Part shown: piece after piece, positions 1 through 64,000 of the stretch | How the letters are laid out: each line of letters starts with the position of its first letter | How positions within the stretch are numbered: position 1 is the first letter of the stretch | Origin: Escherichia coli | GTDB taxonomy: Bacteria > Pseudomonadota > Gammaproteobacteria > Enterobacterales > Enterobacteriaceae | NCBI RefSeq assembly: GCF_017348835.2 | Contig: NZ_CP072315.1 | Length of the DNA stretch: 64,000 nucleotides | Reading direction: 5' to 3' (one strand) | The notes under the pieces: generated by a model | What the model was told of the DNA's origin: nothing | The model's input: the letters and a program-made list of their open reading frames with translations, nothing else | Database searches by the model: none | Translations under genes and position numbers: made by a program

Positions 1-18
1 ACCTCTATTAATTACACT

Positions 19-357
19 ATGGCCAAAAACATACCCCTCTTACTTTATCAGTCCATTTTCCGGTGGAACTTAATCCTGGGGTGGCTAATCGTTTTTCTGC
101 CCTATCTATTTGCCATGCTAGCAGATGGAATGTACCAGTGGAAATTGAAGAGGTACGTATTTGGTAAGGTTACAGTTCAGTTTTATCGTATTTGGTTTCG
201 AGCATTTTGGGTGATCAGTGCTTTAACGATGGTCTACCTGGTCATGCCGAATATGTCACTATTTAACAATATCGCTCAACTTTTCCCACCAGTCGCTTTA
301 TTGATACTGGGAATTGCATTGAATCGCTTGTGGTCTAACTTTCAAAAACTCATGTAA
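19..357 (+). CDS. small integral membrane protein, unknown function
   Basis: 112-aa ORF with several hydrophobic stretches; ends 10 bp before the peptidase gene, same strand, so probably first gene of an operon. Confidence 0.4.
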   Translation: MAKNIPLLLYQSIFRWNLILGWLIVFLPYLFAMLADGMYQWKLKRYVFGKVTVQFYRIWFRAFWVISALTMVYLVMPNMSLFNNIAQLFPPVALLILGIALNRLWSNFQKLM

Positions 358-367
358 AGGTGGTCAG

Positions 368-1549
368 ATGTTAAGCAGTAAAAAAAGGAAGTCCCCTACA
401 AATATCAAAGAATCGCTCAATGATAACGCTGACCGTTTTTATAAGATGTTTCGCATTCATACCACGGCAAAAGTTGCTATGTCGCTAATTGCCATGACCG
501 CTGTAGGGTTTTCTTTCTACAATCTTTACGAACAATGGCAGGACGCTGAAGGGAAGAAAGACCATATAGCTGTAATACGGATTTCTGGCGAGATGGGTAC
601 CGGCTCGGAAACGGGCGATGGAACAGTGATCGCAACAGCTCTTGCCAAAGCTTACAATAATCCCCATGCCAAAGCAGTTATTATCGAGGCAGAGTCAGGT
701 GGTGGTGGTCCCTCTGACGCCATCATTATTTACCGCCAGATAAACGCGCTTAAAAACCACCAGCCACAGATTGAACGCGTATCAGATGCCGGTTGCTCTC
801 TTTCATCTGTAGCCGCTGACAAGAGTAACAAAACCGGGAGCACAGAACGTGGCGATGAAGCACGGTCGAAGCAAAACTCCCTCGAAGTACTCTCCAGCGG
901 TACCGGTCGTTTTTTCTCTGATATCGCAGACTCATATAAACCAATCATCGTTAGTGTGAAAGGCATATGCGCATCCGCATGCTATTACGCGGTATCGCCC
1001 GCTGATGCAATTTATGCCGACAGTAATGCCCTGATCGGTTCTATCGGTGTGCGTATGGACCACTGGAATCTGTCAGAGATCATGAGCACAGTAGGCGTCA
1101 AGAATGAGCCCCTTACGGCCGGTGAGTTCAAAGATGCTCTTGACCCCTTCCACCCATTGTCCGATTCAACGAGGGAGTTCATGCAGAAGGAGATCCTGAA
1201 CACGATGCATGAAAAATTTATAACTGATGTTGAACTTGGACGGGGTAAAAAGCTTCTCTCGCGTCATGATGCCGATGCTGTTTCTCTCTATTCAGGCCGT
1301 GTATGGCCAACACCTCAGGCAGTTAAGTACGGCCTGGTGGATGGAGATCTTACGTCAGTAGAGATCCGTACACGTCTTTCAAAAATGTACTCCACTGACA
1401 CGTTCAAAAACTACAATGAGCCTCATCGTAATCTCCGTTCTGCACTCGGCATGCTGATGAGCCTGTCTTCAAATATTGAGAGCCTTACCGGTACCACTAC
1501 CCGCTTGGTAGAATCTGTTAATGCCACCAGCTACCCCTCTGTGAGGTAA
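368..1549 (+). CDS. S49-family (SppA-like) serine peptidase, membrane anchored
   Basis: N-terminal TM segment followed by an S49-like core (VIRISGEM, GICASACYYAVSPADAIYADSNALIGSIGV) by recall of SppA/SohB-type peptidases; stop overlaps next start. Confidence 0.6.
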   Translation: MLSSKKRKSPTNIKESLNDNADRFYKMFRIHTTAKVAMSLIAMTAVGFSFYNLYEQWQDAEGKKDHIAVIRISGEMGTGSETGDGTVIATALAKAYNNPHAKAVIIEAESGGGGPSDAIIIYRQINALKNHQPQIERVSDAGCSLSSVAADKSNKTGSTERGDEARSKQNSLEVLSSGTGRFFSDIADSYKPIIVSVKGICASACYYAVSPADAIYADSNALIGSIGVRMDHWNLSEIMSTVGVKNEPLTAGEFKDALDPFHPLSDSTREFMQKEILNTMHEKFITDVELGRGKKLLSRHDADAVSLYSGRVWPTPQAVKYGLVDGDLTSVEIRTRLSKMYSTDTFKNYNEPHRNLRSALGMLMSLSSNIESLTGTTTRLVESVNATSYPSVR

Positions 1550-1550
1550 C

Positions 1551-2282
1551 ATGGATGCTTTCAATCTGCTGTGGAGCATTACGGGGGTAGCTTTCATTAT
1601 CCTTATTTTCGTCGTGTTGCTGTGTCTGTTGGGTTTTATGACCTCTGCCATAGCGGAACGGCGGACTGCAAAGGCAATTGAATCTGGGCTTCCTGAAGAA
1701 GCTCAGGGGCTACTTAGTGATCTCACCTTTCAGTTGTCGGCTCATAGCACTACTCAGGTTGATCACATTCTCGTAGCCCCACATGGTATATACGTCATAG
1801 AGCAGAAAAACTACGTAGGCAAGCTCTACGGTACTCTGGAGGAAAGCCACTGGCGGAAATGGACTCAGTCCCGAACCCTCAAGTTGCAGAACCCGTTTAA
1901 GCAAAACCAGGGGCACATCAGGGCTATTCAGTCTGCTCTTAAGGCTAGAGAACTGGAATGTATCAATGTCGTCATCATAAACGGACGTTGTAAGTTTGAT
2001 GGCATCAAGCCGGAATGGTTATGTATGGGGATGGACGATTTTATCCATAAAGTCAAACAACGACGAGGGCTACGGTTGTTCACACCGGAGTCTGTTCAGC
2101 ACATCTGTTCGGTGTTGAAGTCAACAAGGAAGTCGCCAGGGCTCTATACGGACCTTACTCATATTCACAACATAACGACAAAGTACAAAGCCCCGATGAA
2201 ATTCGAGCAACGAGTAACATACATTCTGCTCAACTTTATCCATTATCTGTGGGCAAGTCTGTTCACTAAGCAGAAGCCTTAG
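1551..2282 (+). CDS. NERD (nuclease-related domain) protein with N-terminal TM helix
   Basis: N-terminal hydrophobic helix then NERD-like block (VDHILVAPHGIYVIEQKNYVGKLYG...W); translationally coupled to the peptidase gene. Confidence 0.55.
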   Translation: MDAFNLLWSITGVAFIILIFVVLLCLLGFMTSAIAERRTAKAIESGLPEEAQGLLSDLTFQLSAHSTTQVDHILVAPHGIYVIEQKNYVGKLYGTLEESHWRKWTQSRTLKLQNPFKQNQGHIRAIQSALKARELECINVVIINGRCKFDGIKPEWLCMGMDDFIHKVKQRRGLRLFTPESVQHICSVLKSTRKSPGLYTDLTHIHNITTKYKAPMKFEQRVTYILLNFIHYLWASLFTKQKP

Positions 2283-2319
2283 CGCTCTATCATTGGTAAG
2301 GCTGTAAAATGTCTGCAAA

Positions 2320-2352
2320 AGGCCCCATCGGTAAATTGTTGGGGCTTTTTCT
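2320..2352 (+). terminator. putative rho-independent terminator after NERD gene
   Basis: GC stem (ggcccca...tggggc) followed by a T-run immediately downstream of the stop at 2282. Confidence 0.4.
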
Positions 2353-2568
2353 TTGCGTAGTTCTGATACGGTTTATCCTGTGGAGCATTATGGCCACCAG
2401 CCAGCTGGTGACTGGCCAACGCTTTGTATGACGTAGCCTACTCAGGGCAGGCTATTTTAGAGGGACCGATTTTTATCCGGGCTAATTTAGAAAGAGATAA
2501 TTTGAACTTAGGCGGGCTGACCACCAGCAGAGAGGTAAATCACTAGCCGGTGATATTGACAGAAGTCG

Positions 2569-2931
2569 TCAGGGGTTTAACGCCGGAATATTTTGCCAGG
2601 CCTCCTGCAAGGTCTGCAAGACTTCTACAAGTGATAGTGACGGCCACAGGACTGTTTCCGTCATTATCACTCCAGGTGGCTCGCACTCTACTGGTACCAG
2701 AATTAAAACAACACGAGTTCCTTTTACCTGGTAGGCAAGGTTTACTGCCGGTTGGCGGTAGGAGGCCAGTACACCCTCACCATATTGAGCAGGGTTACTT
2801 GCCCAGTTCCGCACCATTGCATACACCTGAGGCATATACCGACTATCCAGATCCCCTTTGGGCCGTCTGAACGGCACGATTTCTTCTGAGCGGTAGGTGG
2901 TCGTTGTTGTATTGGTTGTCATCTTTGTCAC
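2569..2931 (-). CDS. hypothetical protein
   Basis: 120-aa ORF co-oriented with and directly downstream of the 2988..3272 gene. Confidence 0.35.
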   Translation of the reverse strand: MTKMTTNTTTTTYRSEEIVPFRRPKGDLDSRYMPQVYAMVRNWASNPAQYGEGVLASYRQPAVNLAYQVKGTRVVLILVPVECEPPGVIMTETVLWPSLSLVEVLQTLQEAWQNIPALNP

Positions 2932-2987
2932 CTCCCCTGTTCGTCCATTTAGAGTTTTAAGCTGCTTTACACATCACACTCAACTGA

Positions 2988-3272
2988 TTATTTAAGCTGG
3001 TCATCGTCTCTGGCCAGCATAGCCCAACCATTCGACTGGTTTTCGCGGGAGTAAGGATTCATTTCAAAATAACTATCTACCGCGTCGCTGTCCGCAACAG
3101 AACTGTTGTTAGCTCTCTTTGAACCCTGAACCACTACAGCATCAACCTCTGCGGCTTTCCCGTTGCGCTGTACCAGGATTTTAACCGTCTTGGGCTTACG
3201 TCTTGCGAGCAGTTTGTTGGCGATAAAAAGCACAACAATCCAGGCCAAAAGCACGTATAAAAATTTATTCAT
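2988..3272 (-). CDS. small membrane-anchored hypothetical protein
   Basis: 94-aa ORF with N-terminal TM helix; palindromic motif about 160 bp upstream. Confidence 0.45.
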   Translation of the reverse strand: MNKFLYVLLAWIVVLFIANKLLARRKPKTVKILVQRNGKAAEVDAVVVQGSKRANNSSVADSDAVDSYFEMNPYSRENQSNGWAMLARDDDQLK

Positions 3273-3435
3273 AATGCCCTCCTTTGTATGTGATTATTAT
3301 ACCTGCTTCCATTGCAGGCCAAACAGGTTCGGTGTATGAAAAATAGACTTCTCTCCGGCGTATAGCAATCTACTTACTGATCTGTTTTCGTATCAAACTG
3401 TATGGCATAACCGAGGGGCGTACGTGGTGAGTCAG

Positions 3436-3446
3436 AAAGTTACTTT
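3436..3446. promoter_or_regulatory. AAAGTWACTTT palindromic motif copy
   Basis: aaagttacttt; about 160 bp upstream of the leftward gene starting at 3272. Confidence 0.5.
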
Positions 3447-3628
3447 TCCGTAATAGTTAATTTCAGATCCTTCTTCCAGTTACGCTTCAGTATAAAACCG
3501 ATACCCTCTAATTCAGCATCCTTCACGTTTAATACGCTTCACTTTAAGGCAGGGCTTTTCGGTTGATATGAATTCTTTTTCCGGTTGCTGGACATGGGTT
3601 TCATCCTGATAGTTAAAATTGCAGGCTA

Positions 3629-3931
3629 TCAGTCACCACCACCACCTCCTCCTCCTCCTCCTCCACCGCCACCATCACAACCACCAGCTATGCTATTTTC
3701 ACCATTACAATCACCTCCGAGGGGGTTCAAATGGCTGCTCCCCTGTAGATGGTGTCCTTGCCAGATCGAACCCGAACCAGCGCCTCCTGAGCGTCTTTGC
3801 TTGCCCTGAGGCAATTGTGCAGGCTCACCAGCACCGGCGGTCCCAAAAATGTCCCGGGCAATTTTATAAAGAAGGTAAAAAGGTACGCCCAGCATCATAA
3901 AAAAGATTACTGAAAATATTACACGTTCCAT
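3629..3931 (-). CDS. small Gly-rich membrane protein
   Basis: 100-aa ORF with N-terminal TM helix and a C-terminal run of 13 Gly encoded by the trinucleotide tract. Confidence 0.4.
   Translation of the reverse strand: MERVIFSVIFFMMLGVPFYLLYKIARDIFGTAGAGEPAQLPQGKQRRSGGAGSGSIWQGHHLQGSSHLNPLGGDCNGENSIAGGCDGGGGGGGGGGGGGD
3635..3690. repeat. trinucleotide simple-sequence tract (CCA/CCT)n
   Basis: caccaccaccacctcctcctcctcctcctccaccgccacc read directly; encodes a poly-Gly run in the minus-strand ORF. Confidence 0.8.
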
Positions 3932-4363
3932 TGATGATCTCCTGTCTTGTGAGAGACCAGTTATATCAGGGTGATTCAGTATTTCCGTTTAGAAAAGAGT
4001 ACTAATTTGGCCCTGTTCGATCTTAATTTGCCATCCGGGAAAAAGTCATAGGGATAGGCCTGCCAGAGTCAATAACTTCCAGTGATCTGGAGGAGACCCC
4101 GGCTCTCTGAGCCCTCATGGATGGTACGGCTTTACCCCCTGTAAACAGATTCACGTTCCGCAGGACAAACATCGACTACTGACGTCTCATATTTGCTGAC
4201 GCTAATCCGACGTCTCATTGCCGTCTGCTTGTTTTCTTTAAAGGGTGTATTAGACGAATATCAAATCGGAATGGTAGGGGATGTGTGGGCACCATGCCCG
4301 GCCCTCTTTGAGCATCTGAGAGATTGGAGACCTAGCCGGGTAAGATAGCTACTTTCTTACGGG

Positions 4364-4732
4364 TTACCCTTCAAATCCAAAGACGAAACGGACGCTGCCG
4401 TTCTCCACGTGGAGACGCTTTACTTCTTCGACAAATTCCTGGATCACCTCTCCGGCGTTATCGGGTGGTATGGCTGACAAAATTTCTTCCGAAGTCAGCC
4501 ATGAGTATGAATGTTCACCGAATAAATCATCATCTTCGGACGGTATATCATCAGGTAATCCGCGTAATGCGTGGATAAAAACTGCTGATGTGCTCGCCCT
4601 TTCACGATCTACATCAAATCCGAGCCAGGCAAAGTGGAGATATGATCGGTCCCCTTTATAATTGCTTGATAAATTAATCCATTTACCAGGCTTTTCTTCC
4701 CTTTGAAATCGCCAGCAGATATCAACGCCCAT
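4364..4732 (-). CDS. hypothetical protein
   Basis: 122-aa ORF, no recognisable motif. Confidence 0.4.
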   Translation of the reverse strand: MGVDICWRFQREEKPGKWINLSSNYKGDRSYLHFAWLGFDVDRERASTSAVFIHALRGLPDDIPSEDDDLFGEHSYSWLTSEEILSAIPPDNAGEVIQEFVEEVKRLHVENGSVRFVFGFEG

Positions 4733-4896
4733 TAAGAAACTCCATTACTATCGTTCGTATGAGATAACTATCATTTCAGAATACTATGACTTCTTCCCGT
4801 ATAGAACTAATCGCTCACGCCAACTGGGCGAAGCCAACCGGTTCCGCCACTTCGCTCATTGGTTTTTAGGCGTAAGCACTGAAGCCAGTCTCCATG

Positions 4897-5439
4897 CTAA
4901 CTGGCGAGCCTGCGAAAGTCAGACTCGTTGTTATAAAGCGGCATATCGTAAGCGGTGTCTGAAATGAACATGCGGATCTGCTCAAGCGTCATGCCACAAT
5001 GAAAACGGTTTACGCTCACATTGGCCCGGGGGAAGTCAGCACAAAACGCATTCAAAACATTTTCATGGACAATGCCAATGTTGATCAACGCAGCTGGCCC
5101 GTTGTCACGGAAGGATACGACACGGAATCCCCCATACCAGCCTGAATGGGAGAAAAATGAAAATGCGCCGGATGCCAGACCATTAGACAGGTCATAGCGC
5201 AATTTCCCGCACAGAGACTGGCTGTCTTTGCTGTACACGCGATTAATGAAAATACCGGGACCAACTTCTACCGGCTGCTTGTTGCTTGCTAAACACGGAA
5301 AGCCCACCAGCGAAACCTCCCTTTCTCCTGACCAGTTTACCTGATACCCGGCAGTGAGAAAGTCCGTCAGTTCTACGCCAGAAAGAGCATTAATGGCCGC
5401 GATATCGGTAGTCAAAATATTTACGTTTTTCATATTCAT
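4897..5439 (-). CDS. hypothetical protein
   Basis: 180-aa ORF, co-oriented with neighbours. Confidence 0.45.
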   Translation of the reverse strand: MNMKNVNILTTDIAAINALSGVELTDFLTAGYQVNWSGEREVSLVGFPCLASNKQPVEVGPGIFINRVYSKDSQSLCGKLRYDLSNGLASGAFSFFSHSGWYGGFRVVSFRDNGPAALINIGIVHENVLNAFCADFPRANVSVNRFHCGMTLEQIRMFISDTAYDMPLYNNESDFRRLAS

Positions 5440-5500
5440 CTCATCTTTATTCTAAAGTGCGTTTTTTGTCTATCAGCCCGAGGATTGAAAATTTGAATAT

Positions 5501-5938
5501 TTAATGTGACAGATAAATACCTGTCACTTTTTCAAAAACAGCCTGTAATTGAATATCGAGAGAGTTCATTTTAAAATCCACCAGCTCAGCTTTATTATCG
5601 CAAACCAAATAAAAATAGGAGTCAAATGCGTCTGTATCTTCATCTTTAAAAATACGGAAGGAATTAATTTTATCATGCCCTTCAAATTCGGCATGAATAC
5701 CATAGCGAACCGAGCCGTCATCGAACTGAACAACCCGTCGTACAGAATTAATCCGGACGTACTGTTTTAAGGCCCTCGCGAAATCGGCATTTAACGCCAA
5801 CGCTCGTAAGATTGAATCAGCGGTTTCATTCTGCTTTTTACGATCGTATTCAAATATCCCACAGCCGGTGTTACGAAAGACCGGCTGAAGAGCATTAACC
5901 AGGTTGAAGGAATCCACGTTTCTGTCGTTTCTGTACAT
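5501..5938 (-). CDS. hypothetical protein
   Basis: 145-aa ORF, co-oriented. Confidence 0.45.
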   Translation of the reverse strand: MYRNDRNVDSFNLVNALQPVFRNTGCGIFEYDRKKQNETADSILRALALNADFARALKQYVRINSVRRVVQFDDGSVRYGIHAEFEGHDKINSFRIFKDEDTDAFDSYFYLVCDNKAELVDFKMNSLDIQLQAVFEKVTGIYLSH

Positions 5939-5982
5939 GAGATATCTCCTGCCCCTCCGCTATACGAAGGGGCTTGATAGGG

Positions 5983-6279
5983 TTACTGCCAGGCTGCGAT
6001 CACTTCTTCGCACTGGAAATGAGATAAGCACTGCTGGAGTAGAAGAGCCAGCACCGCTGTGTTAGGGACGCGATTGTTACACCACGCGTTGAAAAGCAGC
6101 TGCCATGGACCGGCATAATACCCGGCCAGTTTCTTTTTTTGTTTAGCTGTACGGCAGCGGGAAATGGCCTGCTGATAAAGGCTTTCATTCTCATCACCAG
6201 CCCGTTTTTGCAGAGTGCGATAAATATACGAATAAAGACTGTCAGAACAGTTTGAAGCGTACGCCAGTTGTTTTTTCAT
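5983..6279 (-). CDS. hypothetical protein
   Basis: 98-aa ORF; conserved promoter-proximal element about 43 bp upstream of its start. Confidence 0.4.
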   Translation of the reverse strand: MKKQLAYASNCSDSLYSYIYRTLQKRAGDENESLYQQAISRCRTAKQKKKLAGYYAGPWQLLFNAWCNNRVPNTAVLALLLQQCLSHFQCEEVIAAWQ

Positions 6280-6321
6280 AATACCTCCTGTTTAGAAGTA
6301 TTATATGTAAACAGCCTCAGC

Positions 6322-6332
6322 GGCTAATAACC
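6322..6332 (-). promoter_or_regulatory. conserved promoter-proximal element (plus-strand GGCTAATAACC)
   Basis: About 43 bp upstream of the start at 6279. Confidence 0.45.
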
Positions 6333-6399
6333 CGTAGCAATATAATTTGCATTTTTTCTATTTCTGAAGACGCTTTTTAAATTAATATTTACTGAGTTA

Positions 6400-6678
6400 T
6401 CACAACTTATTATTCTTCCCGTCTGCTGTTTTATTAATCCCCCAGTTAGTAATCACGCCAAGTCGGCGCAATTTTTCACGTTGTTCATAAATAAAAAAAT
6501 CGCCAAGGCAGTCTTTTAAAACTTCACTATCCTGATATTTTATTTTTTGAAGCATCCTCGCAACTATGGCGCGTTTCAGGAATATGGCTGCATCAGACTC
6601 AAGCATTTGTGAGGACTGTCTGACGGTCTCCTGCATGTCGACGATACTGCTGAGCTTTCGTCTGACCACGCTTAGCAT
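6400..6678 (-). CDS. hypothetical protein
   Basis: 92-aa ORF. Confidence 0.35.
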   Translation of the reverse strand: MLSVVRRKLSSIVDMQETVRQSSQMLESDAAIFLKRAIVARMLQKIKYQDSEVLKDCLGDFFIYEQREKLRRLGVITNWGINKTADGKNNKL

Positions 6679-6862
6679 AGTGTCCGGGAACCGCTTAGCG
6701 GCTGAATGTAACCCGCAACAACGTTACGCATTGTTTTACTCACTGCAATTTTCCATTTAAGTCTGTTTGTTCCACCAGCTGCTAACATCAGCGTTATTCA
6801 TCCTGAGGTTTCGCCCGCGATTGACAGATCAGAGGCAGCATGGATGAAATTGCCAGAGTAGA

Positions 6863-7144
6863 TCACTGCATACGCGAATAGTGGTTTGTATTCAGTTCTG
6901 CGTTTGCCTGCTTTTCCAGTGCTGTCATAACCCGGCGGAGCATCGCCAGAGCCTGAACAGGCGAGCTCCCAAACTGCACTTTCACTTCAGCCGTATCATG
7001 ATCCTGAATCAGGTCGAGTATATTCACTTCGATCCCTGCCCCGTTTTCATCTTTTGCCGTGCACTGAATACTTACCCGGGTCACCGAATCCGTCAGGACT
7101 GGCAGTGGGTTAGTTTTGTCTACGTTGATAACAGCCTTCTTCAT
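6863..7144 (-). CDS. hypothetical protein
   Basis: 93-aa ORF directly downstream of the ParB-like gene. Confidence 0.4.
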   Translation of the reverse strand: MKKAVINVDKTNPLPVLTDSVTRVSIQCTAKDENGAGIEVNILDLIQDHDTAEVKVQFGSSPVQALAMLRRVMTALEKQANAELNTNHYSRMQ

Positions 7145-7209
7145 TGCCCTGTTTCCCCTTGTCCTGAAAAAGTTACCGACCCGTCCGGATGGAGGGGTCG
7201 GTCAGAAAA

Positions 7210-8394
7210 TCATGACTGTCCCTTGTTCATCTTATCAGCATGCTTACGCAGGTACTCTTTCAGGTCAGCATGAGCGTTGATGATATCGTTCATTTCATCA
7301 TTGGTCAGAACAAGCGTGTAAGTATCAGTACTGACAGATTCACCTTCTTTAAGCTTGGCTTCTTCAGCAATACGTTCAAAAATCGGGATCGCGGTGTCTG
7401 CAATGACGGTCACAGTCTTTTTGTTCAGAACGCTGGACATGGAAGGTGCTTTACCTGCCGGGTTCTGTTTAGGAGCGCTGTCCTTTGGAGCTGGAGCCGG
7501 TTCCTGTACCGGTGGCGTATCCAGCGTCTCCGTATTGCTTTCATCGTTCAGTTGATCCGGTACCGGGGTGTTATCGGTAGTATCATCTGCCGGTTGCTCA
7601 GCACCGATGTTTTCCGGAGTCTGCGGATCTGCCATGCGCTCTTCTACCTTGGCAGCTTTGACGAATTTCAGCGTGTTTTTCGTCGCCTTGCCATAGATGG
7701 AGATCGCTTTGTTGATGTTATCTACCGCATCCTCACCGCTGTACATATACTCGTCCAGTGCAACGTACATGCTCACCTGATCGCTCACAAGCATGGTCTG
7801 TAGTTCAGAAGGCAGGTCCAGTACGCGAACCATCTGGCGAAGATGCTGCTCTGATTTACCACGTTTTTTTGCCAGTTCCGCAAAGGTCTTAGGCTCTTCT
7901 TTATCTTCAACCAGACGCTTAATTGAAAGCGCTTCAGCTACGACAGACAGCGCCAGGTTGGAGTTGCCGGTCAGGGTGAAGAGTTCTGCTTTTGAAGCGC
8001 TACCGCGAAACTCTTCGCAGCGAATACGAGTAATGCGTTCACGCCCTTCTGCTTCCAGCTGGCGGTTTGCAATAGCGATGGAACGGATACGGCAAGCCCC
8101 CTGACGCAGTACAGGTACGCCATTAACCATCTGAACAACGATAGGCGTCACGCTGAACGGGTCTTCCATGTAGGCATCGGCCAGGCTGTTCAGGTGTTCC
8201 ACAACGTGAGGCATTGAATAGTAGAGCTCGCCCATACCGGCCGTGCGGGTGTTAAAGCCTTCCTGCTCTACAACAACCGAAGGGTCAATGATAAGGCCGT
8301 TGCCTTTACGGGCACCGTTACCAGTGCGTTCCAGGTAACCACGAAGGCTGATTTCGTTGCTGTTGTTTTTTACTTCAGTTTCGATTGCGGACAT
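7210..8394 (-). CDS. ParB/Srx-domain (ParB-like nuclease) protein
   Basis: N-terminal ParB-like block (GFNTR ... VVQMVNGVPVLRQGACRIRSIAIA), paralogous to the ORFs at 55984..57147 and 60358..61413; Pro/acidic linker; two palindromic motif copies upstream. Confidence 0.7.
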   Translation of the reverse strand: MSAIETEVKNNSNEISLRGYLERTGNGARKGNGLIIDPSVVVEQEGFNTRTAGMGELYYSMPHVVEHLNSLADAYMEDPFSVTPIVVQMVNGVPVLRQGACRIRSIAIANRQLEAEGRERITRIRCEEFRGSASKAELFTLTGNSNLALSVVAEALSIKRLVEDKEEPKTFAELAKKRGKSEQHLRQMVRVLDLPSELQTMLVSDQVSMYVALDEYMYSGEDAVDNINKAISIYGKATKNTLKFVKAAKVEERMADPQTPENIGAEQPADDTTDNTPVPDQLNDESNTETLDTPPVQEPAPAPKDSAPKQNPAGKAPSMSSVLNKKTVTVIADTAIPIFERIAEEAKLKEGESVSTDTYTLVLTNDEMNDIINAHADLKEYLRKHADKMNKGQS

Positions 8395-8484
8395 TTTTGT
8401 TCTCTTTTTTGGTTGGTTGTTTAACTGCGCTACAACACAACAATACCAGGTTCGACATTTTTCCTAATAGGTTGCGGAGAAGAA

Positions 8485-8495
8485 AAAGTAACTTT
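8485..8495. promoter_or_regulatory. AAAGTWACTTT palindromic motif copy
   Basis: aaagtaacttt; about 90 bp upstream of the ParB-like gene start at 8394. Confidence 0.5.
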
Positions 8496-8610
8496 TTTTA
8501 AAAATTTTCCTGAGGCAATACTACTCGATCCGTCCGTTTTAAATCTTCACAACAGTGGGCCGTTTTTACGTTTAAGCAAAATAACTGGTTCAGAAGGTGA
8601 CTCAGAGAGA

Positions 8611-8621
8611 AAAGTTACTTT
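8611..8621. promoter_or_regulatory. AAAGTWACTTT palindromic motif copy
   Basis: aaagttacttt; second copy upstream of the ParB-like gene. Confidence 0.5.
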
Positions 8622-9495
8622 TCCGGTTGTCTGGGCCAGTGATGGGAGAGTGGCAGGACAGGAATGGCTAAACCGGTGCGGGTCTCTTGTAAGTCGCAGG
8701 GGATTCAGGAGATATAGAGGTAAACTGGTACGTTCAGTTTTTGGATTGAGCCGGGCTTTTGGCCCGGGCTTAAGGAAGCAGAAATTTGAACGAACTGGCA
8801 GGTAATGCTTTATGCCGCCGACAGCTGGCCGTCAGTGCTTTGCTGTTCTGGTTTGACAGTTGGGGGATAACCGGCAGTTAGCCGCTGGCATTCCGCATCA
8901 CAGAAAGCCCTGAGGTTGCTGAAGACGGACTCCATGAAATCAGCATGAGCATACGAGTCTACAGGACGTGTCTTGTTATCTTTCATCTTGTTCTCCTCAA
9001 TCATTATTAAAACCAGCGGATTTAGTTTCTGGCGCTCCATCTGCTGACCGGCTTTCCCAGAGAGCAGCGATGTGTCGGGTTCTTTTTCTCATTTTATCGT
9101 TTTCATCGGGCCCATCCGGGCGTATAAGAGACCGATTTGGCATGTTTAGGAAACGTACTGGCGTAATTAAAAGCTGAGGTTGGATTTGGAATAAAAGGAT
9201 GCTTTTCCCGTTTGTCGGGTCTTTCGCCACCGCTGCACGATGATTCTGTCAGGCATTCTGCGCCCTCCCAGGCTGCACATCTGGAAACAAGCGTTGGGAT
9301 GTTCCCTTCCCCTGCTCACCGTAGAAAGATCGGCAAGTCCCGACGGTCGTTCCGTACGAGCCGGGTCCAAATAATGAATAAATAAAACGCCGCTTCAATT
9401 GTATTGACAATAGAAGTCAGGAGGATCATAGTGTCATTCATGGTGCGGCTTTCGCACCACCGCCCCGGCGGTACCGGGCAGAACTGGAGTACCTC

Positions 9496-10440
9496 ATGAA
9501 ACTTTCCCGTCAGACGACTTCTGATACTTCTGTTGATGGCCGTTCACGCGCATATGCCTGGGGCCGTGTCCATTATTTCATTATCGAACATGCACCAATG
9601 GCTGAGCTGGTCGCTATTGACGAGCTGCTGGAAAAAGCTGGCTGGAGCAATGACGGCTGTCCGAACTATGAGAAAGATGACGAGTTTGGTAATGCTGGTT
9701 ACAGCTGTGGTTACTGGATCGATATTGACAGCGTGGGAAGCTTCAAGGCTGACTACAAACGTCTTAAGGGGGAGATTAGTGCGCATATCGCCTCAAAGGC
9801 GGCAGAGGTGGAGATCCGCGTACTGGACTCGATGTCCGACAAAGAATGTAAAGATGTTGCCTCGGTGGCATCTACTGTTCGCCGTGACTTACGTACGCAG
9901 TCCGAATCGCTTCATTCACTGCGTACAATCGTAACGGTTGATCATTACAATCCCTATGTGACCACCAGCCGCCCGCTGAGCATTTCCGCCTGGACACTTA
10001 TCCACGACTGTCTGAAAACAGGCACCATCAATGACGTCTGTTCACGGTTGAGTTCATTAATCCTGCACTCTGAAGCCGCGATTGCCCGTTGTAAGGGAAG
10101 CTCCGACTACTCTTCGGAACACGCTCAGCTATCGTTTTTTGCTGGTAACGACTATGTCACCAGACGCACCCTTGTTGATGCAGCTCACGAAGAGGCTCTG
10201 CGAATGAACCGCCGCTTTGATGAACGCATTGCAATGAACGCGGATTCTGATGCCAGAAGGCTCCAGTGCGAATTCAACCTTAGCAACCATGTCGTACAGC
10301 GTAGGACCGTTGAATCTGCTCATATCCAGGCACTCAATGAAGACGTCACCCGTTCACAGGCGGAACCACGCTGCCCTGGAAAGCTTCTTCTGAATATGAC
10401 CAGTCATGAGGAAGTGCGGGACTCACTGAGCGCCTGTTAG
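9496..10440 (+). CDS. hypothetical protein
   Basis: 314-aa ORF; TTGACA-like hexamer about 90 bp upstream. Confidence 0.45.
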   Translation: MKLSRQTTSDTSVDGRSRAYAWGRVHYFIIEHAPMAELVAIDELLEKAGWSNDGCPNYEKDDEFGNAGYSCGYWIDIDSVGSFKADYKRLKGEISAHIASKAAEVEIRVLDSMSDKECKDVASVASTVRRDLRTQSESLHSLRTIVTVDHYNPYVTTSRPLSISAWTLIHDCLKTGTINDVCSRLSSLILHSEAAIARCKGSSDYSSEHAQLSFFAGNDYVTRRTLVDAAHEEALRMNRRFDERIAMNADSDARRLQCEFNLSNHVVQRRTVESAHIQALNEDVTRSQAEPRCPGKLLLNMTSHEEVRDSLSAC

Positions 10441-10536
10441 TCCAGCGACACCCCCTGCGGCTCTACTACCGGGCCGCAGTCTGCTCCTGCCCAGATGGTG
10501 CCAGTGGTGTAATGAATTTGTTTAATAAGGCTAAGT

Positions 10537-11139
10537 ATGATGAATAAAGAACAACTAATCGACAAACTGGAACGCGTGGTATGTGGTCAGTACTCCTACG
10601 AAATGCAGGAGCTTGCGTATTCGGCCCTCTGCTGCATTAAAGGCACCCCGGACGACTGCGCTAAGTTCCCTGTTACGCGTCCGCTGCCTGACACCTTAGT
10701 GGACGTATGGGACGAAATCGGGCAATACCTTGGCACAGGCAAAGCCATTGAAACTCGCAGTTGCGGCGTTTCGCTTCTGCTTCATGGACACTGCTACGAT
10801 TCAAATCATGTGCTTTACTGGCGCAATGCTGGCGCACTTCCAGCAGCTTGCGATACGCCACTGGCTGGTGGGTCTCGCAAACTGTTCACCTGCTCAGCCT
10901 GTGGAGTGGACGGTCTGGATGAACCACCTGAAACCAGTTGCCACTGCTGCACAGAGGGGGCCCACTGGGTTGAGAGCAGGCTCTTCACCTCCGGGCAGGC
11001 AGACCCTGAAGAATTTAGACCCGTGGCGGTCGTGAAAGAGTGTGCAGGCTCAACGCCGGATGATCGGCTCATCTGGAGTGTGATTGAACAGCTCAACGGC
11101 GAACTGGCGGAAGGCGATAAACTATTTAAGCGACGCTGA
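10537..11139 (+). CDS. hypothetical Cys-rich protein
   Basis: 200-aa ORF. Confidence 0.45.
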   Translation: MMNKEQLIDKLERVVCGQYSYEMQELAYSALCCIKGTPDDCAKFPVTRPLPDTLVDVWDEIGQYLGTGKAIETRSCGVSLLLHGHCYDSNHVLYWRNAGALPAACDTPLAGGSRKLFTCSACGVDGLDEPPETSCHCCTEGAHWVESRLFTSGQADPEEFRPVAVVKECAGSTPDDRLIWSVIEQLNGELAEGDKLFKRR

Positions 11140-11192
11140 CAGATCACGGCAGCATTTATAACAGACGAACTCCAGAATAATTTAAAGCAACC

Positions 11193-11549
11193 ATGAACAT
11201 GAAAAAGCCCAAAGCTGCATTACAGAATGCCATGAAAGAAGATGTGCCAGCTGTGACACAGATTCAGATGCGATCTACGGTTTCCAGAAAGGTTCGCTAT
11301 GTAAAACAGGCAAATCGAGAGGGTCTGAAATTATCTGAGTGGATGTCGCGGCATCTCGACGCTGTCTGTGATACCGCAGATGAGATTCATAAAGGCAAAC
11401 GCTCAACTCCGGTTGCGCCTGGGAAGATTCCCCCAGAGGTATACCAGGTGATATACGATCAGTGCGGCGGGTTCGTGGAGTGTGATGCTAATGCCCAGGT
11501 TATCTGGGAAGCCTGCCGTAATGCCATTCTTAACGGAGACAAAGGGTAA
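11193..11549 (+). CDS. hypothetical protein
   Basis: 118-aa ORF. Confidence 0.4.
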   Translation: MNMKKPKAALQNAMKEDVPAVTQIQMRSTVSRKVRYVKQANREGLKLSEWMSRHLDAVCDTADEIHKGKRSTPVAPGKIPPEVYQVIYDQCGGFVECDANAQVIWEACRNAILNGDKG

Positions 11550-11579
11550 ACGGCAGGTATCGCCTGTCATTTTACCCTT

Positions 11580-11798
11580 GTGAGGACAATACTGATGAAC
11601 CATGAGAGCCGAACTGTATACCTGAACACGGCCATTGAGGCCCTGCTGAAAGCTGAGGCGGCTCTGAACGATCTGGCATTAGCCTATGAGCTTAAACCTG
11701 ATGAAAAGGCAAGCGCATGCCATCCCAGAACCGGCACACTTTCCACTGCGTCCCAGGTAAAAAAACTCCGCCGTGTCCTTGAGAAGCAGAAGGTATGA
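11580..11798 (+). CDS. hypothetical protein
   Basis: 72-aa ORF, same-strand cluster. Confidence 0.3.
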   Translation: MRTILMNHESRTVYLNTAIEALLKAEAALNDLALAYELKPDEKASACHPRTGTLSTASQVKKLRRVLEKQKV

Positions 11799-12110
11799 AG
11801 GGCTGCATCAGCCAGGCCCGGATATAAATACATGCTCTGCCAGGTGAGTACCACTGCCCGGTAGCCGAATGATAAGTTTTGATTTCACGGTTGCAATTTC
11901 TCCCTCTGGCATCACTGCTCCACGATGCACCCCGATCAGCTTAGCGTCTGAAAATGAAGATGCACCGGACCTGCATGAAGCGGAACGGTGCCCAGCTGAG
12001 TGTTTGTGGGCACAATGAACCGCAATTTCATGATGGGAATGAAAGATGGCTGGTGGCCCGCTGATATGAACGCTTACCCTGCATAACGTTACTAACCACA
12101 ATCTTTTCAC

Positions 12111-12149
12111 TAAAAGAAAAAAGGGTTCCTCCGCTTTAGAGGAACCCTT
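12111..12149 (-). terminator. rho-independent terminator of the hok transcript
   Basis: Inverted repeat aagggttcctc/gaggaaccctt followed by a T-run on the minus strand; separated from the hok stop by the IS186 insertion. Confidence 0.5.
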
Positions 12150-12205
12150 TCAAAAGGTGCCGATGGCATACTAATCCACACCCTGAAAAGAGGGGGGTTG
12201 CCCCC

Positions 12206-13543
12206 ATAAGCGCTAACTTAAGGGTTGAACCATCTGAAGAATGCGACGCCTCGGTGCCTCGTTAAGACGATGCCTCGCGTTCTTCAATTGCGTTTTGTAG
12301 GCTGTCAGGGATACTGTCCCACGAATGGCCACCTGTAAGCTCCAGATGACCATTTTTGTTATTCTCCACAACGAGTTAGTTCTTCTTTTCGGATCCGGCA
12401 CTTCTGGGGGGGAAATCCAGCGATGGCTGGATTATGTCGTCAATTAAAAATGCGGCGAGTAGATTAGCAAATATCCACGCTTTCGCGAGTTCAGGTTCCT
12501 TTGCACGCAAAGCATCCAGGTGCAGCAAACTTTTGAGCCGCTTAAAAGCCAGTTCAATTTGCCATCGCAGACGGTAACAATCAGCCACTTGCTCTGCTGA
12601 ATATTCATCTTCCGGTAATGATGTTAGCAATAGCACATGGCCCGCTGCTTCCAGCGTTTCCGCCTGAACTACTCGTCCTTTTCGACGATTCTCGCTGAGC
12701 AGTCGGGTTTTACTGATTAATGCTTTTTCGGGAGGAAGTGATACGGCAATGAGACGTGCCGGAAAGGGAGCTCCGGCTTTTTTATTACCTGAATTGCCTA
12801 TCATTACAGTGGTTTCACCGTTCTTACCGCAATCCAGCCCGCGCAGAAAACCCATCATGTCAAAGCGCATTCCTTCTGCAGTTAACCAGCGCAATCCTCG
12901 CCAGTGAACCCGGACGATATAATCAGCTTCTCCAAAAGCAAGTGAGCGGATACATTCGGGACGCGAACCGAATCCCCGGTCAGCAATGCGTATCTCGTCT
13001 GCCGTTTGCGCAAATCGGTCCAGCCGTTCAGCGTCTCTGCTGTCGGTTAGCTCAAAATCAGTGAACTGACAGGTATGAGGATCATATCCCATATGTAGTC
13101 GCCATTCAGCGCTGCCGCCCCCGGGCGCACTGATTGCTGTTCCATCGACAAGACGCAATCTCTTTCCGCTTGTACAACCCGTAACTGCGGCGCGTACAGC
13201 AAGTGTTTGTGCGGCAAGTATGCCAAACCAGTCGGCGGCATTCCGCAGCCGCTTCAGGAGAGCCACGTCAGATAATGTTGCAACGTCATGGAGCTGAGCC
13301 CATGCAGTGACTTCACGTAATGACATCCCCCCGGGGCCGTAAGCCAGCCCCAGACGTAGCAGAGTTGCAGCATCACGAATTTCGCGGCGGCGGGTTAGAG
13401 CCCCGGCATTACGTGCCGAAGTATCCAGTTCTTCGGGCTTACCAATATGGGCCAGAATTGCTGACCAGTTATCGTGAGAGTAATTCATCGGCACGTTAAA
13501 TCATATCAGGCGTAATACCACAACCCTTAAGTTAGCGCTTATG
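12206..13543 (-). mobile_element. IS186 (IS4 family), complete copy
   Basis: 1338-bp element with terminal inverted repeats cataagcgctaacttaagggttg / caacccttaagttagcgcttatg, flanked by a duplicated GC-rich target (gggggttgccccc). Confidence 0.9.
12376..13494 (-). CDS. insL: IS186 transposase
   Basis: 372-aa IS4-family DDE transposase with the YRLRWQIELAFKRLKS signature; matches my recollection of E. coli InsL. Confidence 0.9.
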   Translation of the reverse strand: MPMNYSHDNWSAILAHIGKPEELDTSARNAGALTRRREIRDAATLLRLGLAYGPGGMSLREVTAWAQLHDVATLSDVALLKRLRNAADWFGILAAQTLAVRAAVTGCTSGKRLRLVDGTAISAPGGGSAEWRLHMGYDPHTCQFTDFELTDSRDAERLDRFAQTADEIRIADRGFGSRPECIRSLAFGEADYIVRVHWRGLRWLTAEGMRFDMMGFLRGLDCGKNGETTVMIGNSGNKKAGAPFPARLIAVSLPPEKALISKTRLLSENRRKGRVVQAETLEAAGHVLLLTSLPEDEYSAEQVADCYRLRWQIELAFKRLKSLLHLDALRAKEPELAKAWIFANLLAAFLIDDIIQPSLDFPPRSAGSEKKN

Positions 13544-13566
13544 GGGGTTGCCCCCCTCTTTGTCAG

Positions 13567-13725
13567 CTACTTACCGGATTCGTAGGCCAGGATAGCAAAT
13601 ACCTCCCTTGTTCCGTCTTTCATCCGCAACTCGCAAAGCGAGTTTCGTGTGAGCCAGGTGAATATCAACAGCGTTAAACAAACTATTAATATGCACAAAA
13701 CAATGGGTTGGTTCGGCATTTTCAT
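13567..13725 (-). CDS. hok: Hok/Gef-family type I toxin
   Basis: 52-aa product [52 protein letters not shown] closely resembles Hok; the ORF track shows an in-frame 5' extension to 13782. Confidence 0.8.
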
Positions 13726-13823
13726 GGCCTTCTTCTCCTTGCATTTAAGCAGGCAAGAGGCTACGCTGTGTGTGACTAGCATACAGGGGCCTCGGGTTGT
13801 ACTGACCCCAGAAAGTTGGACAG

Positions 13824-14675
13824 TTAAACACGAGGCATATAGGTCTGATTCCGATATTCAATTGGAGTCAGACCTTTTAATTTCAGGCTAATTCTTCTGC
13901 TGTTGTAGTATTCAATATATTCCGTAACAGCATCCTTCAGCTCGCTTATATTACTGAACTCATCAAGATAAAAACACTCCGACTTTAAGGTTCCAAAGAA
14001 ACACTCCACCACAGCATTATCCAGACAATTGCCTTTTCTGGACATGCTTTGTTTAATACCATGTTCTTTAAGGATATTTTGATATCTTCTCATACGATAC
14101 TGCCATCCCTGGTCAGAGTGCAGAACAGGATGCTCGTGAGGATTAAGCTTTTTGAATGCCTGATCGAGCATATTCTCGACCATGTTCATCACTGGTCTTT
14201 CCGAAAGGCTGTAAGAAATAACTTCGTTGTTGAAGAGATCTATTACTGGAGACAAATACAGCTTGCGCCCATTGACTGCAAATTCAGTAACATCGGTAAC
14301 CCACTTCTCGTTTGGCCGCGTAGCCTTGAAATCTCTTTGGAGAACATTGGGGGCGGTTTGCCCTACCTCTCCTCTGTAAGAGCGGTATCGCTTGACCTTA
14401 ATCGCTGCCTTCAGTGAGAGGATTCCCATCAGGCGCTGAACAGCTTTATGGTTAATCTGTTTCCCTTCTCGATGAAGAGACAGCGTTACCCTACGGTATC
14501 CGTATCGGCCTCTATTCTCATGATAAATCTCACCAATACGCTTTTTAACGTCCGCATACTTGTCAGGCTTGCTGAGAGCCTTTAGATGGTAATAAAACGT
14601 ACTGCGCGGTATCTCCGCAGCCCTGAGAAGCTCATCAAGAGGATAAAACTGCCTTAGCTCGTTGAGTACTTTCAC
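13824..14675 (-). CDS. insK: IS150 OrfB (DDE integrase part; made as OrfAB by -1 frameshift)
   Basis: 283-aa IS3-family integrase-like ORF overlapping OrfA at the A AAA AAG slippery site. Confidence 0.9.
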
Positions 14676-15193
14676 TTTTTCGTGGGATGAGCTAAGGCTT
14701 TCAGCTTTTTTAGATACACAAGCCGCGTTTCAAGAAATCGAACTTGCCTTTCAAGATCCTCAATGCGTCGGTCTTTTGACAGCTCCAATGCTGATGCCGC
14801 TTTTTCTGGATCAACTGATATTGCAATGTTTCTTTTGGTGCCAATCTTGAGCGCGCGTAAACCAGCTTCTCCGCGCTCTTCATAAACCTTCAGCCACCTG
14901 GCTACAGAACCACTACCAGCAAGCATAAAGTGAGCAGCAGCCTGATTAAGGGACATGTGCTGCTCGATCACCGCTTTCACGACCTTAATACGCAACTCAG
15001 GATCAGCACTAACACCTTTAGGTTTGGGAATTAAACCTTTTTCTCCATGTTTTTCATAGAGGGCAACCCATGTCCTGACCTGGGTTCGGGGGACACCAAA
15101 ACGTGCCGAGATGATCCTGTAACCATCATCAGTAGTGAAGTAGTGATTCACGACTTCAAGGCGCTTTTCAAAAGGGTATTTTGGCTTTGACAT
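14672..15193 (-). CDS. insJ: IS150 OrfA (HTH transposase subunit)
   Basis: 173-aa HTH/leucine-zipper ORF typical of IS3-family OrfA. Confidence 0.9.
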   Translation of the reverse strand: MSKPKYPFEKRLEVVNHYFTTDDGYRIISARFGVPRTQVRTWVALYEKHGEKGLIPKPKGVSADPELRIKVVKAVIEQHMSLNQAAAHFMLAGSGSVARWLKVYEERGEAGLRALKIGTKRNIAISVDPEKAASALELSKDRRIEDLERQVRFLETRLVYLKKLKALAHPTKK

Positions 15194-15525
15194 ATCAGGG
15201 GCTATTCCATTTCATCGTCCAACAAAATGGGTGCAGTACAGGTTAATTGAAAAATTACTCGGGGCTTTCTGCTTTTACCACAGTCAAACAGTGTTACCGC
15301 TGGCTGGGGCAAAAGCCTCCAGCACCAGCGTCATTATATCACTCTGCCCTGATCAGCCAAACACCCTGCCTGCATAAATCATTGATTTATAATTTATTTG
15401 ACATGAGTCACTTCCGGTTGTCGGAGACAGTCTTTTTACACTAAAGAAAAGGGTAACGGGCAGCTGCTTGGTCGGAACATACAGTGCAGTTCCTGCCCGT
15501 TTAATTTCCGGATGCAATGGTAGGA

Positions 15526-16131
15526 TCAGGAGGCACTGGTTCCGTTGATTAGGGAAAGCTTATGTGCCTGAATACGGCTGTATTCGAGATGGGATGGAAT
15601 ATTACAGATGCGCTCCAGTCGATCATGCAGCCTCGTGTAGGTCAGTCGATGAATACCGGACATTTCATCAAGTAGCCAGCGCTTGATGTAAGGGTTACAG
15701 GAAAGCCGGGCAAGATCGTCGTCATCCACTTCGTCAAAGAACCAGTACTGCTCCATCGGGACTACCTGAAATATCCACGGCCGGGGATAGTCCCCTGTGA
15801 CAACCAAAAACCATGCGAGAAAGCATAGACACAGCTCAACGATCATCAGCATCGAAAATTGCGAATAACTTAGACCAGGCACATAGGGTGAACTATCCGC
15901 AACATACCCCCTGAACAATTCCGCCACAAGGTAGCCCAATAGCGACAAGGCCAGCATCAGGGTCAGGATTAATCCCCCATTAAACGCTACCGAAGCCTTT
16001 TGAACCCGATCAGGTGCTGTCCGGCTGCGATAGTTGGTCACTACTCTTTCTACAAGTGCCCTTATGGCAGCCTGTTCTTTACTGACATCAGCTCCGGAAA
16101 AACCGGACGGGCTTTTATTTAATTCAGTCAT
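15526..16131 (-). CDS. membrane protein, unknown function
   Basis: 201-aa ORF with two long hydrophobic segments. Confidence 0.45.
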   Translation of the reverse strand: MTELNKSPSGFSGADVSKEQAAIRALVERVVTNYRSRTAPDRVQKASVAFNGGLILTLMLALSLLGYLVAELFRGYVADSSPYVPGLSYSQFSMLMIVELCLCFLAWFLVVTGDYPRPWIFQVVPMEQYWFFDEVDDDDLARLSCNPYIKRWLLDEMSGIHRLTYTRLHDRLERICNIPSHLEYSRIQAHKLSLINGTSAS

Positions 16132-16346
16132 ACCCCACTCCTGTTATGTGCTCTACTGAACAAACACGTAGATCATACAGAGCTCACGGACGCACTCCTG
16201 CCAGATAAAGGAGGGAATTTGGCTGTAAGACGGTTAGCCAACAGTTCAGGTTATGCGTGGGATCCGGCCAGTCAGAAAGGATTCCGTTATTAACAGGCAA
16301 GGTTAAAGGCAGATGGACGTTGAAATTGTGGATGCTAAAAGGGGTA

Positions 16347-16628
16347 TTACTCTTTTTCCTGCATAGCGGCTTTTTCAGCCCGGGTGGCCAGGCGAGCATT
16401 TCCGAAAGGTTCACGGACAAGCAGGGGCTTCTCCTTCTTCCAGCCCCTGATAGCCGTTTCTCCAAAACGACGTGGTGCATTGCCGTTCCAGCGAGCAATC
16501 ACATGATTATCATGAATTTCTATAATGACAACGGGGTGGACAATGACCGTTGTAATGGTGGTATTTCCCATTTTGGTACGGGTTACAGACCAAACCTGCA
16601 TCCCGGATTCCAGCTGGCTGATTTTCAT
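16347..16628 (-). CDS. hypothetical protein
   Basis: 93-aa ORF. Confidence 0.3.
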   Translation of the reverse strand: MKISQLESGMQVWSVTRTKMGNTTITTVIVHPVVIIEIHDNHVIARWNGNAPRRFGETAIRGWKKEKPLLVREPFGNARLATRAEKAAMQEKE

Positions 16629-17002
16629 ATTATATCCTTAAGCCAACACGAACTGCGCCACAAAAATTAATGTGGCGCAATTTACCATAAACAATAAACA
16701 TCAGATACCCGTGAAGAGATTTCCCTTTATTTTAAAATTCTTCTGGAGAAAAAATGATATTTCCAGAAGAAGTCAGCGAAATTCAGAAACGGCCATCACA
16801 ATGGTGCTGCGCTGACGCTGGCGTTCTGCCTTGCGCTGCCTGCGGCGATAGATCTATTTTGCGCTGACGTAAGGGCAGTCCTCACGGGTATACCAGCAGC
16901 AGCCGCAAGGTTCGGGCCGGGGTTTTCCGGCAAGTCCAAATGGTTTCATCAAGTCACCTTTTTAATATTTTTAATGGCAAGATACTTCCCTAACACATTG
17001 TT

Positions 17003-17314
17003 TTATCGCATATAACGCTGTTGCATAAACAGATACAGATAACCCTCAGGAGAAAACATGCAAAGGTTATCAGTGATAACCGCATCCAGATACCGAGTGT
17101 CAGTCTGTAAACGTTTTATCACCAGAAAATGTGCTGCCGCAGCCTTAATGCCAGAACTACCGTTTACAACATTATGTATACCCGCTTCGAATAACGAACG
17201 AGCATGAATTACCTTTTCCCGGGCCGCTTCGATCTCCGCATTAATAACGCATTGCCGCGCCTGGATGACTGCCTCTCCGGTTAAATCGCGGAAATTCATT
17301 AGAGATGTGATCAT
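17003..17314 (-). CDS. hypothetical protein
   Basis: 103-aa ORF preceded by the conserved promoter-proximal element and a TATAAT hexamer. Confidence 0.45.
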   Translation of the reverse strand: MITSLMNFRDLTGEAVIQARQCVINAEIEAAREKVIHARSLFEAGIHNVVNGSSGIKAAAAHFLVIKRLQTDTRYLDAVITDNLCMFSPEGYLYLFMQQRYMR

Positions 17315-17364
17315 GATTAACTCTCCAGATTATGTGGAATCATTATAACAACTGGCATCCCGCC

Positions 17365-17379
17365 ACAAATAACCTGAGA
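17365..17379 (-). promoter_or_regulatory. conserved promoter-proximal element, variant (cacaaataacctgag)
   Basis: On the coding strand the element is followed after about 19 nt by TATAAT, then the start at 17314. Confidence 0.45.
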
Positions 17380-17534
17380 AAAATTCTTTGAAATATTCCT
17401 ATATAAGGAATTACAGTCGGAAAAGAAACGATGAAATAGCGCCGACCGCTTAAAATCGATAAATTAAAATGGACGGCACTGGAATGAAAAACTGAAAGTA
17501 GTAAGACCGTAATTATCCTTCACGGATGTAAGCT

Positions 17535-17735
17535 TTATAAGAGGAGTACTGGCAAAGCTTTGCCAAGTACTTCGGCGGTTGTGTCTACGATTTTACGGAT
17601 GTCATCGATCTGCGAAGGCTTATTCAACACCACCGTAAAAAGCTCTCCTTCGTTATCAGCCTGCTCGCAGTTTCCGTATCGGCTCCCGTCGTACAGCTGC
17701 ACAATACGTGACATAGAAGACTTTGTTTGTTTCAT
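17535..17735 (-). CDS. hypothetical small protein
   Basis: 66-aa ORF. Confidence 0.35.
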   Translation of the reverse strand: MKQTKSSMSRIVQLYDGSRYGNCEQADNEGELFTVVLNKPSQIDDIRKIVDTTAEVLGKALPVLLL

Positions 17736-17774
17736 GGCTTTGCACCTGCTTTTAGGCAGTTTGGTTACTGGTTA

Positions 17775-17999
17775 TCAGAAGCTGGTTTCATGCGCTTCCG
17801 GCTGGGACACGAACTGGTATTTGACGCCGCCAGGCACACCTACTGCTTCGGCAATAGAGTCGCAAAGCCGCGATAAATCATTTAGTGTCATCGGATATTC
17901 AATATCTACAGAATATAAAGCACCTGCATTTTCAGCATCTTCGATGTTTTTATACTGGGCACTAAATATAGCAATGGTCTGAATTTCGTGGTTATGCAT
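17775..17999 (-). CDS. small protein, paralog of 22964..23203
   Basis: Shares the block PMTLNDLSxLCxSxAxAVGxPGGxKY with the 79-aa ORF at 22964..23203. Confidence 0.5.
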   Translation of the reverse strand: MHNHEIQTIAIFSAQYKNIEDAENAGALYSVDIEYPMTLNDLSRLCDSIAEAVGVPGGVKYQFVSQPEAHETSF

Positions 18000-18053
18000 G
18001 AACCGGTCCTTATTAAATTATAAAAGCCACCCGAGAGTGGCCTGAGTTGAAAC

Positions 18054-18257
18054 TTAAATCTGTGAAGTATTTTTGAGAGATTTTTTGCGATCCAGATGCC
18101 GGGCAACAATGGTTCCGATAACAAGTAGCATGATGACCGCACTGAAGAAGGTGCTGTCAGGGACGCCCTGGAAAAAATCACTGAAACTGTAAACAATAAA
18201 AATCAATGCGCAAAAATAGAAAACGATACGAACATAAGGGGTAAAAAACATTTTCAT
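18054..18257 (-). CDS. small membrane protein
   Basis: 67-aa hydrophobic ORF; palindromic motif about 140 bp upstream. Confidence 0.4.
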   Translation of the reverse strand: MKMFFTPYVRIVFYFCALIFIVYSFSDFFQGVPDSTFFSAVIMLLVIGTIVARHLDRKKSLKNTSQI

Positions 18258-18397
18258 CGGTTGCCTTCCATTCAGGGAGAATTCTCAGTAATTACATCAC
18301 ACCTGAAGAGAAACTATTTTCGTATAAATGAGCATTTTCGACATATCAGAGGGGGGGTTTACTCATAAATGAGGTAGTAAGGGTCACACTTGAGGTG

Positions 18398-18408
18398 AAA
18401 GTTACTTT
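18398..18408. promoter_or_regulatory. AAAGTWACTTT palindromic motif copy
   Basis: aaagttacttt; upstream of the leftward gene starting at 18257. Confidence 0.5.
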
Positions 18409-18436
18409 CCTGGCTGCGAACGAACTATCTCAAATG

Positions 18437-18730
18437 TTAGAGGTGTGCGTTCGCCTTGAGAGCCTCATGCCCTGAGGAGCTCAACTTGAGCCGATAGTAT
18501 AAACCTGGCTCCAGATGGCTTGCTGGCTGGCATAACTCCACGAGGCCGAGCCGGAACAGGACCGGAGAGCTCCTGCACGTCACATCATCAGGATTCCCCA
18601 TAAACGTACGCCGTTCTCTGGCCCGTCTGAAATTGCCAGAGATATCATAGACCGTGCCGGATGCCATCCGTCGTAACACGTAAATCTGTGCCATTGTAAG
18701 CTTCTGGGCGGAACTGCTTAAACCTGACAT
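18437..18730 (-). CDS. hypothetical protein
   Basis: 97-aa ORF. Confidence 0.4.
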   Translation of the reverse strand: MSGLSSSAQKLTMAQIYVLRRMASGTVYDISGNFRRARERRTFMGNPDDVTCRSSPVLFRLGLVELCQPASHLEPGLYYRLKLSSSGHEALKANAHL

Positions 18731-18809
18731 ACCTTCCCCTCCTTATATAAAACAATCCGCCAGCAGCTCGACTGGCGGACAATGTTTGACTGGCAACAGC
18801 AAGGACATA

Positions 18810-19301
18810 CTATTTAGTGACAAGTTTGATCTTGGTTTCACTCATTCGAAGTCGAAACTCCTGAAAACCCTGCTCTACCGCTAACTCCAGCCACTCAACG
18901 GGAATGGTATAGCTACAATCAGACCCACCCAAAGCGGCATCACAAGCGTAATCCCAGTCCTCATCCAGTTTTGGATTCATCCCCTGGGCGTAAGCCACAG
19001 TATCGCGGGATGCGGGAGAGCCCTCAAGCTCAGCATTAGTGATCAGGTATACACCATGACTGTGCGCGAGAAGCACTTTTGGCACCAGATGTGTGCTGGC
19101 AATTTTTGAGGATGAGGGAAAGAAAACCCTACCAGCTTTACGCGCCTCTTCTTCAGTCTGTCCCTCAGCGTTAAGGAGGGCTCCCCCCGGATAGCATGCC
19201 GGGTCATAGATCTGATCTGCGGTGACCGAAAACGTTTTTGCGGTGCGAATTTCTTCGATCAGTTTATTAATATCCGCCATTTCAAATACGAGAGTGGTCA
19301 C
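18810..19301 (-). CDS. hypothetical protein
   Basis: 163-aa ORF immediately downstream of the 19306..19653 gene. Confidence 0.5.
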   Translation of the reverse strand: MTTLVFEMADINKLIEEIRTAKTFSVTADQIYDPACYPGGALLNAEGQTEEEARKAGRVFFPSSSKIASTHLVPKVLLAHSHGVYLITNAELEGSPASRDTVAYAQGMNPKLDEDWDYACDAALGGSDCSYTIPVEWLELAVEQGFQEFRLRMSETKIKLVTK

Positions 19302-19305
19302 AGGC

Positions 19306-19653
19306 TTACTCTCCCTCTTCAGTGGACAACATCAGATACTTTGTTGCCAGCAGAAGCTCTCCCACATCCTTGAGGGACAATTCAGCTTTGCCTTCTACGG
19401 CAAGCTGCAAGCGCTGTCGAATTGCATGAACAGAATCTGAAGATAAAGATGCCATTTTGCGCAAAACGGCATTAGCCTTTTCTACAGCAGGATACAGAAT
19501 TTCTGAGTTGGTATTATCTTCGTCATTATCAAAGATAATTTCAGAATCCATATTGATGTTATCTTCAAGCCAGCTTGAAAGCACTTCAAGTAATGACATC
19601 ACCTTTTCAATTTGCATATCGCCTCCTCTGTTAATGTGAAACAAATATAACAA
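19306..19653 (-). CDS. acidic hypothetical protein
   Basis: 115-aa ORF (alternative start at MQIEKV); conserved promoter-proximal element plus hairpin just upstream. Confidence 0.45.
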   Translation of the reverse strand: MLYLFHINRGGDMQIEKVMSLLEVLSSWLEDNINMDSEIIFDNDEDNTNSEILYPAVEKANAVLRKMASLSSDSVHAIRQRLQLAVEGKAELSLKDVGELLLATKYLMLSTEEGE

Positions 19654-19674
19654 AGTGGCTTACCCGGCTAATAA

Positions 19675-19689
19675 CCTGAGCAGAAAGTT
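19675..19689 (-). promoter_or_regulatory. conserved promoter-proximal element (ggctaataacctgag)
   Basis: About 22 bp upstream of the start at 19653; adjacent to an inverted repeat. Confidence 0.45.
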
Positions 19690-39069: not shown

Positions 39070-39831
39070 ATGCAAATCTCAACTGAAGTTCTGAACGTCT
39101 TATCTCGCTGCCGTGCTGAAGGGAACTTTCTTTTCCTGGCCGACCAGCTCGACCGCAGCATTTATGTTAAGACAAACAAAGTGCTGGAAGCTGCCGGTGG
39201 CAAATGGAACCGAAAAGAGCAGGCACATATTTTTACGGCGGATGCAGCTGAGCGTATCGAGCAAATCATTCTGACAGGTTCGGTCGACATCCCACGTGAT
39301 TTGTTCAATTTCTTCCCTACCCCTGAGAATTTAGTCACAGATATGGTTCTACGCGCTGAACCAGCTGCCGGGGAACGTGTTCTGGAGCCTGAGTTTGGTG
39401 ATGGCCGCATTCTGAAAGCCTTAAAACTGGCGGCTCCGGATGCATTGATTACCGGGATCGAATTGAACGATGAGCGATTCCTTGCAGTGAAGAACGATAG
39501 TGTCCTTAGCACAGGGGCCGAGCTGGTGCATACCGACTTTCTTGGGTACCAGCCCGATGAAACTTTTGATGTTATCGTTATGAATCCACCATTCCTTAAA
39601 CGCTCTGACGTTAAACATGTCATGCATGCCATCGCAATGCTCGCTAAGCGAGGTCGCTTACAGGCCATTCTGTCAGCTGGGGTATTGTTCCGGGAAGACA
39701 CACTGACAAAAGCGCTCAGGGAGCGAGTCAAACAACTTGGCGGACAAATTTCGCCTCTTCCGGATGATACATTTAGGGAGTCCGGAACAAAGGTCAAAAC
39801 AGCCCGCCTTGAAATTGATCTTCGCCGCTAA
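39070..39831 (+). CDS. N6-adenine DNA methyltransferase (NPPF motif)
   Basis: DVIVMNPPF catalytic motif; start placed at the ATG preceded by GGAG (the ORF track extends to 39007). Confidence 0.7.
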   Translation: MQISTEVLNVLSRCRAEGNFLFLADQLDRSIYVKTNKVLEAAGGKWNRKEQAHIFTADAAERIEQIILTGSVDIPRDLFNFFPTPENLVTDMVLRAEPAAGERVLEPEFGDGRILKALKLAAPDALITGIELNDERFLAVKNDSVLSTGAELVHTDFLGYQPDETFDVIVMNPPFLKRSDVKHVMHAIAMLAKRGRLQAILSAGVLFREDTLTKALRERVKQLGGQISPLPDDTFRESGTKVKTARLEIDLRR

Positions 39832-39924
39832 CTGACAAGCAACCGGAAAGAAATCTTAATACGAGTAGCCGGTTAAAGTTACCTGACCGGCTTAACTGAC
39901 TAAATCAATAAAGAGTGAACAGAA

Positions 39925-40188
39925 ATGACGCATACTGCCGTTTCTCAGGCTAATAGTGCTTTGCAGCTACCCACGCTGGAGCATGTCTACGCACTTCTGA
40001 AAGCAAATTGTAAACCTGACCGCTTTGACGGGCGTGACGGACCCGTGTGGGGCCAGGAATACTCGTGGAATCTGGCAAAAGATCGCTTACAGGATCTGGA
40101 GAAATACGGTAAGGCATATGTCTCCCGTCATGAAGACCGTATGGGGGAAGGATTTAGTTTTGGTCCTGACCTGTTAATTATTCGCTAA
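39925..40188 (+). CDS. hypothetical protein
   Basis: 87-aa ORF. Confidence 0.4.
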   Translation: MTHTAVSQANSALQLPTLEHVYALLKANCKPDRFDGRDGPVWGQEYSWNLAKDRLQDLEKYGKAYVSRHEDRMGEGFSFGPDLLIIR

Positions 40189-40208
40189 CGCTCTTAAGGC
40201 CTGATGAT

Positions 40209-40820
40209 ATGGTAAGCACAACTGGAAAAAATATGTTTTCAAAGCCTATGACCACTTTCACACCAGAACGTATTGAACAAATTTTGGAATTTTCCGAGGG
40301 TAGTAACCCAAGCGAAGCAATGAGTCTTAGAGCTGACGAAGTTGCTGTACTGGCACGTATTGGAAAGGCAGTTATGTCGATTGCGCCTGTTTATCAGTGC
40401 GAGTTTTGCCACCATGACGCAACCGGGCAACTTCAGTGGCACTGGGAAGATGTGAACAAAGCTTTTTATGATAAATACGATCCAGACAGACGCGGAAGAC
40501 GTCGAATCCTCTATACCGCCCCGCCGATGCCTTTAGTTTCGGCTGACCTGCTTAACATGGCTTCATCTGCTATTGAAGACTTGCTCACTAACAAAGACAG
40601 AAGTGGTGCGGGAATGTGGAATGACATTCCAGAACAGCTACGACGCGCAGCAGAACTGGTAATGGATAATAGCCGGGCCGCTGAAATAGAAGCGATGCTG
40701 ATGCGTCTTTATGTAGAATGTGACACCGGTGAGCGCAGAGGCAACGGCAGTCAATCTGGCGTAGCAATGCCTTCGTGGCAAACCGTTGAAGAGGCACGTG
40801 TGTTGCTGGGGGTGAAATGA
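40209..40820 (+). CDS. hypothetical protein
   Basis: 203-aa ORF. Confidence 0.45.
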   Translation: MVSTTGKNMFSKPMTTFTPERIEQILEFSEGSNPSEAMSLRADEVAVLARIGKAVMSIAPVYQCEFCHHDATGQLQWHWEDVNKAFYDKYDPDRRGRRRILYTAPPMPLVSADLLNMASSAIEDLLTNKDRSGAGMWNDIPEQLRRAAELVMDNSRAAEIEAMLMRLYVECDTGERRGNGSQSGVAMPSWQTVEEARVLLGVK

Positions 40821-41284
40821 TGCAGTTCTCGCCAGGGCAGTTTGTAATTCACAACAAGAAGCGCCTTGCGGAACGAAGGTAGACGTACTGACTGAGGTTC
40901 ACTCCCCTCTCGACTGGTGGCGTAATACCGCCAGGTTTTGATTCATATATGCCGTCCGTTAACGCATTTATATCTGTCATACCTAATTTATCCTGATTCT
41001 TTTTTACACAAAGTAAAAGCATCACTTAATGCGATATGTGGATGCCGATAGTTTCAGGCTAATGTTATAAGTTTTGCAATCGTTGCCAGTTTGGATACCA
41101 CAGCAATGTCAGATGTAATTCCAAAAAGAAAGATTTACGTCCTGAACGCACAATAAGGTTTGTCGAAAGGCAAATTATAGATTTGTAATTTCGAGCACCA
41201 TATGGAGAAGTTTTTTATACTTTTACGAACATAGTGACCTTTAGGAAAAGCTTAAAATAACACCAAACCTAAAGGGGAATAAGA

Positions 41285-43705
41285 ATGAAACATCTCGCTT
41301 TTATTACTGCTGTAGCCGGACTCGGTATGTCTGTTCAGGCCCCAGCTCAGATATATGAATCGGCCTTTAAGGACACGAACGGTATTGAGATCCACGCCCC
41401 GTCTTCTCGTCTTATGCTTAATCCGGCATCACCGGTAACTTTGACACTTATTTCAGGTCTTGATCGTTTCGTTAATGTCAAAGTCACGAAAGACACTGGA
41501 ACTGTCATTCTTAATACTACGACTACACGGACGGGTGTATCAGACCGACTAACAGCTGCTGACGGTAGTGAGTTCTACGGCAAAAAAGTAACTTTGCCTG
41601 CTTTGGGTGAAGGCAAATTTGTCGTTCAGATAAACGTGTTAGATCTCAATCAGAAGCCTGTAGCGACCTATAACTATAACTGGCTAATTGATGTCACCCC
41701 TCCAGCGGCAAATGCTCTTACCGCTAATACTGGTTCTGGCTCTACCGCTGGTGACGTGTGGAAGCTTGGATTAGAGGCAACGGGGCAGTATGACTTCACC
41801 TCTTCGGGCGTAAGTGATGCAAATGGTATTGATAAGGGCCTAATATATATTTACAGGCAGGACGGTAGCCTCTACAGCACTACACAGATGCAGTATGACG
41901 TATCCGGCCAAAAGATGTACCACACTTACTCTAAGAATTCAGTTAAGGGAACCGGAATACCAGACAGCAACCTGGATGAAGACTTTACTGCAAAAGTTGT
42001 TATCTTCGATAACGCAGGTAATAGCCGAACGCTGCCAACTCAAAAATTTCGCTACGACAACACGCTGGGTGAGATGACACTGTGGGCCGTTCATGATCCA
42101 AATACGTCTTCCAGCGTCGTACCCGGGGTTTCTAATTATCCGGCTTACAAAGCCGGTATGGTCGTTAACGAAAACCCTATTCGATTAGTCTACCGGATCC
42201 CAAAATCTAACTACCGTGCTTATTCAGAAGGTGGGCTTCAGTTCATCAATCAATATTCCGCCCCCAAAGAGATAGCTGTAGACAGCACTTATGCTTATGT
42301 TGAAATGACTCTTCCCTATGGCTCAATTAATGGGGATATGGCTCGTATGGCGAACTTTGGCCAGTGGGGAGGGTATTATCCGTCATACAGCCTCGTTCTA
42401 AACCCATCTGCAAACCAAACGCCTGCATTTGCGGGTACCTGGGTAGATTTCCTCGATGATAAGGGGAACTGGGTTAAGTGGAAGGATTTTGAGAGTGTGG
42501 CTTCATCACGACTGCCAATTAAAATTTCCCGACTTCGTTTTAACGTTGAAGCCCGGCCCTTTGCACAGGAGATCGGCGGTAAGGCGACCTGCACCATTCC
42601 GGCAGGAAAAACCTCGTGTGAAGCGCCTGAGACGTTTGATATGGCCTTGGGTACCCAGGGCTACAATAGAATCCTTTACTTCGTTCGCAGCATCAGCAAT
42701 CCCATTTTGCGGTCTGAGCAATGGATTATGACACGCTGGAACAATAAACAACTGCCGGTAATAAACTCGATATCATATGACGAGACTAACAAGCAGCTGG
42801 ATGTACTGGCGTCACTTGAAGGCGATGGTAACTGGTTCGACTCGGTCTCATTGAGGGAATTTTATCTTTCCGATAAGAACACCGGTACCCGGATGTCACC
42901 AACAGGCGTAATCAAATCTCGTATCTCAGGTAACTACACGATTGCTTATGATTTATCCCGTCAGTCTGAAGGAAAATACAACGTTGAGGTCAACATCAGG
43001 GACTTCTTCCAGAACCAGACCAATAAAACTTTCGGAGAAATTGCTCTGGATAACACTCCTCCGACAGTGGCCATAACATTCGACGGAAAGCCGGTAAAAG
43101 ACGATACGGTAGTGTACGGCCTGGAGAACCTCAGGATCGCTCTGGCAGATAATCTGACAACCCCGAGGATAACCCGTCTTCAGCTCGTAGGTGGCCCCAC
43201 AGCTGATAACGTTGAGCTTACGTGGTCACCGGCAGGCAAAGATACATACATGCCTGAGTATCCGAGGCTGTTCCCAAATTTCGAACCATCTGAAAATTAT
43301 TCAATTAGCGTAACAGTTGCCGATAGTCAGTCGAATACCAAAACCTATACTCAGAAGTTCAGTTATCTACCGAATAACCTTGTGCAGTTACATAATCTAC
43401 GCACATTGTCGGTCAGTTCACCTCTCAAAACGACAGATGGCGTACCACTTGCGTACCTGTCCACTAACGTTCTGCGTAAGACAAATGGAGAAATTGCTAA
43501 AGGGGTCCAGAACGCAACGCTGACTGTGCGGAAGGATGCAGCCTTCGGTATTAAATTTAATGGGGCACAGGCGGCTCCAGGCGAGTCAGTTGAGGTGCAA
43601 ATAGATATGGGCCAGGGGGATAATCTTCTGTTACCCGTTTATCCTTCCGAAAATGGGAAAGTTGGCACCTCAGAATTCATGATTCAGATCGACGAGTTGA
43701 AGTAA
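41285..43705 (+). CDS. large secreted beta-rich protein (paralog 2 of 3)
   Basis: 806 aa, signal peptide, collinear conserved blocks with 35274..37691 and 49587..52043. Confidence 0.7.
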   Translation: MKHLAFITAVAGLGMSVQAPAQIYESAFKDTNGIEIHAPSSRLMLNPASPVTLTLISGLDRFVNVKVTKDTGTVILNTTTTRTGVSDRLTAADGSEFYGKKVTLPALGEGKFVVQINVLDLNQKPVATYNYNWLIDVTPPAANALTANTGSGSTAGDVWKLGLEATGQYDFTSSGVSDANGIDKGLIYIYRQDGSLYSTTQMQYDVSGQKMYHTYSKNSVKGTGIPDSNLDEDFTAKVVIFDNAGNSRTLPTQKFRYDNTLGEMTLWAVHDPNTSSSVVPGVSNYPAYKAGMVVNENPIRLVYRIPKSNYRAYSEGGLQFINQYSAPKEIAVDSTYAYVEMTLPYGSINGDMARMANFGQWGGYYPSYSLVLNPSANQTPAFAGTWVDFLDDKGNWVKWKDFESVASSRLPIKISRLRFNVEARPFAQEIGGKATCTIPAGKTSCEAPETFDMALGTQGYNRILYFVRSISNPILRSEQWIMTRWNNKQLPVINSISYDETNKQLDVLASLEGDGNWFDSVSLREFYLSDKNTGTRMSPTGVIKSRISGNYTIAYDLSRQSEGKYNVEVNIRDFFQNQTNKTFGEIALDNTPPTVAITFDGKPVKDDTVVYGLENLRIALADNLTTPRITRLQLVGGPTADNVELTWSPAGKDTYMPEYPRLFPNFEPSENYSISVTVADSQSNTKTYTQKFSYLPNNLVQLHNLRTLSVSSPLKTTDGVPLAYLSTNVLRKTNGEIAKGVQNATLTVRKDAAFGIKFNGAQAAPGESVEVQIDMGQGDNLLLPVYPSENGKVGTSEFMIQIDELK

Positions 43706-43808
43706 CTACCCGGAGCCGACAGTAAAACTGACGGCTTCAATTTTACTGCCCTCCTCGACTCCGATCAGCCAGTACGTCTTCAGAGATTCGCAAGGAAGAA
43801 CCGAAAGA

Positions 43809-43819
43809 AAAGTTACTTT
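43809..43819. promoter_or_regulatory. AAAGTWACTTT palindromic motif copy
   Basis: aaagttacttt; downstream of paralog 2, left of the repeat array. Confidence 0.4.
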
Positions 43820-43865
43820 AATCGTACGTTTCCAGCGATGCTTTCAAAAGACAATGCATACTCGT

Positions 43866-44290
43866 TGATTACGACAATGGGAGTGAGTGTCGAACCCCTT
43901 GAGTAAGGATACCTGGTAAATATACAGCCCCGGGGATTCTCTTCCTTCAACCGGGGATGACAACGGGAGTGAGTCCGGCAACTCACACCTGTTGTCACTT
44001 CTCTGACATATCGTCATACGAGCTTACTCAAGCGCATCCACAAAGATGGGATCGTTTTGAATCTAAACTGGTACTGGTTAGCCAGTCACTTGCATCTACT
44101 CCCCCGTCGATATTTAAGTGACAATTGTAGTGATCTGCAATACTGGTGTCTCAGAAACACTGACGACGGTAGAGACTCAATACCCTAACCCCTGACAACA
44201 GAAGTGAGCTTAGAGGTGTTACGCTGCTGTCACCTAATGCTTGGGAATTGCCTGACTCACAACCATTGTCATCCGGAGCTACTGATTAAC
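43866..44290. repeat. degenerate palindromic iteron-pair units (left part of the array split by the IS91-family element)
   Basis: Units such as gacaacgggagtgagtccggcaactcacacctgttgtcac resemble the array at 45998..47316. Confidence 0.4.
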
Positions 44291-44294
44291 GTTG

Positions 44295-45985
44295 AACCAC
44301 GGCAGCCTGGCGGCTGCAAATTGAAAACCGCCCCGGTTCGTCCTGTTGTTGCCGCACGCCCCGCAGAATATGTATGCTCTGAGGACCTGTTTTATTAAGG
44401 ACTCATCCCCTTATGTTGACCCGCAAAAGTATCGATACAGTTCTGCTCTCTGTTGGTGCTGAGAAGCTCTCACAACGAGAATGGGACTGGATGAAAATGC
44501 TCAAACCCATGGACCCACCACCTGCGATGGTGACGACCTCCATCCTGAAGCGCCGTGGCGATACAGCAGCCCTTACCCTGCTACAGGATACCGGGGTTTA
44601 ATCCATCCTCATGTTGTCCGGTTTTACTCCCCGCCCTCTGAAACGTCTGTTCACAGCCAACCAGTGCTGGACGTCCTTCCTGGATGCGGGCGGTCTGCGC
44701 GATATCGAGGTTGAAGCCGTCACCAAAATGCTGGCCTGCGGCACACGGATACTGGGTGTAAAAGAGTTCGGGTGTGATAACCCGGACTGTCAGCACGTAA
44801 AGTACCTGACCAACTCATGCGGCAGCCGTGCCTGCCCGTCCTGCGGAAAGAAGGCCACAGACCTGTGGACAGCAACACAGCTGAATCGTCTTCCTGACTG
44901 CGACTGGGTACATCTGGTCTTCACCCTGCCGGACACGCTGTGGCCGGTGTTCGAAAGCAACCGCTGGCTGCTGAATGACGTGTGCCGTCTGGCGGTGGAG
45001 AATCTGCTGTATGCCGCCCGAAAACGGGGGCTGGAACCCGGTATCTTCTGCGCCATCCACACGTATGGCCGTCGTCTCAACTGGCATCCGCATGTACATG
45101 TGTCTGTAACCTGTGGAGGTCTGAATAAGCATGGTCAGTGGAAAAAGCTGAGCTTCCTGAAAGACGCGATGCGTTCACGGTGGATGTGGAATATGCGGCA
45201 GCTGCTTCTGAAAGCGTGGTCAGAGGGGATGGCAATGCCGGAGTCGTTGTCACATATCACGACGGAATCACAGTGGAGAAGCCTGGTGCTGAAATCCGGC
45301 GGAAAATACTGGCATGTGTACATGTCGAAGAAGACAGCCGGAGGGCGGAATACGGCACGCTACCTGGGTCGTTATCTGAAGAAGCCACCAATAGCGGCTT
45401 CCCGACTGGCTCATTACAACGGAGGGGCAAGCCTGAGCTTCCGTTACCTGGACCACAAAACGGGAGAAACGGCGACGGAAACGCTGACACAGCGTGAGCT
45501 GGTCGCGAGGCTGAAACAGCACATCCCGGAGAAGTTTTTTAAGATGGTGAGGTACTTCGGGTTCCTTGCCAACCGTGTGTGTGGAGAGAAGCTGCCGCAG
45601 GTGTACCGTGCACTGGGGATGGATAAACCGGAACCAGTGGCGAAAGTGTGCTATGCACAAATGGTGAAACAGTTCCTGAGTCGTGACCCGTTCGAATGCG
45701 TGCTGTGTGGCTGCCGGATGGTATACCGCCGGGCCATTGCGGGGCTGAATGTATCAGGGCTGAAGAAAAACGCGCGGGATATCAGTCTACTGAGGTATAT
45801 GCCGGCCTGACACAGGCTAAGTGTGCCCGGGAATCGGTGAAAGTATAAAAAACAGCCTGTTACGGTATAAAAATCGACCATACAGAGAGGGAAACCACCG
45901 GAGTGGTGGGAAAAGCAGAAAGGCTCACGTGGCATAAGGCGTGGACAATGGTATCGACTGGTTTTTCAATTTCCTATACGTGAAC
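44295..45985 (+). mobile_element. IS91-family insertion sequence (boundaries approximate)
   Basis: Rolling-circle transposase gene flanked by similar sequences (cgttgaaccacgg at left, cgtgaaccgctgg at right) and lying inside the palindromic repeat array. Confidence 0.45.
44611..45810 (+). CDS. IS91-family (HUH, rolling-circle) transposase
   Basis: N-terminal Cys-rich zinc-binding region, HPHVHV HUH motif and ARYLGRYL tyrosine motif. Confidence 0.8.
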   Translation: MLSGFTPRPLKRLFTANQCWTSFLDAGGLRDIEVEAVTKMLACGTRILGVKEFGCDNPDCQHVKYLTNSCGSRACPSCGKKATDLWTATQLNRLPDCDWVHLVFTLPDTLWPVFESNRWLLNDVCRLAVENLLYAARKRGLEPGIFCAIHTYGRRLNWHPHVHVSVTCGGLNKHGQWKKLSFLKDAMRSRWMWNMRQLLLKAWSEGMAMPESLSHITTESQWRSLVLKSGGKYWHVYMSKKTAGGRNTARYLGRYLKKPPIAASRLAHYNGGASLSFRYLDHKTGETATETLTQRELVARLKQHIPEKFFKMVRYFGFLANRVCGEKLPQVYRALGMDKPEPVAKVCYAQMVKQFLSRDPFECVLCGCRMVYRRAIAGLNVSGLKKNARDISLLRYMPA

Positions 45986-45997
45986 CGCTGGACTTTA

Positions 45998-47316
45998 ATG
46001 ACAGTGGTAGTGATGGATAGGCTCATTTCCATTGTCGTCATTTTATCGGACAAGCCTCTTCGTCCTACAGGTTTAAGCTGACAATGGTAGTGATTGGATG
46101 ATCTCACTACTGTTGTCACTCAGTTCTTTGAGCGGACCCTTCCCTCGGTTGGTCGGCATTAACAACGGTAGTGACTCGATTGGCTCACTGCCATTGTCAT
46201 CGTGTAAATGACGTACCTTATCAGCTCAGCTGAAAGCAATGACAACGGTAGTGACTCTAATTGCTCACTGCCATTGTCGTCGTGTCTATTGAGAGCCTTA
46301 TCAGTGCACCTGAAAAGCAATGACAACGGTAGTGATTCTAATGGCTCACTACCGTTGTCACCGTGTGTATTGAGAGGATGGTCCACTTAACTGGACGTAT
46401 ATGACAATGGTAGTGACTTTAATAGCTCACTACCATTGTCGGTGTGTGAATTGAGAGGATGAGCAGCTCAGCTGTACGTCCATGACAATGGTAATGACTT
46501 AATGAGCTCACTACCGTTGTCACCCTGTTAATTAAGAGGCTCATCTGCTCTTCTGGAAGGCTATGACAACGGAAGTGACTTGCTGGGCTCACTGCCATTG
46601 TCGCCGTATGAATTGAGAGGATCATCCGCTCTTCTGGATGGCAATGACAACGGTAATGACTTAATAGGCTCACTACCATTGTCACCCTGTGAATTGAGAG
46701 GATGATCTGCTTAACCAGACGGCCATGACAACGGTAGTGACTTTCTGGGCTCAATACCGTTGTCACCCTGTGAGTTAAGAGGTTGACCCGCTCTACTGGA
46801 CGGCCATGACAACGGTAGTCACTTTCTGGGCTCACTACCGTTGTCGCCATATAGAATGAGAGGAGCATCAGCTCAACTGAACGGCAATGACTACAGTAAT
46901 GAGCTGGATGAAGCATAACCATTGACATCTGGCCCAACCGGAAGCCGTATTCGCCAATCCAATCGAGATTCACAATGGCCGTGACTCGCCGCATTAAGTT
47001 CCGGTGTCCTCCTAAAGCTGAACGCACACTCGGAGGACAATGACAATGCCAGTAAGGTACACATCATTACCATTGTCACTATAGCTACCAGAGAAGCCGG
47101 GATTTGAATGTCGATGGTAGTGAGTGGGTCAACTCACTGCCATTGTCACCCCGTTACGATATTTTCCGTTGGATGTACTGGCCAATGAAGTAAAGCGTAG
47201 AAACCGGGTGTTAACAGGTGACTCAGGAGAAAGCGTTGAATTTCGCAATCTCGATCTACATAGGGTGGTAGAGAACAATGACAACGGTAATGACTTTTGA
47301 CTCATTACCGTTGACG
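45998..47316. repeat. array of about 16 head-to-head iteron pairs with about 80-82 bp phasing
   Basis: Units of TGACAACGGTAGTGAC, 8-11 bp spacer, GCTCACTACCGTTGTCA beginning near 46080, 46163, 46240, 46320, 46401, 46481, 46562, 46642, 46724, 46806 plus degenerate copies; the half-site matches the 21-bp iterons upstream of repA. Confidence 0.8.
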
Positions 47317-47390
47317 TGAAAGAGCGGGCTGGGACTAACGAAAATCGAAGAAGTAATTTAGCACCCGGAGCCTAAACCGCCGGGTTAACT

Positions 47391-48479
47391 TTAGCTGGCG
47401 TTGCTGTTCTTTTTCTGGCTTCGAAGACTACGAATATAGCGCAGTTCTTCAGCGGTTAAATCATGGACGGTAAGAACATCATCGCCGTCAATCGGGTCAG
47501 CTGGTGGGCATAACTCACCTTCTAAAACAGAAGACCCTGAGTTCTCTTCTTCATCTTCAACCACTTCTAAAGGAGGCTGAGTATTGTTCAAATTCAGATC
47601 GGGATCCCGCTTATGAATCTGGAAGTATACTTTTCCGTCTTTCTTAATTTCGGTGTACTTGAGGTATCCTATCGATGCCAACTCTTCAAGAGCCTTTCTC
47701 ACGGTAGCATTCTGACTATTTGCTCGTGTTTTGAGGTTCAGACGATTTTTCAGCCGAGTAAGGGATATCGGTATAGGATTTGGCGGTAATGACTCTATGA
47801 ACGTATAGAGAGCCTGGGCGCTTTCCTTCTTGGCCAACTCCTTAATTGCCTTCAGCTGCATCAAAACCTTATGATCGTATTGATAGAGCTCGAAAATCTT
47901 AGGATCAACCTGAAGGACAACCTGATCTGATTCCGGGTCTAACAGGGCAGACTGTACCAGATGCGTTGTATAGACTTTGGACGAGTTATTACTGGTGAAC
48001 GACAAGGTAACGGATGCTAACCTGCGTAAGGAGGCGTCTATACGTTTTCTGGACGCTGTAGATGAGCGATAATTTTCAGGCGTACATAGCTTGAGGAATT
48101 CAGTGAATTTTAAGCTTATCGTGTCATTGTTAATCGGATGATTGGCATAGGTTCGAATGATGCCCATCCACGTCTTAAAATCTACTGACATATTAAGACG
48201 CTCACCGACAATTGAAATATTGGTGAACCCCTCGCTCTCCATTAAAGAGAGCGTCTGTAACTCTTTCGTTGCGTCAAAGCCAACCGTTTTATATTCCCGA
48301 TTTTGACGCCCCACACTCTTTGGTGATGGGACGAACAGCCCGAGCCGCATCAAAGCAATAGACTGCACCGTACGGTTGCTGTTAGGACGCAAAATGATGT
48401 CTTTACCTGATTCTTTCTCTCTAACAGAGAAAGCCCTGGTGACCAGGTCCTGCTGCTCAGTATCTTTCTCTTTAGTCAT
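47391..48479 (-). CDS. repA: plasmid replication initiator RepA (RepFIB-like, Rep_3 family)
   Basis: TVQSIALMRLGLFVP, DFKTWMGII, THLVQSALLDPESD, FELYQYDHKVLMQLKAI and ESAQALYTFIESLP blocks resemble RepFIB-type initiators as I recall them. Confidence 0.85.
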   Translation of the reverse strand: MTKEKDTEQQDLVTRAFSVREKESGKDIILRPNSNRTVQSIALMRLGLFVPSPKSVGRQNREYKTVGFDATKELQTLSLMESEGFTNISIVGERLNMSVDFKTWMGIIRTYANHPINNDTISLKFTEFLKLCTPENYRSSTASRKRIDASLRRLASVTLSFTSNNSSKVYTTHLVQSALLDPESDQVVLQVDPKIFELYQYDHKVLMQLKAIKELAKKESAQALYTFIESLPPNPIPISLTRLKNRLNLKTRANSQNATVRKALEELASIGYLKYTEIKKDGKVYFQIHKRDPDLNLNNTQPPLEVVEDEEENSGSSVLEGELCPPADPIDGDDVLTVHDLTAEELRYIRSLRSQKKNSNAS

Positions 48480-48690
48480 AATAAGTTATCACTGAATGTG
48501 TAAACAGATTGGTGAATAGTAAGCCCCAGCGAACTCTATGTCACTGGATGGATCATTGTGATGATCCATATCTGTGCATAAGTTCTACCTAAAAAAACGA
48601 CTCCACTCATTAAAACTTGGCAAAAACTCTTTGCATACAATGACCTGCAACTCTTATCAACAACGGATCAGATCAAGTTAAAAAGATCTA

Positions 48691-48800
48691 ATGAAAAGTC
48701 ACTACTATTGTCGCTCTGATCACTACTGATGTCAAAAAACTCATTACCAACGTTATAATAATCACTACTAATGTCAAAATAATCACTACTGTTGTCACTG
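48691..48800. repeat. five 21-22 bp direct iterons (origin set 1)
   Basis: tcactact(a/g)ttgtc-like repeats at about 21-bp spacing upstream of repA. Confidence 0.7.
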
Positions 48801-49094
48801 ATCACGTCTCAGGCCTTGTGCCGTCTGGCCTGGAGGCAGCGGGGATCTCTTTTGATCTATCAGGAACACTAAGGTACTAATTATTGGAACTACCTTGTGG
48901 AAAATGGGGATAAATAAATGCTTAGTTCTTATACAGGTCTCAACTTGCCTCCCTGATAAAAACTGTCGTCAAAGCTAAATCACAGCCACAGGCATTTTCG
49001 GTGGATAAATTTTTGAGAAATAGAAGCATACATGCAGACTCGTGTCGCAAGTAATTGAAAGTAATGATTTATTTAAATAATGCGAGTCACCTTA

Positions 49095-49215
49095 CCTCAC
49101 AGTGGAAGTTTAAGTCTAACCTCACTACCATTGTCACTTAAAATCATTACCAACGTCGAAATAGTCTCTACCATTGTCTTTTAAGTCACTCCCGTTGTCA
49201 CTTATGTCGCTACTG
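49095..49215. repeat. five 21-22 bp direct iterons (origin set 2)
   Basis: Second block of the same iteron followed by a sequence related to that after set 1. Confidence 0.7.
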
Positions 49216-49586
49216 TTGTCAGTGACAATGCTCCAGCCCAGTAACCATGCGGCCTACAGCGTACCGGGATCTTCTTTGTACTCTCTGGCACCTTTGGGAT
49301 CATTTATTGGATCTACATGAGGGATAAAATCTTTTGACGATTTCGTAGTGCAGTTATACCAGCGACTTAGCAAGACAAAAGCTGCAATTTAGTGACGAGT
49401 TACTAGTCTGCCCAACAAGAGCAATGCAGAGAAGATATGTGGTGAAATGACCATGGTAGTGAGTCTAATCACTACCATGGTCCGCAGTAAGCGTTACTTA
49501 CGCAATGAACGTCGGACTGATTTGCAACAACATGGGCTACGGCGCATCAGAAGGCGGCCGTTGTGCTTCAGCAAAACAGCCCTGCT

Positions 49587-52043
49587 TTATTTTAATTCTT
49601 CAATGTTAATCATGAACTCAGATCTGCCAGTAAGGCCGGATACAGCAGGGAAAATAGGAAAGCTACGGCTGTCCCCGAGCCCCAAATCCAGTTGAAGCTC
49701 TTTGCTTTCACCTGGCATCGCAGAAACGCCATTTACAGTCACGCCGAATGCAGCGTCCTTACGGACAGTAAGCACTGCGTCCTGAAGCCCTGTAGCGATT
49801 GAACCATCCTTTTTACGCAGCTGGCTGGCATACAGAACAGCCAGAGCAGTATTGTCAGATGTTTTGAGAGAAGCATTGACAGCTAAGGTTTTCAGATTCT
49901 CTAGCCTGACGAGATTGTTTGGAAGGTAGTTAAATTCGACTGAGCTTTCTTTAACGTTGTTCATCTCATCTTTGGCCTGAACTGTGAGAGTGTATGTTTC
50001 GCCTTCATTAAGAGACGGAAAGATCTTGGGATAATTAGGTGCATACAGGTTGTTTCCCAGATTCACCCAAGACAATTCCACCGCATCAGAAACAGGGCCA
50101 CCGCGAAGAGTCATACGGCTTAAGGATGGTTTAGTTAGAGCATCGGTGAGCTGTATACGGACGTTCTCCAGCCCATATACTGTTACGTTTTTGCTGATCG
50201 GTTTTCCTTCGTAGCTAATACTTACAGATGGTGCTGTATTATCAACGACAACTGTTTGATAAGGGAGGTTACCGGTATTGTTGAATGTATCTTGGGCATT
50301 AATCACCACGTTATAACTGCCTTCTGGTACCTCTTTCATGTTGAACTCATACGTGTAGTTCCCAGACGCCATATTTCTACCTGTTTGTTTGCCGGTTACG
50401 CTTATTTCTGCGTTGTTACGGTTTTTATCTGACAACCAAACTCGATTTACATAAACATGGTCGAAATATGAACCATCTCCAGGTTGATTCACGTAAACCT
50501 GGAGAATGTTGGTGGTTTCATTGTAATCAAATCCAGTGACGGAGGGACCCAGTGTATGCCAGGCTATATTCTCCCATATAGGGGCAAAGAAGGTTGCTTC
50601 GGTGGTTGACCTTACTTCATAGCCACTATGAAGATAACCGGTAGTGCCATTTATAATATCCTGGGGCAAAGAGACGGTACAGGTTGTTGAGCCAGCTGGA
50701 ATACTGCATGTTGCTCCGCCAGTGATTTTTTGATCATATGGCCTGGCCTGTACATTGAATCGGATATTAGTAAGTTTTATAGGCATATCAGATGCCTTGA
50801 ACAGGTTCCAGTTTACGCTGTTGAACCATGTTCCATCAGCCTTTTGTCGTTCTATGGGTGAACTTCCCCAAGCCGGACTCTTTACAGAGGCAGGATCCCA
50901 GTTGAGCCAGCTGGCATACTGACCAAGATCTCCTCCAGACCATTGATATGTATTCACAGGTCTATAGTAGTTTCCATCTAAGGCACCCTGTGGCAGCTTA
51001 ACTTCCACGTAGACATAGGTGGCATCTTCGGAAAGGACCTGTACTCCGCCATAGTTATTGGTAATGCTCATGCCACCATTTCGATATGGCTTCCAGTTAG
51101 TTCTTGGGATACGTATAACCAACTTGTAGGGGTTTTCCAGCACTGTAAGGCCTCGTTTAAACGGGACGTATCCCGAAGAAATGCCGGGTACAACACTGGT
51201 GCTTACACGTGAGTCATGAACTGCAAATGGCGTAAATTCTCCCATTTGATCGTCATATAAAAACCGCTGGGGAGGAATGTTAAGCGTATTTCCTGCCAGG
51301 TCCGTAACGATGAAATTGAAGGTGAATTCTTCATCAAGATCACTTGAGGGCATGCCAGCCTGGGTGTTCATATCTTTAATCCACGGATAGAACGCACGTT
51401 TATTGGCTGTGTCATAACTCAGGTTATTGTCGGAGACCACAGAACCATTACTTCGTTTAATGACAAGACGGATCTTGTCAATTCCACTAGCATCCTCAAT
51501 ACCGTCTGCAAATATAGAAAACTGGCCACTACCGCCTCGGCCCAACTCCCAAAGTGGCCCAGAAAGTACCATGTCGTAACCTGCGTTTTGACTCGGATAA
51601 ATACTCTTATAGCGTGGAGGAGTTGTATCAACGATGAAATGATAAGTAGATGTGCTCACTACAGTCTGGCGAATATCCAGAGTTTCATTGACTACAGTAA
51701 AGGTCCCTTCTCCGAGCGCCGGTAGAACCATATCCTTTCCATAGTATTCTGTTCCATCGGCAGCAACGATACGATCTGCAACGCTCGTTTTGGTCGAGAC
51801 GGAGGAATACATAACCTTTTTATCGCTGTCTCGTGTGACCGTCACTCGCTCGTACCGATCAAGACCCGATATCAAGTTCAGAGTCAAAACACCAGCGGGA
51901 TTAAGATATGTTTGTGTTGCAGGTTTGATATTCCGAACAGCCTTATTGGTATCTGTAAATGAGTAGCTAAATACCTGAGCATGTGCCGAAGATACAGTAG
52001 CAAGGGCAGTTGCAACCATGCAGCCAATTAGAGTTTTACGCAT
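49587..52043 (-). CDS. large secreted beta-rich protein (paralog 3 of 3)
   Basis: 818 aa, signal peptide (ATALATVSSAHA), conserved blocks shared with the other two paralogs; two palindromic motif copies upstream. Confidence 0.7.
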   Translation of the reverse strand: MRKTLIGCMVATALATVSSAHAQVFSYSFTDTNKAVRNIKPATQTYLNPAGVLTLNLISGLDRYERVTVTRDSDKKVMYSSVSTKTSVADRIVAADGTEYYGKDMVLPALGEGTFTVVNETLDIRQTVVSTSTYHFIVDTTPPRYKSIYPSQNAGYDMVLSGPLWELGRGGSGQFSIFADGIEDASGIDKIRLVIKRSNGSVVSDNNLSYDTANKRAFYPWIKDMNTQAGMPSSDLDEEFTFNFIVTDLAGNTLNIPPQRFLYDDQMGEFTPFAVHDSRVSTSVVPGISSGYVPFKRGLTVLENPYKLVIRIPRTNWKPYRNGGMSITNNYGGVQVLSEDATYVYVEVKLPQGALDGNYYRPVNTYQWSGGDLGQYASWLNWDPASVKSPAWGSSPIERQKADGTWFNSVNWNLFKASDMPIKLTNIRFNVQARPYDQKITGGATCSIPAGSTTCTVSLPQDIINGTTGYLHSGYEVRSTTEATFFAPIWENIAWHTLGPSVTGFDYNETTNILQVYVNQPGDGSYFDHVYVNRVWLSDKNRNNAEISVTGKQTGRNMASGNYTYEFNMKEVPEGSYNVVINAQDTFNNTGNLPYQTVVVDNTAPSVSISYEGKPISKNVTVYGLENVRIQLTDALTKPSLSRMTLRGGPVSDAVELSWVNLGNNLYAPNYPKIFPSLNEGETYTLTVQAKDEMNNVKESSVEFNYLPNNLVRLENLKTLAVNASLKTSDNTALAVLYASQLRKKDGSIATGLQDAVLTVRKDAAFGVTVNGVSAMPGESKELQLDLGLGDSRSFPIFPAVSGLTGRSEFMINIEELK

Positions 52044-52199
52044 ATGATGCTCCGGGAATAGGTTATAGCCTTATTCTACGGATTCAGCCTACAAGGTCCG
52101 GTCGGATAAAGTGATAATTTGCCTGTTAAAAGAGACATCAAGTGAGAAAGCAACCAACGTACAGAATGCAAAATGGCGGCAGTGCATCTGGATGACGCA

Positions 52200-52210
52200 A
52201 AAGTAACTTT
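52200..52210. promoter_or_regulatory. AAAGTWACTTT palindromic motif copy
   Basis: aaagtaacttt; in the divergent region between 49587..52043 and 52416..53042. Confidence 0.5.
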
Positions 52211-52264
52211 TTGTATCCACTTTTTTGGATTTTAGCCTTCAAAATGAGTATTCAACCAATCATA

Positions 52265-52275
52265 AAAGTAACTTT
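52265..52275. promoter_or_regulatory. AAAGTWACTTT palindromic motif copy
   Basis: aaagtaacttt; second copy in the same divergent region. Confidence 0.5.
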
Positions 52276-52415
52276 TGATAGACGCTGCTCCTTTATGTTT
52301 GCCAATTGTGCTGATATGTTTGTAAATTCAAGGAAGCGAGATTTTAAAAGCATCTGTTGAGTCAAATTTATGTAAAATAACAGGGAAACCATCACTTCTA
52401 GGTTGAGGAAACCCA

Positions 52416-53042
52416 ATGTTATACATGCTCTTATGCTGTTTTCTGATGCTCAACAGTACATTCGTTATGTTCAGAGCAATGTCTGCAATAAGTAAAGGAT
52501 CCGCTAAAGAAAACCGGTCTGAAATATCGCTGATAGTCCTAGCAACACTTGGAATCGCATCACCATTCATTGTCGCAATGATTACTATTAATGAAAGTAT
52601 GACATCTAAAACAGTAACAGATTTTTCTTTGGGTGCTCAGTGGTACGGAATGGTTTCAGCGGTAGCGCTAATGGGGTTATATGCTCGACGCGTTTGGAAA
52701 GAGAAGAAGTCCTTATTTACTGGCGCTTTCCTGGCCTCTTCCTTAATGGCCTTTATTTTTACTGACAGCCTTGTTTTCGTATCCCAGAAGGACACCGGCG
52801 TTCTGGCTACTTTCGTACTCGATAAAAACGCTGGAGATATTGATTGTAGTCGCCCGGCTATGATTGTCCATTACAGTAAAGGTGTTCCAACGGACTGGCG
52901 TTGCCCAACCAGTATCATGTTGATGGCGTATTCTTCATATCCTTTTTTACCCTGGCCTGAGTATAGCCATGGTACCAGCCAGTCTCTTACGGTTGTTATT
53001 GATACATTTATGGAAAACGCTGTTAATCTCAGCCAAAAATAA
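52416..53042 (+). CDS. integral membrane protein, unknown function
   Basis: 208-aa ORF with multiple hydrophobic segments. Confidence 0.45.
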   Translation: MLYMLLCCFLMLNSTFVMFRAMSAISKGSAKENRSEISLIVLATLGIASPFIVAMITINESMTSKTVTDFSLGAQWYGMVSAVALMGLYARRVWKEKKSLFTGAFLASSLMAFIFTDSLVFVSQKDTGVLATFVLDKNAGDIDCSRPAMIVHYSKGVPTDWRCPTSIMLMAYSSYPFLPWPEYSHGTSQSLTVVIDTFMENAVNLSQK

Positions 53043-53047
53043 AAAAT

Positions 53048-53075
53048 AAACCTCACTAGTGAGAGGTTTTATAAA
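53048..53075 (+). terminator. putative bidirectional hairpin terminator
   Basis: cctcactagtgagagg inverted repeat followed by a T-run, between convergent genes. Confidence 0.4.
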
Positions 53076-53099
53076 CCTGAGCCACCAATCTAATTAACT

Positions 53100-53381
53100 C
53101 TATATTTTTGTTTTAGCTTTTTTAAAGATAGACTTACCGAATAAAACAGCAATTATAGAGCAAAGGCCTGGCGTTAGGACAAAAGCTAATAATGCACTGC
53201 CAAAACTTGTCATTTCAGGCACCAGGAACCAGCTGATAGGCCACGTCAGGGCTGGTAAATTTAGCGGATCATAAAGCGCATGTAGAGCGCTTAACACACA
53301 GTAAAGTGCTAAAAAGCAAACTAGATAAACAACGATCCACATTTTAATTTGCTCAGCAATTTCAAATTTTGGACTGCCCAT
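53100..53381 (-). CDS. small membrane protein
   Basis: 93-aa hydrophobic ORF. Confidence 0.4.
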   Translation of the reverse strand: MGSPKFEIAEQIKMWIVVYLVCFLALYCVLSALHALYDPLNLPALTWPISWFLVPEMTSFGSALLAFVLTPGLCSIIAVLFGKSIFKKAKTKI

Positions 53382-53823
53382 GCTTTACCTCAGTGGCTGA
53401 ATATTGATGGTTAATATCTTTAATCACCCGTAAGCACTTAGTGCATACCTTAGTTCGATTTGTCTGCTTGTCCAGAGTGTATTTAACTTCAAGTTGACCT
53501 CCAGCATTAAGCAAAGTGAGCATCTCATCTTCTAACACGCTTCGGTAAATGGTCTTGGCCGAGAGTGTGCCCGGTAACGAGTACTCAACATAATTGTTTG
53601 AAACTCTTACCGATTTAGGGATTTTACCACTGAGCTGGGTTTCATTCGTTGAAGGCATTACAGTTACTTTAATCACAGTTGCCGGTGACCAGAAATCCTG
53701 ATAACGCACTTTATGAATTTTATCAGCTCTAAGGCCTAACCACACATTTCCGGCGATAAGAACAATAAGCAATCCATAAACTGATCGTCGAATGTTACGC
53801 CTTTTAATCACAATGTCCCCCAT
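53362..53823 (-). CDS. membrane-anchored hypothetical protein
   Basis: 153-aa ORF with N-terminal TM helix; overlaps downstream gene. Confidence 0.45.
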   Translation of the reverse strand: MGDIVIKRRNIRRSVYGLLIVLIAGNVWLGLRADKIHKVRYQDFWSPATVIKVTVMPSTNETQLSGKIPKSVRVSNNYVEYSLPGTLSAKTIYRSVLEDEMLTLLNAGGQLEVKYTLDKQTNRTKVCTKCLRVIKDINHQYSATEVKHGQSKI

Positions 53824-54044
53824 CCCTCAAATATCATTCTAAATAACTGCACCAGGATATCATGAGCGTAATTAATAGAATTCTTCATAACCGGGGTTTT
53901 CAGTTGAGTTTGCGGACTCTTTACTTTGCGGTTTCTCACCCTCTAGTTGAGTATCCCTGACAGGCTTGGATTTACCCATGCTCCTCTGAAAGGTATCCAT
54001 AACAAACTCAATATCTTCTTCTGGCAGGCTGGTGGGTTGGTTGC

Positions 54045-55736
54045 TCATAGGACTTCCTCTTGTTGAATACGTTCGGCGTACAGGATGCGAACCGAAACGG
54101 TCGTGTTTTCAAACTCGTTCTCAAAAACGTCCATCCATTCCGTCCGGAATTCTTCCCCCAAAAGGTTATCGAGCCCCTGAAGAGATAATGGAAGAACGGC
54201 TGCTAGAGATCCCCCGGCTGCGAGATGAGATGCAGCTGCCTGGAGATGCAGCCTGGCCCGGTTATCGGCAAAAGGTGGGTTCATCACGACATAATCAAAC
54301 TTCTTCTGTTGATTAGACTTAGACCATGTGAGGAAGTCAGCTTCTGTCGTATCGTATCCCTTAGCCCGGGAGATAAGGCAATTCAAAGTATCAAGCTCGA
54401 TGCCAGTAACGATCACACCGGCAGGGAATGATTTAAGCAAATCCGCATGGCCAATATTAGGCTCCAGGAGGGTATCCCCTTCCCCTGCACCAAGCAGGGA
54501 AGATACATATTCGCTGATTCGGCAAGATGAAGGGTAAAACTGATGCGATACAATATCAGGCATCTCCCCTATCTGGCCGATGTAACGAATAACCTCACAC
54601 GGATCATAGGAAAATGTCACATCGTATTTTGTTACTGTTGCCCCTAAGAACCGAAGGGTGTCAGCGGCAACACTCGAAGATTTGCGTTCGGCGAGAGACC
54701 CTAAAGATGTCCAGCAACTCCATTTATTGTCCCCGTCATTTTTAAACATCAGTTCAGAAAGCTGCATCCGGGTATCAAAGTCGATGCACTGCTTAAGTAC
54801 AGGGAATGCCTCCAAAGATTTCTTGCTATGAGCCATACGGTCGGCAGGTAATGCCAGCGGTACGATAGCTGATAAAATATTGTTAAGCCGCTCGGCGATA
54901 TCAGGGTGGACGTCAATATGCATTGATCCATTTTTGTAAACCCTGAAACGAATACTGTTGCCATCGATGCAGATCCATTTTCTGAACCCCTCATGTTCGA
55001 CCAACGCCTCAACCAATGATTTGGTGTTATGGATCGCCTTCACCTGTTCGCCACGGAAGAATGCGCATATAACGCGGAGCTCGCTCAGCGGTGAAATGCC
55101 AGACTCTTTAAAATCCACCCTTAATTTCTGCCAGGGGTATTTAGACGGCTCGCAAACTCCGGTAGTGATCATGCGGGTGGAGAACCCAAAAGCTTTGTTT
55201 GTCTTGTGACTGCGGCTCAGAGACTGGAAGACGTCGTAAACCCTTTCTTTAATAAATTGATTGCGGTCATTAAGCAAAGCAACGACTGTGCCCACTACAG
55301 CGTCAGCTGTGAAATCAGGGATCACCTGAGGCGGCATAATATAACGGTCGGCCGTAAACTGCTTATCCCATTCGTTACGTTTGGCATCCGACATGATAGG
55401 CAAAACATCAGTGAGTGCCATAACGCATTTCCAGTATTCTGATCTCAGAGCGTTTTCTGCGAACAAAGCATCCGCTTCTGAGATGCTGTGGTTGTAGCCT
55501 GAGAGATAAGAATAAAGTTTCTGGTGATTGTGGGTTTTGAACTGGACAGCCATGAGTTTCAACAAGCAGAGTTCATCATTATAGGACTCAACAAGATCCG
55601 CGATAATGCCGAGCTCTTTGCGCATATCTGGAAGAAATGTTTCAGGAGAGCTAACCACCAGGCTATGAGAGGTTGTTAAAGCCAGTACGCTGTGACCTGC
55701 ATTATCGGGTTTAGCTTCAGAATCAAGAGATGACAT
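54045..55736 (-). CDS. N6-adenine DNA methyltransferase (NPPF motif), 563 aa
   Basis: YVVMNPPFADN catalytic motif near the C-terminus; variant promoter-proximal element upstream. Confidence 0.7.
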   Translation of the reverse strand: MSSLDSEAKPDNAGHSVLALTTSHSLVVSSPETFLPDMRKELGIIADLVESYNDELCLLKLMAVQFKTHNHQKLYSYLSGYNHSISEADALFAENALRSEYWKCVMALTDVLPIMSDAKRNEWDKQFTADRYIMPPQVIPDFTADAVVGTVVALLNDRNQFIKERVYDVFQSLSRSHKTNKAFGFSTRMITTGVCEPSKYPWQKLRVDFKESGISPLSELRVICAFFRGEQVKAIHNTKSLVEALVEHEGFRKWICIDGNSIRFRVYKNGSMHIDVHPDIAERLNNILSAIVPLALPADRMAHSKKSLEAFPVLKQCIDFDTRMQLSELMFKNDGDNKWSCWTSLGSLAERKSSSVAADTLRFLGATVTKYDVTFSYDPCEVIRYIGQIGEMPDIVSHQFYPSSCRISEYVSSLLGAGEGDTLLEPNIGHADLLKSFPAGVIVTGIELDTLNCLISRAKGYDTTEADFLTWSKSNQQKKFDYVVMNPPFADNRARLHLQAAASHLAAGGSLAAVLPLSLQGLDNLLGEEFRTEWMDVFENEFENTTVSVRILYAERIQQEEVL

Positions 55737-55867
55737 TTTACCGGTCCTTTAGAAAAAACTTTTACCAGGATAGCAACGTCGCTCAGTAACCTAATAGGTT
55801 CAGTGACACGAAAAAGTTTTTTATGTCTCTGAATAAAACTTAAAGATGTCAACTCATAGAAAGAAGC

Positions 55868-55895
55868 AAAAAAAAAGCCCCGCATAAACGGGGCA
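55868..55895 (-). terminator. rho-independent terminator after the ParB-like gene
   Basis: gccccgtttatgcggggc hairpin followed by a 9-T run on the minus strand. Confidence 0.5.
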
Positions 55896-55983
55896 AGAAC
55901 GATACATGGAGGTTTAAAAAAGGCGGGCAAAAAGCCTGAATCCTTAATGACTCTGACAAAACCAGCACTTTGCCAAAAGTAAA

Positions 55984-57147
55984 TTATTCTGCGTCCGGCT
56001 GTGGGTCAGTATCCTGATCGGTCTCTTCCCCTGCCTTCTTAGCATTTTTTTTACGTGGGTATTTTGGCTTCTCACCATTAAGTTTTGCCTGACGATTCTC
56101 CGCACGGCGAAGCTGCTTGTTCTCTGATTCTGTGATCTCTTTTGAAAGATTTCTCAACATCTCCAGAGTACTGCGGTTCAACGTAATGTTGATTTCTTCG
56201 TCAGCACTTGAATCTGTCAGCTCCGGCAATTCAATATCCCCCAGTTTCTGTAATAAGCTGGTGGTGATGAGTTTGACGCCTTCTACGGCTTTTGTGGCAA
56301 TAACCGGCGGAATCCGTGCTGGCTTGAAGTCTGAAGGTCTGACTCGTACCTGACCATGTTGGGTTTTTTTCACCGTGATGCCATTCGCATCGGCCTGCTC
56401 AAGTTCTGCGATCATCTTCTTGATACGTGAAATTGCTTCTGTTTCGCCGAGCTCATCGATCAGTGAAAGCACGTTAACATACGAAATAGCGTCAGCATGA
56501 ATCCATTTCTTGATAACAACAGAACAGGTTGTCAGGCGGATAAGAGAACTGATGGTCGTCGGGCTTTTATTTTCACGTTGAGCAATTCGTTCGAGTGACC
56601 AGCCAGCAAGAGAATGTAGGCGACGATAGGACTCGCCAAGCGCAACAGGAGAAAGCGCAAGACCACGGTTACCATCAATGGTCGCGAGCTCACAGCCAAT
56701 TTCATCTTCTTTAATCTCAACGCAAAGGATTGTGATGTCATGATCTTCATCACATGCCATCATTGCGGCTTTTAAACGGCAGTGCCCCTGGCGAACAAAA
56801 GGTACCCCATCAATGACACGTACTCGGATAGGGTCTACATAGTCACCTCGAATGTAGGCATTCTTGATGTTGTAGATGTGTTCTTCAACCTCAGGGAGCT
56901 TATAGTAATCGTCACCCATTCCCATTTCGCGGGAGTTGAAGCCTGGCGTGACCTGAATTACTGAAGGGTGGATAGCCCATGCTTTCTGGTCACTTACTTC
57001 AGTACAAAGTTCAGGGTTTGCATCACGGAACTGTTTAAGCCCAGTGACGTAACGGCCTGTGCCAGTAACTACTGAAAAGGCAACATGGGCCGTTTTAAAG
57101 ACCTTGTCATTAGCTTGCTGTGTAGGTTCTGTCAGTAAAACACTCAT
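55984..57147 (-). CDS. ParB/Srx-domain (ParB-like nuclease) protein
   Basis: GFNSREMG ... VIDGVPFVRQGHCRLKAAMMA block paralogous to 7210..8394 and 60358..61413. Confidence 0.7.
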   Translation of the reverse strand: MSVLLTEPTQQANDKVFKTAHVAFSVVTGTGRYVTGLKQFRDANPELCTEVSDQKAWAIHPSVIQVTPGFNSREMGMGDDYYKLPEVEEHIYNIKNAYIRGDYVDPIRVRVIDGVPFVRQGHCRLKAAMMACDEDHDITILCVEIKEDEIGCELATIDGNRGLALSPVALGESYRRLHSLAGWSLERIAQRENKSPTTISSLIRLTTCSVVIKKWIHADAISYVNVLSLIDELGETEAISRIKKMIAELEQADANGITVKKTQHGQVRVRPSDFKPARIPPVIATKAVEGVKLITTSLLQKLGDIELPELTDSSADEEINITLNRSTLEMLRNLSKEITESENKQLRRAENRQAKLNGEKPKYPRKKNAKKAGEETDQDTDPQPDAE

Positions 57148-57495
57148 AGGGGCTCCGTTACATTTTTCTGCTTACTTTCTGCGTAGCGGGGATACTACCG
57201 AAAAAAAAATTCATAATTTTTCGCAAAAAAGGTACTTTTTGAGCCTATTCTGATTTTTTACAAAAAAAGGTGGCTCCCCATTACTTGTGATGGCATAAAA
57301 ATCGCTTCATAAACAAATACATAAATCCAAAACATAAAGTTCAGGTATAAGTGAGGAAAAATCTTATAAATCCGAAATGCTGAAAGTCAAAACTGTGCGT
57401 CTTAAACAACTTTTTTTTGCTCCCTAAGTTATTAGTTAAAGCCCGTGGTTAGGTACGATACCAGCACCTAAATTTCTCTCTCAGGTATAGACACT

Positions 57496-58329
57496 TTGAC
57501 TCGACATCTCAGACACATGCCGATAATCAAATGGGCTGGTGGAAAAACGAAACTGATGCCTTTCATCAGCCATCACTACCCACACGATCATAGTTGCCGG
57601 TGGGTAGAACCCTTTATAGGCGGTGGTGCCGTTTTTCTGAACATGTTTGCACAAAATGCATTGCTTGCAGATAGCAATCCAGACTTGATCAACCTATACA
57701 GGACTATTCAAAGACAGAAAACTAACTTTATAAATCAGGTCCAAAACTTGGCGGATAAAACCTTTGTCGAAAAGGACTACTATGAGATGAGGGACCGTTT
57801 CAACAAAACCTGTATTTCTGGTCAATCGCTTCAAAGAGCGGCTTTGTTTTACTCCCTGAATCGCCTGGGCTATAACGGTATGTGCCGCTATAACTCAGAA
57901 AGAATCTATTCAGTGCCGTGGGGGAAACATACAGAACTGAAGCTTGACCTCAATAAAATAGACTACCTTTCATTTCGTCTTTCAGGTATTGAACTGATCA
58001 CCGCTGGTTTTGAGGAGACTCTGGCCGCAACCGGTGAAGGAGATCAGATTTACTGTGATCCGCCATATGACAAAACAAGCAAAACTAGTTTTGTCAGTTA
58101 CGATGGTAAACCGTTCAGCCAAAGCGACCACGTGCTGTTAGCAAATATGCTCGTTGACGCTCACAGAAAAGGCGCTGCTGTTGCGATATCAAATAGCCTG
58201 ACATCATTCACTTTGGGCCTCGATGAAGAGCGTGGATTCGTCATACACAGACTCAGCGCTTACCGATCCGTAGGAAGTAAGCCGAATACACGGAAAACGG
58301 AAACAGAAATACTGGCCGTGCTGAAATAG
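57496..58329 (+). CDS. Dam-family DNA adenine methyltransferase
   Basis: IKWAGGK, FIGGGAVF and CDPPYD motifs characteristic of Dam-type enzymes. Confidence 0.85.
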   Translation: MTRHLRHMPIIKWAGGKTKLMPFISHHYPHDHSCRWVEPFIGGGAVFLNMFAQNALLADSNPDLINLYRTIQRQKTNFINQVQNLADKTFVEKDYYEMRDRFNKTCISGQSLQRAALFYSLNRLGYNGMCRYNSERIYSVPWGKHTELKLDLNKIDYLSFRLSGIELITAGFEETLAATGEGDQIYCDPPYDKTSKTSFVSYDGKPFSQSDHVLLANMLVDAHRKGAAVAISNSLTSFTLGLDEERGFVIHRLSAYRSVGSKPNTRKTETEILAVLK

Positions 58330-58337
58330 AGTAAATT

Positions 58338-59003
58338 CTAATCAACTAGGCTAATCCATTCCTCAAAAGTTAATACCTCAGGGTAAGTTCGTTGAACATA
58401 AGGTATAAACTGAAGCTCTTCTATTCTCCGGTCGCCCCTCTTTCCTTCGCAAATAAATGAAATGAGTCCTTGCTGAGAAAGGCCAGTAAGGACGCTCATA
58501 AGTCTTATATTTAGACTTTTAAGCTGTAAGTCGTTATTAATGTCCTCCACTTTATGAGAGCTCTGGCCTGAACGTTTAAGATACTCGTAAACCATGAAAT
58601 TCGAATTTCGTCGTTTTAACAATTTTTCGGTTATGCATTCCTGAATGAAGTCGCCAAGAGCATCTAAAAGCGGACTGAGAACTACCGGGAAAGTTAATGT
58701 GTAACTTTGAGAAGTTTTAGACAAAGTGAATGAGTTTAGAAAGCTAAAGTTTAGTCTCTTTTTTGAATATGGAACATAAGCGACAAGAGTAGTCGACATA
58801 ACAGTAAGTAAAGCTTCAAGATGGTTCACTGTTATTAAAGTGGTTTTATCTGTATTTCTAAGATTATGGAAATCAATAAACGCTACTCTTGAACGGCTAA
58901 GCCAATCTTGTACTTTAATGTCGATAGAAAATTGCGAGATATGATTTGAACATTCATTTTGGGTGATAGGGCATGCAGACGAAAGATGGTTATGGATTAT
59001 CAT
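58338..59003 (-). CDS. hypothetical protein (start uncertain)
   Basis: The long ORF runs to 59195 but its 5' part covers the palindromic motif at 59092, so an internal ATG at 59003 is proposed; no clear RBS. Confidence 0.3.
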   Translation of the reverse strand: MIIHNHLSSACPITQNECSNHISQFSIDIKVQDWLSRSRVAFIDFHNLRNTDKTTLITVNHLEALLTVMSTTLVAYVPYSKKRLNFSFLNSFTLSKTSQSYTLTFPVVLSPLLDALGDFIQECITEKLLKRRNSNFMVYEYLKRSGQSSHKVEDINNDLQLKSLNIRLMSVLTGLSQQGLISFICEGKRGDRRIEELQFIPYVQRTYPEVLTFEEWISLVD

Positions 59004-59091
59004 GCATAGCACAAAAAAAGGAAAACGGCAGGCTGTGGGGCATTGAAAACCGGTTAAAGAAAGCTTAGACGTTTCATATGCGCTTACCGGA

Positions 59092-59102
59092 AAAGTAACT
59101 TT
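59092..59102. promoter_or_regulatory. AAAGTWACTTT palindromic motif copy
   Basis: aaagtaacttt; upstream of the proposed start at 59003. Confidence 0.45.
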
Positions 59103-59426
59103 TCTTAACGTTGGCTTTGACGATGTTCTTGCATTTTTACAAATGAAACCGAGACCCAGATCATTGTGCATTTTAAAGTCCATCTCCATCATCACCTTTT
59201 AGCCTTAACTGTATGGTATTGGTATACAAAAAATTAAAATTATAATTAATAAGATTATCATTTTTTTACAATAGAAAAGGTTCTGATAGAGGGGAATTTA
59301 AATGTAAAAGATTTATACTCGCAGATCTTTATGAGGGATAAAACCCATTGCGTAAGCAACAATATTACGTGAGTGAGTCCTAACGACAGTTAAAGTCTTG
59401 GCTCTATATTTAAGCAGCAAAAACAT

Positions 59427-60143
59427 TTAACTGTCTTGGAGTTTATTTAACTTAAAAACTGTTATTGCAGCATAATTTTTCGAATCAAATTCATAGAATT
59501 TTCTGACTTTTCCAGTCAAATGATAACGTTCACCCAATAAAATGTGATCCTGTTTATCGGCCGTTAAAGCGATCCCGTCATTTCTAACTTTACCAGTAAA
59601 TGTAAAAAAATAACTCCCTTTACTTTTTGCGTACGCGGCCCTGACTTCAGTAAATGTTAGTTCAATGCTTATGACCTGGCCGATATTGTAGCTATGTTTT
59701 AAAATTTCTTGTTCATTTTCCGGAGTTTCAGACAACATCACATCAAAAGTTGTAAAGAAACAATCCAGCTGGCGTTCTGTCAAGAAACGGTTATTGTCTA
59801 ATTGCGCCAATATACTATTAGAAAACTTAGTGTTAGCCTTTTTTGCTTTCTCAATAAGGACGTGGTTTCTGGATTTCCATGCTTCGAGTGTTGGGTTAAC
59901 ACGCAGTTCCGGAATGTTATCGAGAAAGGTAATTGGCTCTAGTGCCACTAATTTTTCAATAATGGGTCCAACTGTTTGTACCCCATGACACTTTTCACAT
60001 AAATCAGCCCCTTTGTGGCCTGTGCCCGCACATTCGTTACATTCTCTTTCGATAGGTGCATAATAATTTCCATCTCCGTTAAGTGATACATTCACTGAGG
60101 CTGGTACCATATGACCATCAAGAGTAAAGAAAAGAGATTTCAT
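59427..60143 (-). CDS. zinc-ribbon protein with DnaJ-type CxxCxGxG motif
   Basis: CNECAGTG and CEKCHG motifs near the N-terminus, like 34369..34839. Confidence 0.5.
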   Translation of the reverse strand: MKSLFFTLDGHMVPASVNVSLNGDGNYYAPIERECNECAGTGHKGADLCEKCHGVQTVGPIIEKLVALEPITFLDNIPELRVNPTLEAWKSRNHVLIEKAKKANTKFSNSILAQLDNNRFLTERQLDCFFTTFDVMLSETPENEQEILKHSYNIGQVISIELTFTEVRAAYAKSKGSYFFTFTGKVRNDGIALTADKQDHILLGERYHLTGKVRKFYEFDSKNYAAITVFKLNKLQDS

Positions 60144-60340
60144 TTTCGAAACACCTCCAAACGTGCCTCTACGATTGCTACAGCTTCTTTCACAGTTTTT
60201 TCATAGTGGTCATGCCCTTCAGGAAATTGATCAAAACGTTTACCGTGTTCTAACTCTTCCATGTTGCGTTTAAGGACTTCATGAGTTAGAAGCAAATCAC
60301 TATAATTATCGATAAGAGTCAGCTTTATAGGTTTAATCAC
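60140..60340 (-). CDS. hypothetical small protein
   Basis: 66-aa ORF overlapping the downstream gene by 4 bp. Confidence 0.35.
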   Translation of the reverse strand: MIKPIKLTLIDNYSDLLLTHEVLKRNMEELEHGKRFDQFPEGHDHYEKTVKEAVAIVEARLEVFRK

Positions 60341-60357
60341 TCAACTAATCCTCGTTT

Positions 60358-61413
60358 TTAATATTCCTTAAGGAGATCTCGAATTTCCAGAAGCTCTTCT
60401 AATTTTGGTTTAGAAACAATGATTGCTGTATTTTCGTCGTTAAGTAAAGACAATAAAATATTTAGCTTTTCATCATTCAAGATTATTTGAACACCATCAT
60501 TGGAAAATATTACATTATTACTATTAACATTTTTGAACAAGTGTGCACTATCTCTACCAAATTTTAGTTCTGTTTGAGTATTCGTTATAGATTCCGTATG
60601 TGTACTTTCCACAAGCTCAAGAAATTCAGATTTTAGCCGTTCTGTTTTCTTATGCGAGAGGCGCTTAATACCCAAAGTCTTACGAGTGACTGCCGAATTT
60701 TTCTTTTCTGGTCCGCCTTTATTTAAGGTGTCTGGTCCTGCTCCAGCTGCATTGTGTTCAGGTATGCCTACAATTTTGCTCGTTGTAGTCTCAATATTCT
60801 TAACGCCAGGTAAGAAACCTTCTATATGTTTTAAAACCATTTTGTGATCGTTGGAATATTTTAACATTATTTCAATGGCGAGCGTTTTTTTGATTAGATT
60901 TAGGCTAATCAAACGTTGAAGCTCTAATGGCATATCAAGGATTTTTAGCATATTACGAATTGCGGTAGTTGATCGTTGATATCGCATTGCTAGTTCTTCA
61001 ACCGAATACCCGAGACTAACAGCATGAGCTAATGCATGAGCTTGCCCAACCGGATTTAGCCCATTGCTTCTGTTACCATCGAGGTTCTCAAGGTATTCTT
61101 CAATTTCGTTTTTATAATCGATTAGGATAACAGATAATTTTGGAATATTAGCACCTTCAGAAATTGCTAATTTTAAGCCATGAAAACGAGTATGACCTTG
61201 ACGAACTAAATATTTACCTTTTCTTTTTACGACCTTGATCATATCAACCTGCCTTCCTTCCTTAAAGGCTTGTTTGATTGACACAATCATCGACTTGACA
61301 GGTTCTTGTTCGTAACACAAATCTCCGATTACCGCCTCTCGGGGATTAAATCCCTTTTCAATTTCAACTAGATTAGTATCCACTTCAATGACTGTATGTT
61401 TGCTGTTGTTCAT
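60358..61413 (-). CDS. ParB/Srx-domain (ParB-like nuclease) protein
   Basis: GFNPREAV ... VVKRKGKYLVRQGHTRFHGLKLAI block; third ParB-like paralog. Confidence 0.7.
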   Translation of the reverse strand: MNNSKHTVIEVDTNLVEIEKGFNPREAVIGDLCYEQEPVKSMIVSIKQAFKEGRQVDMIKVVKRKGKYLVRQGHTRFHGLKLAISEGANIPKLSVILIDYKNEIEEYLENLDGNRSNGLNPVGQAHALAHAVSLGYSVEELAMRYQRSTTAIRNMLKILDMPLELQRLISLNLIKKTLAIEIMLKYSNDHKMVLKHIEGFLPGVKNIETTTSKIVGIPEHNAAGAGPDTLNKGGPEKKNSAVTRKTLGIKRLSHKKTERLKSEFLELVESTHTESITNTQTELKFGRDSAHLFKNVNSNNVIFSNDGVQIILNDEKLNILLSLLNDENTAIIVSKPKLEELLEIRDLLKEY

Positions 61414-61699
61414 ATCTTCCTCCTGTTTACTACATGATACATGAACCTCAAATTTGCCAAATAGGGCTGATACATCTAAAAGGTAAACTCAAAAAATTTG
61501 CTTAATAAAATTAAAATAAAAACTGTCTTGAATAAAACAATGATAGTAGACCCTCGTTCATTTCCGTTTGCGATCTGTAGATATTGTTAAAGGAGCGCTA
61601 TTCCTTGTTTTATATGGACTTATCATTGTTTTCAACAGGATAGATCAATTCTTTAGATCACTAAAGATCAATAGAGTTCAAGTAAAGATCACGGCATCT

Positions 61700-61870
61700 T
61701 TAACTCATTGATTATAGTGACTTTATGAAAGGATCCGGCATTCGGATGCATGCGAAAAGCATTTGAATGAATAAGGAAGGCATTTACTGGAATGCTTATG
61801 GCATTTAGGTTAATGCGTAAAAAGCATTTGCAAGAATATGTTATAAACAGTTTGCCAAATGAAAATCTTA
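61700..61870. repeat. iteron-like repeats upstream of the second repA
   Basis: Repeated (A/G)GCATTT(G/A) ... AATGC units (aaaagcatttgaatgaat, ggcatttactggaatgc, aaagcatttgcaagaat). Confidence 0.5.
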
Positions 61871-61889
61871 TCACCGACGAGTTAAGTTA

Positions 61890-62765
61890 ATGATTAAAAA
61901 CAACGAGTTAATCCATCCTTTTGACGTAACCAGTAATGAATCAGGTAAGACTTATCAACTGACGCCTAACTCGTCCAAGTCGGTTCAGCCCGTGGCCCTG
62001 TTGAGATTGAGTGTATTTACCCCTGTCGGCACAAAAGAAAACCGCGACCGAAACTTTGAAGTTGATGCCTCTGATGAGCTTTCGTGTATGGAAATTGCAA
62101 GATCGGAGGGTTATGACGACATCAAGATAACTGGTGTCAAACTATCTATGTCTACCGACTTTAAGTGCTGGCTCGGGATCATCATGGCTTTCAGTAAATA
62201 TGGTTTTACTTCCGAGAAGATTACCCTGACTTTTAACGAGTTTGCGAAGATGTGTGGTATCAGTTCAACAAACATCAACAAACGAACTCGTGCGCGCTTT
62301 AAAGAGTCATTAATGAACCTTGCATCGGTAGTGCTTGCCTTCTCAGACTCTCGGAGTGGTCGGTTCACAGTAACGCATCTGGTGCAGAAGGCTATGATTG
62401 ATCCAAAAAGCGATACTGTTGAGTTGGTTGGGGATCCTTCTATGTGGGAACTGTATCGTTACGACCATAAGACATTGTTAAGCCTTCAGGTTCTATACAT
62501 TTTGGCTAAAAAAGAAGCTGCGCAATCTCTCTATATTTATTTTGAAGCAATGCCAGCTGGTACGTTGTTCGTTAATATGAAACGGTTGAGGGAAAGGTTG
62601 CTTCTTACAACCCCTATTCGTACGCAAAACCAGATAATTCGTAAAGCAATGCGGGAACTTGAATCTATCGGATATCTCGATTATCAAGAAGTTAAGAAAG
62701 GTCGCGACATACAATTTCAGATCTTCAAAAGAAGCCCTAAGCTGGCCCTCGCCAAACAAGGTTGA
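61890..62765 (+). CDS. repA: plasmid replication initiator RepA (second Rep_3-type replicon)
   Basis: SVQPVALLRLSVFTP, DFKCWLGII, THLVQKAMIDPKSD, WELYRYDHKTLLSLQ and AAQSLYIYFEAMP blocks collinear with the repA at 47391..48479 but clearly diverged. Confidence 0.85.
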   Translation: MIKNNELIHPFDVTSNESGKTYQLTPNSSKSVQPVALLRLSVFTPVGTKENRDRNFEVDASDELSCMEIARSEGYDDIKITGVKLSMSTDFKCWLGIIMAFSKYGFTSEKITLTFNEFAKMCGISSTNINKRTRARFKESLMNLASVVLAFSDSRSGRFTVTHLVQKAMIDPKSDTVELVGDPSMWELYRYDHKTLLSLQVLYILAKKEAAQSLYIYFEAMPAGTLFVNMKRLRERLLLTTPIRTQNQIIRKAMRELESIGYLDYQEVKKGRDIQFQIFKRSPKLALAKQG

Positions 62766-62989
62766 AAGCTACCAGGTATGCACTGGTTATAACATGCTGA
62801 AAAATAAGTTATTTATCAGTGCTATGCTTAGTGCTTCTTTTACTACTGGTCTTACATCTCGGCTTAATGTGCAAAAAAGTAACTTTTCAAACGAACTCCT
62901 GACTATTCATCTGTATGCCTTTCTGGCTCAAGCGTACATGCTAGCCCATTCATTAAATGCCGTGGAGCAAGATGGTTTCGTGCGCACTC

Positions 62990-63500
62990 TATTCACGTGA
63001 ATGCCTTTTGTGGATTACGCCTCTTACATTCATACAAATGCTTTTGATGTCGGTATCCCAAAAAATCATTCATTGAAATGCTTTTGTTTGCCACTGTATC
63101 CCGAGCATAGCTATGCAGTGGTATAAAAAGGCATTTTGGTGAATGGCATTAGGTCGAATGACACACAGTACAGCTTTGTTAAGAGCGAGAATGGTCCAAG
63201 ACATCTATGACATTGGGCATCAGAAGGACTATGTGTTTGATATGAGATCAAAAAAATATCAGAAGCATCACAACTCCAATGGCATTCAAAGAAATGCCTT
63301 TGTTTTGTTAGTACACCAAACAACCCAAAATTCATGCAGTTATATCAAAGACTCATTCGCAAAAGGACTCAGCCAGAAAGCATTTGCTTAAATAGCATTG
63401 GCCAAAAGCATTCGAATGAATGATGTTCATATGGACAAGACAAAGTCCCACTCACGCCCAGAGGTGTAAAAGGCATTTAGATGAATGACGCACCGGCCGA
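62990..63500. repeat. iteron-like repeats downstream of the second repA
   Basis: Many copies of AATGC(C/T)TTT / AAAGCATT-type units in both orientations. Confidence 0.5.
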
Positions 63501-63660
63501 GGATTGTATGTAGTTTCTCCAACTGATAGTTGCCGAACCAGGGAGCACAGTGATATGCGGCCTTCTCAGAATCAAGAGATAGATATTAAGGGAACAAAAA
63601 AGATTAGATATGAAGCTTAGTTACCTGCCCGATATCTAGTTAGAGCTTTTCAAACCATCA

Positions 63661-63671
63661 AAAGTGACTTT
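63661..63671. promoter_or_regulatory. AAAGTWACTTT motif, one-mismatch variant
   Basis: aaagtgacttt near the right edge of the window. Confidence 0.3.
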
Positions 63672-64000
63672 TATGCTTGAGGAGTCTCATCAGCTTCAGG
63701 ATTGAGCTTAACGTAATCTTACCCCCTCCCCTCTTTCAAACTTTTACTAAGCGTTCACTGGTACTTTTCAAAGATTATGCTTTAGGCCCCTTTGCTTAAA
63801 AATTCACCAATCGCTAAACGTTAAAAAAAGGGGGTTTATGCGAACGGAAGGATCGGAATAAAAAAGTATTATTCATTCGCGTTTACGTGAACTCAAATCT
63901 ACACGGAGTAATTATGGAACTTTCTTTAAATATTGGCCTTAGTGAAAAGAAATCTAACACGGCTGCACTTTTTAAAACAAAAAGCGCAAAAGTGATTTTG

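Follow-up and report, generated by a model that had tools for sequence, protein, structure and literature searches.

The recurrence of an 11-bp palindrome, AAAGTWACTTT, along 64,000 nucleotides of Escherichia coli DNA (GCF_017348835.2, NZ_CP072315.1; hereafter the window), which corresponds to the backbone of an R478-like IncHI2 plasmid, raises the question of which protein may recognize it and what kind of control it may serve. No prior description of this motif was found in the searchable literature. The window carried 14 exact copies, whereas 100 dinucleotide-preserving shuffles averaged 0.07 and never exceeded 2; when up to one mismatch was allowed, 20 matches were counted versus 1.9 expected. 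These counts uphold the claim of a sequence-only reading that the copy number exceeds chance and does not follow from base composition. That reading had listed 12 exact copies and a single variant; the latter, at 63661, was recovered, but two exact copies had been missed, possibly the pair inside annotated coding sequences (41585 and 59092). It had also placed every copy in intergenic DNA, which held for 12 of the 14 exact sites only, though the enrichment was strong given a non-coding fraction of 28% (p = 1e-5). The spacing of 90–220 bp that it had given was borne out by distances of 96–227 bp from the site centre to the start codon of the leftward gene.

The first exact site, AAAGTTACTTT, was intergenic (3436..3446) and centred 169 bp upstream of the leftward gene 2988-3272. 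A pair followed upstream of the ParB-like gene 7210-8394, with the proximal site at 96 bp (8485..8495) and the distal one at 222 bp (8611..8621), and its alignment with the IncHI1 plasmid R27 revealed that both were conserved there. Further intergenic copies were placed 146 bp (18398..18408), 157 bp (20605..20615), 138 bp (23336..23346), 212 bp (28384..28394) and 176 bp (32596..32606) upstream of the leftward genes 18054-18257, 20133-20453, 22964-23203, 27851-28177 and 32048-32425, respectively, the site at 23336 being also downstream of a DndC-like 794-aa gene. The Ig-like gene 41285-43705 contained a site 300 nt past its beginning (41585..41595, R478 position 256067), with an exact copy aligned at the corresponding place in R27, and was followed by another 104 bp past its stop codon (43809..43819). 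Two sites shared the divergent region between the Ig-like gene 49587-52043 (minus strand) and the gene 52416-53042 (plus strand), the first 162 and 211 bp from the two starts (52200..52210) and the second 227 and 146 bp from them (52265..52275). The site at 59092..59102 (R478 position 271966), within the 285-aa minus-strand gene 58338-59192 and about 95 nt past its annotated start, was conserved in R27. The last exact copy (62876..62886) followed the RepB-family gene 61890-62765 at a distance of 111 bp, and sites just past this gene were also present in R27 (39447) and, in four copies, in a Klebsiella plasmid.

When whole plasmids were searched, the excess of the motif was confirmed, with 47 copies in R478 against 0.25 expected and 42 in the diverged R27 against 0.15, while the picture of a local feature gave way to one extending over the whole IncHI backbone. 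In both plasmids AAAGTWACTTT was the commonest 11-mer and the only strongly over-represented palindrome, no second one being detected in either. In R478, 46 sites fell in 202 kb of backbone versus one in 72.5 kb of accessory DNA, and the backbone density on IncHI drug-resistance plasmids corresponded to about one site per 4–5 kb, or some 45 places. The motif is a signature of the entire IncHI backbone, beyond this 64-kb stretch. Intergenic enrichment was observed in R478 (p = 4e-9) and in R27 (p = 7e-5), and about 38–50% of the sites in the two plasmids were nevertheless intragenic, occupying all three reading frames, and their positions were conserved from IncHI1 to IncHI2. Among the 24 sites with alignable flanks, 21 were exact in both R27 and R478 at a flank identity of 72%, versus 4.9% of control 11-mers identical in the same alignments (p ~6e-25). 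The sites are thus kept by purifying selection.

The alignment of 43 oriented intergenic sites restricted the informative positions to –6 to +7, extending the palindrome to G-A-AAAGTWACTTT-T-C, of 13–15 bp with an odd centre. The identity of the centre base did not depend on the direction of the downstream gene (T in 22 of 43). The symmetry agrees with the proposal that this is a site of the type bound by a protein dimer. Among these 43 sites, no informative position was found outside that interval, no associated operator of a KorA/TrbA-type co-repressor was seen, and no promoter element occurred at a fixed distance; neither the confinement to promoters nor the fixed position relative to –35 and –10 elements that mark classical promoter-operator regulons was observed. 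Because many copies are intragenic at conserved positions, without fixed promoter spacing, the sites look more like dispersed parS/OB-type loading sites than classical promoter operators. Control of the transcription of many operons, as first suggested for this motif, is plausible.

The analogy with KorA/KorB systems drawn in the earlier reading gained substance from three ParB-HTH paralogues encoded on the minus strand of the window, namely PBL394 (394 aa, 7210..8394), PBL387 (387 aa, 55984..57147) and PBL351 (351 aa, 60358..61413, divergent from the RepB-family gene), since the modelled one is nearest KorB in fold. All three matched Pfam HTH_ParB (PF17762; E = 1e-5 to 2e-4), gave NCBIfam parB_part and Noc matches under the curated cut-offs and had ParB, Spo0J and Noc as sequence matches in the PDB, and the Pfam ParBc domain was not detected in any of them. 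PBL394, an orphan protein assigned to the ParB/KorB fold by its HTH and its AlphaFold model, comprises a ParB-like N-terminal domain bearing the motifs GFNTR and RQGxCRxRA, a ParB HTH, a long acidic linker and C-terminal helices. Its AlphaFold (AF2) model, with pLDDT > 90 for residues 20–250, had RK2 KorB as the best match (8qa9, E = 4e-8), followed by ParB-CTPgammaS, Noc and Spo0J, and its alignments with C-terminally truncated KorB, ParB-CTPgammaS and Noc spanned 215–240 columns (E = 4e-8 to 1e-6); by this model, a ParB/Srx (CTPase-type) domain is predicted to precede the HTH. Box II of the PBL family reads RQGxCRxR(A/S) in place of the canonical GERRxRA, with R97-Q98-G99 and R102 invariant, so that the glycine and two arginines are kept and the glutamate and first arginine are replaced. 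No ParA gene adjoined any of the three in the window, R478 or R27, and they are orphan ParB-like genes. Across lineages, PBL351 showed the best-conserved HTH and recognition helix among the three paralogues, and no site was placed directly upstream of its gene. By our mapping, the R27 counterparts would be R0104 for PBL394 and R0042 for PBL387. R0042 is annotated as a 'partition protein', and R0104 and R0042 are highly expressed at both temperatures, with low expression of the neighbouring genes (PMC7366339).

The motif was found unchanged in lineages whose ParB-like protein is only 35–50% identical, including Klebsiella, IncHI3-like, Yersinia and Leclercia-type plasmids and two metagenomic lineages. 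In five plasmid lineages, PBL394 orthologues were preceded by one to six copies within 96–870 bp. Sites were located at 96 and 222 bp in IncHI2, 100 and 218 bp in R27, and 109 and 210 bp in Yersinia; the Klebsiella orthologue had one at 121 bp and five more within 870 bp, and that of the Leclercia-type plasmid had one at 257 bp. Similarly, PBL387 homologues in IncHI3-like plasmids also carried upstream sites. In a scan of ~100,000 species genomes for double sites, Enterobacterales contributed only five contigs (Klebsiella grimontii, Pluralibacter and Photorhabdus), and a PBL387 homologue is also encoded on one of them.

Among known systems, the KorB operators of the IncP plasmids RK2/RP4 (OB, TTTAGCSGCTAAA, 12 copies) share several traits with the IncHI sites: a 13-bp palindrome with an odd, degenerate centre base, a density of roughly one site in every 5 kb of backbone, the presence of some sites in promoter regions and of others far away, sites upstream of the gene of the candidate binder itself, and a binder, known or candidate, with a ParB-type N-terminal domain and HTH, KorB (8qa9) being the best structural match of PBL394. 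However, the OB sequence is unrelated to AAAGTWACTTT, the candidates are only 17–19% identical to KorB in structural alignment and do not preserve the canonical GERRxRA, no IncC-type ParA partner gene adjoins them, and the IncHI sites lack a second, KorA-like motif at a fixed distance. Noc, another ParB-fold protein, binds many dispersed palindromic sites (NBS), and Noc, Spo0J and ParB ranked highest when the PBL paralogues were matched by sequence and by fold, alongside KorB; however, Noc/NBS and ParB/parS are chromosomal systems devoted to nucleoid occlusion and origin segregation, with unrelated site sequences.

IncC plasmids resemble IncHI in their MOBH relaxase, their MPF_F transfer genes and the scattering of palindromes over a conserved backbone. 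Their parS (AAACTTTCACATGTGAAAGTTT) forms 14 dispersed palindromes, 10 intergenic and four in ORFs, which are bound by the KorB-domain ParB of parAB053, as evidenced by EMSA for representative sites (PMC10954446). The 40 kb of an IncC plasmid searched here contained seven parS copies and no AAAGTWACTTT. The two systems differ in the sequence and length of the site and in copy number, about three times higher in IncHI; moreover, one IncC parS lies in the parA promoter, whereas none of the IncHI sites lies in the 3–4 kb scanned beside parA, and the binder in IncC is the partition ParB, which is not a homologue of the PBL family. Orphan ParB-like regulators are also known, such as VirB of the Shigella virulence plasmid, which relieves H-NS-mediated repression (PMC3905869), and the transcription regulator BisD of ICEclc (bioRxiv 10.1101/2024.09.16.613209). 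Like the PBL proteins, these are ParB family members without a ParA partner; they bind an inverted repeat resembling parS and influence transcription remotely, as the IncHI proteins might. To our knowledge, VirB and BisD use only a few sites, versus the ~45 on IncHI plasmids. IncHI plasmids carry H-NS and Hha genes of their own.

Taken together, it is somewhat probable that the ~45 copies are the sites of a candidate plasmid-encoded, ParB/KorB-like dimer exerting plasmid-wide control. Judged from sequence, the binder would most likely be one of PBL394, PBL387 and PBL351, which are inseparable computationally, and PBL394, whose own upstream region always carries a site, is the best candidate. 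These upstream sites suit PBL394 as the binder and may also mark it as a mere target, since in IncC a PBL homologue merely neighbours a parS site. Under the proposed mechanism, a dimeric plasmid-encoded protein would recognize G-A-AAAGTWACTTT-T-C, a site that selection keeps at ~45 backbone places, and, in analogy to KorB/OB of IncP and ParB/parS of IncC, these dispersed copies would serve for loading or as operators. The presumed binder might auto-regulate its own gene from the upstream sites and might slide or spread in a CTP-based manner, and its plasmid-wide control of backbone expression, by repression or by activation, could take the form of silencing or of VirB-like anti-silencing.

The main rival, to which a small but real chance is given, is that the motif is the target of the IncHI conjugation circuit, in which the activators TrhR/TrhY are countered by HtdA, so that an activator site would lie upstream of most backbone promoters. 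Of the 181 expressed R27 genes, 139 are derepressed at 25 °C by an htdA mutation, 106 of them non-tra, while the transposon, tet, cit, muc and parAB genes are unaffected (PMC7366339), and the transposon and resistance islands of R478 are nearly devoid of the motif. Sites also occur in the oriT region, before the presumed trhR and mobI genes and between R0009 and trhP, a spacer with promoter activity, and no DNA site was found assigned to TrhR/TrhY in the literature examined. However, no DNA-binding domain was detected in the presumed TrhR, TrhY and HtdA (NCBIfam, Pfam). The site itself is short and perfectly palindromic, shows no fixed spacing to promoter elements and is conserved within long ORFs and where genes converge, places in which an activator site would have no evident function; it also precedes the presumed R operon, reported as not HtdA-regulated, and occurs in the trhW-trhU spacer, which showed no promoter activity.

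It is rather unlikely that an ordinary small dimeric repressor, encoded by one of the many unannotated small backbone genes, uses the motif as its operator in a classical promoter regulon. The intergenic enrichment, typically 90–230 bp upstream of start codons, and the many small proteins of unknown function conserved across all lineages examined would suit such a repressor, but between one third and one half of the sites fall within genes and are conserved there, promoter geometry is not fixed, with sigma-70-like matches no commoner than in shuffles, and no regulator of this kind was identified, versus the three ParB-HTH proteins present.

A mainly segregational role, with the sites as the dispersed parS of Par1 (ParA plus a SopB-like ParB), appears improbable, even though this arrangement is proven in IncC, a related MOBH plasmid family with a similar site density and a similar mix of intergenic and in-ORF copies. 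The DNA flanking parA (3.8 kb in R478, 3.1 kb in R27) held no copy even at one mismatch; in R478 parA is instead adjoined by 249-bp tandem arrays, likely a dedicated centromere, whose repeat words are also abundant in R27, and the Par1 ParB resembled neither the IncC ParB nor the PBL family.

Recognition by a conserved Enterobacterales host protein (nucleoid-associated, or involved in replication or segregation) exploited by the plasmid is considered very unlikely. It would accommodate a motif that stays invariant while plasmid proteins diverge to 35% identity, in plasmids inhabiting Escherichia, Klebsiella, Yersinia and Photorhabdus. However, Enterobacterales contigs with double sites were few, the related IncC plasmids use another palindrome bound by their own ParB, and we know of no host-factor consensus (CRP, Fis, IHF, MatP, SlmA, OmpR or others) that the motif fits. 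Finally, a by-product of a spreading MITE/REP-like repeat or a compositional artefact, for which only the copy number speaks, was refuted: the expectation is just 0.07–0.25 copies, the sites are orthologous between IncHI1 and IncHI2, and the flanks of the copies share no similarity beyond ~2 bases per side, being mutually unrelated as the flank alignment proposed with the sequence-only reading revealed, and therefore AAAGTWACTTT is not a mobile repeat.

Additionally to the exact sites, several inexact copies were evaluated. The 'degenerate copy' formerly noted at 35142 (AATATTACTTT, two mismatches) was indistinguishable from chance. In contrast, the 'looser' one at 57228..57238 (AAAGGTACTTT), which precedes the ParB-like gene 55984-57147 by 86 bp, is probably real, because R27 carries the same variant at the same place, upstream of the orthologue of this gene. 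The centre-S variant AAAGTGACTTT (63661..63671) was placed 248 bp upstream of the gene preceding traL, which is probably the pilin gene trhA, and its R27 equivalent is AAAGTCACTTT. This last form also occurred at 36765..36775, within the Ig-like gene 35274-37664, as a candidate centre-S variant of uncertain status that is present in R478 too.

In the window, the palindrome AAAGTWACTTT occurred in 14 exact copies, against an average of 0.07 and never more than 2 in 100 dinucleotide-preserving shuffles, and allowing up to one mismatch yielded 20 matches versus 1.9 expected. These counts bore out the sequence-only reading, which had judged such a copy number very unlikely by chance. That reading had listed 12 exact copies plus one variant; the variant, at 63661, was recovered, and the two overlooked exact copies are possibly those placed inside annotated genes, at 41585 and 59092. 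These two also narrowed its statement that all sites were intergenic: with gene coordinates taken from the RefSeq annotation carried over from identical plasmids, 12 of the 14 exact copies were intergenic relative to a non-coding fraction of 28% (p = 1e-5), so that the enrichment held and the universality did not. The spacing of about 90-220 bp that it had proposed for copies upstream of leftward genes agreed with the 96-227 bp measured here from site centre to start codon. The spread of a larger mobile repeat as the source of the motif was rejected, since similarity between aligned copies ended about 2 bases into each flank and the ±50-70 bp compared were otherwise unrelated. The informative positions extended from -6 to +7, giving the consensus G-A-AAAGTWACTTT-T-C, a palindrome of 13-15 bp with an odd centre that is written out as a binding-probe sequence in GAAAAGTWACTTTTC.

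The complete plasmids R478 (IncHI2, 274,762 bp) and R27 (IncHI1, 180,461 bp) were assembled and contained 47 and 42 exact copies, respectively, where a first-order Markov model predicted 0.25 and 0.15. In both, AAAGTWACTTT was the most frequent 11-mer and the only strongly over-represented palindrome among those with arms of 5-7 bases and spacers of 0-8, a scan that revealed no further palindrome as a potential target of other ParB-like paralogues; GGAGTGA-N7-TCACTCC was discarded as a second palindrome because its match was located within IS26 copies. A central G or C also occurred, raising the totals to 54 copies in R478 and 46 in R27 when any centre base was accepted. The R478 copies were concentrated in the backbone, with 46 in about 202 kb (approximately one per 4.4 kb) versus a single copy in 72.5 kb of transposon and resistance islands, and they were found in both transfer regions, in the oriT and ter regions, near the ParM-type partition genes and across the stretch corresponding to the window. 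Intergenic placement was favoured in R478 (27 of 47 copies against 18.6% non-coding sequence, p = 4e-9) as well as in R27 (20 of 42 against 20%, p = 7e-5), with 38-50% of the copies lying inside genes plasmid-wide. At one orthologous site outside the window, R478 38410-38438 and R27 2001-2025, a half-site, AGTAACTTT, was observed 4-5 bp before the full palindrome, and the two together could constitute a one-and-a-half site.

The comparison of both plasmids also gave a measure of selection. Twenty-four R478 sites had ±250-bp flanks that could be aligned with R27, averaging 72% identity, and R27 preserved an exact AAAGTWACTTT at 21 of them, while only 4.9% of the control 11-column windows in the same alignments were fully identical (p ~6e-25). 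Intragenic sites were among those conserved, namely in trhI, rsp, trhH, a VWA gene, a Tus-like gene and the coupling-protein gene, the last with two sites whose offsets are the same in R478 and R27. Intragenic copies were read in all three frames, as K-V-T-F/L, E/K-S-N-F or K-K-L-L, indicating that the constraint acts on DNA and not on the peptide. Moreover, the centre base showed no preference with respect to the orientation of the downstream gene (T in 22 of 43), as expected for symmetric recognition. With high confidence, the motif is a palindrome that binds protein, is under strong selection and is distributed over the whole backbone of IncHI plasmids.

The motif was enriched, unchanged, in every IncHI-like lineage sampled: 17 copies in 40 kb of a Klebsiella MOBH plasmid, 5 in 26 kb of an IncHI1B plasmid, 11 exact copies, or 14 if the centre base is left free, in 31 kb of an IncHI3-like Klebsiella plasmid, 7 in 21 kb of a Yersinia intermedia contig, 5 in 21 kb of a Leclercia-type contig, and 7 in 21 kb and 5 in 17 kb of two more metagenomic lineages. 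No copy of AAAGTWACTTT was found in an IncC plasmid, which belongs to a related MOBH lineage. When about 100,000 species genomes were scanned for pairs of copies separated by 90-120 bp, 70 loci were obtained. The majority, from unrelated phyla, matched by chance or through tandem repeats; the relevant ones were Enterobacterales contigs of Klebsiella grimontii, Pluralibacter and Photorhabdus, and one of the K. grimontii contigs also encoded a homologue of PBL387, one of the ParB-like proteins of the window. In a Lachnospiraceae metagenome-assembled contig (L029), nine copies of the 11-mer were placed at multiples of 52 bp between 14 and 898; this array is an unrelated tandem repeat in which the motif word arose by chance, an example of the arrays that double-site scans also capture. 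A copy directly 3′ of the RepB-family replication gene was kept in IncHI2 (window 62876 and 63661), IncHI1 (R27 39447) and a Klebsiella plasmid (four copies, L013 1162, 1729, 1846 and 2017), which hints at a link of the motif with that replicon or its origin.

Three proteins encoded on the minus strand of the window carried a ParB HTH domain, namely PBL394 (7210-8394, 394 aa), PBL387 (55984-57147, 387 aa) and PBL351 (60358-61413, 351 aa). These paralogues shared 26-32% pairwise identity, and their closest solved relatives by sequence were chromosomal ParB, Spo0J and Noc. The family alignment revealed three invariant motifs, GFNTR, RQGxCRxR(A/S), and GN followed by L-x-L-S, which resemble boxes I to III of ParB, with box II in a non-canonical form. 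The AlphaFold model of PBL394 was confident for residues 20-250 and found its best PDB match in RK2 KorB (8qa9, E = 4e-8, TM 0.64 on target), followed by CTP-bound ParB, Noc, Caulobacter ParB and Spo0J; these matches spanned 215-240 aligned columns and included the N-terminal domain and the HTH. Beyond the folded part, the model placed a disordered acidic linker and then C-terminal helices. None of the three paralogue genes was adjoined by a ParA gene.

In each of the five lineages examined, the motif was present just upstream of the PBL394 orthologue: at 96 and 222 bp in IncHI2, 100 and 218 bp in R27, 109 and 210 bp in Yersinia, as one copy at 257 bp in the Leclercia-type contig, and at 121 bp with five more copies within 870 bp in Klebsiella. 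Upstream of PBL387, a variant with one base changed beside the centre, AAAGGTACTTT, was conserved 86-95 bp from the gene in IncHI2 and R27 (window 57228-57238; R27 45096-45106), and it could serve as an intentionally weakened site or as one dedicated to PBL387; PBL387 homologues of IncHI3-like and other lineages were preceded by exact copies at 117-130 bp. No site was found directly upstream of PBL351 in IncHI1 or IncHI2. Across lineages, the recognition helix was most conserved in PBL351, the PBL394 family kept S-E-Q-H-x-R in all lineages but one, and in the PBL387 family the helix differed between the IncHI1/2 and IncHI3 types, a pattern that is not decisive for ranking the paralogues. Upstream sites and helices taken together therefore did not assign the binder to a single paralogue, and PBL394 is our first choice. 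Published R27 microarrays showed high expression of R0104 and R0042 at both 25 and 37 °C, with low expression of neighbouring genes (PMC7366339). By our own mapping these two genes correspond to PBL394 and PBL387.

RK2 KorB acts at twelve 13-bp operators, TTTAGCSGCTAAA, which resemble the IncHI motif in being odd-centred palindromes of similar density per kb, found both near and far from promoters. KorB is now described as a CTP-dependent sliding clamp captured at promoters (PMC11790492). VirB and BisD, which are orphan ParB-like regulators, are also among the closest comparisons. In IncC plasmids, 14 dispersed 22-bp palindromes, 10 intergenic and 4 in ORFs, constitute the parS of the KorB-domain ParB of parAB053, whose binding was demonstrated by EMSA for representative sites (PMC10954446). 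Independently of that published parS, the palindrome ACTTTCACATGTGAAAGT was recovered here seven times in 40 kb of the IncC plasmid pB557-NDM (L014 293, 3877, 4336, 9651, 12987, 24031 and 27446), in short intergenic spacers, one of them before parA; its arms hold ACTTT and AAAGT, the pentamers of the IncHI motif, in the opposite arrangement. The IncHI system differs from the known ones in its site sequence, in a copy number about three times as high, in being uncoupled from a ParA/ParB partition operon, and in candidate binders that are orphan paralogues whose box II departs from the canonical form. Besides, the IncC homologue of these paralogues is the 'ParB-like regulator' R55_24 and not the IncC parS-binding protein, which weakens the deduction of the IncHI binder by homology and means that the IncHI paralogues may be targets of the motif-binding protein instead of the binder. 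The motif is best classed among the dispersed ParB/KorB-type sites of conjugative plasmids. We lean, by a modest degree, towards the view that an orphan ParB/KorB-fold protein binds it as a site of the parS/operator type and so influences regulation across the plasmid; binder identity, CTP use and the sign of regulation are what we infer.

A composite promoter was rejected, since the positional information of 43 gene-oriented sites revealed neither a -10 nor a -35 element at a constant distance and sigma-70-like matches in window 1-20000 were no more numerous than in shuffles. Binding by the ParB of Par1, the IncHI partition system with a SopB-like ParB, was likewise rejected: no motif copy was found beside parA within the 3-4 kb scanned in R478 and R27, and two arrays of 249-bp tandem repeats lie there instead, outside the window, at R478 L003 12516-15095. 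Each array comprises about four copies containing GATTTAACCCCCTTAATCGCCA, words that are also abundant in R27, and the arrays are likely the dedicated Par1 centromere, distinct from the motif.

The main rival holds that the plasmid-wide circuit of R27, in which TrhR/TrhY activate and HtdA counteracts, binds the motif directly. An htdA mutation derepressed 139 of 181 expressed R27 genes at 25 °C, and the unaffected genes, namely transposon, tet, cit, muc and parAB (PMC7366339), roughly mirror where the motif is rare. The accessible literature gives no DNA target for the circuit. However, domain searches of the presumed TrhR, TrhY and HtdA, whose genes in R478 were identified by synteny, detected no recognisable DNA-binding domain; the site is short and perfectly symmetric, is kept within long ORFs and where genes end convergently, and also precedes the presumed R operon, which was reported as not regulated by HtdA. 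Both ideas could be combined, in that the circuit would act by way of a ParB-like protein seated on the motif.

A bolder and rather improbable extension of the ParB/KorB-fold reading is an orphan ParB-CTPase-like clamp that, from about 45 loading sites, ties the 200-kb backbone into one switchable expression domain. Such a clamp would supply the missing physical basis of the plasmid-wide, temperature- and HtdA/TrhRY-dependent joint switch of those 139 of 181 R27 genes, acting by silencing or by a VirB-like relief of H-NS silencing, and, if true, it could be attacked to keep IncHI resistance plasmids from spreading. IncHI1 and IncHI2 plasmids rank among the major vehicles of multidrug, mcr and tet(X) resistance in Salmonella, E. 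coli, Enterobacter and Klebsiella, and for two-thirds of their genes no function is known. One sharply defined site, common to IncHI-like lineages and placed before many transcription units, offers a concrete and directly testable handle on the regulation of these clinically important plasmids. The motif system could account for silencing across the plasmid, for its low fitness cost and for the dependence of transfer on temperature, and would extend the principle of dispersed ParB sites as global controllers, known from KorB and IncC ParB, to the largest enterobacterial resistance plasmids. Neither a description of the motif nor a link of IncHI with ParB, KorB or parS bearing on it was found in the searchable literature, a scope outside which the older subscription papers on R27 and R478 lie.

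The window was 100% identical to many IncHI2 plasmids of the R478 type (MOBH relaxase, MPF_F) from E. coli, Salmonella and Enterobacter, and no phage record matched it. It starts in a conjugal-transfer operon with S49 peptidase and nuclease genes, situated in R478 downstream of the relaxase and coupling-protein genes, continues through about 50 small leftward genes without a known function and three Ig-like proteins of 800 aa, and then carries the repHI2 and RepB-family replicons, ending just before traL, the start of the second transfer-gene cluster. The backbone is interrupted by IS186/IS421 (12203-13545), IS150 (13824-15193) and an IS91-family transposase gene (44611-45810), and a hok-family toxin gene was observed at about 13567-13686. 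A DndC/PAPS-reductase-like protein of 794 aa (23453-25837) and several orphan methyltransferases (29020-30270, 39007-39831 and 57496-58329), comprising a Dam-family enzyme, an N6-adenine-type enzyme of 416 aa and a small SAM-dependent methyltransferase, are reminiscent of the sets of anti-restriction genes known from plasmid leading regions. Finally, iteron-like tandem repeats flank repHI2 on both sides (46155-46902 and 48719-49221), with an 81-bp unit repeated about nine times and containing TGACAACGGTAGTGA / TCACTACCATTGTCA, in addition to 21-bp units, and these repeats are the source of the second most frequent 11-mers in the window.

What the first reader, a model, noticed from the sequence alone, without database searches (positions are those of the whole stretch)
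3635..3690. Trinucleotide repeat encoding a poly-glycine tail in a small membrane protein
A (CCT)/(CCA) tract of about 50 bp gives the ORF at 3629..3931 a run of 13 glycines. Triplet tracts can expand or contract by slipped-strand mispairing without breaking the frame, making this a potential length-variable locus.
Basis: seen in the sequence. Interest (0 to 1): 0.35.

Follow-up and report, generated by a model that had tools for sequence, protein, structure and literature searches.

The report
Variable glycine-repeat tail, IncHI2 plasmid gene
A small gene of unknown function on a widespread family of drug-resistance plasmids ends in a real triplet repeat whose length differs between otherwise identical plasmids (3 to 17 glycines), which makes it an ordinary in-frame microsatellite and a possible typing marker, not an on/off switch.

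Summary
Window 3635-3673 (minus strand) is GGT GGC GGT (GGA)6 (GGT)4. It encodes 13 glycines, then Asp and stop, at the end of the 100-aa ORF 3629..3931. It is the only period-3 array in the window, and shuffled sequence gives no match. The window is IncHI2 plasmid backbone, 100% identical to pSTM6-275.

Related plasmids carry at least 13 uninterrupted DNA alleles, written (GGA)n(GGT)m with n=2-8 and m=4-11. Glycine runs are 3, 9, 10, 11, 12, 13, 14, 15 or 17. Four of these plasmids were aligned over 401 bases and are identical outside the tract. Apart from one +1 base in a sparsely annotated assembly, every indel inside the tract is a multiple of three. An R478-type lineage has a GAC (Asp) interruption, and only three variants of it were seen.

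The variation is slow. Two alleles account for about 93% of 975 plasmids.

The protein has one confident N-terminal helix and a disordered Gly/Ser-rich tail. It has no homologue outside IncHI2. Its C-terminal half is repeatedly lost: Tn10 in R478, a frameshift allele, and a deletion.

Most likely this is a weakly constrained accessory membrane protein whose tail drifts by replication slippage. Expression and function remain untested. At least 651 draft-assembly contigs end at the tract.

The parts
3629..3931 (-). 100-aa ORF, annotated elsewhere as hypothetical protein WP_000442694.1. It has an N-terminal membrane helix, a disordered Gly/Ser/Gln-rich tail, a Cys75-x9-Cys85 pair, then 13 Gly, Asp and stop.
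   Evidence: The ORF list gives it directly. PGAP annotates it in pSTM6-275 and other plasmids. It starts with ATG preceded by AGGAG. pN/pS over codons 1-80 is 0.30, 0.20 and 0.59 against three diverged relatives. It has no Pfam, NCBIfam, PHROG or PADLOC family. It has no homologue outside IncHI2 among 1.84 billion representative proteins.
3635..3673 (-). Poly-glycine coding microsatellite, GGT GGC GGT (GGA)6 (GGT)4, residues 87-99. The (GGT)4 sub-tract is at 3635-3646 and the (GGA)6 sub-tract at 3647-3664.
   Evidence: Supported by the sequence, TRF and the shuffle control. The allele series (GGA)2-8(GGT)4-11 comes.
3836..3928 (-). Codons 2-32, the predicted single transmembrane or anchor helix (ERVIFSVIFFMMLGVPFYLLYKIARDIFGTA).
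   Evidence: Kyte-Doolittle mean is 2.24 for residues 4-22. AlphaFold2 gives a helix over residues 2-32 with mean pLDDT 87-94; the rest of the protein scores below 55.
3677..3709 (-). Cys75 to Cys85 (C-NGENSIAGG-C), the only two cysteines, directly before the Gly run.
   Evidence: Seen in the translation. Both cysteines are kept in all full-length relatives, including the 90%-identical ones. A disulfide is inferred only.
3939..3943 (-). Shine-Dalgarno AGGAG, 7 nt upstream of the ATG.
   Evidence: Read directly from the sequence. It is invariant in seven aligned plasmids.
3960..3968 (-). Candidate extended -10 promoter element TGATATAAC (TGnTATAAC), about 30 nt upstream of the ATG.
   Evidence: Found by eye in the upstream sequence printed. 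The consensus scan did not report it because there is no good -35. This is inference only.
3785..3793 (.). Tn10 insertion site in plasmid R478. The 9-bp target duplication is TCCTGAGCG, within codons 47-49 of the ORF.
   Evidence: BLAST of the window against R478 gives two blocks that overlap by 9 bp, with 9.1 kb of IS10-tetB-IS10 between them. The resulting 64-aa fusion protein P0013 reads into the IS10 end (LMNPLMIFIKIIKLR) and is on 460 contigs.
3721..3725 (-). C5 homopolymer (codons 69-71, AAC CCC CTC) where a -1 frameshift allele arises.
   Evidence: Protein P0039 (80 aa, 81 contigs) ends ...NPSEVIVMVKIA. That is exactly the -1 frame reading after loss of one C. I inferred this from the protein and did not check the DNA.
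3658..3876 (.). A 219-bp stretch deleted in plasmid pEGY49_MCR-1.1. One deletion end lies inside the TCC/GGA sub-tract.
   Evidence: Shown by BLAST and the junction sequence. The junction creates TGA at codon 19, so this is a null allele, and no CDS is annotated there.

Best explanation
The ORF is a real but weakly constrained accessory gene of the IncHI2 plasmid backbone. It encodes a single-pass, membrane-anchored protein: an N-terminal hydrophobic helix followed by about 70 residues of flexible Gly/Ser/Gln-rich tail ending in Cys-x9-Cys, Asp, Gly(n), Asp.

The tail's last segment is encoded by two abutting triplet microsatellites, (GGA)n and (GGT)m. During replication these gain or lose whole codons by slipped-strand mispairing. 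The protein therefore stays in frame while the glycine run changes length. The changes appear to be tolerated rather than used: they are near-neutral drift in a disordered, dispensable tail. The locus is not a phase-variation switch.

The ancestral tail was probably an Asp-interrupted Gly repeat, as in R478 and more distant relatives. Loss of the interrupting GAC codon gave a pure tract that slips more readily.

Shown: the tract exists, it is polymorphic, natural alleles keep the frame, the family is restricted to IncHI2, and the C-terminal half is dispensable.

Inferred: the slippage mechanism, membrane location, translation of the ORF, and neutrality of the length changes.
For: Polymorphism.
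- Alleles (n,m) seen are (6,4) in the window, then (8,4), (5,4), (4,4), (2,4), (5,5), (4,5), (5,6), (4,6), (3,6), (4,7), (3,11), and a 3-Gly form.
- A 10-Gly protein sits on 16 contigs and an 11-Gly protein on 210.
- Many alleles are one repeat unit away from another allele, and the two sub-tracts vary independently.
- The window, pF138-1, RHB20 and pSH111_227 are identical over the other 362 aligned bases yet carry four different tracts.
- The same allele recurs in independent complete assemblies: (4,6) in pSH111_227, E1 p1 and pAPEC-O1-R; (5,6) in pF138-1 and pYLMB30a. The alleles are therefore inherited, not read errors.

Interruption goes with few variants. About 445 of 975 PLSDB records fall in the identity band dominated by the GAC-interrupted R478-type allele, and I saw only three variants of it. 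The pure-tract lineage of roughly 520 records yields the 13 alleles.

Coding.
- The ORF has ATG, AGGAG and a strongly hydrophobic helix.
- pN/pS is 0.2-0.6, and 10 of 19 variable sites are at third codon positions.
- The gene has the same orientation as the surrounding gene array.

Dispensable tail.
- Tn10 sits inside the ORF in R478, which PLSDB types as conjugative.
- A -1 frameshift allele is on 81 contigs and a 68-aa form on 21.
- pEGY49 carries a null deletion.

No relatives or family were found.
Against: - No expression, localisation or phenotype data were found.
- pN/pS cannot separate the Gly frame from the antisense poly-Pro frame (3585..3809, + strand). That frame shares wobble positions with the Gly frame and stays open in all relatives.
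- The consensus scan found no promoter upstream and no terminator downstream.
- Neutrality is argued only from dispensability and disorder. The dominance of two alleles across hundreds of plasmids could also reflect stabilising selection on length.
- Slippage was not observed directly, and no read-level or passage data were available.
Confidence: 0.65

Rival explanations
1. The tract is an adaptive tuning knob. The length of the glycine tail adjusts the activity or reach of a membrane or envelope protein involved in plasmid-host or plasmid-plasmid interaction, such as exclusion, mating-pair contacts or fitness cost. Different lengths are selected in different hosts, making this a contingency-like locus with graded rather than on/off output.
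For: - Event density in the tract is far higher than in the flanks: at least 13 alleles in 39 nt, against one or two SNPs in about 360 nt.
- The tract is kept as perfect repeats instead of decaying through synonymous changes.
- The range is wide, 3 to 17 Gly.
- The gene lies beside the Tra1 transfer genes: the coupling protein, an S49 peptidase and a NERD protein.
Against: - Two alleles cover about 93% of plasmids across E. coli, Salmonella, Klebsiella and Enterobacter, and across plasmid sequence types ST2, ST3 and ST4. Length does not track host.
- The whole C-terminal half is lost in successful lineages: Tn10 on 460 contigs and a frameshift on 81.
- No phenotype is known.
Confidence: 0.15
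2. The ORF is not translated. The tract matters, if at all, as DNA or RNA. It is a homopurine/homopyrimidine, G-rich stretch able to form H-DNA or a two-tier G-quadruplex, which could act as a fragile site, a replication pause site or a structured transcript.
For: - One deletion (pEGY49) begins inside the tract.
- At least 651 draft contigs end at the tract, which could reflect polymerase trouble.
- ViennaRNA with its G-quadruplex option places G4 elements on the tract, but the energy it printed looks unreliable.
- The scan found no consensus promoter.
- The family is an orphan with no known fold.
Against: - Natural length changes are all multiples of three. The reading frame, the ATG, the SD and the terminal GAC-TGA are kept in all 26 full-length tract sequences I read, apart from one +1 base insertion, and the gene is annotated across the PLSDB hits listed.
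- Substitutions favour third codon positions.
- The N-terminal 30 codons encode a near-ideal membrane helix, which is unlikely by chance.
- Rfam gives only a sub-threshold hit (24 bits against a cut-off of 49). The 5' hairpin folds no better than shuffled sequence, z = 0.8.
Confidence: 0.1
3. The apparent length variation is a sequencing or assembly artefact of a difficult low-complexity stretch.
For: - Draft assemblies often break here.
- Single-contig variants carry odd substitutions inside the tract (Val, Arg, Glu, Cys).
- One complete record has a +1 base in the tract. It has only 185 annotated features in 278 kb, which suggests low-quality consensus.
Against: - Identical non-reference alleles recur in independent complete plasmids from different laboratories and technologies.
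- Non-reference alleles also recur on tens to hundreds of contigs: 11 Gly on 210, 9 Gly on 30, 10 Gly on 16.
- Changes are whole repeat units only.
Confidence: 0.03

Closest known systems
Simple-sequence contingency loci of bacterial pathogens, such as Haemophilus influenzae lic/mod tetranucleotide tracts and Neisseria opa CTCTT tracts (named from my own knowledge; not compared here)
   Same: A perfect short tandem repeat lies inside a coding region. It changes copy number between close relatives, most plausibly by slipped-strand mispairing. The tract is far more mutable than its flanks.
   Different: Those repeats have units not divisible by three, or they sit in promoters, so they switch expression on and off at high frequency. 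Here the unit is a codon, natural alleles stay in frame, and two alleles dominate hundreds of plasmids. The result is neither a switch nor fast variation.
In-frame codon-repeat polymorphisms in bacterial proteins, such as the Gly-rich PGRS domains of mycobacterial PE_PGRS proteins and the Ser-Asp repeat regions of staphylococcal Clf/Sdr adhesins (from my own knowledge)
   Same: Repeated codons encode a flexible low-complexity region whose length differs between strains while the frame is kept. In PE_PGRS the repeats are also GGN Gly codons.
   Different: Those are large surface proteins with long repeat arrays and known roles as stalks or antigens. This is a 100-aa plasmid orphan with a 9-51 nt tract at the extreme C-terminus and no known function.
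Stabilisation of triplet repeats by interruptions, such as AGG in FMR1 CGG tracts and CAA in polyQ tracts (from my own knowledge)
   Same: The GAC-interrupted R478-type tract showed only three variants. The uninterrupted lineage shows at least 13 alleles.
   Different: This is a bacterial plasmid with very short tracts. No expansion threshold and no disease-like gain of function are involved.
Gly/Ser-rich disordered regions of colicin translocation domains and class II microcins (from my own knowledge)
   Same: The composition of the tail resembles them (GSGSIWQGHHLQGSS..., Gly runs, a C-terminal Cys pair as in microcin V).
   Different: The protein has no double-glycine leader; its N-terminus is a hydrophobic helix instead. 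No exporter, immunity or lysis gene family was detected among the neighbours. The exhaustive search gave only compositional hits to long repetitive proteins.
IncHI2 plasmid double-locus typing loci smr0018 and smr0199 (PMC11058233, PMC8417528)
   Same: These are polymorphic backbone loci of the same plasmid family, and smr0199 lies near the same Tra1 transfer genes.
   Different: This is a different locus. Plasmid NZ_CP021727 is scored as lacking smr0199 ('3_NT'), yet it is 100% identical to window 3300-4300. ST2, ST3 and ST4 plasmids all share the window's tract allele.

Membership tests
Phase-variable simple-sequence contingency locus | A perfect short tandem repeat within a gene or its promoter | tested here: met
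   (GGA)6(GGT)4 lies inside ORF 3629..3931.
Phase-variable simple-sequence contingency locus | Repeat number differs among closely related isolates | tested here: met
   At least 13 uninterrupted alleles were found. Four of the plasmids carrying them, aligned over 401 bases, are identical outside the tract.
Phase-variable simple-sequence contingency locus | A change of repeat number switches expression on or off, by frameshift or by promoter spacing | tested here: not met
   The unit is 3 nt and every natural allele keeps the frame and the terminal GAC-TGA. The single +1 case is in a poorly annotated assembly.
Phase-variable simple-sequence contingency locus | High-frequency, reversible switching within one clonal population | not testable with these tools
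   No reads or passage data were available. Two alleles cover about 93% of 975 plasmids, which argues for a low rate.
In-frame coding microsatellite (homo-amino-acid tract length polymorphism) | Tandem identical codons encoding a homopolymeric run | tested here: met
   13 consecutive Gly codons include six tandem GGA and four tandem GGT.
In-frame coding microsatellite (homo-amino-acid tract length polymorphism) | Alleles differ by whole repeat units in a stepwise series, and the frame is retained | tested here: met
   n = 2, 3, 4, 5, 6, 8 and m = 4, 5, 6, 7, 11. Gly runs are 3, 9-15 and 17.
In-frame coding microsatellite (homo-amino-acid tract length polymorphism) | The ORF is actually translated | tested here: inconclusive
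   ATG, AGGAG, the membrane helix, pN/pS of 0.2-0.6 and a third-position bias support translation. The antisense poly-Pro frame cannot be excluded by pN/pS or by stop codons. No expression data were found.
Class II microcin / bacteriocin precursor | N-terminal double-glycine leader, with a dedicated exporter and immunity genes nearby | tested here: not met
   The N-terminus is a hydrophobic helix. The neighbours have no transporter, peptidase C39 or immunity family hits.
Type I toxin-antitoxin small membrane toxin (Hok-like) | A hydrophobic peptide of fewer than about 60 aa, with an overlapping or adjacent antisense RNA | tested here: not met
   The protein is 100 aa. Rfam finds no antitoxin RNA; the only hit is sub-threshold, Mu-gpT-DE at 24 bits against a cut-off of 49.
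IncHI2 pDLST typing locus smr0199 | The same sequence as the typing allele | tested here: not met
   NZ_CP021727 lacks smr0199 according to the PMC11058233 supplement, yet it is 100% identical over window 3300-4300. This is indirect evidence because the allele sequence itself was not available.

The most novel reading that the evidence does not exclude
The glycine tract is a selected, graded 'tuning' microsatellite on the backbone of a conjugative resistance plasmid. Tail length of a membrane-anchored orphan protein would modulate a plasmid trait such as transfer efficiency, exclusion or the cost imposed on the host. The many contig breaks at the tract would then reflect real within-culture length heterogeneity rather than sequencing trouble. 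That would make it a contingency-like locus carried by the plasmid itself.
Probability: 0.08. Interest if true: 0.6.

Novelty: new member of a known kind. Interest (0 to 1): 0.3.

Why it matters
IncHI2 plasmids are major carriers of mcr-1, mcr-9, blaCTX-M and metal-resistance genes in Salmonella, E. coli and Enterobacter.

Typing. Their backbone is so conserved that the standard two-locus scheme resolves only a few types. A codon microsatellite with at least 13 alleles could add resolution within ST2, ST3 and ST4 outbreaks, in the way VNTR markers do for chromosomes.

Assembly. The tract is also a practical hazard, because hundreds of short-read assemblies break there. Single-contig 'variants' inside it should not be trusted.

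Biology. The finding is modest. It is a clean natural example of pure versus interrupted triplet-repeat stability in a bacterial plasmid, sitting in an orphan membrane protein that nobody has studied. It does not open a new mechanism unless tail length turns out to have a phenotype.

Tried and rejected
1. Known families. Pfam, NCBIfam, PHROGs and PADLOC gave nothing for the ORF, and almost nothing for nine neighbours apart from a ParB-like protein.

2. Remote homology. A word-indexed search of 5.8 billion proteins and an exhaustive HMMER scan of 1.84 billion representatives found only IncHI2 copies, plus compositional hits to long repetitive proteins.

3. Structure. AlphaFold2 gives one helix and disorder, so I ran no fold search.

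4. Identity with the typing locus smr0199. Rejected indirectly. R478 under BX664015 and pMG101-A were not in the collections.

5. A regulatory RNA or an SD-sequestering hairpin in the 5' leader. The Rfam hit is sub-threshold, and the fold is no better than shuffles, z = 0.8.

6. Promoter and terminator scan. Nothing was found for this gene. By eye I saw only a TGnTATAAC element.

7. Separating the Gly frame from the antisense Pro frame by pN/pS or by stop codons. This is not possible, because the two frames share wobble positions and both stay open.

8. Expression evidence in the literature. Searches for the protein accessions, IncHI2 transcriptomes, pSTM6-275, and repeat or glycine terms found nothing usable.

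9. G-quadruplex prediction with ViennaRNA. The output energy (-70.9) and notation look unreliable, so I did not use it as evidence.

10. Exact look-up of the two commonest alleles in the 15-billion-protein collection. Neither was found, although both are annotated in the PLSDB records I fetched. I therefore could not estimate what fraction of draft assemblies break at the tract.

Full report
**Where the window comes from.** The 1-kb region around the finding is 100% identical to dozens of IncHI2 plasmids and matches 985 PLSDB records, mostly from Escherichia, Salmonella and Enterobacter; 954 are typed as conjugative. The window is collinear with pSTM6-275. The ORF lies just beyond the Tra1 transfer genes: the TraD coupling protein, a DUF4400 protein, an S49 peptidase and a NERD protein. 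It sits near the start of a long run of co-oriented, mostly small unknown genes. That run also contains a ParB-like protein, an orphan DNA methyltransferase and a PAPS-reductase-family protein.

**The observation.** On the minus strand, 3635-3673 reads GGT GGC GGT (GGA)6 (GGT)4. This is 13 glycine codons (residues 87-99), followed by GAC (Asp100) and TGA. Tandem Repeats Finder calls a period-3 array at 3634-3686, the only one in the 64 kb. The pattern (GGN)13 is found only here and never in 100 shuffles.

**Is the ORF real?**
- It has an ATG preceded at 7 nt by AGGAG (3939-3943).
- Its first 30 residues form a strongly hydrophobic segment. Kyte-Doolittle is 2.24 for residues 4-22, and AlphaFold2 gives a helix over residues 2-32 at pLDDT about 90 with everything after it disordered.
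- It has the same orientation as its neighbours and is annotated by PGAP in the plasmids I fetched.
- Against three diverged relatives (L011, L012, L008), pN/pS over codons 1-80 is 0.30, 0.20 and 0.59. Ten of 19 variable sites are third positions.
- One caveat applies. The antisense poly-proline frame (3585..3809, + strand, TTG start, no SD) shares wobble positions and stays open in all relatives, so these statistics cannot exclude it. The start signals and the membrane helix favour the Gly frame.
- I found no expression data.

**Length variation.** I read the tract in 26 related sequences: complete plasmids and assembly contigs.

| Allele (GGA)n(GGT)m | Gly run | Seen in |
|---|---|---|
| (6,4) | 13 | the window |
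| (8,4) | 15 | pCUPSTF6_1_01 |
| (5,4) | 12 | pEC09-NDM-5 |
| (4,4) | 11 | pRHB16-C14_2 |
| (2,4) | 9 | three contigs (L027-L029) |
| (5,5) | 13 | pE300081_246 |
| (4,5) | 12 | pN1566-2 |
| (5,6) | 14 | pF138-1, pYLMB30a |
| (4,6) | 13 | pSH111_227, E1 p1, pAPEC-O1-R |
| (3,6) | 12 | RHB20-E4-C04 |
| (4,7) | 14 | pEC261_1 |
| (3,11) | 17 | pP136-1 |
| GGT GGT GGT | 3 | two contigs (L030, L031) |

Protein look-ups add a 10-Gly form on 16 contigs and show the 11-Gly form on 210 contigs. Every indel in the alleles I read lies inside the tract. All are multiples of three except one +1 base in a sparsely annotated assembly. Four plasmids that are identical over the other 362 aligned bases carry four different tracts. 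The series is stepwise, and the two sub-tracts vary independently. This is the signature of replication slippage, although slippage itself was not observed.

**Interrupted alleles.** A second major lineage (R478, pEC-IMP; sequence type ST1 in the PMC11058233 supplement) has GGT GGC GGT GGA GGA GGT GAC GGA (GGT)4, which encodes 6 Gly, Asp, 5 Gly. I saw only three variants of it: 5G-D-5G, 6G-D-6G, and a more distant CDGGDGGGDGGGD tail. The tail therefore looks ancestrally like an Asp-punctuated Gly repeat. The pure tract is a derived and more slippery state.

**How variable is it?** I used a 95-nt probe (the tract plus 28-nt flanks) against 975 PLSDB records.
- 464 records match at 99% or better, which is the window allele.
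- 445 fall in the 90-95% band, nearly all the R478-type allele at 92.6%.
- 54 fall at 95-99%.
- 12 fall at 80-90%.

In 243 E. coli complete-genome records the figures are 196, 19, 25 and 3, in the same order. The window allele is shared by ST2, ST3 and ST4 plasmids. The tract is therefore a clear mutational hot spot relative to its flanks. It is still slow on the scale of plasmid epidemiology, and it cannot act as an on/off switch.

**What the protein might do.** No family matches in Pfam, NCBIfam, PHROGs or PADLOC. The only relatives among 5.8 billion clustered proteins and 1.84 billion representatives are IncHI2 copies.

The C-terminal half is repeatedly lost.
- In R478, Tn10 sits in codons 47-49 with a 9-bp target duplication at window 3785-3793. 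This gives a 64-aa fusion protein found on 460 contigs.
- A -1 frameshift in the C5 run (3721-3725) is on 81 contigs, and a 68-aa form on 21.
- pEGY49 has a 219-bp deletion (3658-3876) that starts in the tract and creates a stop at codon 19.

R478 and pEGY49 are typed as conjugative. The gene, and certainly its tail, is therefore not needed for maintenance, and probably not for transfer.

I conclude it is a weakly constrained accessory membrane-anchored protein with a disordered tail, in which tract length drifts. Its function is unknown. A tuning role for tail length is possible but unsupported.

**Not the known typing locus.** The IncHI2 double-locus scheme uses smr0018 and smr0199, and smr0199 lies near Tra1 (PMC11058233). 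Plasmid NZ_CP021727 is scored as lacking smr0199, yet it is 100% identical over window 3300-4300. The tract is therefore a separate locus, and I found no description of it in the searched literature.

**Assembly breaks.** At least 651 contigs from draft assemblies end inside or right at the tract. These are partial proteins of 86-94 aa on contigs up to 360 kb. I confirmed this on eight contigs. All 31-mers across the tract are unique, so repeat collapse does not explain the breaks. The cause is either poor Illumina data on this G-rich stretch or real length heterogeneity in cultures. Odd single-contig substitutions inside the tract point to the technical explanation, but only raw reads can decide.

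**Verdict.** The feature is an ordinary in-frame coding microsatellite, a new member of a known kind. It has practical value as a typing marker and as an assembly warning, and only a small chance of being a functional tuning locus.

Noticed in passing
window 3785-3793; R478 locus L010 613-9761: In the archetype plasmid R478, Tn10 (IS10-tetB-IS10) is inserted inside this ORF with a 9-bp target duplication TCCTGAGCG. By my recollection this is close to the Tn10 consensus NGCTNAGCN. The resulting 64-aa fusion protein occurs on 460 contigs.
   Followed up: yes
window 3635-3676 (contig ends in L019-L026): At least 651 draft-assembly contigs, from both Logan and NCBI, end inside or right at the glycine tract. 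Four Logan contigs stop at exactly the same base, after (GGA)3GG. The cause is undetermined: sequencing trouble or real heterogeneity.
   Followed up: partly
window 46155-46902: There is an array of about nine 81-bp repeats (also scored as three 243-bp units, 76-77% matches). It lies between an Ig-like-domain gene and repHI2 when mapped onto pSTM6-275, and it looks like replication iterons. Further 21-bp repeats are at 48719-48797 and 49163-49221.
   Followed up: no
window 4364-4732: The neighbouring 122-aa gene on the minus strand is absent from the diverged relative L011 (ERR1822337) but present in L012. It has weak matches to two phage families of unknown function (phrog_10141 and phrog_17909).
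   Followed up: no
window 2569-38388 (minus strand): A run of about 35 kb consists almost entirely of co-oriented small unknown genes. It also holds a ParB-like protein (7210-8394), an HNH endonuclease, a 2.4-kb PAPS-reductase-family gene, an orphan DNA methyltransferase and a RelE/ParE toxin. The composition is reminiscent of plasmid leading or establishment regions. The direction of transfer was not determined.
   Followed up: no
window 3929-3971 (minus strand): A sub-threshold Rfam match to Mu-gpT-DE RNA (24.4 bits against a cut-off of 49, E = 0.008) overlaps the ribosome-binding site. The local hairpin folds no better than shuffled sequence (z = 0.8), so this is probably chance.
   Followed up: yes
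protein collection look-ups: The two commonest alleles (13 Gly, WP_000442694.1; 6G-D-5G, WP_000442693.1) are not found by exact look-up in the 15-billion-protein collection, while rarer 9-, 10- and 11-Gly alleles are. This is either a database gap or a sign that the longer tracts rarely assemble from short reads.
   Followed up: partly
L008 (Logan SRR26673770), 424-744: The most diverged relative (90% protein identity) has a 1-nt deletion just before the Cys-Gly tail. Without that deletion its tail would read CDGGDGGGDGGGD. It could be a pseudogene or an assembly error on a 1-kb contig.
   Followed up: partly

Follow-up and report, generated by a model that had tools for sequence, protein, structure and literature searches.

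In the KorA/KorB regulon of IncP-1 plasmids (RK2/RP4), the plasmid itself encodes the control of many backbone promoters, exerted at short palindromic operators whose place in the promoter is fixed, and the sites of KorB-type ParB-family proteins, also palindromic, are found beside promoters, ~100-200 bp upstream of promoters, and also within genes. In the IncN leading region (pKM101/R46), unrelated co-oriented genes share an upstream element, the CUP repeat, that provides coordinated and repressible expression; CUP elements are long, highly similar repeats made by duplication. Analogues for positive control are the AcaCD/SetCD boxes of IncC/SXT, the MotA box of T4 middle promoters and the Mor/C sites of phage Mu, and classical dimeric class II activators are centred near -41.5. 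Extended -10 promoters with an UP-like tract and a good -10 are expected to be active independently of additional factors. In IncC and SXT/R391, a shared box just upstream of the -10 at many promoters (AcaCD/SetCD) marks out a regulon (PMC4542580). The sequence reported to be bound by MqsA is 5'-AACCT(N)3AGGTT-3' (PMC4894380), and leading regions often carry Frpo promoters (PMC11541004).

The window analysed here, a stretch of 64,000 nucleotides from Escherichia coli (contig NZ_CP072315.1), is IncHI2 plasmid backbone from the Tra1-Tra2 interval (a phage source was rejected, since megablast against a phage collection gave 0 matches). It carries a short box that recalls the KorA/KorB system by its fixed position over the -35 region of 14 predicted promoters in the window and of at least 13 in the diverged IncHI1 plasmid R27, although the sequences are unlike and the KorA operator overlaps the -10 whereas the IncHI box overlaps the -35; no KorA-like protein was identified for the IncHI block. 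As in CUP, unrelated genes of a co-oriented plasmid block have a promoter/operator element in common, but unlike CUP the IncHI copies are alike over the 11-15 bp box and the -10 only, with no homology of 100 bp or more. The AcaCD/SetCD elements belong to the same MOBH/MPF_F super-lineage as IncHI and there too a shared box defines a regulon; however, their activators are FlhDC-like and act mainly on transfer-gene promoters, whereas the IncHI box is missing from the tra regions and, as a short dyad centred at ~-34, is a better fit to a repressor.

IncHI1 and IncHI2 plasmids are carriers of typhoid multidrug resistance, mcr-1 and ESBL genes, and about one quarter of the IncHI backbone is a block without assigned gene function or known regulation. 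The block harbors orphan methyltransferases, ParB-like genes, toxin-antitoxin modules and hok, co-oriented towards oriT/Tra1. This gene content and orientation are only suggestive of a leading region, and neither the transfer polarity of MOBH/IncHI plasmids nor the leading-region status of the block was found in the accessible literature. PHROGs and precomputed Pfam annotations were almost all empty for the genes downstream of boxes, no recognisable DNA-binding domain was found among the box-promoter genes except in the first ParB-like one, and the 393-aa protein encoded at 32833-34014 gave neither a Pfam nor a PDB signal as an antitoxin or regulator.

A preliminary description had reported a 15-mer in at least six copies before leftward genes. 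The exact sequence (plus-strand GGCTAATAACCTGAG) was found only twice (19666-19680 and 34892-34906); with up to three mismatches there are 8 matches compared to 1.35 expected, and three of them (51418, 51668 and 51965) fall within the ORF 49587-52043, lack a -10 and are apparently fortuitous. The six sites probably meant are those at 6322 (3 mismatches), 17364 (3), 19666 (0), 27367 (3), 32468-32482 (4) and 34892 (0), and the two copies described as variants (28237-28251 and 55786-55803) are genuine family members with a ACCTATTAG-type box. The family is bigger than was claimed and is not confined to leftward genes, as 2 of its 14 sites (38165 and 57427) face rightward. Its location over the -35 region of predicted promoters of unrelated genes is supported, with a good -10 following at a constant 17 nt, while the distances required correction: 42-82 nt, and not 22-66 bp, separate the 15-mer from the start codon, and the -10 is 16 nt from the 15-mer (17 nt from the 10-nt core) and not ~19 nt. 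The box family is real and far above chance: the leave-one-out PWM scores of the sites range from 10 to 26 bits, and at 15 bits or more there are 10 boxes compared to 1.65 expected in the complete 257-kb IncHI2 plasmid pAMSH1 and 8 compared to 1.05 in R27.

The 14 predicted box promoters of the window, 12 leftward and 2 rightward in a block of ~50 kb, are given below; the core coordinate marks where the 10-nt core begins when read along the strand of the site, and box, spacer length and -10 are joined by hyphens.

3296..3333, minus strand, core 3328: weak box ACCTGTTTGG-17-TATAAT before a 94-aa gene (2988-3272); AAAGTWACTTT at 3436-3446, 108 bp upstream; conserved, R27 orthologue at 97300
6300..6337, minus strand, core 6332: box promoter GGTTATTAGC-17-TATAAT before a 98-aa gene (5983-6279); R27 orthologue at 94686
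8440..8477, minus strand, core 8472: variant box ACCTATTAGG-17-TGGTATTGT before a ParB-like gene (7210-8394); AAAGTWACTTT at 8485-8495 (abutting) and 8611-8621
17342..17379, minus strand, core 17374: box promoter GGTTATTTGT-17-TGTTATAAT before a 103-aa gene (17003-17314)
19644..19681, minus strand, core 19676: exact 15-mer, then TGTTATATT, before a DUF957 gene (19306-19617) and a DUF3085 gene
20921..20958, minus strand, core 20953: box promoter GCTTGTTAGC-17-TATAAT before a 75-aa gene (20633-20860)
27344..27382, minus strand, core 27377: box promoter GGTTATTAGT-18-TGTTATGAT before a 263-aa gene (26510-27301); the sole 18-nt spacer in the window
28216..28253, minus strand, core 28248: variant box ACCTATTAGC-17-TATCAT before the genes 27851-28177 and 27528-27785; AAAGTWACTTT at 28384-28394
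31988..32025, minus strand, core 32020: box promoter AGTTATTAGG-17-TGGTATCAT before a 142-aa gene (31525-31953)
32450..32487, minus strand, core 32482: box promoter GGTTATTAGC-17-TATAAT before a 125-aa gene (32048-32425); AAAGTWACTTT at 32596-32606
34870..34907, minus strand, core 34902: exact 15-mer, then TGTCATGAT, before an operon encoding a 156-aa Zn-ribbon protein (34369-34839), a HigB-like toxin (34023-34319) and the 393-aa protein (32833-34014)
38160..38197, plus strand, core 38165: box promoter GGTTATTAGC-17-TGTTAATAT before a 254-aa gene (38225-38989) and a methyltransferase operon
55767..55804, minus strand, core 55799: perfect 13-bp palindrome AACCTATTAGGTT-17-TGCTATCCT before a DUF4942 methyltransferase gene (54045-55736)
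57422..57459, plus strand, core 57427: box promoter AGTTATTAGT-17-TACGAT before a Dam methylase gene (start ~57517)

The box is a dyad-symmetric 11-bp sequence, RSYTA-T-TARSY (consensus cAGGTTATTAGCc, variant AACCTATTAGGTT), located at about -39 to -30 with its centre at ~-34; all four combinations of half-sites are found, one copy being the perfect 13-bp palindrome. It carries ~13 bits of information across 10 positions, some of which fall beyond any -35 hexamer, and reaches -39. It is preceded by an UP-like AT-rich tract (~-59 to -44) with 73% A+T compared to 52% in the spacer (profile of 27 sites), and the spacer that separates it from the -10 is unconserved but of constant length, 17 nt at 13 of the 14 window sites and 18 nt at the other. 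The -10 hexamer is TATAAT at four of the window sites and matches 3-5 of 6 positions at the remaining ten (hexamers one base off are TATATT, TATGAT and, twice, TATCAT), and an extended -10 (TG at -15/-14) is present at 8 of 14 window sites, 12 of 13 R27 sites and 20 of 27 overall. Downstream, the 27-site profile shows a conserved 'tCA' whose A, 7 nt past the -10, is the predicted +1, followed by short leaders with an SD at their end and then the start codon. When boxes with a good -10 within 11-25 nt were considered, the distance was 17 nt at 18 sites and 18 nt at 2, with a background rate of 0.00125 good -10 sequences per position; boxes that lack a -10 are no more frequent than expected by chance, and the real ones are all embedded in predicted promoters. 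A consensus scan of 17000-36999 for a canonical -35 (near TTGACA, 16-18 nt from the -10) misses every box promoter, and its 25 canonical promoters compared to 31.6 expected represent no excess; the nearest -35 reading of the box is TTAGCC with a 16-nt spacer, which shares 3 of 6 positions with TTGACA. The sites resemble extended -10 (TGn) sigma-70 promoters in having TGn next to a near-consensus -10 and no canonical -35, but ordinary promoters of this kind have no conserved sequence at -35, where the IncHI sites have the 13-bit dyad. As judged from sequence, the family is a lineage-specific class of predicted promoters, of duplex sigma-70 type, in the IncHI1/IncHI2 backbone. The symmetric box takes the place of a usual -35, which points to a plasmid-specific and hitherto undescribed switch that would govern the block as one unit.

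In pAMSH1, all matches of 19 bits or more are located at 43.4-94.5 kb, a 51-kb block, and no strong match was found in its tra operons or resistance DNA. R27 has 17 box matches compared to 2.0 expected, the syntenic block accounting for 13, and its orthologous intergenic regions are otherwise 46-64% identical with box, -10 and SD conserved. Similarity between copies ends at box, -10 and SD and therefore they are not recent duplications; the modular promoter duplication proposed in the preliminary description does not agree with copies that share box and -10 alone and have unrelated spacers and flanks. Retention of box and -10 amid diverged R27 DNA argues for selection on a binding site rather than copy-and-paste, and the box is accordingly taken as conserved under selection in two diverged plasmid lineages. 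When 100,044 species genomes were scanned for TCAGGTTATTAGCC, the first 120 loci listed comprised two IncHI2-type contigs and otherwise single chance matches. A literature search for GGTTATTAGC and AAAGTWACTTT returned unrelated primers and sequences only, the IncHI papers being without such motifs, and a published description was found for neither element. A Klebsiella MOBH plasmid possesses another shared cassette, AGGGGcTTGAyg-N16-TATCCTGG, at the equivalent position; this cassette and the IncHI box are mutually exclusive, an indication that promoter codes differ from lineage to lineage; this would have a bearing on plasmid compatibility, cross-talk and host range.

The reading that we tentatively prefer, and which may well prove wrong, is that the box is an operator at which a putative dimeric repressor, encoded by the plasmid, covers the -35 region. 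Such a DNA-binding protein would sit there and block RNA polymerase; promoters that should be intrinsically strong would then stay silent in established cells and might be switched on jointly whenever the regulator is missing or titrated out, as could be the case shortly after the plasmid has entered a new host. Factor-independent activity is predicted from the combination of TGn (20/27), UP-like tract and good -10. However, the R27 genes R0062-R0066 all gave signals close to or at background, both at 25 °C and 37 °C and in the htdA mutant (PMC7366339, Tables S3 and S4), and by gene order the operon behind the best box promoter would map within R0062-R0066. This silence has other possible explanations: H-NS may silence the AT-rich tracts upstream, an activator may be missing, or the probes may be poor. 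Additionally, the array behaviour of box genes in R27 is not uniform, R0043 being low and others perhaps moderate and htdA-responsive (PMC7366339), and a rigid box-to--10 distance, which is commoner for elements that recruit RNA polymerase than for operators, speaks against a repressor. The coordinated, possibly repressible expression proposed earlier is the most economical reading. The box would unite at least 14 transcription units in one regulon, provide a handle for the search for the regulator and make it possible to test directly whether the block serves as a programme for entry, establishment or anti-defence.

Positive control is possible but doubtful. The box would bind a plasmid-encoded activator or sigma-70-retargeting factor that replaces -35 recognition, and the block would be off until this factor is made. 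The lack of a canonical -35 in the consensus scan, the rigid -10 distance together with the common extended -10 and the silence of the best R27 box operon in all arrayed conditions are in agreement with it, and MOBH/MPF_F relatives are reported to have activator boxes overlapping the -35 (PMC4542580). On the other hand, a dimer centred at ~-34 would take up the space of sigma region 4, and a promoter with UP-like tract, TGn and good -10 should need no activator. TrhR/TrhY are disfavoured as readers of the box because the tra regions have no boxes, the TrhR/TrhY-dependent operons (F, H, AC, Z) being located in Tra1/Tra2; moreover the htdA mutant, in which TrhR/TrhY are unleashed, fails to turn on R0062-R0066 or R0043.

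It is quite improbable that no dedicated trans factor exists and that host RNA polymerase on its own recognises a weak -35 in the box (TTAGCC, 16-nt spacer) with upstream contacts, in a shared cassette that spread with the genes. The half-matching hexamer at that spacing fits such a reading, as do the near-consensus TTGAnn exactly there in the Klebsiella cassette, the embedding of every real box in a promoter and the fact that the remaining conserved elements all contact RNA polymerase. However, the box holds far more information than a -35 hexamer would and reaches -39, dyad symmetry is needless for contact by monomeric sigma, and each plasmid lineage has homogenised a different box despite the common sigma-70 of their hosts. 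Additionally, unrelated spacers indicate no recent cassette copying, and a strong-looking promoter is silent in R27.

Host cross-talk, in which AACCT-N3-AGGTT variant boxes would be bound by chromosomal MqsA or a similar XRE-type protein and linked to host stress signalling, is very unlikely. The box at 55799 is the exact MqsA palindrome and that at 8472 is one base off, so that variant AACCTATTAGGTT matches the published operator exactly, and the operon of the strongest box promoter holds a RelE/HigB-like toxin; the majority IncHI consensus (AGGTTATTAGCC), by contrast, does not fit. A tblastn search of validated MqsA against pAMSH1 and R27 found no homologue (best E of 1.5), and the 156-aa Zn-ribbon protein beside the toxin resembles MqsA neither in sequence nor in its predicted fold and gave no structural match. 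A single-strand promoter of the Frpo/ssi type is scarcely credible in spite of the leading-region flavour of the block (co-oriented genes, methyltransferases, ParB-like, toxin-antitoxin, hok), and was rejected by folding: 300 nt around the 14 sites with DNA parameters gave z mostly between -2 and +1.5 on both strands, no consistent long hairpin appeared on either strand, and the elements have ordinary duplex promoter geometry.

With the box read as a repressor operator, the most obvious candidate regulators, by sequence, are two ParB-HTH proteins encoded in the block (the first at 7210-8394, the second at 55984-57147); in a divergence comparison for motif assignment, ParB-like HTH identity to the Klebsiella lineage was 34% versus 44%. 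The AAAGTWACTTT palindrome had been proposed to form one module with the box, and this holds in part: four of the 14 box promoters have palindromes upstream, five in total, of which one abuts the box and the others are 108-139 bp away, but the 41-42 copies extend over the entire backbone, 11 of 31 lie inside genes and the palindrome is abundant in the Klebsiella MOBH plasmid without any box. It is a separate element, partly associated with the box. Its 41 copies have a three-way distribution similar to that of KorB-type sites, in a backbone that encodes ParB-HTH proteins. A plasmid-specific programme of two motifs is unlikely though not negligible; here the box would answer to a plasmid repressor or a phage-like sigma-70-retargeting factor at ~14 promoters while the 41-42 AAAGTWACTTT sites would load or bind a KorB-like ParB-family protein that silences at a distance, giving a timed burst of the block on host entry. 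If true, such a programme would add a new regulatory circuit to one of the main families of multidrug-resistance plasmids. The promoter of one of the ParB-HTH genes (7210-8394) carries both motifs.

Fourteen predicted promoters in the window carry a common box, a dyad-symmetric element over the -35 region, and the finding is rated as a plasmid backbone regulon defined by this shared promoter/operator box. On the minus strand, the sites cited in the preliminary description consist of an A/T-rich tract, CTCAGGTTATTAGCC or a relative, a spacer that is not conserved, a -10 hexamer with TG before it in many cases, an SD and a start codon. That description had counted at least six exact copies of a 15-mer, all before leftward genes. 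The exact 15-mer is present only twice, and two of the 14 sites recovered by searching with the 10-nt core first and then with position-weight matrices (38165 and 57427, given as the first base of the core) sit before rightward genes. Leave-one-out scores of the 14 sites range from 10 to 26 bits. Three other matches with at most three mismatches (51418, 51668 and 51965) fall within ORF 49587-52043 without a -10 and are taken, from their sequence context, as chance.

Profiling 27 sites, 14 of them IncHI2 and the other 13 from the diverged IncHI1 plasmid R27, gives the consensus AAa.T.caaAaT.tTT.....cAGGTTATTAGc, followed by 16–17 unconserved nt and ttTG.TATaAT....tcA, with the conserved A exactly 7 nt past the -10. 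Since this A is at the expected +1, the 10-nt core extends from -39 to -30 and the 11-nt dyad is centered at about -34, so that the location over the -35 claimed earlier holds. In the same profile the region from -59 to -44 is UP-like (73% A+T, spacer only 52%), and 20 of 27 sites have TGn before the -10; the start codon lies 20–60 nt from the -10, with an SD present. In the GGTTA-T-TAGCC form a single pair breaks the symmetry, and AACCTA-T-TAGGTT forms a perfect 13-bp palindrome; two half-site types occur in all four combinations, and the ParB-like gene box has the left arm AACCT in IncHI2 and AGGTT in IncHI1 with TATTAG invariant. When boxes of at least 12 bits were paired with a good -10 anywhere within 11–25 nt, 18 had it at a distance of 17 nt and 2 at 18 nt; such a -10 has a background rate of 0.00125 per position. 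Boxes without a -10 are no commoner than in shuffled sequence, hence all real boxes sit within promoters. None of the box sites was detected by a generic scan for the sigma-70 consensus, which also showed no surplus of canonical promoters over 20 kb of the block (25 vs. 31.6 expected). Two local arrangements were also seen. A 15-bp-stem hairpin (CCTGAGCAGAAAAGTT...AACTTTCTGCTCAGG; window 19672-19726, minus strand) lies directly upstream of the 19676 box, its 3' arm provides the CTCAGG of that box, and it may be the upstream gene's terminator fused to the promoter. A second box-like element, GCATATTAGCC (window 38115-38145, plus strand), stands 14 nt upstream of TATATAAT and 50 bp upstream of the 38165 box promoter, with which the pair may form a tandem promoter.

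The window is plasmid DNA: megablast against phages gave no match to it, and among plasmids window 17000-37000 matches many conjugative enterobacterial ones of 210–280 kb, typed IncHI2A, MOBH and MPF_F, at 100% identity. In the complete IncHI2 plasmid pAMSH1 (NZ_CP030940.1) its counterpart spans about 40.1-101 kb, with two indels. The window opens at the end of Tra1's H operon (S49 peptidase, nuclease), continues through a long, mostly leftward gene block without assigned function that includes repHI2, and closes with a second RepB-family gene directly before Tra2. Throughout the 257 kb of pAMSH1, all box matches of at least 19 bits lie between 43.4 and 94.5 kb; Tra1, Tra2, the tellurite region and the resistance islands have none, and outside that interval just a few weaker candidates occur. 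R27, kept out of model building, has 17 matches of at least 13 bits (2.0 expected), 13 of them inside the syntenic Tra2-Tra1 block in the orientation of their genes. In pairwise alignments of eight orthologous promoter regions, 46–64% identical overall, conservation falls mainly on the box, the -10 and the SD/start, and the spacer has diverged. Read from these alignments, the pattern is a phylogenetic footprint and not a residue of recent duplication, which speaks against the promoter duplication first proposed. Among the matches listed, a one-genome-per-species scan for TCAGGTTATTAGCC found chance singletons and two IncHI2-type contigs.

The IncHI box is missing from a more distant Klebsiella MOBH/MPF_F plasmid of IncFIB/IncHI1B type, in which the ParB-like homologues are about 35% identical. 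In the equivalent block of this plasmid another shared cassette, aaatAGGGGcTTGAyg-N16-TATCCTGG, lies upstream of co-oriented unknown genes. This cassette is absent from pAMSH1 and R27, so that the two elements are mutually exclusive. Its copies are:

L013 (NZ_CP034040.1) 6824, 9007, 12435, 17445 and 18808: cassette -10 TATCCTGG
L013 (NZ_CP034040.1), start 13361: sixth, more divergent copy

The near-consensus TTGAnn of the cassette occupies the exact position of the IncHI TTAGCC, which indicates that each lineage homogenised its own -35-region sequence despite a common host sigma-70.

The AAAGTWACTTT palindrome, said to form a joint module with the box, is real but separate from it. Its 11-bp sites in the window are:

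3436, 8485, 8611, 18398, 20605, 23336, 28384: first seven of 14
32596, 41585, 43809, 52200, 52265, 59092, 62876: last seven of 14

The window thus has 14 exact copies, pAMSH1 has 41, where about 0.2 are expected, and R27 has 42; they are scattered throughout the backbone, tra regions included, and missing from accessory DNA; 20 of 31 copies are non-coding against 21% non-coding DNA (P about 2e-7), and others lie inside genes. What stands of the joint module is proximity at a few promoters: four palindromes lie 108–139 bp upstream of box promoters 3328, 8472, 28248 and 32482, and a fifth abuts the 8472 box. Against it, the element is backbone-wide and even denser in the box-less Klebsiella plasmid (20 copies in 40 kb). 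It clusters upstream of ParB-like genes, with six copies within 870 bp upstream of the Klebsiella homologue of ParB-like gene 7210-8394 and further copies upstream of the homologue of ParB-like gene 55984-57147. The palindrome may be the binding site of a ParB-family (KorB/Noc-like) protein, its layout recalling that of IncP-1 KorB operators.

A promoter with an UP-like tract, TGn and a good -10 is expected to be active unaided. In microarray data for R27, the signals of five successive ORFs, R0062-R0066, stay at background or close to it at 25 and 37°C and also in the derepressed htdA mutant (PMC7366339 Tables S3, S4). With R-numbers mapped through repHIB (R0050), IS10 (R0076) and gltS (R0077), and with the two additional ORFs of the original annotation taken into account, the three genes of the operon downstream of the best R27 box promoter (64748) are inferred to lie within this group. 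The silence of a promoter expected to be active, together with a symmetric site centered at -34, favors a dimeric repressor, and the box is tentatively put forward as its candidate operator; bound there, the dimer would occupy the place required by sigma region 4. A serious, though somewhat less probable, rival is an activator or sigma-retargeting factor that reads the box, since rigid spacing and an absent -35 are typical of such promoters; however, the dyad center is atypical for dimeric activators, TrhR/TrhY-dependent tra operons lack boxes, and R0062-R0066 and R0043 are not switched on by the htdA mutation. Silencing by H-NS, acting on the AT-rich upstream tracts, could contribute as well. 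About 13 bits of box information reaching -39, the dyad symmetry, the lineage-specific homogenisation and the R27 expression data are difficult to square with a -35 variant that acts purely in cis. A single-strand promoter was rejected by folding the DNA around the 14 sites.

As for the protein that would act as the repressor, both ParB-like proteins have a ParB-type HTH. The promoter of gene 7210-8394 holds the box and two palindromes. That of gene 55984-57147 has no box; its R27 orthologue R0042 is the highest-expressed gene of the block (PMC7366339), and its minus-strand promoter contains the palindrome variant AAAGGTACTTT (window 57215-57245), shared by IncHI2 and R27 and followed after about 28 nt by a TAGTAT -10 that is likewise conserved. 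As a way of assigning the two motifs to the two proteins, HTH divergence was compared in the Klebsiella lineage, which retains the palindrome and has another cassette in place of the box; the identities were 34% vs. 44%. The variant box AACCT-ATT-AGGTT fits the operator pattern published for MqsA (PMC4894380); the main box consensus does not, and neither pAMSH1 nor R27 encodes an MqsA homologue. A further operon is:

32833-34839, minus strand: three-gene operon (156-aa Zn-ribbon protein, HigB/RelE-like toxin, 393-aa protein)

It is kept in R27, where its counterpart is apparently silent in microarrays. The Zn-ribbon protein beside the toxin has a confident AF2 model without structural relative and shows no MqsA-like or HTH fold; no homologue of the 393-aa protein was detected in Pfam or PDB.

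Of known systems, three come nearest: the IncP-1 KorA/KorB regulon, the IncN CUP regulon and, in the sister IncC/SXT lineage, the AcaCD/SetCD boxes. The box system works like these and belongs to none of them, because it has other sequences, it lacks long repeats of the CUP type and, unlike AcaCD/SetCD, the IncHI box is not at transfer promoters. No description of the box or the palindrome was found in the searchable literature. A burst on entry would apply if the block were the leading region.

Nearly all block genes lack a Pfam/PHROG assignment; those with one encode several orphan methyltransferases, a PAPS-reductase-like protein, the two ParB-like proteins, the HigB-like toxin, hok and three Ig-like paralogues (DUF4165/Big_3, about 800 aa each) flanking repHI2:

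35274-37691, minus strand: Ig-like paralogue
41285-43705, plus strand: Ig-like paralogue
49587-52043, minus strand: Ig-like paralogue

All three may be relatives of the RSP-type Ig-like proteins needed for IncHI conjugation. Additionally, two insertions relative to pAMSH1, at about 12.3-13.5 kb and 44.6-45.8 kb of the window, are probably IS elements; one is a 372-aa ORF with a strong PHROG 4555 match and the other a 399-aa ORF within a patch of 53.5% G+C.

Follow-up and report, generated by a model that had tools for sequence, protein, structure and literature searches.

IS150 and IS186 divide a probable backbone hok/sok module of IncHI2 plasmids

An intact Hok-family toxin gene lies between IS150 and IS186 in the 64,000-nucleotide stretch of DNA analysed here (the window), which represents IncHI2 plasmid backbone. 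This raises the question of which locus the gene belonged to before the insertions, and of what its function would be now. In plasmid R1, the mRNA from the hok promoter (P_hok) is long-lived and untranslatable because its 5′ end (tac) pairs with an element near the 3′ end (fbi). It is activated by slow 3′ trimming, and translation of mok/hok is blocked by the short-lived antisense RNA Sok while the plasmid remains. The corresponding mRNA elements were located in the window as follows.

13567..13725, minus strand: hok toxin ORF, 52 aa, intact (NCBIfam NF007279 and Pfam PF01848)
13567..13782, minus strand: mok-like ORF, 71 codons, in frame with hok (ORF list; K-12 mokC/hokC annotation)
15333..15360, minus strand: hok promoter TTGGCT-16(TG)-TATAAT (promoter scan, 10/12 matches, extended -10)
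15244..15326, minus strand: hok mRNA leader, first 83 nt, with tac and the first stem-loop (Rfam alignment, fold)
15326..15317, minus strand: tac, GGUGCUGGAG (Rfam alignment, fold)
12156..12165, minus strand: fbi (fold-back inhibition) element, CAUCGGCACC (fold of the restored mRNA)
12109..12151, minus strand: original hok intrinsic terminator (terminator scan; hairpin 12119..12151 plus T-run, 14-bp stem)

The toxin matched the NCBIfam Hok subfamily NF007279 over residues 1-52 of 52 with 122.8 bits (cut-off 73) and Pfam PF01848 (HOK_GEF) with 63.1 bits, in agreement with an earlier note, made from the sequence alone, that had described an intact toxin ORF at this position. The mok ATG is at 13782..13780 and its Shine-Dalgarno sequence GAGG at 13793..13790, just 4 nt off the IS150 end; in the K-12 annotation, mokC/hokC and mokA/hokA end at common stops. 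The terminator is now 1.4 kb away from the ORF, a displacement that the earlier note had also proposed.

To restore the locus, both IS elements were cut out in silico. The resulting 1105 bp were 100% identical to contiguous loci on at least 40 IncHI2 plasmids, e.g. pAPEC-O1-R, and 70 records matched at ≥80% coverage. Related plasmids without the IS elements thus align as a contiguous hok/sok locus exactly as the excision predicted, which was the outcome on which the earlier note had staked its reading. The restored, empty-site locus also passes the Rfam model RF01794 (81.1 bits, gathering score 59), whereas the two parts left in the window reach 46.7 and 34.4 bits, consistent with the proposal that the regulatory RNA context is broken. 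A whole-window Rfam scan at gathering thresholds returned no hits and no second hok/sok locus; the disrupted hok/sok is wholly missed by standard RNA-family annotation. The fold of the restored 418-nt mRNA (z = -7.35) joins nt 1-10 to nt 366-375 (tac-fbi) in both the MFE and the centroid structure, with the terminator as the last hairpin. In the window, tac and fbi are kept apart by both IS elements, and the module lies in three pieces separated by IS150 and IS186. We are therefore confident that two independent insertions have broken what was the post-segregational killing module hok/sok of the IncHI2 backbone.

The upstream insertion concerns IS150 and the antisense gene.

13798..15240, minus strand: IS150, 1443 bp (inverted repeats; IS3-family transposase; same direction as hok)
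14672..15193, minus strand: IS150 orfA
13824..14675, minus strand: IS150 orfB
14711..14705, minus strand: IS150 frameshift site A AAA AAG (sequence check)
13739..13767, plus strand: inferred sok promoter, -35 TTGCAT, 17-nt spacer, -10 TACGCT (alignment with annotated K-12 sokC, sokE)
13774..13797, plus strand: Sok 5′ 24 nt (GACUAGCAUACAGGGGCCUCGGGU), promoter still attached (alignment to sokC/sokE; the last 3 nt are the GGT duplication)
15241..15276, plus strand: second GGT (15241-43) and Sok 3′ 33 nt (alignment to sokC/sokE)
13841..13875, plus strand: terminator-like hairpin within the IS150 end (scan, 15-bp stem then TTTTAATTT)

IS150 is 98.8% identical to K-12 IS150. It has intact TG...CA inverted repeats, an intact orfA/orfB pair with the A AAA AAG -1 frameshift motif and a target duplication in the 3-5 bp range of the IS3 family; the transposase matched NF033516 (IS3 family) with 348 bits, and zero matches to the inverted-repeat pattern are expected in shuffles. 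The distance from its first base to the A of the hok start codon is 73 nt, and the 3-bp duplication GGT was found at 13795-97 and 15241-43, as the earlier note had it. The note had also placed the element where the mok/sok leader and promoter are expected. The damage goes further: the insertion point, between mRNA nt 83 and 84, lies inside the Sok terminator stem-loop, so that the Sok gene predicted by homology is itself cut. IS150 thereby parts the sok promoter, the mok start and hok from P_hok, tac and the Sok 3′ half, and P_hok now points into IS150 at its transposase-proximal end.

The annotated K-12 sokC and sokE genes served to map Sok. The predicted native 57-nt RNA folds into a 5′ tail and a stem-loop (z = -4.2), and in the window its gene is cut after 24 nt, with the loop, the right arm of the terminator stem and the U-tail in the 33 nt beyond IS150. 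A test for a sok-like antisense promoter between 13726 and 13797 had been suggested. Homology to sokC and sokE places one there, but a simple sigma-70 consensus scan made no call; the consensus match is weak (3/6 + 3/6) and the promoter was identified by homology alone. The hairpin at 13841..13875 is on the strand that a truncated sok transcript would use and predicts a chimeric sok::IS150 RNA of ~110 nt. A fold of 13774..13886 gave z = -6.09 with a 15-nt single-stranded 5′ tail.

The second insertion, that of IS186, lies downstream of the toxin gene.

12203..13545, minus strand: IS186/IS421 (1343 bp with terminal CCC/GGG; 1337-bp core 12206..13542)
12379..13494, minus strand: IS186 transposase ORF, same direction as hok
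12192..12202, no strand assigned: left half of the IS186 target, GGGG plus core GGTTGCC (12196..12202) (motif per PMC5009759)
13546..13556, no strand assigned: right core copy GGTTGCC plus CCCC (restores the hairpin together with 12186..12205)

The IS186 core is identical to K-12 IS186A (1337/1337), and the element has perfect 22-nt terminal inverted repeats, a pattern for which zero matches are expected in shuffles. It shows the IS4-family features of inverted repeats, a single DDE transposase (IS4-family match, 133 bits), a GGGG(N6/N7)CCCC target and a duplicated core. The loop of the GC hairpin past the hok stop is occupied by IS186, which has moved fbi and the terminator 1.4 kb away; the restored hairpin, AAAGAGGGGGG-CAA-CCCCCCUCUUU, begins 7 nt beyond the stop. 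The target, GGGG(GGTTGCC)CCCC, is a perfect fit to the published GGGG(N6/N7)CCCC, at which IS186 hot spots were reportedly noted by SaiSree in 2001, and no other canonical motif occurs in the 61.2-kb restored window. The flanking repeat is 13 bp, GGGGGTTGCCCCC, at 12193-12205 and 13543-13555. By the convention of Lee et al. 2016 (PMC5009759), IS186 spans 12203..13545 and just the 7-nt core GGTTGCC counts as duplicated. The earlier placement of IS186 23 bp past the stop holds within this boundary ambiguity, and its reported target duplication and its fit to a known preference for GC palindromes were both upheld. A composite transposon of IS150 and IS186 was considered and rejected because the elements belong to different families and each has its own duplication.

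The locus was found in six allelic states among ~590 plasmids in PLSDB, and IS186 occupies the identical site in either orientation; as the collection is redundant and clonally biased, the counts below are to be read accordingly.

Intact: about 70 records
IS150 only: 321 records
IS186 forward only: 16 records
IS186 reverse, all: 124 records
IS186 reverse + IS150: 66 records
IS186 forward + IS150 (the window's state): 58 records

These final counts were obtained with queries containing 400 bp of IS sequence; 100 bp had admitted intact or wrong-orientation alleles at 80% coverage. At least one IS was present in the locus in 519 of the 589 related plasmids (~88%), the orientation of IS186 was about unbiased (74 forward vs 124 reverse), and the hok ORF was 100% identical in all alleles examined and never broken there. 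In pSTM6-275, which has the reverse IS186, the IS sequence, site and flanking repeat are identical to those of the forward copy. The four alleles compared (IS186-forward + IS150, IS186-forward only, IS150 only, intact) share ~9.3 kb of flank at 100% identity, and without SNPs the flanks give no signal on the independence of the IS186-only and double-IS alleles. An apparent allele difference in a neighbouring gene proved to be only a matter of differing start-site calls in the annotation. The flanking repeat of p13E573-HI2 is 1 nt shorter, but this record was not counted as an independent event because it is 97.9% identical, its ORFs are fragmented and the difference falls within a G-run. A search for reverse-orientation IS150 at the IncHI2 site found none, and revealed IS150 at the homologous Sok-loop site in IncF and IncI2 hok loci.

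IS150 occupies that site in K-12 hokA as well, and IS186 was found in the homologous hairpin of K-12 hokC, hokE and an IncHI1 hok locus; the hairpin target, with varying cores, is common to at least four hok loci. We propose that the recurring insertion positions reflect target-site preference rather than coincidence, the GC hairpin being a canonical IS186 target and the Sok stem-loop, at GGGT|TAAT, being struck by IS150 in several hok loci. Attraction of IS150 to a sequence like its own inverted repeat (TGTATGC vs TGTACTGC) was rejected, as the IncF and IncI2 targets lack this likeness. A bolder version is speculative and, in our judgement, unlikely: the two conserved, structure-encoded landing sites (GC hairpin after the stop for IS186, apical part of the Sok terminator stem-loop, GGGT|TAAT, for IS150) might act as recurrent site-specific off-switches across plasmid (IncHI2, IncHI1, IncF, IncI2) and chromosomal hok loci, with the IS150 site a previously undefined target preference, sok::IS150 a functional chimeric antitoxin and P_hok driving the IS150 transposase.

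The recurrence could go beyond target-site preference and indicate that epidemic IncHI2 plasmids are selected for losing post-segregational killing, e.g. through a lower cost or easier plasmid displacement, with IS elements as the commonest route to inactivation. We regard this as doubtful. The ~88% of related plasmids with an IS in the locus, the convergence of two different IS elements on one 400-bp module and the similar fate of K-12 chromosomal hok loci are what selection would explain. However, IS186 sits in a perfect copy of its published hot-spot motif, of which the 61 kb contain no other, and would be expected to hit it repeatedly even in the absence of selection; the frequencies are not independent since clonal resistance lineages dominate the collection. 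In addition, the hok ORF itself was never the part broken in the alleles examined, and the SNP-free flanks offer nothing by which events could be counted.

Both IS186 orientations and the mixed IS150/IS186 states could alternatively stem from a single insertion, followed by in-situ inversion via the 27-bp extended terminal inverted repeats and by inter-plasmid recombination, making repeated independent insertions unneeded. Forward and reverse copies do share sequence, position and flanking repeat, and recombination would go unseen in a flanking backbone that does not differ over 9.3 kb between the states compared. Nevertheless, an inverted repeat of 27 bp makes a poor RecA substrate, and co-residence is limited by the mutual incompatibility of IncHI2 plasmids. 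IS186 is known to target GGGG(N6/N7)CCCC in either orientation with repeated hits at a single site, up to 16 independent times in mutation-accumulation data (PMC5009759). Moreover, the same hairpin was struck in divergent hok loci (IncHI1, hokC, hokE) whose cores differ, and these must represent independent events. A single origin is thus improbable, and we retain repeated insertion at preferred targets.

As to function, the restored sequence predicts that the intact IncHI2 locus, with its 418-nt mRNA, would work like that of R1. IS150 now puts 1.4 kb between P_hok, tac and the Sok 3′ half on one side and mok/hok, the sok promoter and the Sok 5′ 24 nt on the other, and IS186 has carried fbi and the terminator off by 1.4 kb as well. 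The stable pool of locked mRNA could then not form and native Sok could not be made, so that killing of plasmid-free segregants has very probably been lost; the intact hok ORF would be silent, or weakly expressed by read-through. The locus had been called probably "inactive or deregulated". The first of these is the better supported, and the second less so: ~520 sequenced plasmids carry IS-bearing alleles whose hok ORF is intact, and this speaks against uncontrolled expression of the toxin.

A less drastic outcome is that the locus is rewired rather than dead. P_hok or an IS150 promoter would read through into mok/hok, and a chimeric antisense RNA, starting at the surviving sok promoter, ending at the IS150-internal hairpin and fully complementary to the read-through transcripts, would restrain Hok. 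This would give a weak or deregulated toxin-antitoxin pair, possibly with P_hok boosting IS150 transposase expression. IS150 and IS186 are co-oriented with hok and the scan predicted no minus-strand terminator between P_hok and hok (15333-13567), so that read-through transcripts with mok/hok are possible. Neither the hok ORF nor the mok start, with its Shine-Dalgarno sequence and ATG, is damaged; the inferred sok promoter and the predicted single-stranded Sok 5′ tail also remain, and the predicted chimeric RNA has a free 15-nt tail and a strong terminator (z = -6.1), so some regulated expression is conceivable. A precedent is K-12 gef/hokC with IS186, which has lost fbi and yet is transcribed and antisense-RNA-regulated (PMC3562002). 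This scheme is, however, purely predictive: tac, fbi and the native Sok stem-loop, which R1 biology needs for timing, stability and Sok function, are unlinked, read-through over 1.4 kb of translated IS150 is likely weak, and the nearly unbiased IS186 orientation does not point to selection for any transcriptional arrangement. We therefore find it rather improbable and favor a module inactivated by its two insertions.

IS elements are a classic source of misassembly, but an artefact with IS copies misplaced by the assembler is practically negligible here, given that 58 independent complete plasmid records and 23 complete E. coli genomes share the window junctions at 100% identity, that each insertion is bordered by a clean target duplication and that cutting the elements out yields a known sequence.

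IncHI2 plasmids rank among the main carriers of multidrug resistance genes, mcr-1 included, and addiction modules are often given part of the credit for their persistence. Since most sequenced relatives (~88% in PLSDB) have hok/sok in disrupted form, this module is not to be counted as a working stability determinant there. The locus is also a natural, well-sampled case of an IS hot spot, with IS186 at one nucleotide position in both orientations and IS150 at homologous positions in four hok loci; it could be used to define IS150 target preference and to date plasmid sublineages.

The hok/sok (parB) locus of R1 is the archetypal type I toxin-antitoxin and post-segregational killing system. The restored IncHI2 locus resembles it in the hok promoter, the tac-fbi 5′/3′ pairing, the terminal terminator, the mok/hok arrangement with a common AAGGAGAAGAAGGCCAUG start region, the predicted antisense Sok of ~57 nt with 5′ tail and terminator stem-loop, and the GC hairpin past the stop. 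It differs in the Hok sequence and in having mok in frame with hok, like K-12 mokC. The window allele, unlike R1, is in three pieces and falls below the Rfam gathering score.

IS-disrupted hok is a well-understood kind of event with precedents in K-12, where hokA/sokA::IS150, hokC(gef)/sokC::IS186 and hokE/sokE::IS186 were reportedly described as inactivated by Pedersen and Gerdes in 1999 (Mol Microbiol 32:1090). The same two IS types occupy homologous positions there: IS186 lies in a GGGG(N6)CCCC hairpin 18-19 bp beyond the hokC and hokE stop codons, and the break that IS150 makes in mokA/sokA falls at the Sok terminator loop, ~20 nt beyond the conserved motif AAAGCCCC. In K-12 and IncHI2 alike, the insertions have spared the ORFs but unlinked the regulatory RNA elements. 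Unlike in K-12, the IncHI2 case has both IS elements in one locus, is plasmid-borne rather than chromosomal, and has the empty site and all intermediate alleles still in circulation. Its duplications are clean at both elements, whereas K-12 hokA has none, and its IS150 is oriented opposite to the hokA copy.

On R478, the IncHI2 reference, "IS186B between orf321 and ldrB" was catalogued as an accessory module, with the neighbour gene named ldrB and no functional reading offered (PMC5955447). As far as the published description allows the likening, R478 and the window both have IS186 beside a small toxin gene on an IncHI2 backbone. The IS186 hot spots at the lon promoter, fimA and menC (PMC5009759) share with the present site the motif, the duplicated core and the use of both orientations; unlike them, the IncHI2 target is a conserved structural hairpin in the 3′ UTR of a toxin mRNA.

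The region matches at 100% many large plasmids of E. coli, Salmonella and Klebsiella typed as IncHI2A/MOBH, among them pMTY9868_IncHI2 and relatives of pAPEC-O1-R. The module consists of a toxin gene flanked by two insertion sequences, both with transposase genes co-oriented with hok:

13567..13725, minus strand: Hok ORF, 52 aa (NCBIfam NF007279 and Pfam HOK_GEF)
13798..15240, minus strand: IS150, 1443 bp, directly upstream in the hok sense
12206..13542, minus strand: IS186/IS421, 1337 bp, downstream of hok

The Hok-family ORF that the earlier note had recognized scored 122.8 bits against NF007279 (cut-off 73), covering the entire model, and 63.1 bits against HOK_GEF. All 52 residues from the ATG at 13725 are covered by the family models, and the product is a full-length Hok toxin. 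The mok-equivalent ORF, which overlaps hok, shares its frame, similar to K-12 mokC. In the RefSeq/PGAP annotation of identical plasmids, Hok is given as 39 aa only, from a TTG start at 13686 (WP_223165953.1), and a DUF5431 (Mok-like) pseudogene is placed in a different frame at 13634..13744. Elsewhere in the neighborhood, a 93-aa hypothetical ORF (16347..16628, minus strand) carries the rgi call ‘Brucella suis mprF, defensin resistance, 100% identity’ in PLSDB; on an ORF of 282 nt, this looks like a database artefact.

The IS150 copy is 98.8% identical to K-12 IS150, with intact inverted repeats and intact orfA and orfB with the A AAA AAG frameshift motif, and its GGT target duplication was located at 13795-97 and 15241-43. 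IS186 is identical to K-12 IS186A at 1337 of 1337 positions and has perfect inverted repeats of 22 nt; it lies past the hok stop in a GC-rich 3' hairpin, with the 13-bp repeat GGGGGTTGCCCCC on both flanks. Both insertions were thus as first described, with one refinement: when the element is delimited as in Lee et al. 2016, with the terminal CCC/GGG counted in, IS186 spans 12203..13545 (1343 bp), and the true duplication is the 7-nt core GGTTGCC within GGGG(N7)CCCC.

IS-free related plasmids hold the locus as one contiguous stretch, as expected for a single hok/sok module interrupted twice. When both elements were excised in silico, leaving a single copy of each duplication, at least 40 IncHI2 plasmids, pAPEC-O1-R among them, were found to carry the restored 1105 bp uninterrupted and 100% identical, and 70 records reached at least 80% coverage. 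The earlier note had named this comparison as the one that could refute it, and the outcome favours its reading. The intact pAPEC-O1-R locus scored 81.1 bits against the Rfam hok leader/sok model RF01794 (gathering score 59) and the two split halves in the window 46.7 and 34.4 bits, both below 59. Nothing was called by Rfam at gathering thresholds over the 64-kb window, so the module is missed by standard RNA annotation.

The restored hok mRNA is 418 nt long, from the predicted start just 3' of the hok promoter (P_hok) through the terminator, and folds with an MFE of -169 kcal/mol (z = -7.35). Pairing of nt 1-10 with nt 366-375 was seen in both the MFE and centroid structures and is the predicted fold-back between tac, the 5'-end element, and fbi, the fold-back inhibition element near the 3' end. 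In plasmid R1, this fold-back holds the full-length hok mRNA inert. Elements of the antisense antitoxin RNA Sok were placed by alignment to the annotated K-12 sokC and sokE RNAs:

15360..15333, minus strand: P_hok, TTGGCT-16-TATAAT (promoter scan, 10/12 matches, extended -10)
15326..15317, minus strand: tac, mRNA nt 1-10, GGUGCUGGAG (fold)
about 15276, plus strand: Sok 3' end (alignment)
about 13774, plus strand: Sok start (alignment)
13762-67, plus strand: sok promoter -10, TACGCT (homology)
13739-44, plus strand: sok promoter -35, TTGCAT (homology)
12156..12165, minus strand: fbi, mRNA nt 366-375, just 5' of the terminator hairpin (fold)
12119..12151, minus strand: hok terminator, 3' end of the restored mRNA

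The sok-like promoter suspected between 13726 and 13797 was placed there by homology only (13739-67), and the consensus promoter scan did not call it. IS150 separates mRNA nt 83 from nt 84. IS186 follows nt 325 and occupies the loop of AAAGAGGGGGG-CAA-CCCCCCUCUUU, a hairpin that starts 7 nt beyond the hok stop codon. Because of where the alignment puts the ends of Sok, IS150 is predicted to cut this RNA after 24 nt, within its terminator stem-loop, on the 5' arm. The hok side retains the sok promoter and Sok 5' tail together with hok itself and the mok SD and ATG (13793-13780). Stranded beyond IS150 are P_hok and tac, along with the first leader stem-loop and the Sok 3' half; fbi and the terminator lie beyond IS186.

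Without linked tac, fbi and terminator, a locked, long-lived hok mRNA pool could not form, and with the sok gene split by IS150, native Sok could not be made; post-segregational killing has for these reasons very probably been lost. Such a loss is consistent with K-12 gef/hokC, where an IS186 inserted 3' of the ORF is considered to interfere with both fbi and normal processing, and where transcription and antisense-RNA control persist (PMC3562002).

The window allele may retain residual, rewired hok/sok activity. P_hok is now directed into IS150 from its transposase end, no minus-strand terminator was predicted by the scan between P_hok and hok, and the surviving sok promoter would yield a chimeric RNA of ~110 nt with a free 15-nt Sok 5' tail, its predicted end being a hairpin inside IS150 (13841..13875) with TTTTAATTT directly after it (fold z = -6.1). 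This strong 15-bp hairpin with its T-run lies on the antisense (plus) strand within the 3' end of IS150 orfB, and is predicted to halt outside transcription into IS150 as well as to end the truncated sok transcript. The strong P_hok (15333..15360, minus strand) points sense-wise at the transposase-proximal IS150 end (15240) and could increase expression of the adjoining IS150 copy. Uncontrolled Hok toxicity is argued against, since hundreds of plasmids hold IS-bearing alleles with an intact hok ORF. Of the initial view that the regulatory RNA context is broken and the system probably inactive or deregulated, the break and the probable loss of killing stand, and the evidence favours inactivity over deregulation.

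Diagnostic junction queries against PLSDB (records with at least 80% coverage) gave six alleles of the locus.

Alleles of the IncHI2 hok/sok locus in PLSDB
Intact: about 70 records
IS150 only: 321 records
IS186 forward only: 16 records
IS186 reverse only: about 58 records (124 reverse in total minus 66 with IS150)
IS186 forward and IS150 (window): 58 records
IS186 reverse and IS150: 66 records

The reverse IS186 in pSTM6-275 matches the forward copy exactly in its sequence, its position and its flanking repeat. In this clonal and biased collection, about 88% of the plasmids have one IS or more within the module. The 9.3-kb flank is invariant among four alleles (IS186-forward with IS150, IS186-forward only, IS150 only and intact); given this and the sampling, independent events are not countable. 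One IncHI2 plasmid with intact hok, NZ_CP022165.1, carries, ~6 kb upstream of its hok locus, an ISApl1-mcr-1-PAP2 module (3721..7310 of the compared region), illustrating the clinical setting of this part of the backbone.

IS186 targets GGGG(N6/N7)CCCC, duplicates the target core and inserts in either orientation, with up to 16 independent hits at single sites (Lee et al. 2016, PMC5009759). Judged by its sequence, the hok 3' hairpin, GGGG(GGTTGCC)CCCC, is a perfect target, in line with the preference for GC palindromes invoked in the earlier note, and it is the one canonical motif in the 61.2-kb restored window. An empty, non-canonical GGGG(N5)CCCC, GGGGATAGTCCCC, is present at 15783..15795 inside a 201-aa ORF (15526..16131).

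IS186 at the homologous hairpin
K-12 hokC: core AGTGAT
K-12 hokE: core AGTAAT
IncHI1 plasmid hok locus: core GGTCGCC
This IncHI2 locus, both orientations: core GGTTGCC

The IncHI1 plasmid NZ_MW800636.1 has a diverged homolog of the locus (Hok differing at 8/52 residues), with IS186 at 864..2200 of the compared region in the equivalent hairpin GGGG(GGTCGCC)CCCC and all remaining hok/sok elements intact.

Less expected than this parallel is the recurrence of IS150 in four loci at the homologous Sok stem-loop site, between ...TTAACC and C..., ~20 nt past the conserved AAAGCCCC motif.

IS150 at the Sok site
This IncHI2 locus: GGT duplication
R1-like IncF locus, pNDM5_020007: opposite orientation, same GGT duplication
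IncI2 locus, CP144929: within ±1-2 nt, GGGTT duplication
K-12 hokA/sokA: no duplication

Since the IS150 copies differ in sequence, the insertions are independent events. In two unrelated plasmids, NZ_CP025626.1 (IncF) and NZ_CP144929.1 (IncI2), IS150 occupies 2436..3878 and 2441..3882 of the compared regions, respectively, in R1-like hok/sok and in the opposite orientation, with GGT and GGGTT. The literature consulted credits IS150 only with some insertion preference, unlike most IS3-family members (PMC10379815), and no description of the Sok stem-loop site was found there. A reading in which hok/sok offers IS elements two conserved insertion sites, one of them an IS150 target not described before, and in which the chimeric antitoxin is functional, appears rather unlikely.

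Overall, the original observation was confirmed and its interpretation upheld with these refinements. An IS186B adjoining a small toxin gene in R478 (NC_005211.1) was catalogued earlier as an accessory module, with no interpretation given (PMC5955447). The K-12 annotation has hokA, hokC and hokE adjoined by IS150, IS186 and IS186 at positions matching the IncHI2 locus. Flanking of these chromosomal genes by the same elements, in that order, was reportedly noted by Pedersen and Gerdes in 1999. The IncHI2 locus adds a set of variants that continue to circulate: the empty site, the two single-hit alleles, and IS186 in either orientation. It is a case of the already known IS-disrupted hok type, with hokA, hokC and hokE of the K-12 chromosome as closest precedent, from which it differs in being plasmid-borne and hit twice.

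What the first reader, a model, noticed from the sequence alone, without database searches (positions are those of the whole stretch)
43866..47316. Very large phased array of head-to-head iteron pairs downstream of repA, split by an IS91-family insertion
Downstream of the RepFIB-like repA there are at least 10 near-identical units (TGACAACGGTAGTGAC, 8-11 bp spacer, GCTCACTACCGTTGTCA) spaced at 80-82 bp, plus degenerate units on both flanks. The half-site matches the 21-bp direct iterons upstream of repA, so each unit is an inverted iteron pair. Classical incA/incC control loci have about 5-9 direct iterons, so more than 30 half-sites in phased palindromes is unusual and could act as a strong copy-control sink or a centromere-like site. 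Degenerate units continue at 43866..44290 on the far side of the IS91-family element, implying the IS inserted into the array.
Basis: partly seen in the sequence, partly recalled or inferred. Interest (0 to 1): 0.75.

Follow-up and report, generated by a model that had tools for sequence, protein, structure and literature searches.

The report
Known IncHI2 RepHI2A long-iteron array
The repeats are real, but they are the already described 80-81 bp "long iterons" next to the repHI2 replication gene of IncHI2 resistance plasmids (R478 type), most likely a copy-number brake, here cut by a recent insertion sequence.

Summary
The window is IncHI2 plasmid backbone. Downstream of repHI2 (47391-48479, minus strand) lie 34 RepA half-sites (TGACAAYGGTAGTGA) between 43872 and 47316. 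Eleven tandem 80-81 bp units (45999-46887) form the core, and ten of them are clear head-to-head pairs.

A 1,688-bp IS91-family element (about 44293-45980) splits the distal degenerate part from the rest. Only 1 of about 1,125 IncHI2 plasmid records shares this junction.

The array is not new. R478 carries the same array with 12 units about 490 bp from repHI2. The literature cites it as "twelve 80-81 bp iterons" (Gilmour 2004; Page 2001).

New detail from comparison:
- The arms are about 90% conserved between units. The spacers are 52-68% conserved, with no covariation.
- Two relatives with RepA 86-88% identical keep 27-33 half-sites over 1.3-1.45 kb. They are not tandem and their spacers are unrelated, but head-to-head neighbours are almost always 25 bp (+/-1) apart.
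- More distant RepFIB-type replicons have only about 4-14 downstream iterons.

Best reading: an expanded incA-like RepA-binding field for negative copy control and incompatibility. This is inferred, not shown.

A centromere role is unlikely. parAB lies elsewhere, beside its own 249-bp repeat array.

Novelty: already known. Interest is low.

The parts
43872..44271 (.). Distal, degenerate part of the RepHI2 half-site field: 7 half-sites, including one head-to-head pair at 43958/43983. The IS separates it from the rest.
   Evidence: It is contiguous with 45981 onwards in the IS-free IncHI2 plasmids L001, L007 and R478 (L015).
44293..45980 (+). IS91-family insertion sequence, 1,688 bp. Its boundaries are ambiguous by 6 bp (44293-45980 or 44299-45986) because TGAACC occurs at both junctions. 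No inverted ends or target duplication can be told apart from this ambiguity.
   Evidence: Exact insertion relative to L001. The same element sits in a Klebsiella IncF plasmid with GAAC at both ends. Only 1 plasmid record, NZ_CP090540.1, has this junction as one contiguous match.
44611..45810 (+). IS91-family transposase gene, 399 aa. A small 62-aa ORF at 44413-44601 also belongs to the IS.
   Evidence: NCBIfam NF033538 transpos_IS91, E = 2.6e-92, 309.6 bits against a cut-off of 125. Annotated as an IS91 family transposase in L002.
45999..46887 (.). Core array of 11 tandem units of 80-81 bp. Each unit is TGACAAYGGTAGTGA, 10 nt, TCACTACCRTTGTCA, then a 41-nt outer spacer. In the first unit (45999) the right arm is degenerate.
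   Evidence: The same array has 12 units in R478.
46888..47148 (.). Degenerate last unit (46888) and further half-sites: 47064 on the minus strand and the pair 47109/47134.
47279..47316 (.). The head-to-head pair nearest to repA, with starts 23 bp apart, 75 bp beyond the repA stop codon. On the repA strand it also scores as a terminator-like hairpin.
   Evidence: A head-to-head pair just after repA is also present in E. coli IncFIB, Pantoea pCB1B and a Morganella replicon.
47391..48479 (-). repHI2 (RepHI2A initiator), 362 aa.
   Evidence: 100% identical to proteins annotated 'IncHI-type plasmid replication initiator protein RepHI2'. Homologues at 50-62% identity carry Pfam PF01051 Rep_3.
48699..48797 (-). 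Five direct 21-bp iterons proximal to repA. A promoter-like site is embedded in them.
48890..49100 (-). AT-rich stretch (34-39% GC) with DnaA-box-like 9-mers at one mismatch (49000-49008, 48905-48913, 48896-48904). GATC sites lie just outside it: GATC-containing motifs (agatca, agatcc) at about 48845-48860, and three more at about 48665-48690 beyond the repA-proximal iterons. This is the presumed origin core.
   Evidence: This is an inference from the architecture. The DnaA-box count in the whole window is not above chance.
49122..49221 (-). Five direct 21-bp iterons distal to repA.
49448..49483 (.). Tight inverted pair of a variant half-site (TGACCATGGTAGTGA) with starts 21 bp apart. Its role is unknown.
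   Evidence: Also present in R478.

Best explanation
This is the downstream 'long iteron' array of the RepHI2A replicon of IncHI2 plasmids (R478 type).

Each 81-bp unit carries two complete RepHI2 iteron cores head to head, with starts 25 bp apart. Including the degenerate flanks, the locus offers about 34 RepA binding sites, against 10 direct iterons at the origin.

Most likely it works like P1 incA or the downstream repeats of RepFIB. It binds RepA and pairs with the origin iterons (handcuffing) and/or titrates the initiator. That would hold this roughly 240-kb plasmid at low copy number and express IncHI2-specific incompatibility.

The selected element is the head-to-head pair with a fixed 25-bp register. 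That suggests two RepA molecules bind each pair cooperatively. The 81-bp tandem regularity is a by-product of unit amplification in the IncHI2 lineage.

The IS91-family element is a recent, private insertion into the degenerate distal end. It leaves 27 of the 34 sites next to repA.

Shown here: identity of the locus, the anatomy, conservation of the arms, conservation of pair geometry in relatives, and the IS insertion. Inferred: RepA binding, handcuffing or titration, and the effect on copy number.
For: Identity of the locus:
- The array and repA are 99.9-100% identical to IncHI2 plasmids.
- R478 has the same array with 12 units, 489 bp from repHI2.
- The literature describes twelve 80-81 bp iterons about 500 bp from repHI2 in R478 and says cloning experiments suggested functional activity (PMC8490738; PMC4980987).

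The half-sites are iterons: the core is the same as in the two sets of 21-bp direct iterons that flank the AT-rich region upstream of repA.

Selection acts on the arms, not on a fold:
- Pairwise identity between units is 0.90 and 0.89 for the arms, 0.52 for the inner spacer and 0.68 for the outer spacer.
- Variable arm positions do not covary. The observed covariation score of 0.093 was reached by 229 of 500 shuffles.

Pair geometry is conserved in relatives:
- L016 (RepA 88% identical) has 27 half-sites in 1.28 kb downstream of rep. L003 (86%) has about 33 in 1.45 kb.
- Neither is tandem and their spacers are unrelated.
- In L016, 8 of 8 '+ then -' neighbours are 21-26 bp apart. In L003, 9 of 11 are 24-26 bp apart. 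'- then +' neighbours range from 27 to 121 bp.

Gradient in the family (downstream iterons):
- E. coli IncFIB: about 4-5.
- Morganella replicon, RepA 60% identical: about 9 in 415 bp.
- Pantoea pCB1B, 51% identical: about 14 in 1.1 kb.

Natural variants carry 6, 11 or 12 units, and one carries the IS. So the unit number is not critical for replication, as expected of a modulatory locus.
Against: - No binding, copy-number or incompatibility data could be generated here.
- The primary papers (Page 2001; Gilmour 2004) are not in the held library. What 'functional activity' means there is known only second-hand.
- All IncHI2 backbones are about 99% identical, so conservation within the group says little.
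- The 6-unit variant could be an assembly collapse.
- RepHI2 itself does not reach the Pfam or NCBIfam thresholds. Its membership of the Rep_3 fold family rests on homologues.
Confidence: 0.72

Rival explanations
1. The array is part of the origin proper. Under this reading the long repeats are positive elements required in cis for RepHI2A initiation, as the word 'iterons' in the literature might imply.
For: Secondary sources call them iterons and say cloning experiments suggested functional activity. The units carry full iteron cores.
Against: Origin-type features lie on the other side of repA, at 48699-49221. These are two sets of 21-bp direct iterons around a 34-39% GC stretch with DnaA-box-like sites, with GATC sites close by. 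The array itself is 43-52% GC. Variants with 6, 11 and 12 units and with an IS inserted in the iteron field next to the array all exist as plasmids. In P1 and RepFIB, the closest characterised relatives, the downstream iterons are dispensable negative elements (established knowledge).
Confidence: 0.1
2. The array is a centromere-like partition site, bound by a ParB/ParR-type protein or by RepA acting as a tether.
For: Large arrays of palindromic sites are typical of some centromeres.
Against: In the identical plasmid no par gene lies within the roughly 34 kb before repHI2 or the roughly 14 kb after it. parA/parB and parM sit in the tra2 region. Immediately upstream of parA is a separate 249-bp x 10.5 repeat array (L011 12515-15093) that has no RepHI2 half-site. 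R27 has the equivalent 52-54 bp arrays beside its parAB. The motif in the present array is the replicon's own iteron.
Confidence: 0.05
3. The array has no function. It would be a decaying tandem duplication, or a protein-coding repeat, since 81 = 27 codons and ORF 46419-47027 on the minus strand is sometimes annotated as a hypothetical protein.
For: An open frame of 202 aa runs through 6 units. Some records annotate a hypothetical protein there.
Against: The arms are much better conserved than the spacers. Relatives keep the sites, with other spacers and no tandem order. The ORF starts with GTG, matches no NCBIfam family, covers only part of the array and has no counterpart in L003.
Confidence: 0.03
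4. The array is a hairpin, cruciform or RNA element. Each 40-bp palindrome, or a small inverted repeat in the outer spacer, would act through folding.
For: The palindromes would fold, and the proximal pair scores as a terminator-like hairpin. By eye the outer spacers show TCAG-N5-CTGA-like inverted repeats.
Against: Variable positions on the two arms do not compensate each other, and the spacer stem has no consistent register. Covariation is not above shuffles in either register tried.
Confidence: 0.03

Closest known systems
RepHI2A replicon of IncHI2 plasmid R478 (Page, Whelan and Colleran 2001; Gilmour et al. 2004)
   Same: It is the same locus. repHI2 is 99.4% identical. The same 81-bp units occur in the same order, with the same flanking degenerate sites and origin iterons.
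   Different: The window has 11 units instead of 12. It also carries a 1,688-bp IS91-family insertion in the distal degenerate part.
incA of the P1 plasmid prophage, and the downstream repeats of RepFIB (P307/F)
   Same: Iterons identical to those of the origin are placed beyond the 3' end of repA. The replicon family is related, with RepA about 50% identical to RepFIB-type proteins. A head-to-head pair right after repA is present in E. coli IncFIB.
   Different: There are about 34 sites instead of about 5-9, and they are organised mainly as head-to-head pairs with a fixed 25-bp register and an 81-bp tandem order. The negative-control function is demonstrated for P1 and RepFIB (established knowledge) but only inferred here.
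Downstream iteron fields of the closest non-IncHI2 relatives (Citrobacter pRHBSTW-00137_2, L003; Logan contig SRR24146890_368, L016)
   Same: The half-site sequence, the pair register (25 +/- 1 bp), the extent (1.3-1.45 kb) and the number of sites (27-33) are all the same.
   Different: They have no tandem periodicity, and the spacers between pairs are unrelated and of variable length (57-153 bp).
RepHI1A of R27 (IncHI1), and the 83-84 bp x 10 repeats of Acinetobacter III-4a megaplasmids (pALWED1.1)
   Same: These are long tandem units containing the replicon's iteron core next to the rep gene of a very large plasmid. R27 has 43-44 or 87-88 bp units over 38377-39006. pALWED1.1 is described in PMC8490738.
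   Different: The Rep proteins and motifs are unrelated or only distantly related. The internal head-to-head pair was not examined there.
Family of repeats (FR) of Epstein-Barr virus oriP (analogy only)
   Same: A tandem array of palindromic initiator-binding sites lies apart from the site of initiation on the same replicon (established knowledge).
   Different: There is no homology. FR acts in tethering and segregation and as a fork barrier. Nothing here shows such a role.

Membership tests
RepHI2A replicon of IncHI2 plasmids | Initiator gene repHI2 | tested here: met
   100% identical to proteins annotated RepHI2 in hundreds of IncHI2A-typed plasmids, and 99.4% identical to that of R478.
RepHI2A replicon of IncHI2 plasmids | About twelve 80-81 bp tandem 'long iterons' about 500 bp from rep | tested here: met
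   11 units plus 1 degenerate unit. The array ends 489 bp from the repA stop codon. R478 has 12. The description comes from PMC8490738.
RepHI2A replicon of IncHI2 plasmids | IncHI2 backbone context | tested here: met
   The flanking genes (Ig-like domain genes, DUF4942, Dam methylase, second rep gene, then tra2) are the same as in R478 and p2016062-242.
incA-type negative copy-control locus (P1 / RepFIB type) | Repeats share the initiator-binding sequence of the origin iterons | tested here: met
   The same 15-17 nt core occurs in the arms and in the 21-bp direct iterons.
incA-type negative copy-control locus (P1 / RepFIB type) | Located outside the origin, beyond the 3' end of rep | tested here: met
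   The array is at 43872-47316 and repA runs from 48479 to 47391. The origin-type features lie at 48699-49221.
incA-type negative copy-control locus (P1 / RepFIB type) | Dispensable for replication, and its deletion raises copy number | not testable with these tools
   There is only indirect support: natural variants have 6, 11 or 12 units, and one has the IS insertion.
incA-type negative copy-control locus (P1 / RepFIB type) | Exerts incompatibility when supplied in trans | not testable with these tools
   The primary paper (Page 2001) is not held.
Rep_3 (RepE / pi / pPS10 RepA) iteron initiators | Match to Pfam PF01051 | tested here: inconclusive
   RepHI2 itself has no significant Pfam or NCBIfam hit and no relative in the PDB by sequence. 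Its homologues at 50-62% identity (E about 1e-100) carry PF01051.
Plasmid centromere (parS / parC type) | Adjacent to, and served by, a partition operon | tested here: not met
   No par gene lies within the roughly 34 kb before repHI2 or the roughly 14 kb after it. parAB has its own 249-bp x 10.5 array elsewhere, without RepHI2 half-sites.
IS91 family insertion sequence | IS91-type transposase | tested here: met
   NF033538, E = 2.6e-92, above the curated cut-off.
IS91 family insertion sequence | Insertion next to a GTTC/CTTG tetranucleotide without a clear target duplication (the criterion is from established knowledge of IS91) | tested here: met
   GAAC (GTTC on the other strand) is at the junction in the window and in an independent copy in a Klebsiella plasmid. 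The empty site in L001 reads ...CGTTGAACCGCTGG....

The most novel reading that the evidence does not exclude
The expanded field of fixed-register head-to-head RepHI2 sites may do more than titrate or handcuff. It could act like the family of repeats of EBV oriP. That is, an initiator-coated array that clusters or tethers plasmid copies, or blocks replication forks so that replication is unidirectional. This would be a maintenance element peculiar to very large IncHI-type plasmids. The conserved 25-bp pair register, which I could not find described in the papers available to me, would then reflect a specific RepA-RepA contact across the dyad.
Probability: 0.06. Interest if true: 0.6.

Novelty: already known. 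Interest (0 to 1): 0.15.

Why it matters
IncHI2 plasmids are major carriers of mcr, ESBL and heavy-metal resistance genes. Their copy number and incompatibility depend on this replicon, so the locus matters biologically. But it has been in the literature since 2001-2004.

The modest additions here are:
- The functional module appears to be a head-to-head iteron pair with a conserved 25-bp register.
- The number of downstream sites grows from about 5 to about 34 across the RepFIB-RepHI2 family.
- Natural variants exist with 6, 11 or 12 units, and one with an IS insertion. These could be used to test dose effects on copy number.

Tried and rejected
- **Covarying hairpin in the outer spacer.** By eye the spacers show forms such as TCAG-N5-CTGA, TCTG..CAGA and GTCCA..TGGAC. 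Two registers were tested on 12 units. Neither has a consistent register, and covariation is not above shuffles. Rejected.
- **Cruciform or RNA selection on the 40-bp palindrome.** Variable arm positions (7/34, 12/29, 10/31) do not compensate each other. Rejected.
- **Coding repeat.** The 202-aa ORF at 46419-47027 on the minus strand matches no family, starts with GTG, covers only 6 units and has no counterpart in L003. Rejected.
- **Three-unit (243-bp) super-repeat suggested by Tandem Repeats Finder.** The unit-by-unit identity matrix shows no excess at lag 3. Rejected.
- **Pfam, NCBIfam and PDB sequence searches of RepHI2.** Nothing significant.
- **82-aa ORF at 49447-49695.** It starts inside the tight inverted pair, but shows no similarity to the 82-aa gene found upstream of rep in L003. 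Dropped.
- **Primary literature.** Page 2001 and the R27 sequence paper are not held, so only secondary descriptions were used.
- **pHCM2 (L004) and Kosakonia (L005) replicons.** No tandem array or iteron-type inverted pair turned up in either with the settings used. A head-to-head pair after repA is therefore not universal in the family.
- **Apparent extension of IS matches 10-20 bp beyond the IS end.** This turned out to be chance similarity of the flanks.
Full report
**What is there.** The motif TGACAACGGTAGTGA, allowing 3 mismatches, occurs 46 times in the 64-kb window against 1.3 expected. Thirty-four of these lie between 43872 and 47316. Tandem Repeats Finder gives an 81-bp period over 46155-46902, and self-identity peaks at 81, 162, 243 and 324 bp. 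Laid out from the first base of the left arm, eleven units start at 45999, 46079, 46160, 46240, 46321, 46402, 46483, 46564, 46645, 46726 and 46807. A degenerate twelfth starts at 46888. From 46079 to 46807 each unit has a second half-site on the other strand starting exactly 25 bp after the first. The unit is therefore a head-to-head pair followed by a 41-nt outer spacer. Further half-sites lie at 43872-44271 (seven, with one pair) and 47064-47316 (five, with two pairs). Spacing is 80-81 bp. Whole units are only 53-81% identical to each other.

**The replicon.** The ORF at 47391-48479 on the minus strand is repHI2, 100% identical to the gene annotated 'IncHI-type plasmid replication initiator protein RepHI2'. 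Upstream of it, reading the minus strand, lie five direct 21-bp iterons (48797-48699). Next comes a 34-39% GC stretch with DnaA-box-like sites, with GATC sites close by. Then come five more direct iterons (49221-49122) and a tight inverted pair (49483-49448). The arms of the downstream units have the same core as these iterons. RepHI2 itself misses the Pfam and NCBIfam thresholds and has no relative in the PDB by sequence. Its homologues at 50-62% identity carry PF01051 (Rep_3) and are named RepFIB or RepA.

**Where the window comes from.** The array with repA matches 1,125 plasmid records, nearly all typed IncHI2A. There are two sequence types: 477 records at 99% identity or more, and 627 at 80-90%. 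The lower figure is largely because R478-type plasmids have one more unit. One record, Salmonella p2016062-242 (NZ_CP090540.1), is identical across the whole tested stretch, IS included.

**The insertion sequence.** Against the IS-free plasmid pAMSH1 (L001), the window carries exactly 1,688 extra bases. The empty site reads ...CGTTGAACCGCTGG.... TGAACC occurs at both junctions, so the ends are 44293-45980 or 44299-45986. The element encodes an IS91-family transposase (NF033538, E = 2.6e-92). An independent copy in a Klebsiella plasmid is also flanked by GAAC at both ends. That fits the GTTC target preference known for IS91-type elements (established knowledge). A query spanning the junction is matched contiguously in full by a single plasmid record, while the IS itself is in more than 3,000 records. 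The insertion is therefore recent and private. It separates 7 degenerate half-sites from the other 27.

**Already described.** R478 (NC_005211.1), the IncHI2 reference plasmid, has the same locus. Twelve units start at L015 3294-4183 and a degenerate thirteenth follows. The array ends 489 bp from repHI2 and has the same flanks. [quoted passage not shown] A review cites iterons of up to 76 bp in R478 (PMC4980987). I could not open the primary papers. So I cannot say whether the internal inverted-pair structure or a copy-control role was shown there.

**What is under selection.** Among eight well-formed units, mean pairwise identity is 0.90 and 0.89 for the two arms. It is 0.52 for the inner spacer and 0.68 for the outer spacer. 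Positions that vary in the arms do not compensate across the dyad. A hairpin I thought I saw in the outer spacer has no consistent register. In both tests covariation is not above shuffles. The arms therefore behave as independent protein-binding sites, not as a folded element. The open frame through six units (46419-47027, minus strand) has no family match and no counterpart in a relative.

**Relatives.** Two replicons whose RepA is 88% (L016) and 86% (L003) identical use the same half-site. They carry 27 and about 33 sites in 1.28 and 1.45 kb downstream of rep. There is no tandem periodicity, and the spacers are unrelated and 57-153 bp long. In both, a plus-strand site followed by a minus-strand site is almost always 25 +/- 1 bp away. 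In L016, 8 of 8 are within 21-26 bp. In L003, 9 of 11 are within 24-26 bp. The opposite order shows distances of 27-121 bp. The conserved module is thus the head-to-head pair in a fixed register, and the 81-bp order is an IncHI2 peculiarity.

Further out, the downstream field shrinks:
- Pantoea pCB1B (51% identical): about 14 mostly direct iterons.
- A Morganella phage-plasmid-like replicon (60%): about 9 in 415 bp.
- E. coli IncFIB: about 4-5.

Several of these have a head-to-head pair directly after repA. The IncHI2 array could have grown from such a pair by amplification.

**Mechanism.** By position, sequence and family, the locus corresponds to P1 incA and the downstream repeats of RepFIB. 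Those are dispensable negative regulators that bind the initiator and pair with the origin (established knowledge). I infer the same here, with a roughly 3.4-fold excess of sites over the origin. Natural alleles with 6 units (L018), 11 units (window) and 12 units (R478), and the IS-split allele, show that the exact dose is not essential. None of this demonstrates binding or an effect on copy number.

**Rivals.**
- Centromere: unlikely. In the identical plasmid, parA, parB and parM lie in tra2. A separate 249-bp x 10.5 array abuts parA and contains no RepHI2 half-site. R27 has analogous 52-54 bp arrays beside parAB.
- Role as the origin itself: not excluded by computation, but disfavoured by where the origin-type features lie.

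**Verdict.** The feature is the known RepHI2A long-iteron array with a private IS91-family insertion. It is already known and of low interest. Its only modestly new aspects are the conserved pair register and the family-wide expansion series.

Noticed in passing
window 61890-62765 (+), with sites at 61755-61832 and 63033-63416: A second replicon of the plasmid: a 291-aa 'RepB family' initiator, the RepHI1A(R478)/repHI2C type. Its own iteron core (CAAATGCTTTT) lies on both sides of the gene. R27's RepHI1A has 43-44 bp (or 87-88 bp) tandem units with the same core downstream of rep (L009 38377-39006).
   Followed up: partly
L011 (NZ_CP090540.1) 12515-15093; L009 (R27) 25602-26744 and 27544-27846: There are very large repeat arrays immediately beside parA: 249 bp x 10.5 in IncHI2, and 52 bp x 21.6 plus 54 bp x 5.6 in R27. 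They share a TTAACCCCCTTAATCGCCA-like motif and are probably the ParAB centromere. They lie outside the window.
   Followed up: partly
window 47279-47316 (minus strand): The iteron pair nearest to repA also scores as an intrinsic-terminator-like hairpin (12-bp stem, then a T-rich tail) 75 bp after the repA stop codon. It could both end repA transcription and bind RepA.
   Followed up: no
window 46419-47027 (minus strand): Because the unit is 81 bp (27 codons), a 202-aa open frame runs through six units. Some GenBank records annotate it as a hypothetical protein. It is 229 aa in R478-type plasmids. No evidence suggests it is a gene.
   Followed up: yes
L018 (NZ_CP149176.1) 616-1114; L015 (R478) 3294-4278: Unit-number polymorphism among IncHI2 plasmids: 6, 11 or 12 units. 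The 6-unit allele differs by exactly 405 bp (5 units) and could be a real deletion or an assembly collapse.
   Followed up: partly
window 41285-43705 (+), 49587-52043 (-) and about 35274-37664 (-): Three large genes for Ig-like domain proteins (about 800 aa each) surround the replicon. R27 has the same arrangement around one of its rep genes.
   Followed up: no
window 49448-49483: A tight inverted pair of a variant half-site (TGACCATGGTAGTGA, starts 21 bp apart) lies about 970 bp upstream of repA, at the 3' end of the Ig-like gene. It is conserved in R478. Its role is unknown.
   Followed up: no
window 47391-48479: RepHI2 gets no significant Pfam or NCBIfam match, although homologues at 50-62% identity are Rep_3 (PF01051). 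The extra length (362 against about 335-340 aa) may be why the models miss it.
   Followed up: partly

Follow-up and report, generated by a model that had tools for sequence, protein, structure and literature searches.

The window, by which we mean the whole 64,000-nucleotide stretch of Escherichia coli DNA (contig NZ_CP072315.1) that was analysed, carries two plasmid replication initiator genes with a block of other genes between them, and each initiator gene is flanked by iterons (Table 1). Both reading frames are intact and full length, and PGAP gives the same coordinates for them in an identical plasmid, where the products are labelled RepHI2 and RepB-family initiator. The initial annotation had described the pair as diverged, collinear repA homologues, and this description holds at exactly the coordinates proposed: the two proteins align collinearly along 281 aa, at 43% identity (E = 1e-83). 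RepHI2 is longer at its C-terminus by a tail of ~65 aa, which is predicted to be disordered.

Table 1. Features of the two replicons and of the block between them (window coordinates).
Feature	Position	Strand	Remarks
Distal RepHI2-type iteron-like sites	43872-44271	.	n = 7, mixed orientation; split from main array by IS91-family insertion
IS91-family element in iteron field	44299-45977	+	transposase 44611-45810; Pfam Y2_Tnp + Zn_Tnp_IS91
81-bp tandem array	45999-46940	.	~11 regular units; TRF period 81, 9.3 copies; repeat families, site map
Extra iteron sites, array to repHI2 stop codon	47064-47316	.	single 47064; inverted pairs 47109/47134, 47279/47302
repHI2 (RepHI2A) initiator	47391-48479	-	ORF, 362 aa; PGAP RepHI2, WP_000159529
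RepHI2 origin-type element A	48666-48797	+	3 GATC (48666-48685), then 5 direct iterons
DnaA-box-like 9-mers, candidate	48896-49008	-	48896, 48905, 49000; one mismatch each; consensus-level only
RepHI2 origin-type element B	49122-49221	+	second set, 5 direct iterons, 21-bp spacing
Inverted iteron pair, far edge of RepHI2 region	49448-49483	.	site map
Conserved inter-replicon backbone block	49587-61413	.	Pfam, NCBIfam, PHROGs, PADLOC
Big-domain protein + small ORFs	in 49587-61413		three small ORFs at 52416-53823
DUF4942 methyltransferase	54045-55736
ParB-like	55984-57147		387 aa
Dam methyltransferase	57496-58329
Hypothetical; zinc-finger-like; hypothetical			285, 238 and 66 aa; listed between Dam methyltransferase and 351-aa ParB-like
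ParB-like	60358-61413		351 aa
Four AGATCA (GATC) repeats	61643-61690	+	window's only cluster of 4 GATC within 50 bp
Five direct iterons, core RGCATTYNNNNKAATR	61737-61838	+	21-23-bp spacing; immediately upstream of second rep gene; conserved in R27
Second initiator, RepHI1A(R478)	61890-62765	+	ORF, 291 aa; WP_000594612; alias repHI2C / 'IncHI2A' marker
Downstream iteron field, second replicon	62904-63487	.	14 motif matches, ~10 distinct sites, both orientations

The Rep_3 family is taken here as Pfam PF01051 plus PF21205, with a winged-helix WH1-WH2 architecture. The second Rep passes the Pfam gathering scores for both parts (Rep3_N 30.3 bits, cut-off 22.4; Rep3_C 21.9 bits, cut-off 21.1), and eight of ten aligned relatives match Rep3_N. 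For RepHI2 there was no Pfam match at E ≤ 0.01 (the best being a TBPIP winged-helix, E = 0.055) and none among the NCBIfam HMMs, and a profile of its family found nothing among PDB sequences. Both proteins match phrog_775 over their full length (E = 6e-110 for RepHI2 and 6e-104 for the second Rep). An AF2 model of RepHI2, of moderate confidence (pLDDT 68, core mostly 65-91), gave RctB domains 2-3 as its top Foldseek hit (E = 1.5e-6); RepE (2z9o) was found at E = 7e-4 with low TM-scores (0.29/0.42), and TrfA and a Rep WH1 domain ranked below these two. Directly repeated iterons lie beside each gene, RepHI2 having two sets of five spaced at 21 bp and the second Rep a single set of five with a spacing of 21-23 bp. 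We place both proteins in the RepFIB/P1-RepA branch of Rep_3, an assignment that is indirect for RepHI2, through homology to the second Rep, phrog_775 and the structural model. P1 RepA, RepFIB and pMT1 RepA belong to the same protein family and are 42-51% identical to the two Reps.

Paralogous pairs are present within the inter-replicon block: the two ParB-like genes are 30% identical and the two Big-domain genes 41%. ParB-like and methyltransferase genes had been reported as adjacent to both initiators, which is accurate for the 351-aa ParB-like gene beside the second rep gene; the others are distant, the 387-aa ParB-like gene being 7.5 kb from repHI2 and the two methyltransferase genes 3.5-5.6 kb from either rep gene. 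That no ParA lies near the replicons is correct for the window, judging by the annotation of an identical plasmid, but the accompanying suggestion that these genes are found there instead is misleading. ParA seems to be missing because the window ends before the partition modules of Tra2, which encode ParA/ParB and ParM at distances of 14.6 kb and 20 kb beyond the second initiator gene. PMC5955447 likewise places the canonical ParA/ParB and ParM modules of this plasmid family within Tra2.

Iterons and putative origins

The iteron TCACTACCGTTGTCA, allowing up to three mismatches, matches the window 46 times against 1.18 expected, a count that none of 100 shuffles reached. All but two of the matches fall within 43872-49483, around repHI2; the exceptions, at 25101 and 41557, are isolated and carry three mismatches each, and the same whole-window scan found none near the second rep gene. 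There a different iteron is present. The sequence AAAGCATTTGAATGAAT has 7 matches in the window (0.41 expected) and the degenerate core RGCATTYNNNNKAATR has 29 (5.3 expected), 19 of them flanking the second rep gene on either side (61737-63487), with none between 43092 and 61737 and so none at RepHI2. Each repA is thus flanked by its own iteron family, as had been proposed, both families being far above chance and mutually exclusive in location. Since the two families are unrelated in sequence, the initiators should not cross-talk, and either replicon should be able to drive the plasmid.

In the RepHI2 region the iterons of element A (48699-48797) are spaced at 21 bp, the third one being degenerate, and the candidate DnaA-box-like 9-mers sit between the two direct-iteron sets; three further GATC sites (49268-49310) follow the iterons of element B. 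The same two-set layout is found in R478 and in a Citrobacter freundii plasmid. Downstream of repHI2, each unit of the 81-bp array contains an inverted pair of 15-bp iteron cores, 25 bp from start to start. Long iterons of up to 76 bp are attributed to R478 by Page et al. (2001), as quoted in PMC4980987. By analogy with related replicons, the array probably represents a copy-control and incompatibility (incA-like) locus. The IS91-family element that interrupts the iteron field varies among IncHI2 plasmids and, with its junctions mapped, has no counterpart in R478 or pAMSH1; it is best read as a lineage-specific insertion outside the replicon proper.

At the second replicon, the five upstream iterons and the four AGATCA repeats are conserved between R27 RepHI1A and the present sequence, the repeats being invariant, while the flanks have diverged. 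On the same analogy these iterons are the likely origin and autoregulatory set, and the downstream field a putative control locus. No DnaA box within one mismatch was found upstream of this gene. Promoter scans gave signals at or below chance level. The clusters at 48666-48685 and 61643-61690 are the only dense GATC clusters in the window, and each abuts the upstream iterons of one rep gene; the two upstream regions hold 10.8 and 12.6 GATC sites per kb, compared with a window-wide density of 3.5 per kb.

In the P1 oriR, a GATC cluster adjoins the origin iterons. Both replicons described here follow the P1/RepFIB layout of a GATC cluster, five iterons, the rep gene and then downstream control iterons. 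They differ from P1 and RepFIB in their iteron sequences and, for RepHI2, in the C-terminal tail and in an unusually long control locus built of 81-bp units with inverted iteron pairs. If the analogy with P1 RepA, F RepE and RepFIB holds, Rep monomers would occupy the upstream iterons, whose 21-bp spacing would correspond to one to two helical turns, and so bring about both origin opening and repression of the rep promoter. The iterons downstream of rep would serve to titrate Rep and to pair with those of the origin (handcuffing), and titration and handcuffing together would impose a low copy number and incompatibility, acting for RepHI2 through the ~11 units of 81 bp.

P1 requires Dam methylation at oriR and also encodes a Dam-like enzyme. 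We think it rather unlikely, but conceivable, that the conserved inter-replicon genes (Dam, the DUF4942 methyltransferase and the two orphan ParB-like paralogues) are parts of the replication control and not passengers. The plasmid-encoded Dam, for instance, could by analogy methylate the GATC clusters abutting both origins, in which case initiation would be independent of the Dam/SeqA state of the host. Another possibility is that the two ParB-like proteins are divided between the replicons, each acting at one of them.

Relation to the IncHI2 and IncHI1 plasmids

The region from 46000 to 64000 is 100% identical in nucleotide sequence to many IncHI2 plasmids, whose records are typed by MOB-suite as IncHI2A + rep_cluster_1088. 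The whole block is present in 1054 PLSDB records, and ~1110 records carry each Rep protein at an identity of at least 99%. By tblastn against R478 (NC_005211), RepHI2 is 99.4% identical over 362 aa and the second Rep 99.7%, and 12 other genes lie in the same order with 97-100% amino acid identity. The initial annotation had named an inactivating lesion in one of the repA regions as evidence against two working replicons; none is present, and both frames are intact and nearly identical to those of R478. Both iteron families are shared with R478, as are the 81-bp array, the two sets of direct iterons upstream, the genes in between and the junction with Tra2, at the start of which the second rep gene is directly followed by trhA/L/E/K in R478 and in the identical plasmids. 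The differences are few: R478 has 12 regular 81-bp units against 11 here, the IS91-family element that splits off the distal iterons is present in this lineage but not in R478, and there are a few amino acid changes. The R478 replicons were described by Page, Whelan & Colleran (2001) and Gilmour et al. (2004). The naming varies, IncHI2 being given as repHI2A + repHI2C in PMC11628540 and as repHI2A + repHI2B in PMC5955447.

The two replication genes with their separate iterons are the already known twin replicons of the standard IncHI2 backbone. The window almost certainly contains the replication region of a conjugative resistance plasmid of the IncHI2 group (R478 type), with two independent iteron-type replicons ~13 kb apart.

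The IncHI1 plasmid R27 has a similar organisation, with two RepFIB-family replicons ~14 kb apart that enclose the same genes, RepHI1A being the one beside Tra2. RepHI1A and RepHI1B were described by Gabant et al. (1993, 1994) and Newnham & Taylor (1994). The second Rep has its orthologue in RepHI1A of R27, to which it is 86% identical; the iteron core and the four GATC sites are also shared. No other protein of the block is as well conserved between IncHI1 and IncHI2; the genes from the DUF4942 methyltransferase to the 351-aa ParB-like gene, together with the 818-aa Ig-like gene, are 50-82% identical at the amino acid level, and the three small ORFs have no intact counterpart in R27. R27 differs in that the slot of RepHI2 is occupied by RepHI1B, 38% identical to RepHI2 and in the opposite orientation; in a third, RepFIA-like replicon; and in the iterons that follow repHI1A, ~14 in a regular 43/44-bp array as opposed to the irregular set of IncHI2. 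The RepHI2 iteron core was absent from the 32 kb of R27 scanned, but R478 has 46 matches to it and the C. freundii plasmid 43, the latter surrounding a RepHI2-like gene (86-88% identical). On sequence comparison, the RepHI1A-type replicon is best regarded as the conserved one, common to IncHI1, and the position of RepHI2 as an exchangeable slot. In R27 either RepHI1 replicon can take over replication, according to PMC4853401, which cites Gabant (1993).

IncF plasmids, including F, also carry several independent replicons per plasmid (RepFIA, RepFIB and RepFIC); in IncHI, by contrast, the two main replicons share a protein family and a single conserved block. According to PMC4853401, multiple replicons are believed to broaden host range and to help plasmids escape incompatibility.

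Origin of the two-replicon layout

The initial annotation read the two replicons as a sign of a multi-replicon plasmid or a cointegrate. Two intact initiators, each with a private iteron set, bear out the former. A recent cointegrate, in which two separate plasmids with one replicon each were fused, for instance via an IS, is brought to mind by two replicons within 15 kb, by the IS91-family element adjoining the RepHI2 iteron field and by a fall in G+C from ~0.45 near repHI2 to ~0.36 near the second rep gene. Furthermore, RepHI2 shares 50-51% identity with RepFIB and pMT1 RepA but 42% with the second Rep, which is itself 62% identical to a Rep of a Salmonella IncF plasmid. Each Rep is thus closer to those of other plasmids than to its neighbour, which points to separate origins at some remote time. 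The IS91-family element, however, is missing from R478 and pAMSH1 and merely interrupts the iteron field; this lineage-specific insertion is the sole nearby IS, and neither replicon is bounded by an IS or resolution junction. The 15-kb block is syntenic in both plasmid groups, with the same 9-10 intervening genes and Tra2 junction in R478 (97-100% amino acid identity) and R27 (50-86%), and is intact in the 1054 plasmids, so that any fusion must be older than the split between IncHI1 and IncHI2. We consider a recent cointegrate highly improbable. The collinear homology of the Reps and the other paralogous pairs in the block might instead suggest that one replicon was duplicated locally in tandem and that Rep and iterons then diverged in place. 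That scenario is scarcely credible, given that the Reps do not pair in a distance tree, where each groups with Reps of unrelated plasmids, that the iteron cores share no similarity and that the RepHI2 slot in R27 holds a third, equally distant Rep. The layout is best read from these comparisons as an ancestral multi-replicon backbone in which one replicon is conserved and the other exchangeable.

Whether both replicons of this backbone work is a separate matter. In pSI115-1 and a sibling an IS1 interrupts the second rep gene, and these plasmids persist, which implies that the gene is dispensable, at least with another replicon present (pSI115-1 also carries IncN); RepHI2, for its part, lacks a direct Pfam match. 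One replicon might then be in decay, or a leftover retained for incompatibility or copy control. We regard this as very unlikely, for both frames are full length and found in so many records, and both regions are called autoreplicative in R478, in the title of Page et al. (2001) and in citations of that work. Moreover, the second Rep is better conserved than its neighbours (86% against 50-82%), and its origin core has been kept while the flanks drift, the mark of selection.

IncHI2 identity of the double replicon

The two initiator genes of the window, repHI2 (encoding RepHI2, or RepHI2A) and a RepHI1A-type gene (the 'IncHI2A' marker, whose product we call the second Rep), make up the double replicon that is textbook knowledge for IncHI2 plasmids. 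The feature is already known; recognising it assigns the window as a whole to an established plasmid backbone and adds no new biology. A megablast search with 46000-64000 returned 1238 plasmid records, 1054 of which held at least 80% of this block (the two replicons and intervening genes) in one piece, many of them at 100% identity. The matching records come from Escherichia, Salmonella, Enterobacter, Citrobacter and Klebsiella, are typed IncHI2A and rep_cluster_1088, and are mostly conjugative (MOBH with MPF_F). PGAP names the first gene 'IncHI-type plasmid replication initiator protein RepHI2' and the second a RepB-family initiator, and the genes of the Tra2 transfer region (TraL, TraE and TraK homologues, htdO, trhB and others) come straight after the latter. 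Compared with the IncHI2 reference plasmid R478 (NC_005211), RepHI2 is 99.4% and the second Rep 99.7% identical, and all 12 other genes tested are 97-100% identical with their order kept.

As a group, IncHI2 plasmids are major vehicles for mcr, ESBL, carbapenemase and heavy-metal resistance genes, and the biology of IncHI plasmids depends on temperature. The routine 'IncHI2/IncHI2A' typing result rests on this double replicon, as do, probably, the stability and host range of the group. Reviews give the IncHI2 replicons as repHI2A with repHI2C (PMC11628540) or repHI2A with repHI2B (PMC5955447); both regions are reported in the cited literature to replicate autonomously.

Initiators, iterons and replicon anatomy

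The initial annotation had placed two homologous, diverged repA genes here, and both open reading frames are intact with exactly the boundaries it gave; their products are collinear and 43% identical over 281 residues (BLASTP, E = 1e-83). It had also assigned each gene its own iteron family, and motif scans bear this out. The first core, TCACTACCGTTGTCA, allowing up to three mismatches, has 46 matches in the window (1.18 expected by shuffling); 44 lie within 43872-49483, and the remaining two, at 25101 and 41557, are isolated and carry three mismatches each. The second core, AAAGCATTTGAATGAAT, has seven matches (0.41 expected) and its degenerate form, RGCATTYNNNNKAATR, has 29 (5.3 expected), 19 of them within 61737-63487. 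Neither motif was found at the opposite replicon in scans of the 64-kb window, so the iteron families are private to their own genes.

The label 'Rep_3-type' holds for the family, although for RepHI2 itself it is indirect. The second Rep scores above the Pfam gathering thresholds of both Rep3_N and Rep3_C, and RepHI2 has no direct Pfam or NCBIfam match; each gives a full-length match to phrog_775 (E = 6e-110 for RepHI2, 6e-104 for the second Rep), and Rep3_N is matched by eight of ten aligned relatives. Searches of PDB sequences (phmmer and profile, the query being one of the Reps or the family alignment) gave nothing meaningful. RepHI2 was modelled with AlphaFold2 (pLDDT 68; N terminus and C-terminal tail disordered), and the model retrieved domains 2-3 of RctB (E = 1.5e-6) and operator-bound RepE (E = 7e-4) in Foldseek, with low TM scores; these two proteins were reached only by the structure-based search.

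Features of the two replicons and the ParB-like genes (window coordinates)
Feature	Position	Strand	Remark
IS91-family element	44299-45977		inside RepHI2 iteron field; mapped as an insertion by comparison with pAMSH1
Seven degenerate iteron sites	43872-44271		past IS91-family element
81-bp tandem array	45999-46940		downstream of repHI2; about 11 regular units
Iteron sites	47064-47316		downstream of repHI2; include inverted pairs 47109/47134 and 47279/47302
repHI2	47391-48479	-	intact ORF, 362 aa
Three-GATC cluster	48666-48685		upstream of repHI2
Five direct iterons	48699-48797		upstream of repHI2, after GATC cluster; 21-bp spacing
DnaA-box-like 9-mers	48896-49008		upstream of repHI2; one mismatch each
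Second set of five iterons	49122-49221		upstream of repHI2; 21-bp spacing
ParB-like gene 1	55984-57147		phrog_1033
ParB-like gene 2	60358-61413		phrog_1033; sole ParB-like gene adjoining a rep gene
A+T-rich stretch	~61483		second replicon
Four AGATCA repeats	61643-61690		second replicon
Five direct iterons	61737-61838		directly before second rep gene; 21-23 bp
Second rep gene	61890-62765	+	intact ORF, 291 aa
About ten distinct iteron sites	62904-63487		downstream of second rep gene; 14 motif matches, both orientations

Each 81-bp unit downstream of repHI2 carries an inverted pair of iteron cores whose starts are 25 bp apart, and ORFs predicted within the array (46419-47027, 202 aa, for instance) are artefacts of the repeats. 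Copy number varies, the R478 array having 12 units (6794-7780 of excerpt L008). A review credits Page et al. (2001) with unusually long iterons of up to 76 bp in R478 (PMC4980987), which fits the 81-bp units of the window. The IS91-family element, comprising a transposase gene (44611-45810) and a 62-aa ORF (44413-44601), separates the seven distal iteron-like sites from the main array; it is variable among IncHI2 plasmids, some having it and others, R478 and pAMSH1 included, lacking it. The repHI2 gene and its iteron fields are flanked by paralogous genes for Big-domain (Ig-like) proteins, 41% identical (41285-43705 and 49587-52043); in the IncHI1 plasmid R27 the first of these has a fragmented counterpart beside RepHI1B, and IS30 interrupts the counterpart of the second.

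In the two upstream regions GATC sites are about three times as dense as in the window on average. Clusters of three GATC sites within 25 bp occur only twice in the 64 kb, one adjoining each origin iteron set, and the cluster at 61643 is the sole one with four sites within 50 bp. A Dam-family methyltransferase gene (57496-58329) sits between the two replicons, and this plasmid-encoded Dam may be functionally linked to the GATC clusters beside the two origins. Scans for promoters and terminators in both upstream regions came out at or below chance and were uninformative; a simple sigma-70 scan of 61400-63600 gave no promoter-like site against 6.0 ± 2.3 expected from shuffles, though the rep promoter must be there. 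An Rfam scan of 43000-64000 found no RNA family, and thus no known antisense-RNA control element.

In their genes and repeats both replicons follow the layout of P1 oriR-repA-incA and of RepFIB. The gene and repeat anatomy, its conservation and the family assignment are observed here. Rep monomers bound to the upstream iterons would, on the model of P1, F and RepFIB, open the origin and repress rep, while the downstream iterons would titrate the initiator and handcuff, limiting copy number and giving rise to incompatibility. The inverted iteron pairs downstream would suit Rep dimers, and unrelated iterons may keep the two systems independent.

Conservation and origin of the layout

From the two replicons the initial annotation had concluded that this is a cointegrate or multi-replicon plasmid. 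Its observation was correct and its interpretation largely so: the multi-replicon part stands, with two intact genes each having its own iterons, but a recent cointegrate is rejected, as synteny of the block extends to R478 and R27 and the IS91-family element is an insertion that varies between plasmids. In R27, RepHI1A adjoins Tra2, a second replicon lies about 14 kb from it, and the intervening genes are the same; by tblastn the second Rep is 86% identical to R27 RepHI1A and the intervening proteins are 50-82% identical. Presence of the same block in R27 and R478 makes the layout older than the split between IncHI1 and IncHI2. The slot of RepHI2, by contrast, is occupied in R27 by RepHI1B, in the opposite orientation and only 38% identical to RepHI2 (tblastn), and 32 kb of R27 contain no match to the RepHI2 iteron core. 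The RepHI1A iteron core is kept between R27 and the window, as are the four AGATCA sites, which are invariant, whereas the neighbouring non-coding DNA has diverged. Downstream of repHI1A in R27, about 14 RepHI1A iterons form a regular tandem array with a 43/44-bp period (8380-9004 of excerpt L009), whereas the IncHI2 counterpart is irregular and of mixed orientation. Of the two replicons in this layout, one is conserved and the other is group-specific and exchangeable. Duplication in place is rejected on a distance tree of ten family members: RepHI2 groups with a Citrobacter freundii plasmid Rep (86-88%) and next with RepFIB and pMT1 RepA (50-51%), and the second Rep groups with R27 RepHI1A and next with a Salmonella IncF plasmid Rep (62%); the two Reps of the window do not pair.

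The RepHI1A type is present without RepHI2 in IncHI1 plasmids, and the C. freundii plasmid NZ_OW969905 (excerpts L003 1-5500 and L016 1-800) has a RepHI2-like replicon (86-88% at the amino acid level), whose iterons and whose arrangement on either side of the gene are the same, in another gene context and with no RepHI1A-type gene. We rejected this plasmid as a clean single-replicon case, however, because a third RepFIB-family gene lies about 1.8 kb from the RepHI2-like one; it encodes 288 aa, is 36-40% identical to all the others, spans the record start, which leaves it unannotated, and is missing from the PLSDB gene table. In pSI115-1 (NZ_CP050763; excerpt L005, 1501-3150) and its sibling NZ_CP050778 the second rep gene is split by IS1, implying that it is dispensable there, although the pSI115-1 knockout is no proof that RepHI2 alone suffices because an IncN replicon is also present.

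Partition genes, methyltransferases and a coordinate offset

The initial annotation had further noted that neither replicon has a ParA ATPase nearby, both adjoining ParB-like and methyltransferase genes instead. No ParA is annotated over window positions ~1-47800 in an identical plasmid, nor in 46000-64000, but ParA/ParB and ParM lie beyond, and only one of the ParB-like genes adjoins a rep gene. In pAMSH1, an IncHI2 comparison plasmid, and R478 the ParA/ParB pair starts 14.6 kb past the second rep gene and the ParM module 20 kb past it, both inside Tra2; R27 has the same arrangement, and parAB and parMR are among the core IncHI2 markers (PMC5955447). The two ParB-like genes match phrog_1033 (E = 3e-28 and 2e-25), with a Pfam HTH_ParB match just at threshold and a TIGR00180 match below cut-off; the paralogues are 30% identical over 174 aa, have no ParA partner nearby, and are kept in R27 at 74% and 58% amino acid identity. 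The methyltransferases are the Dam-family protein (TIGR00571, 222 bits) and a DUF4942 enzyme; among the inter-replicon genes PADLOC matched generic methyltransferase models only, and no defence system. Elsewhere in the window, coordinates in 1-13800, upstream of the IS150 copy at 13824-15193, are offset by about 1350 bp from the otherwise identical p2016062-242 (NZ_CP090540), which points to an indel or rearrangement there.
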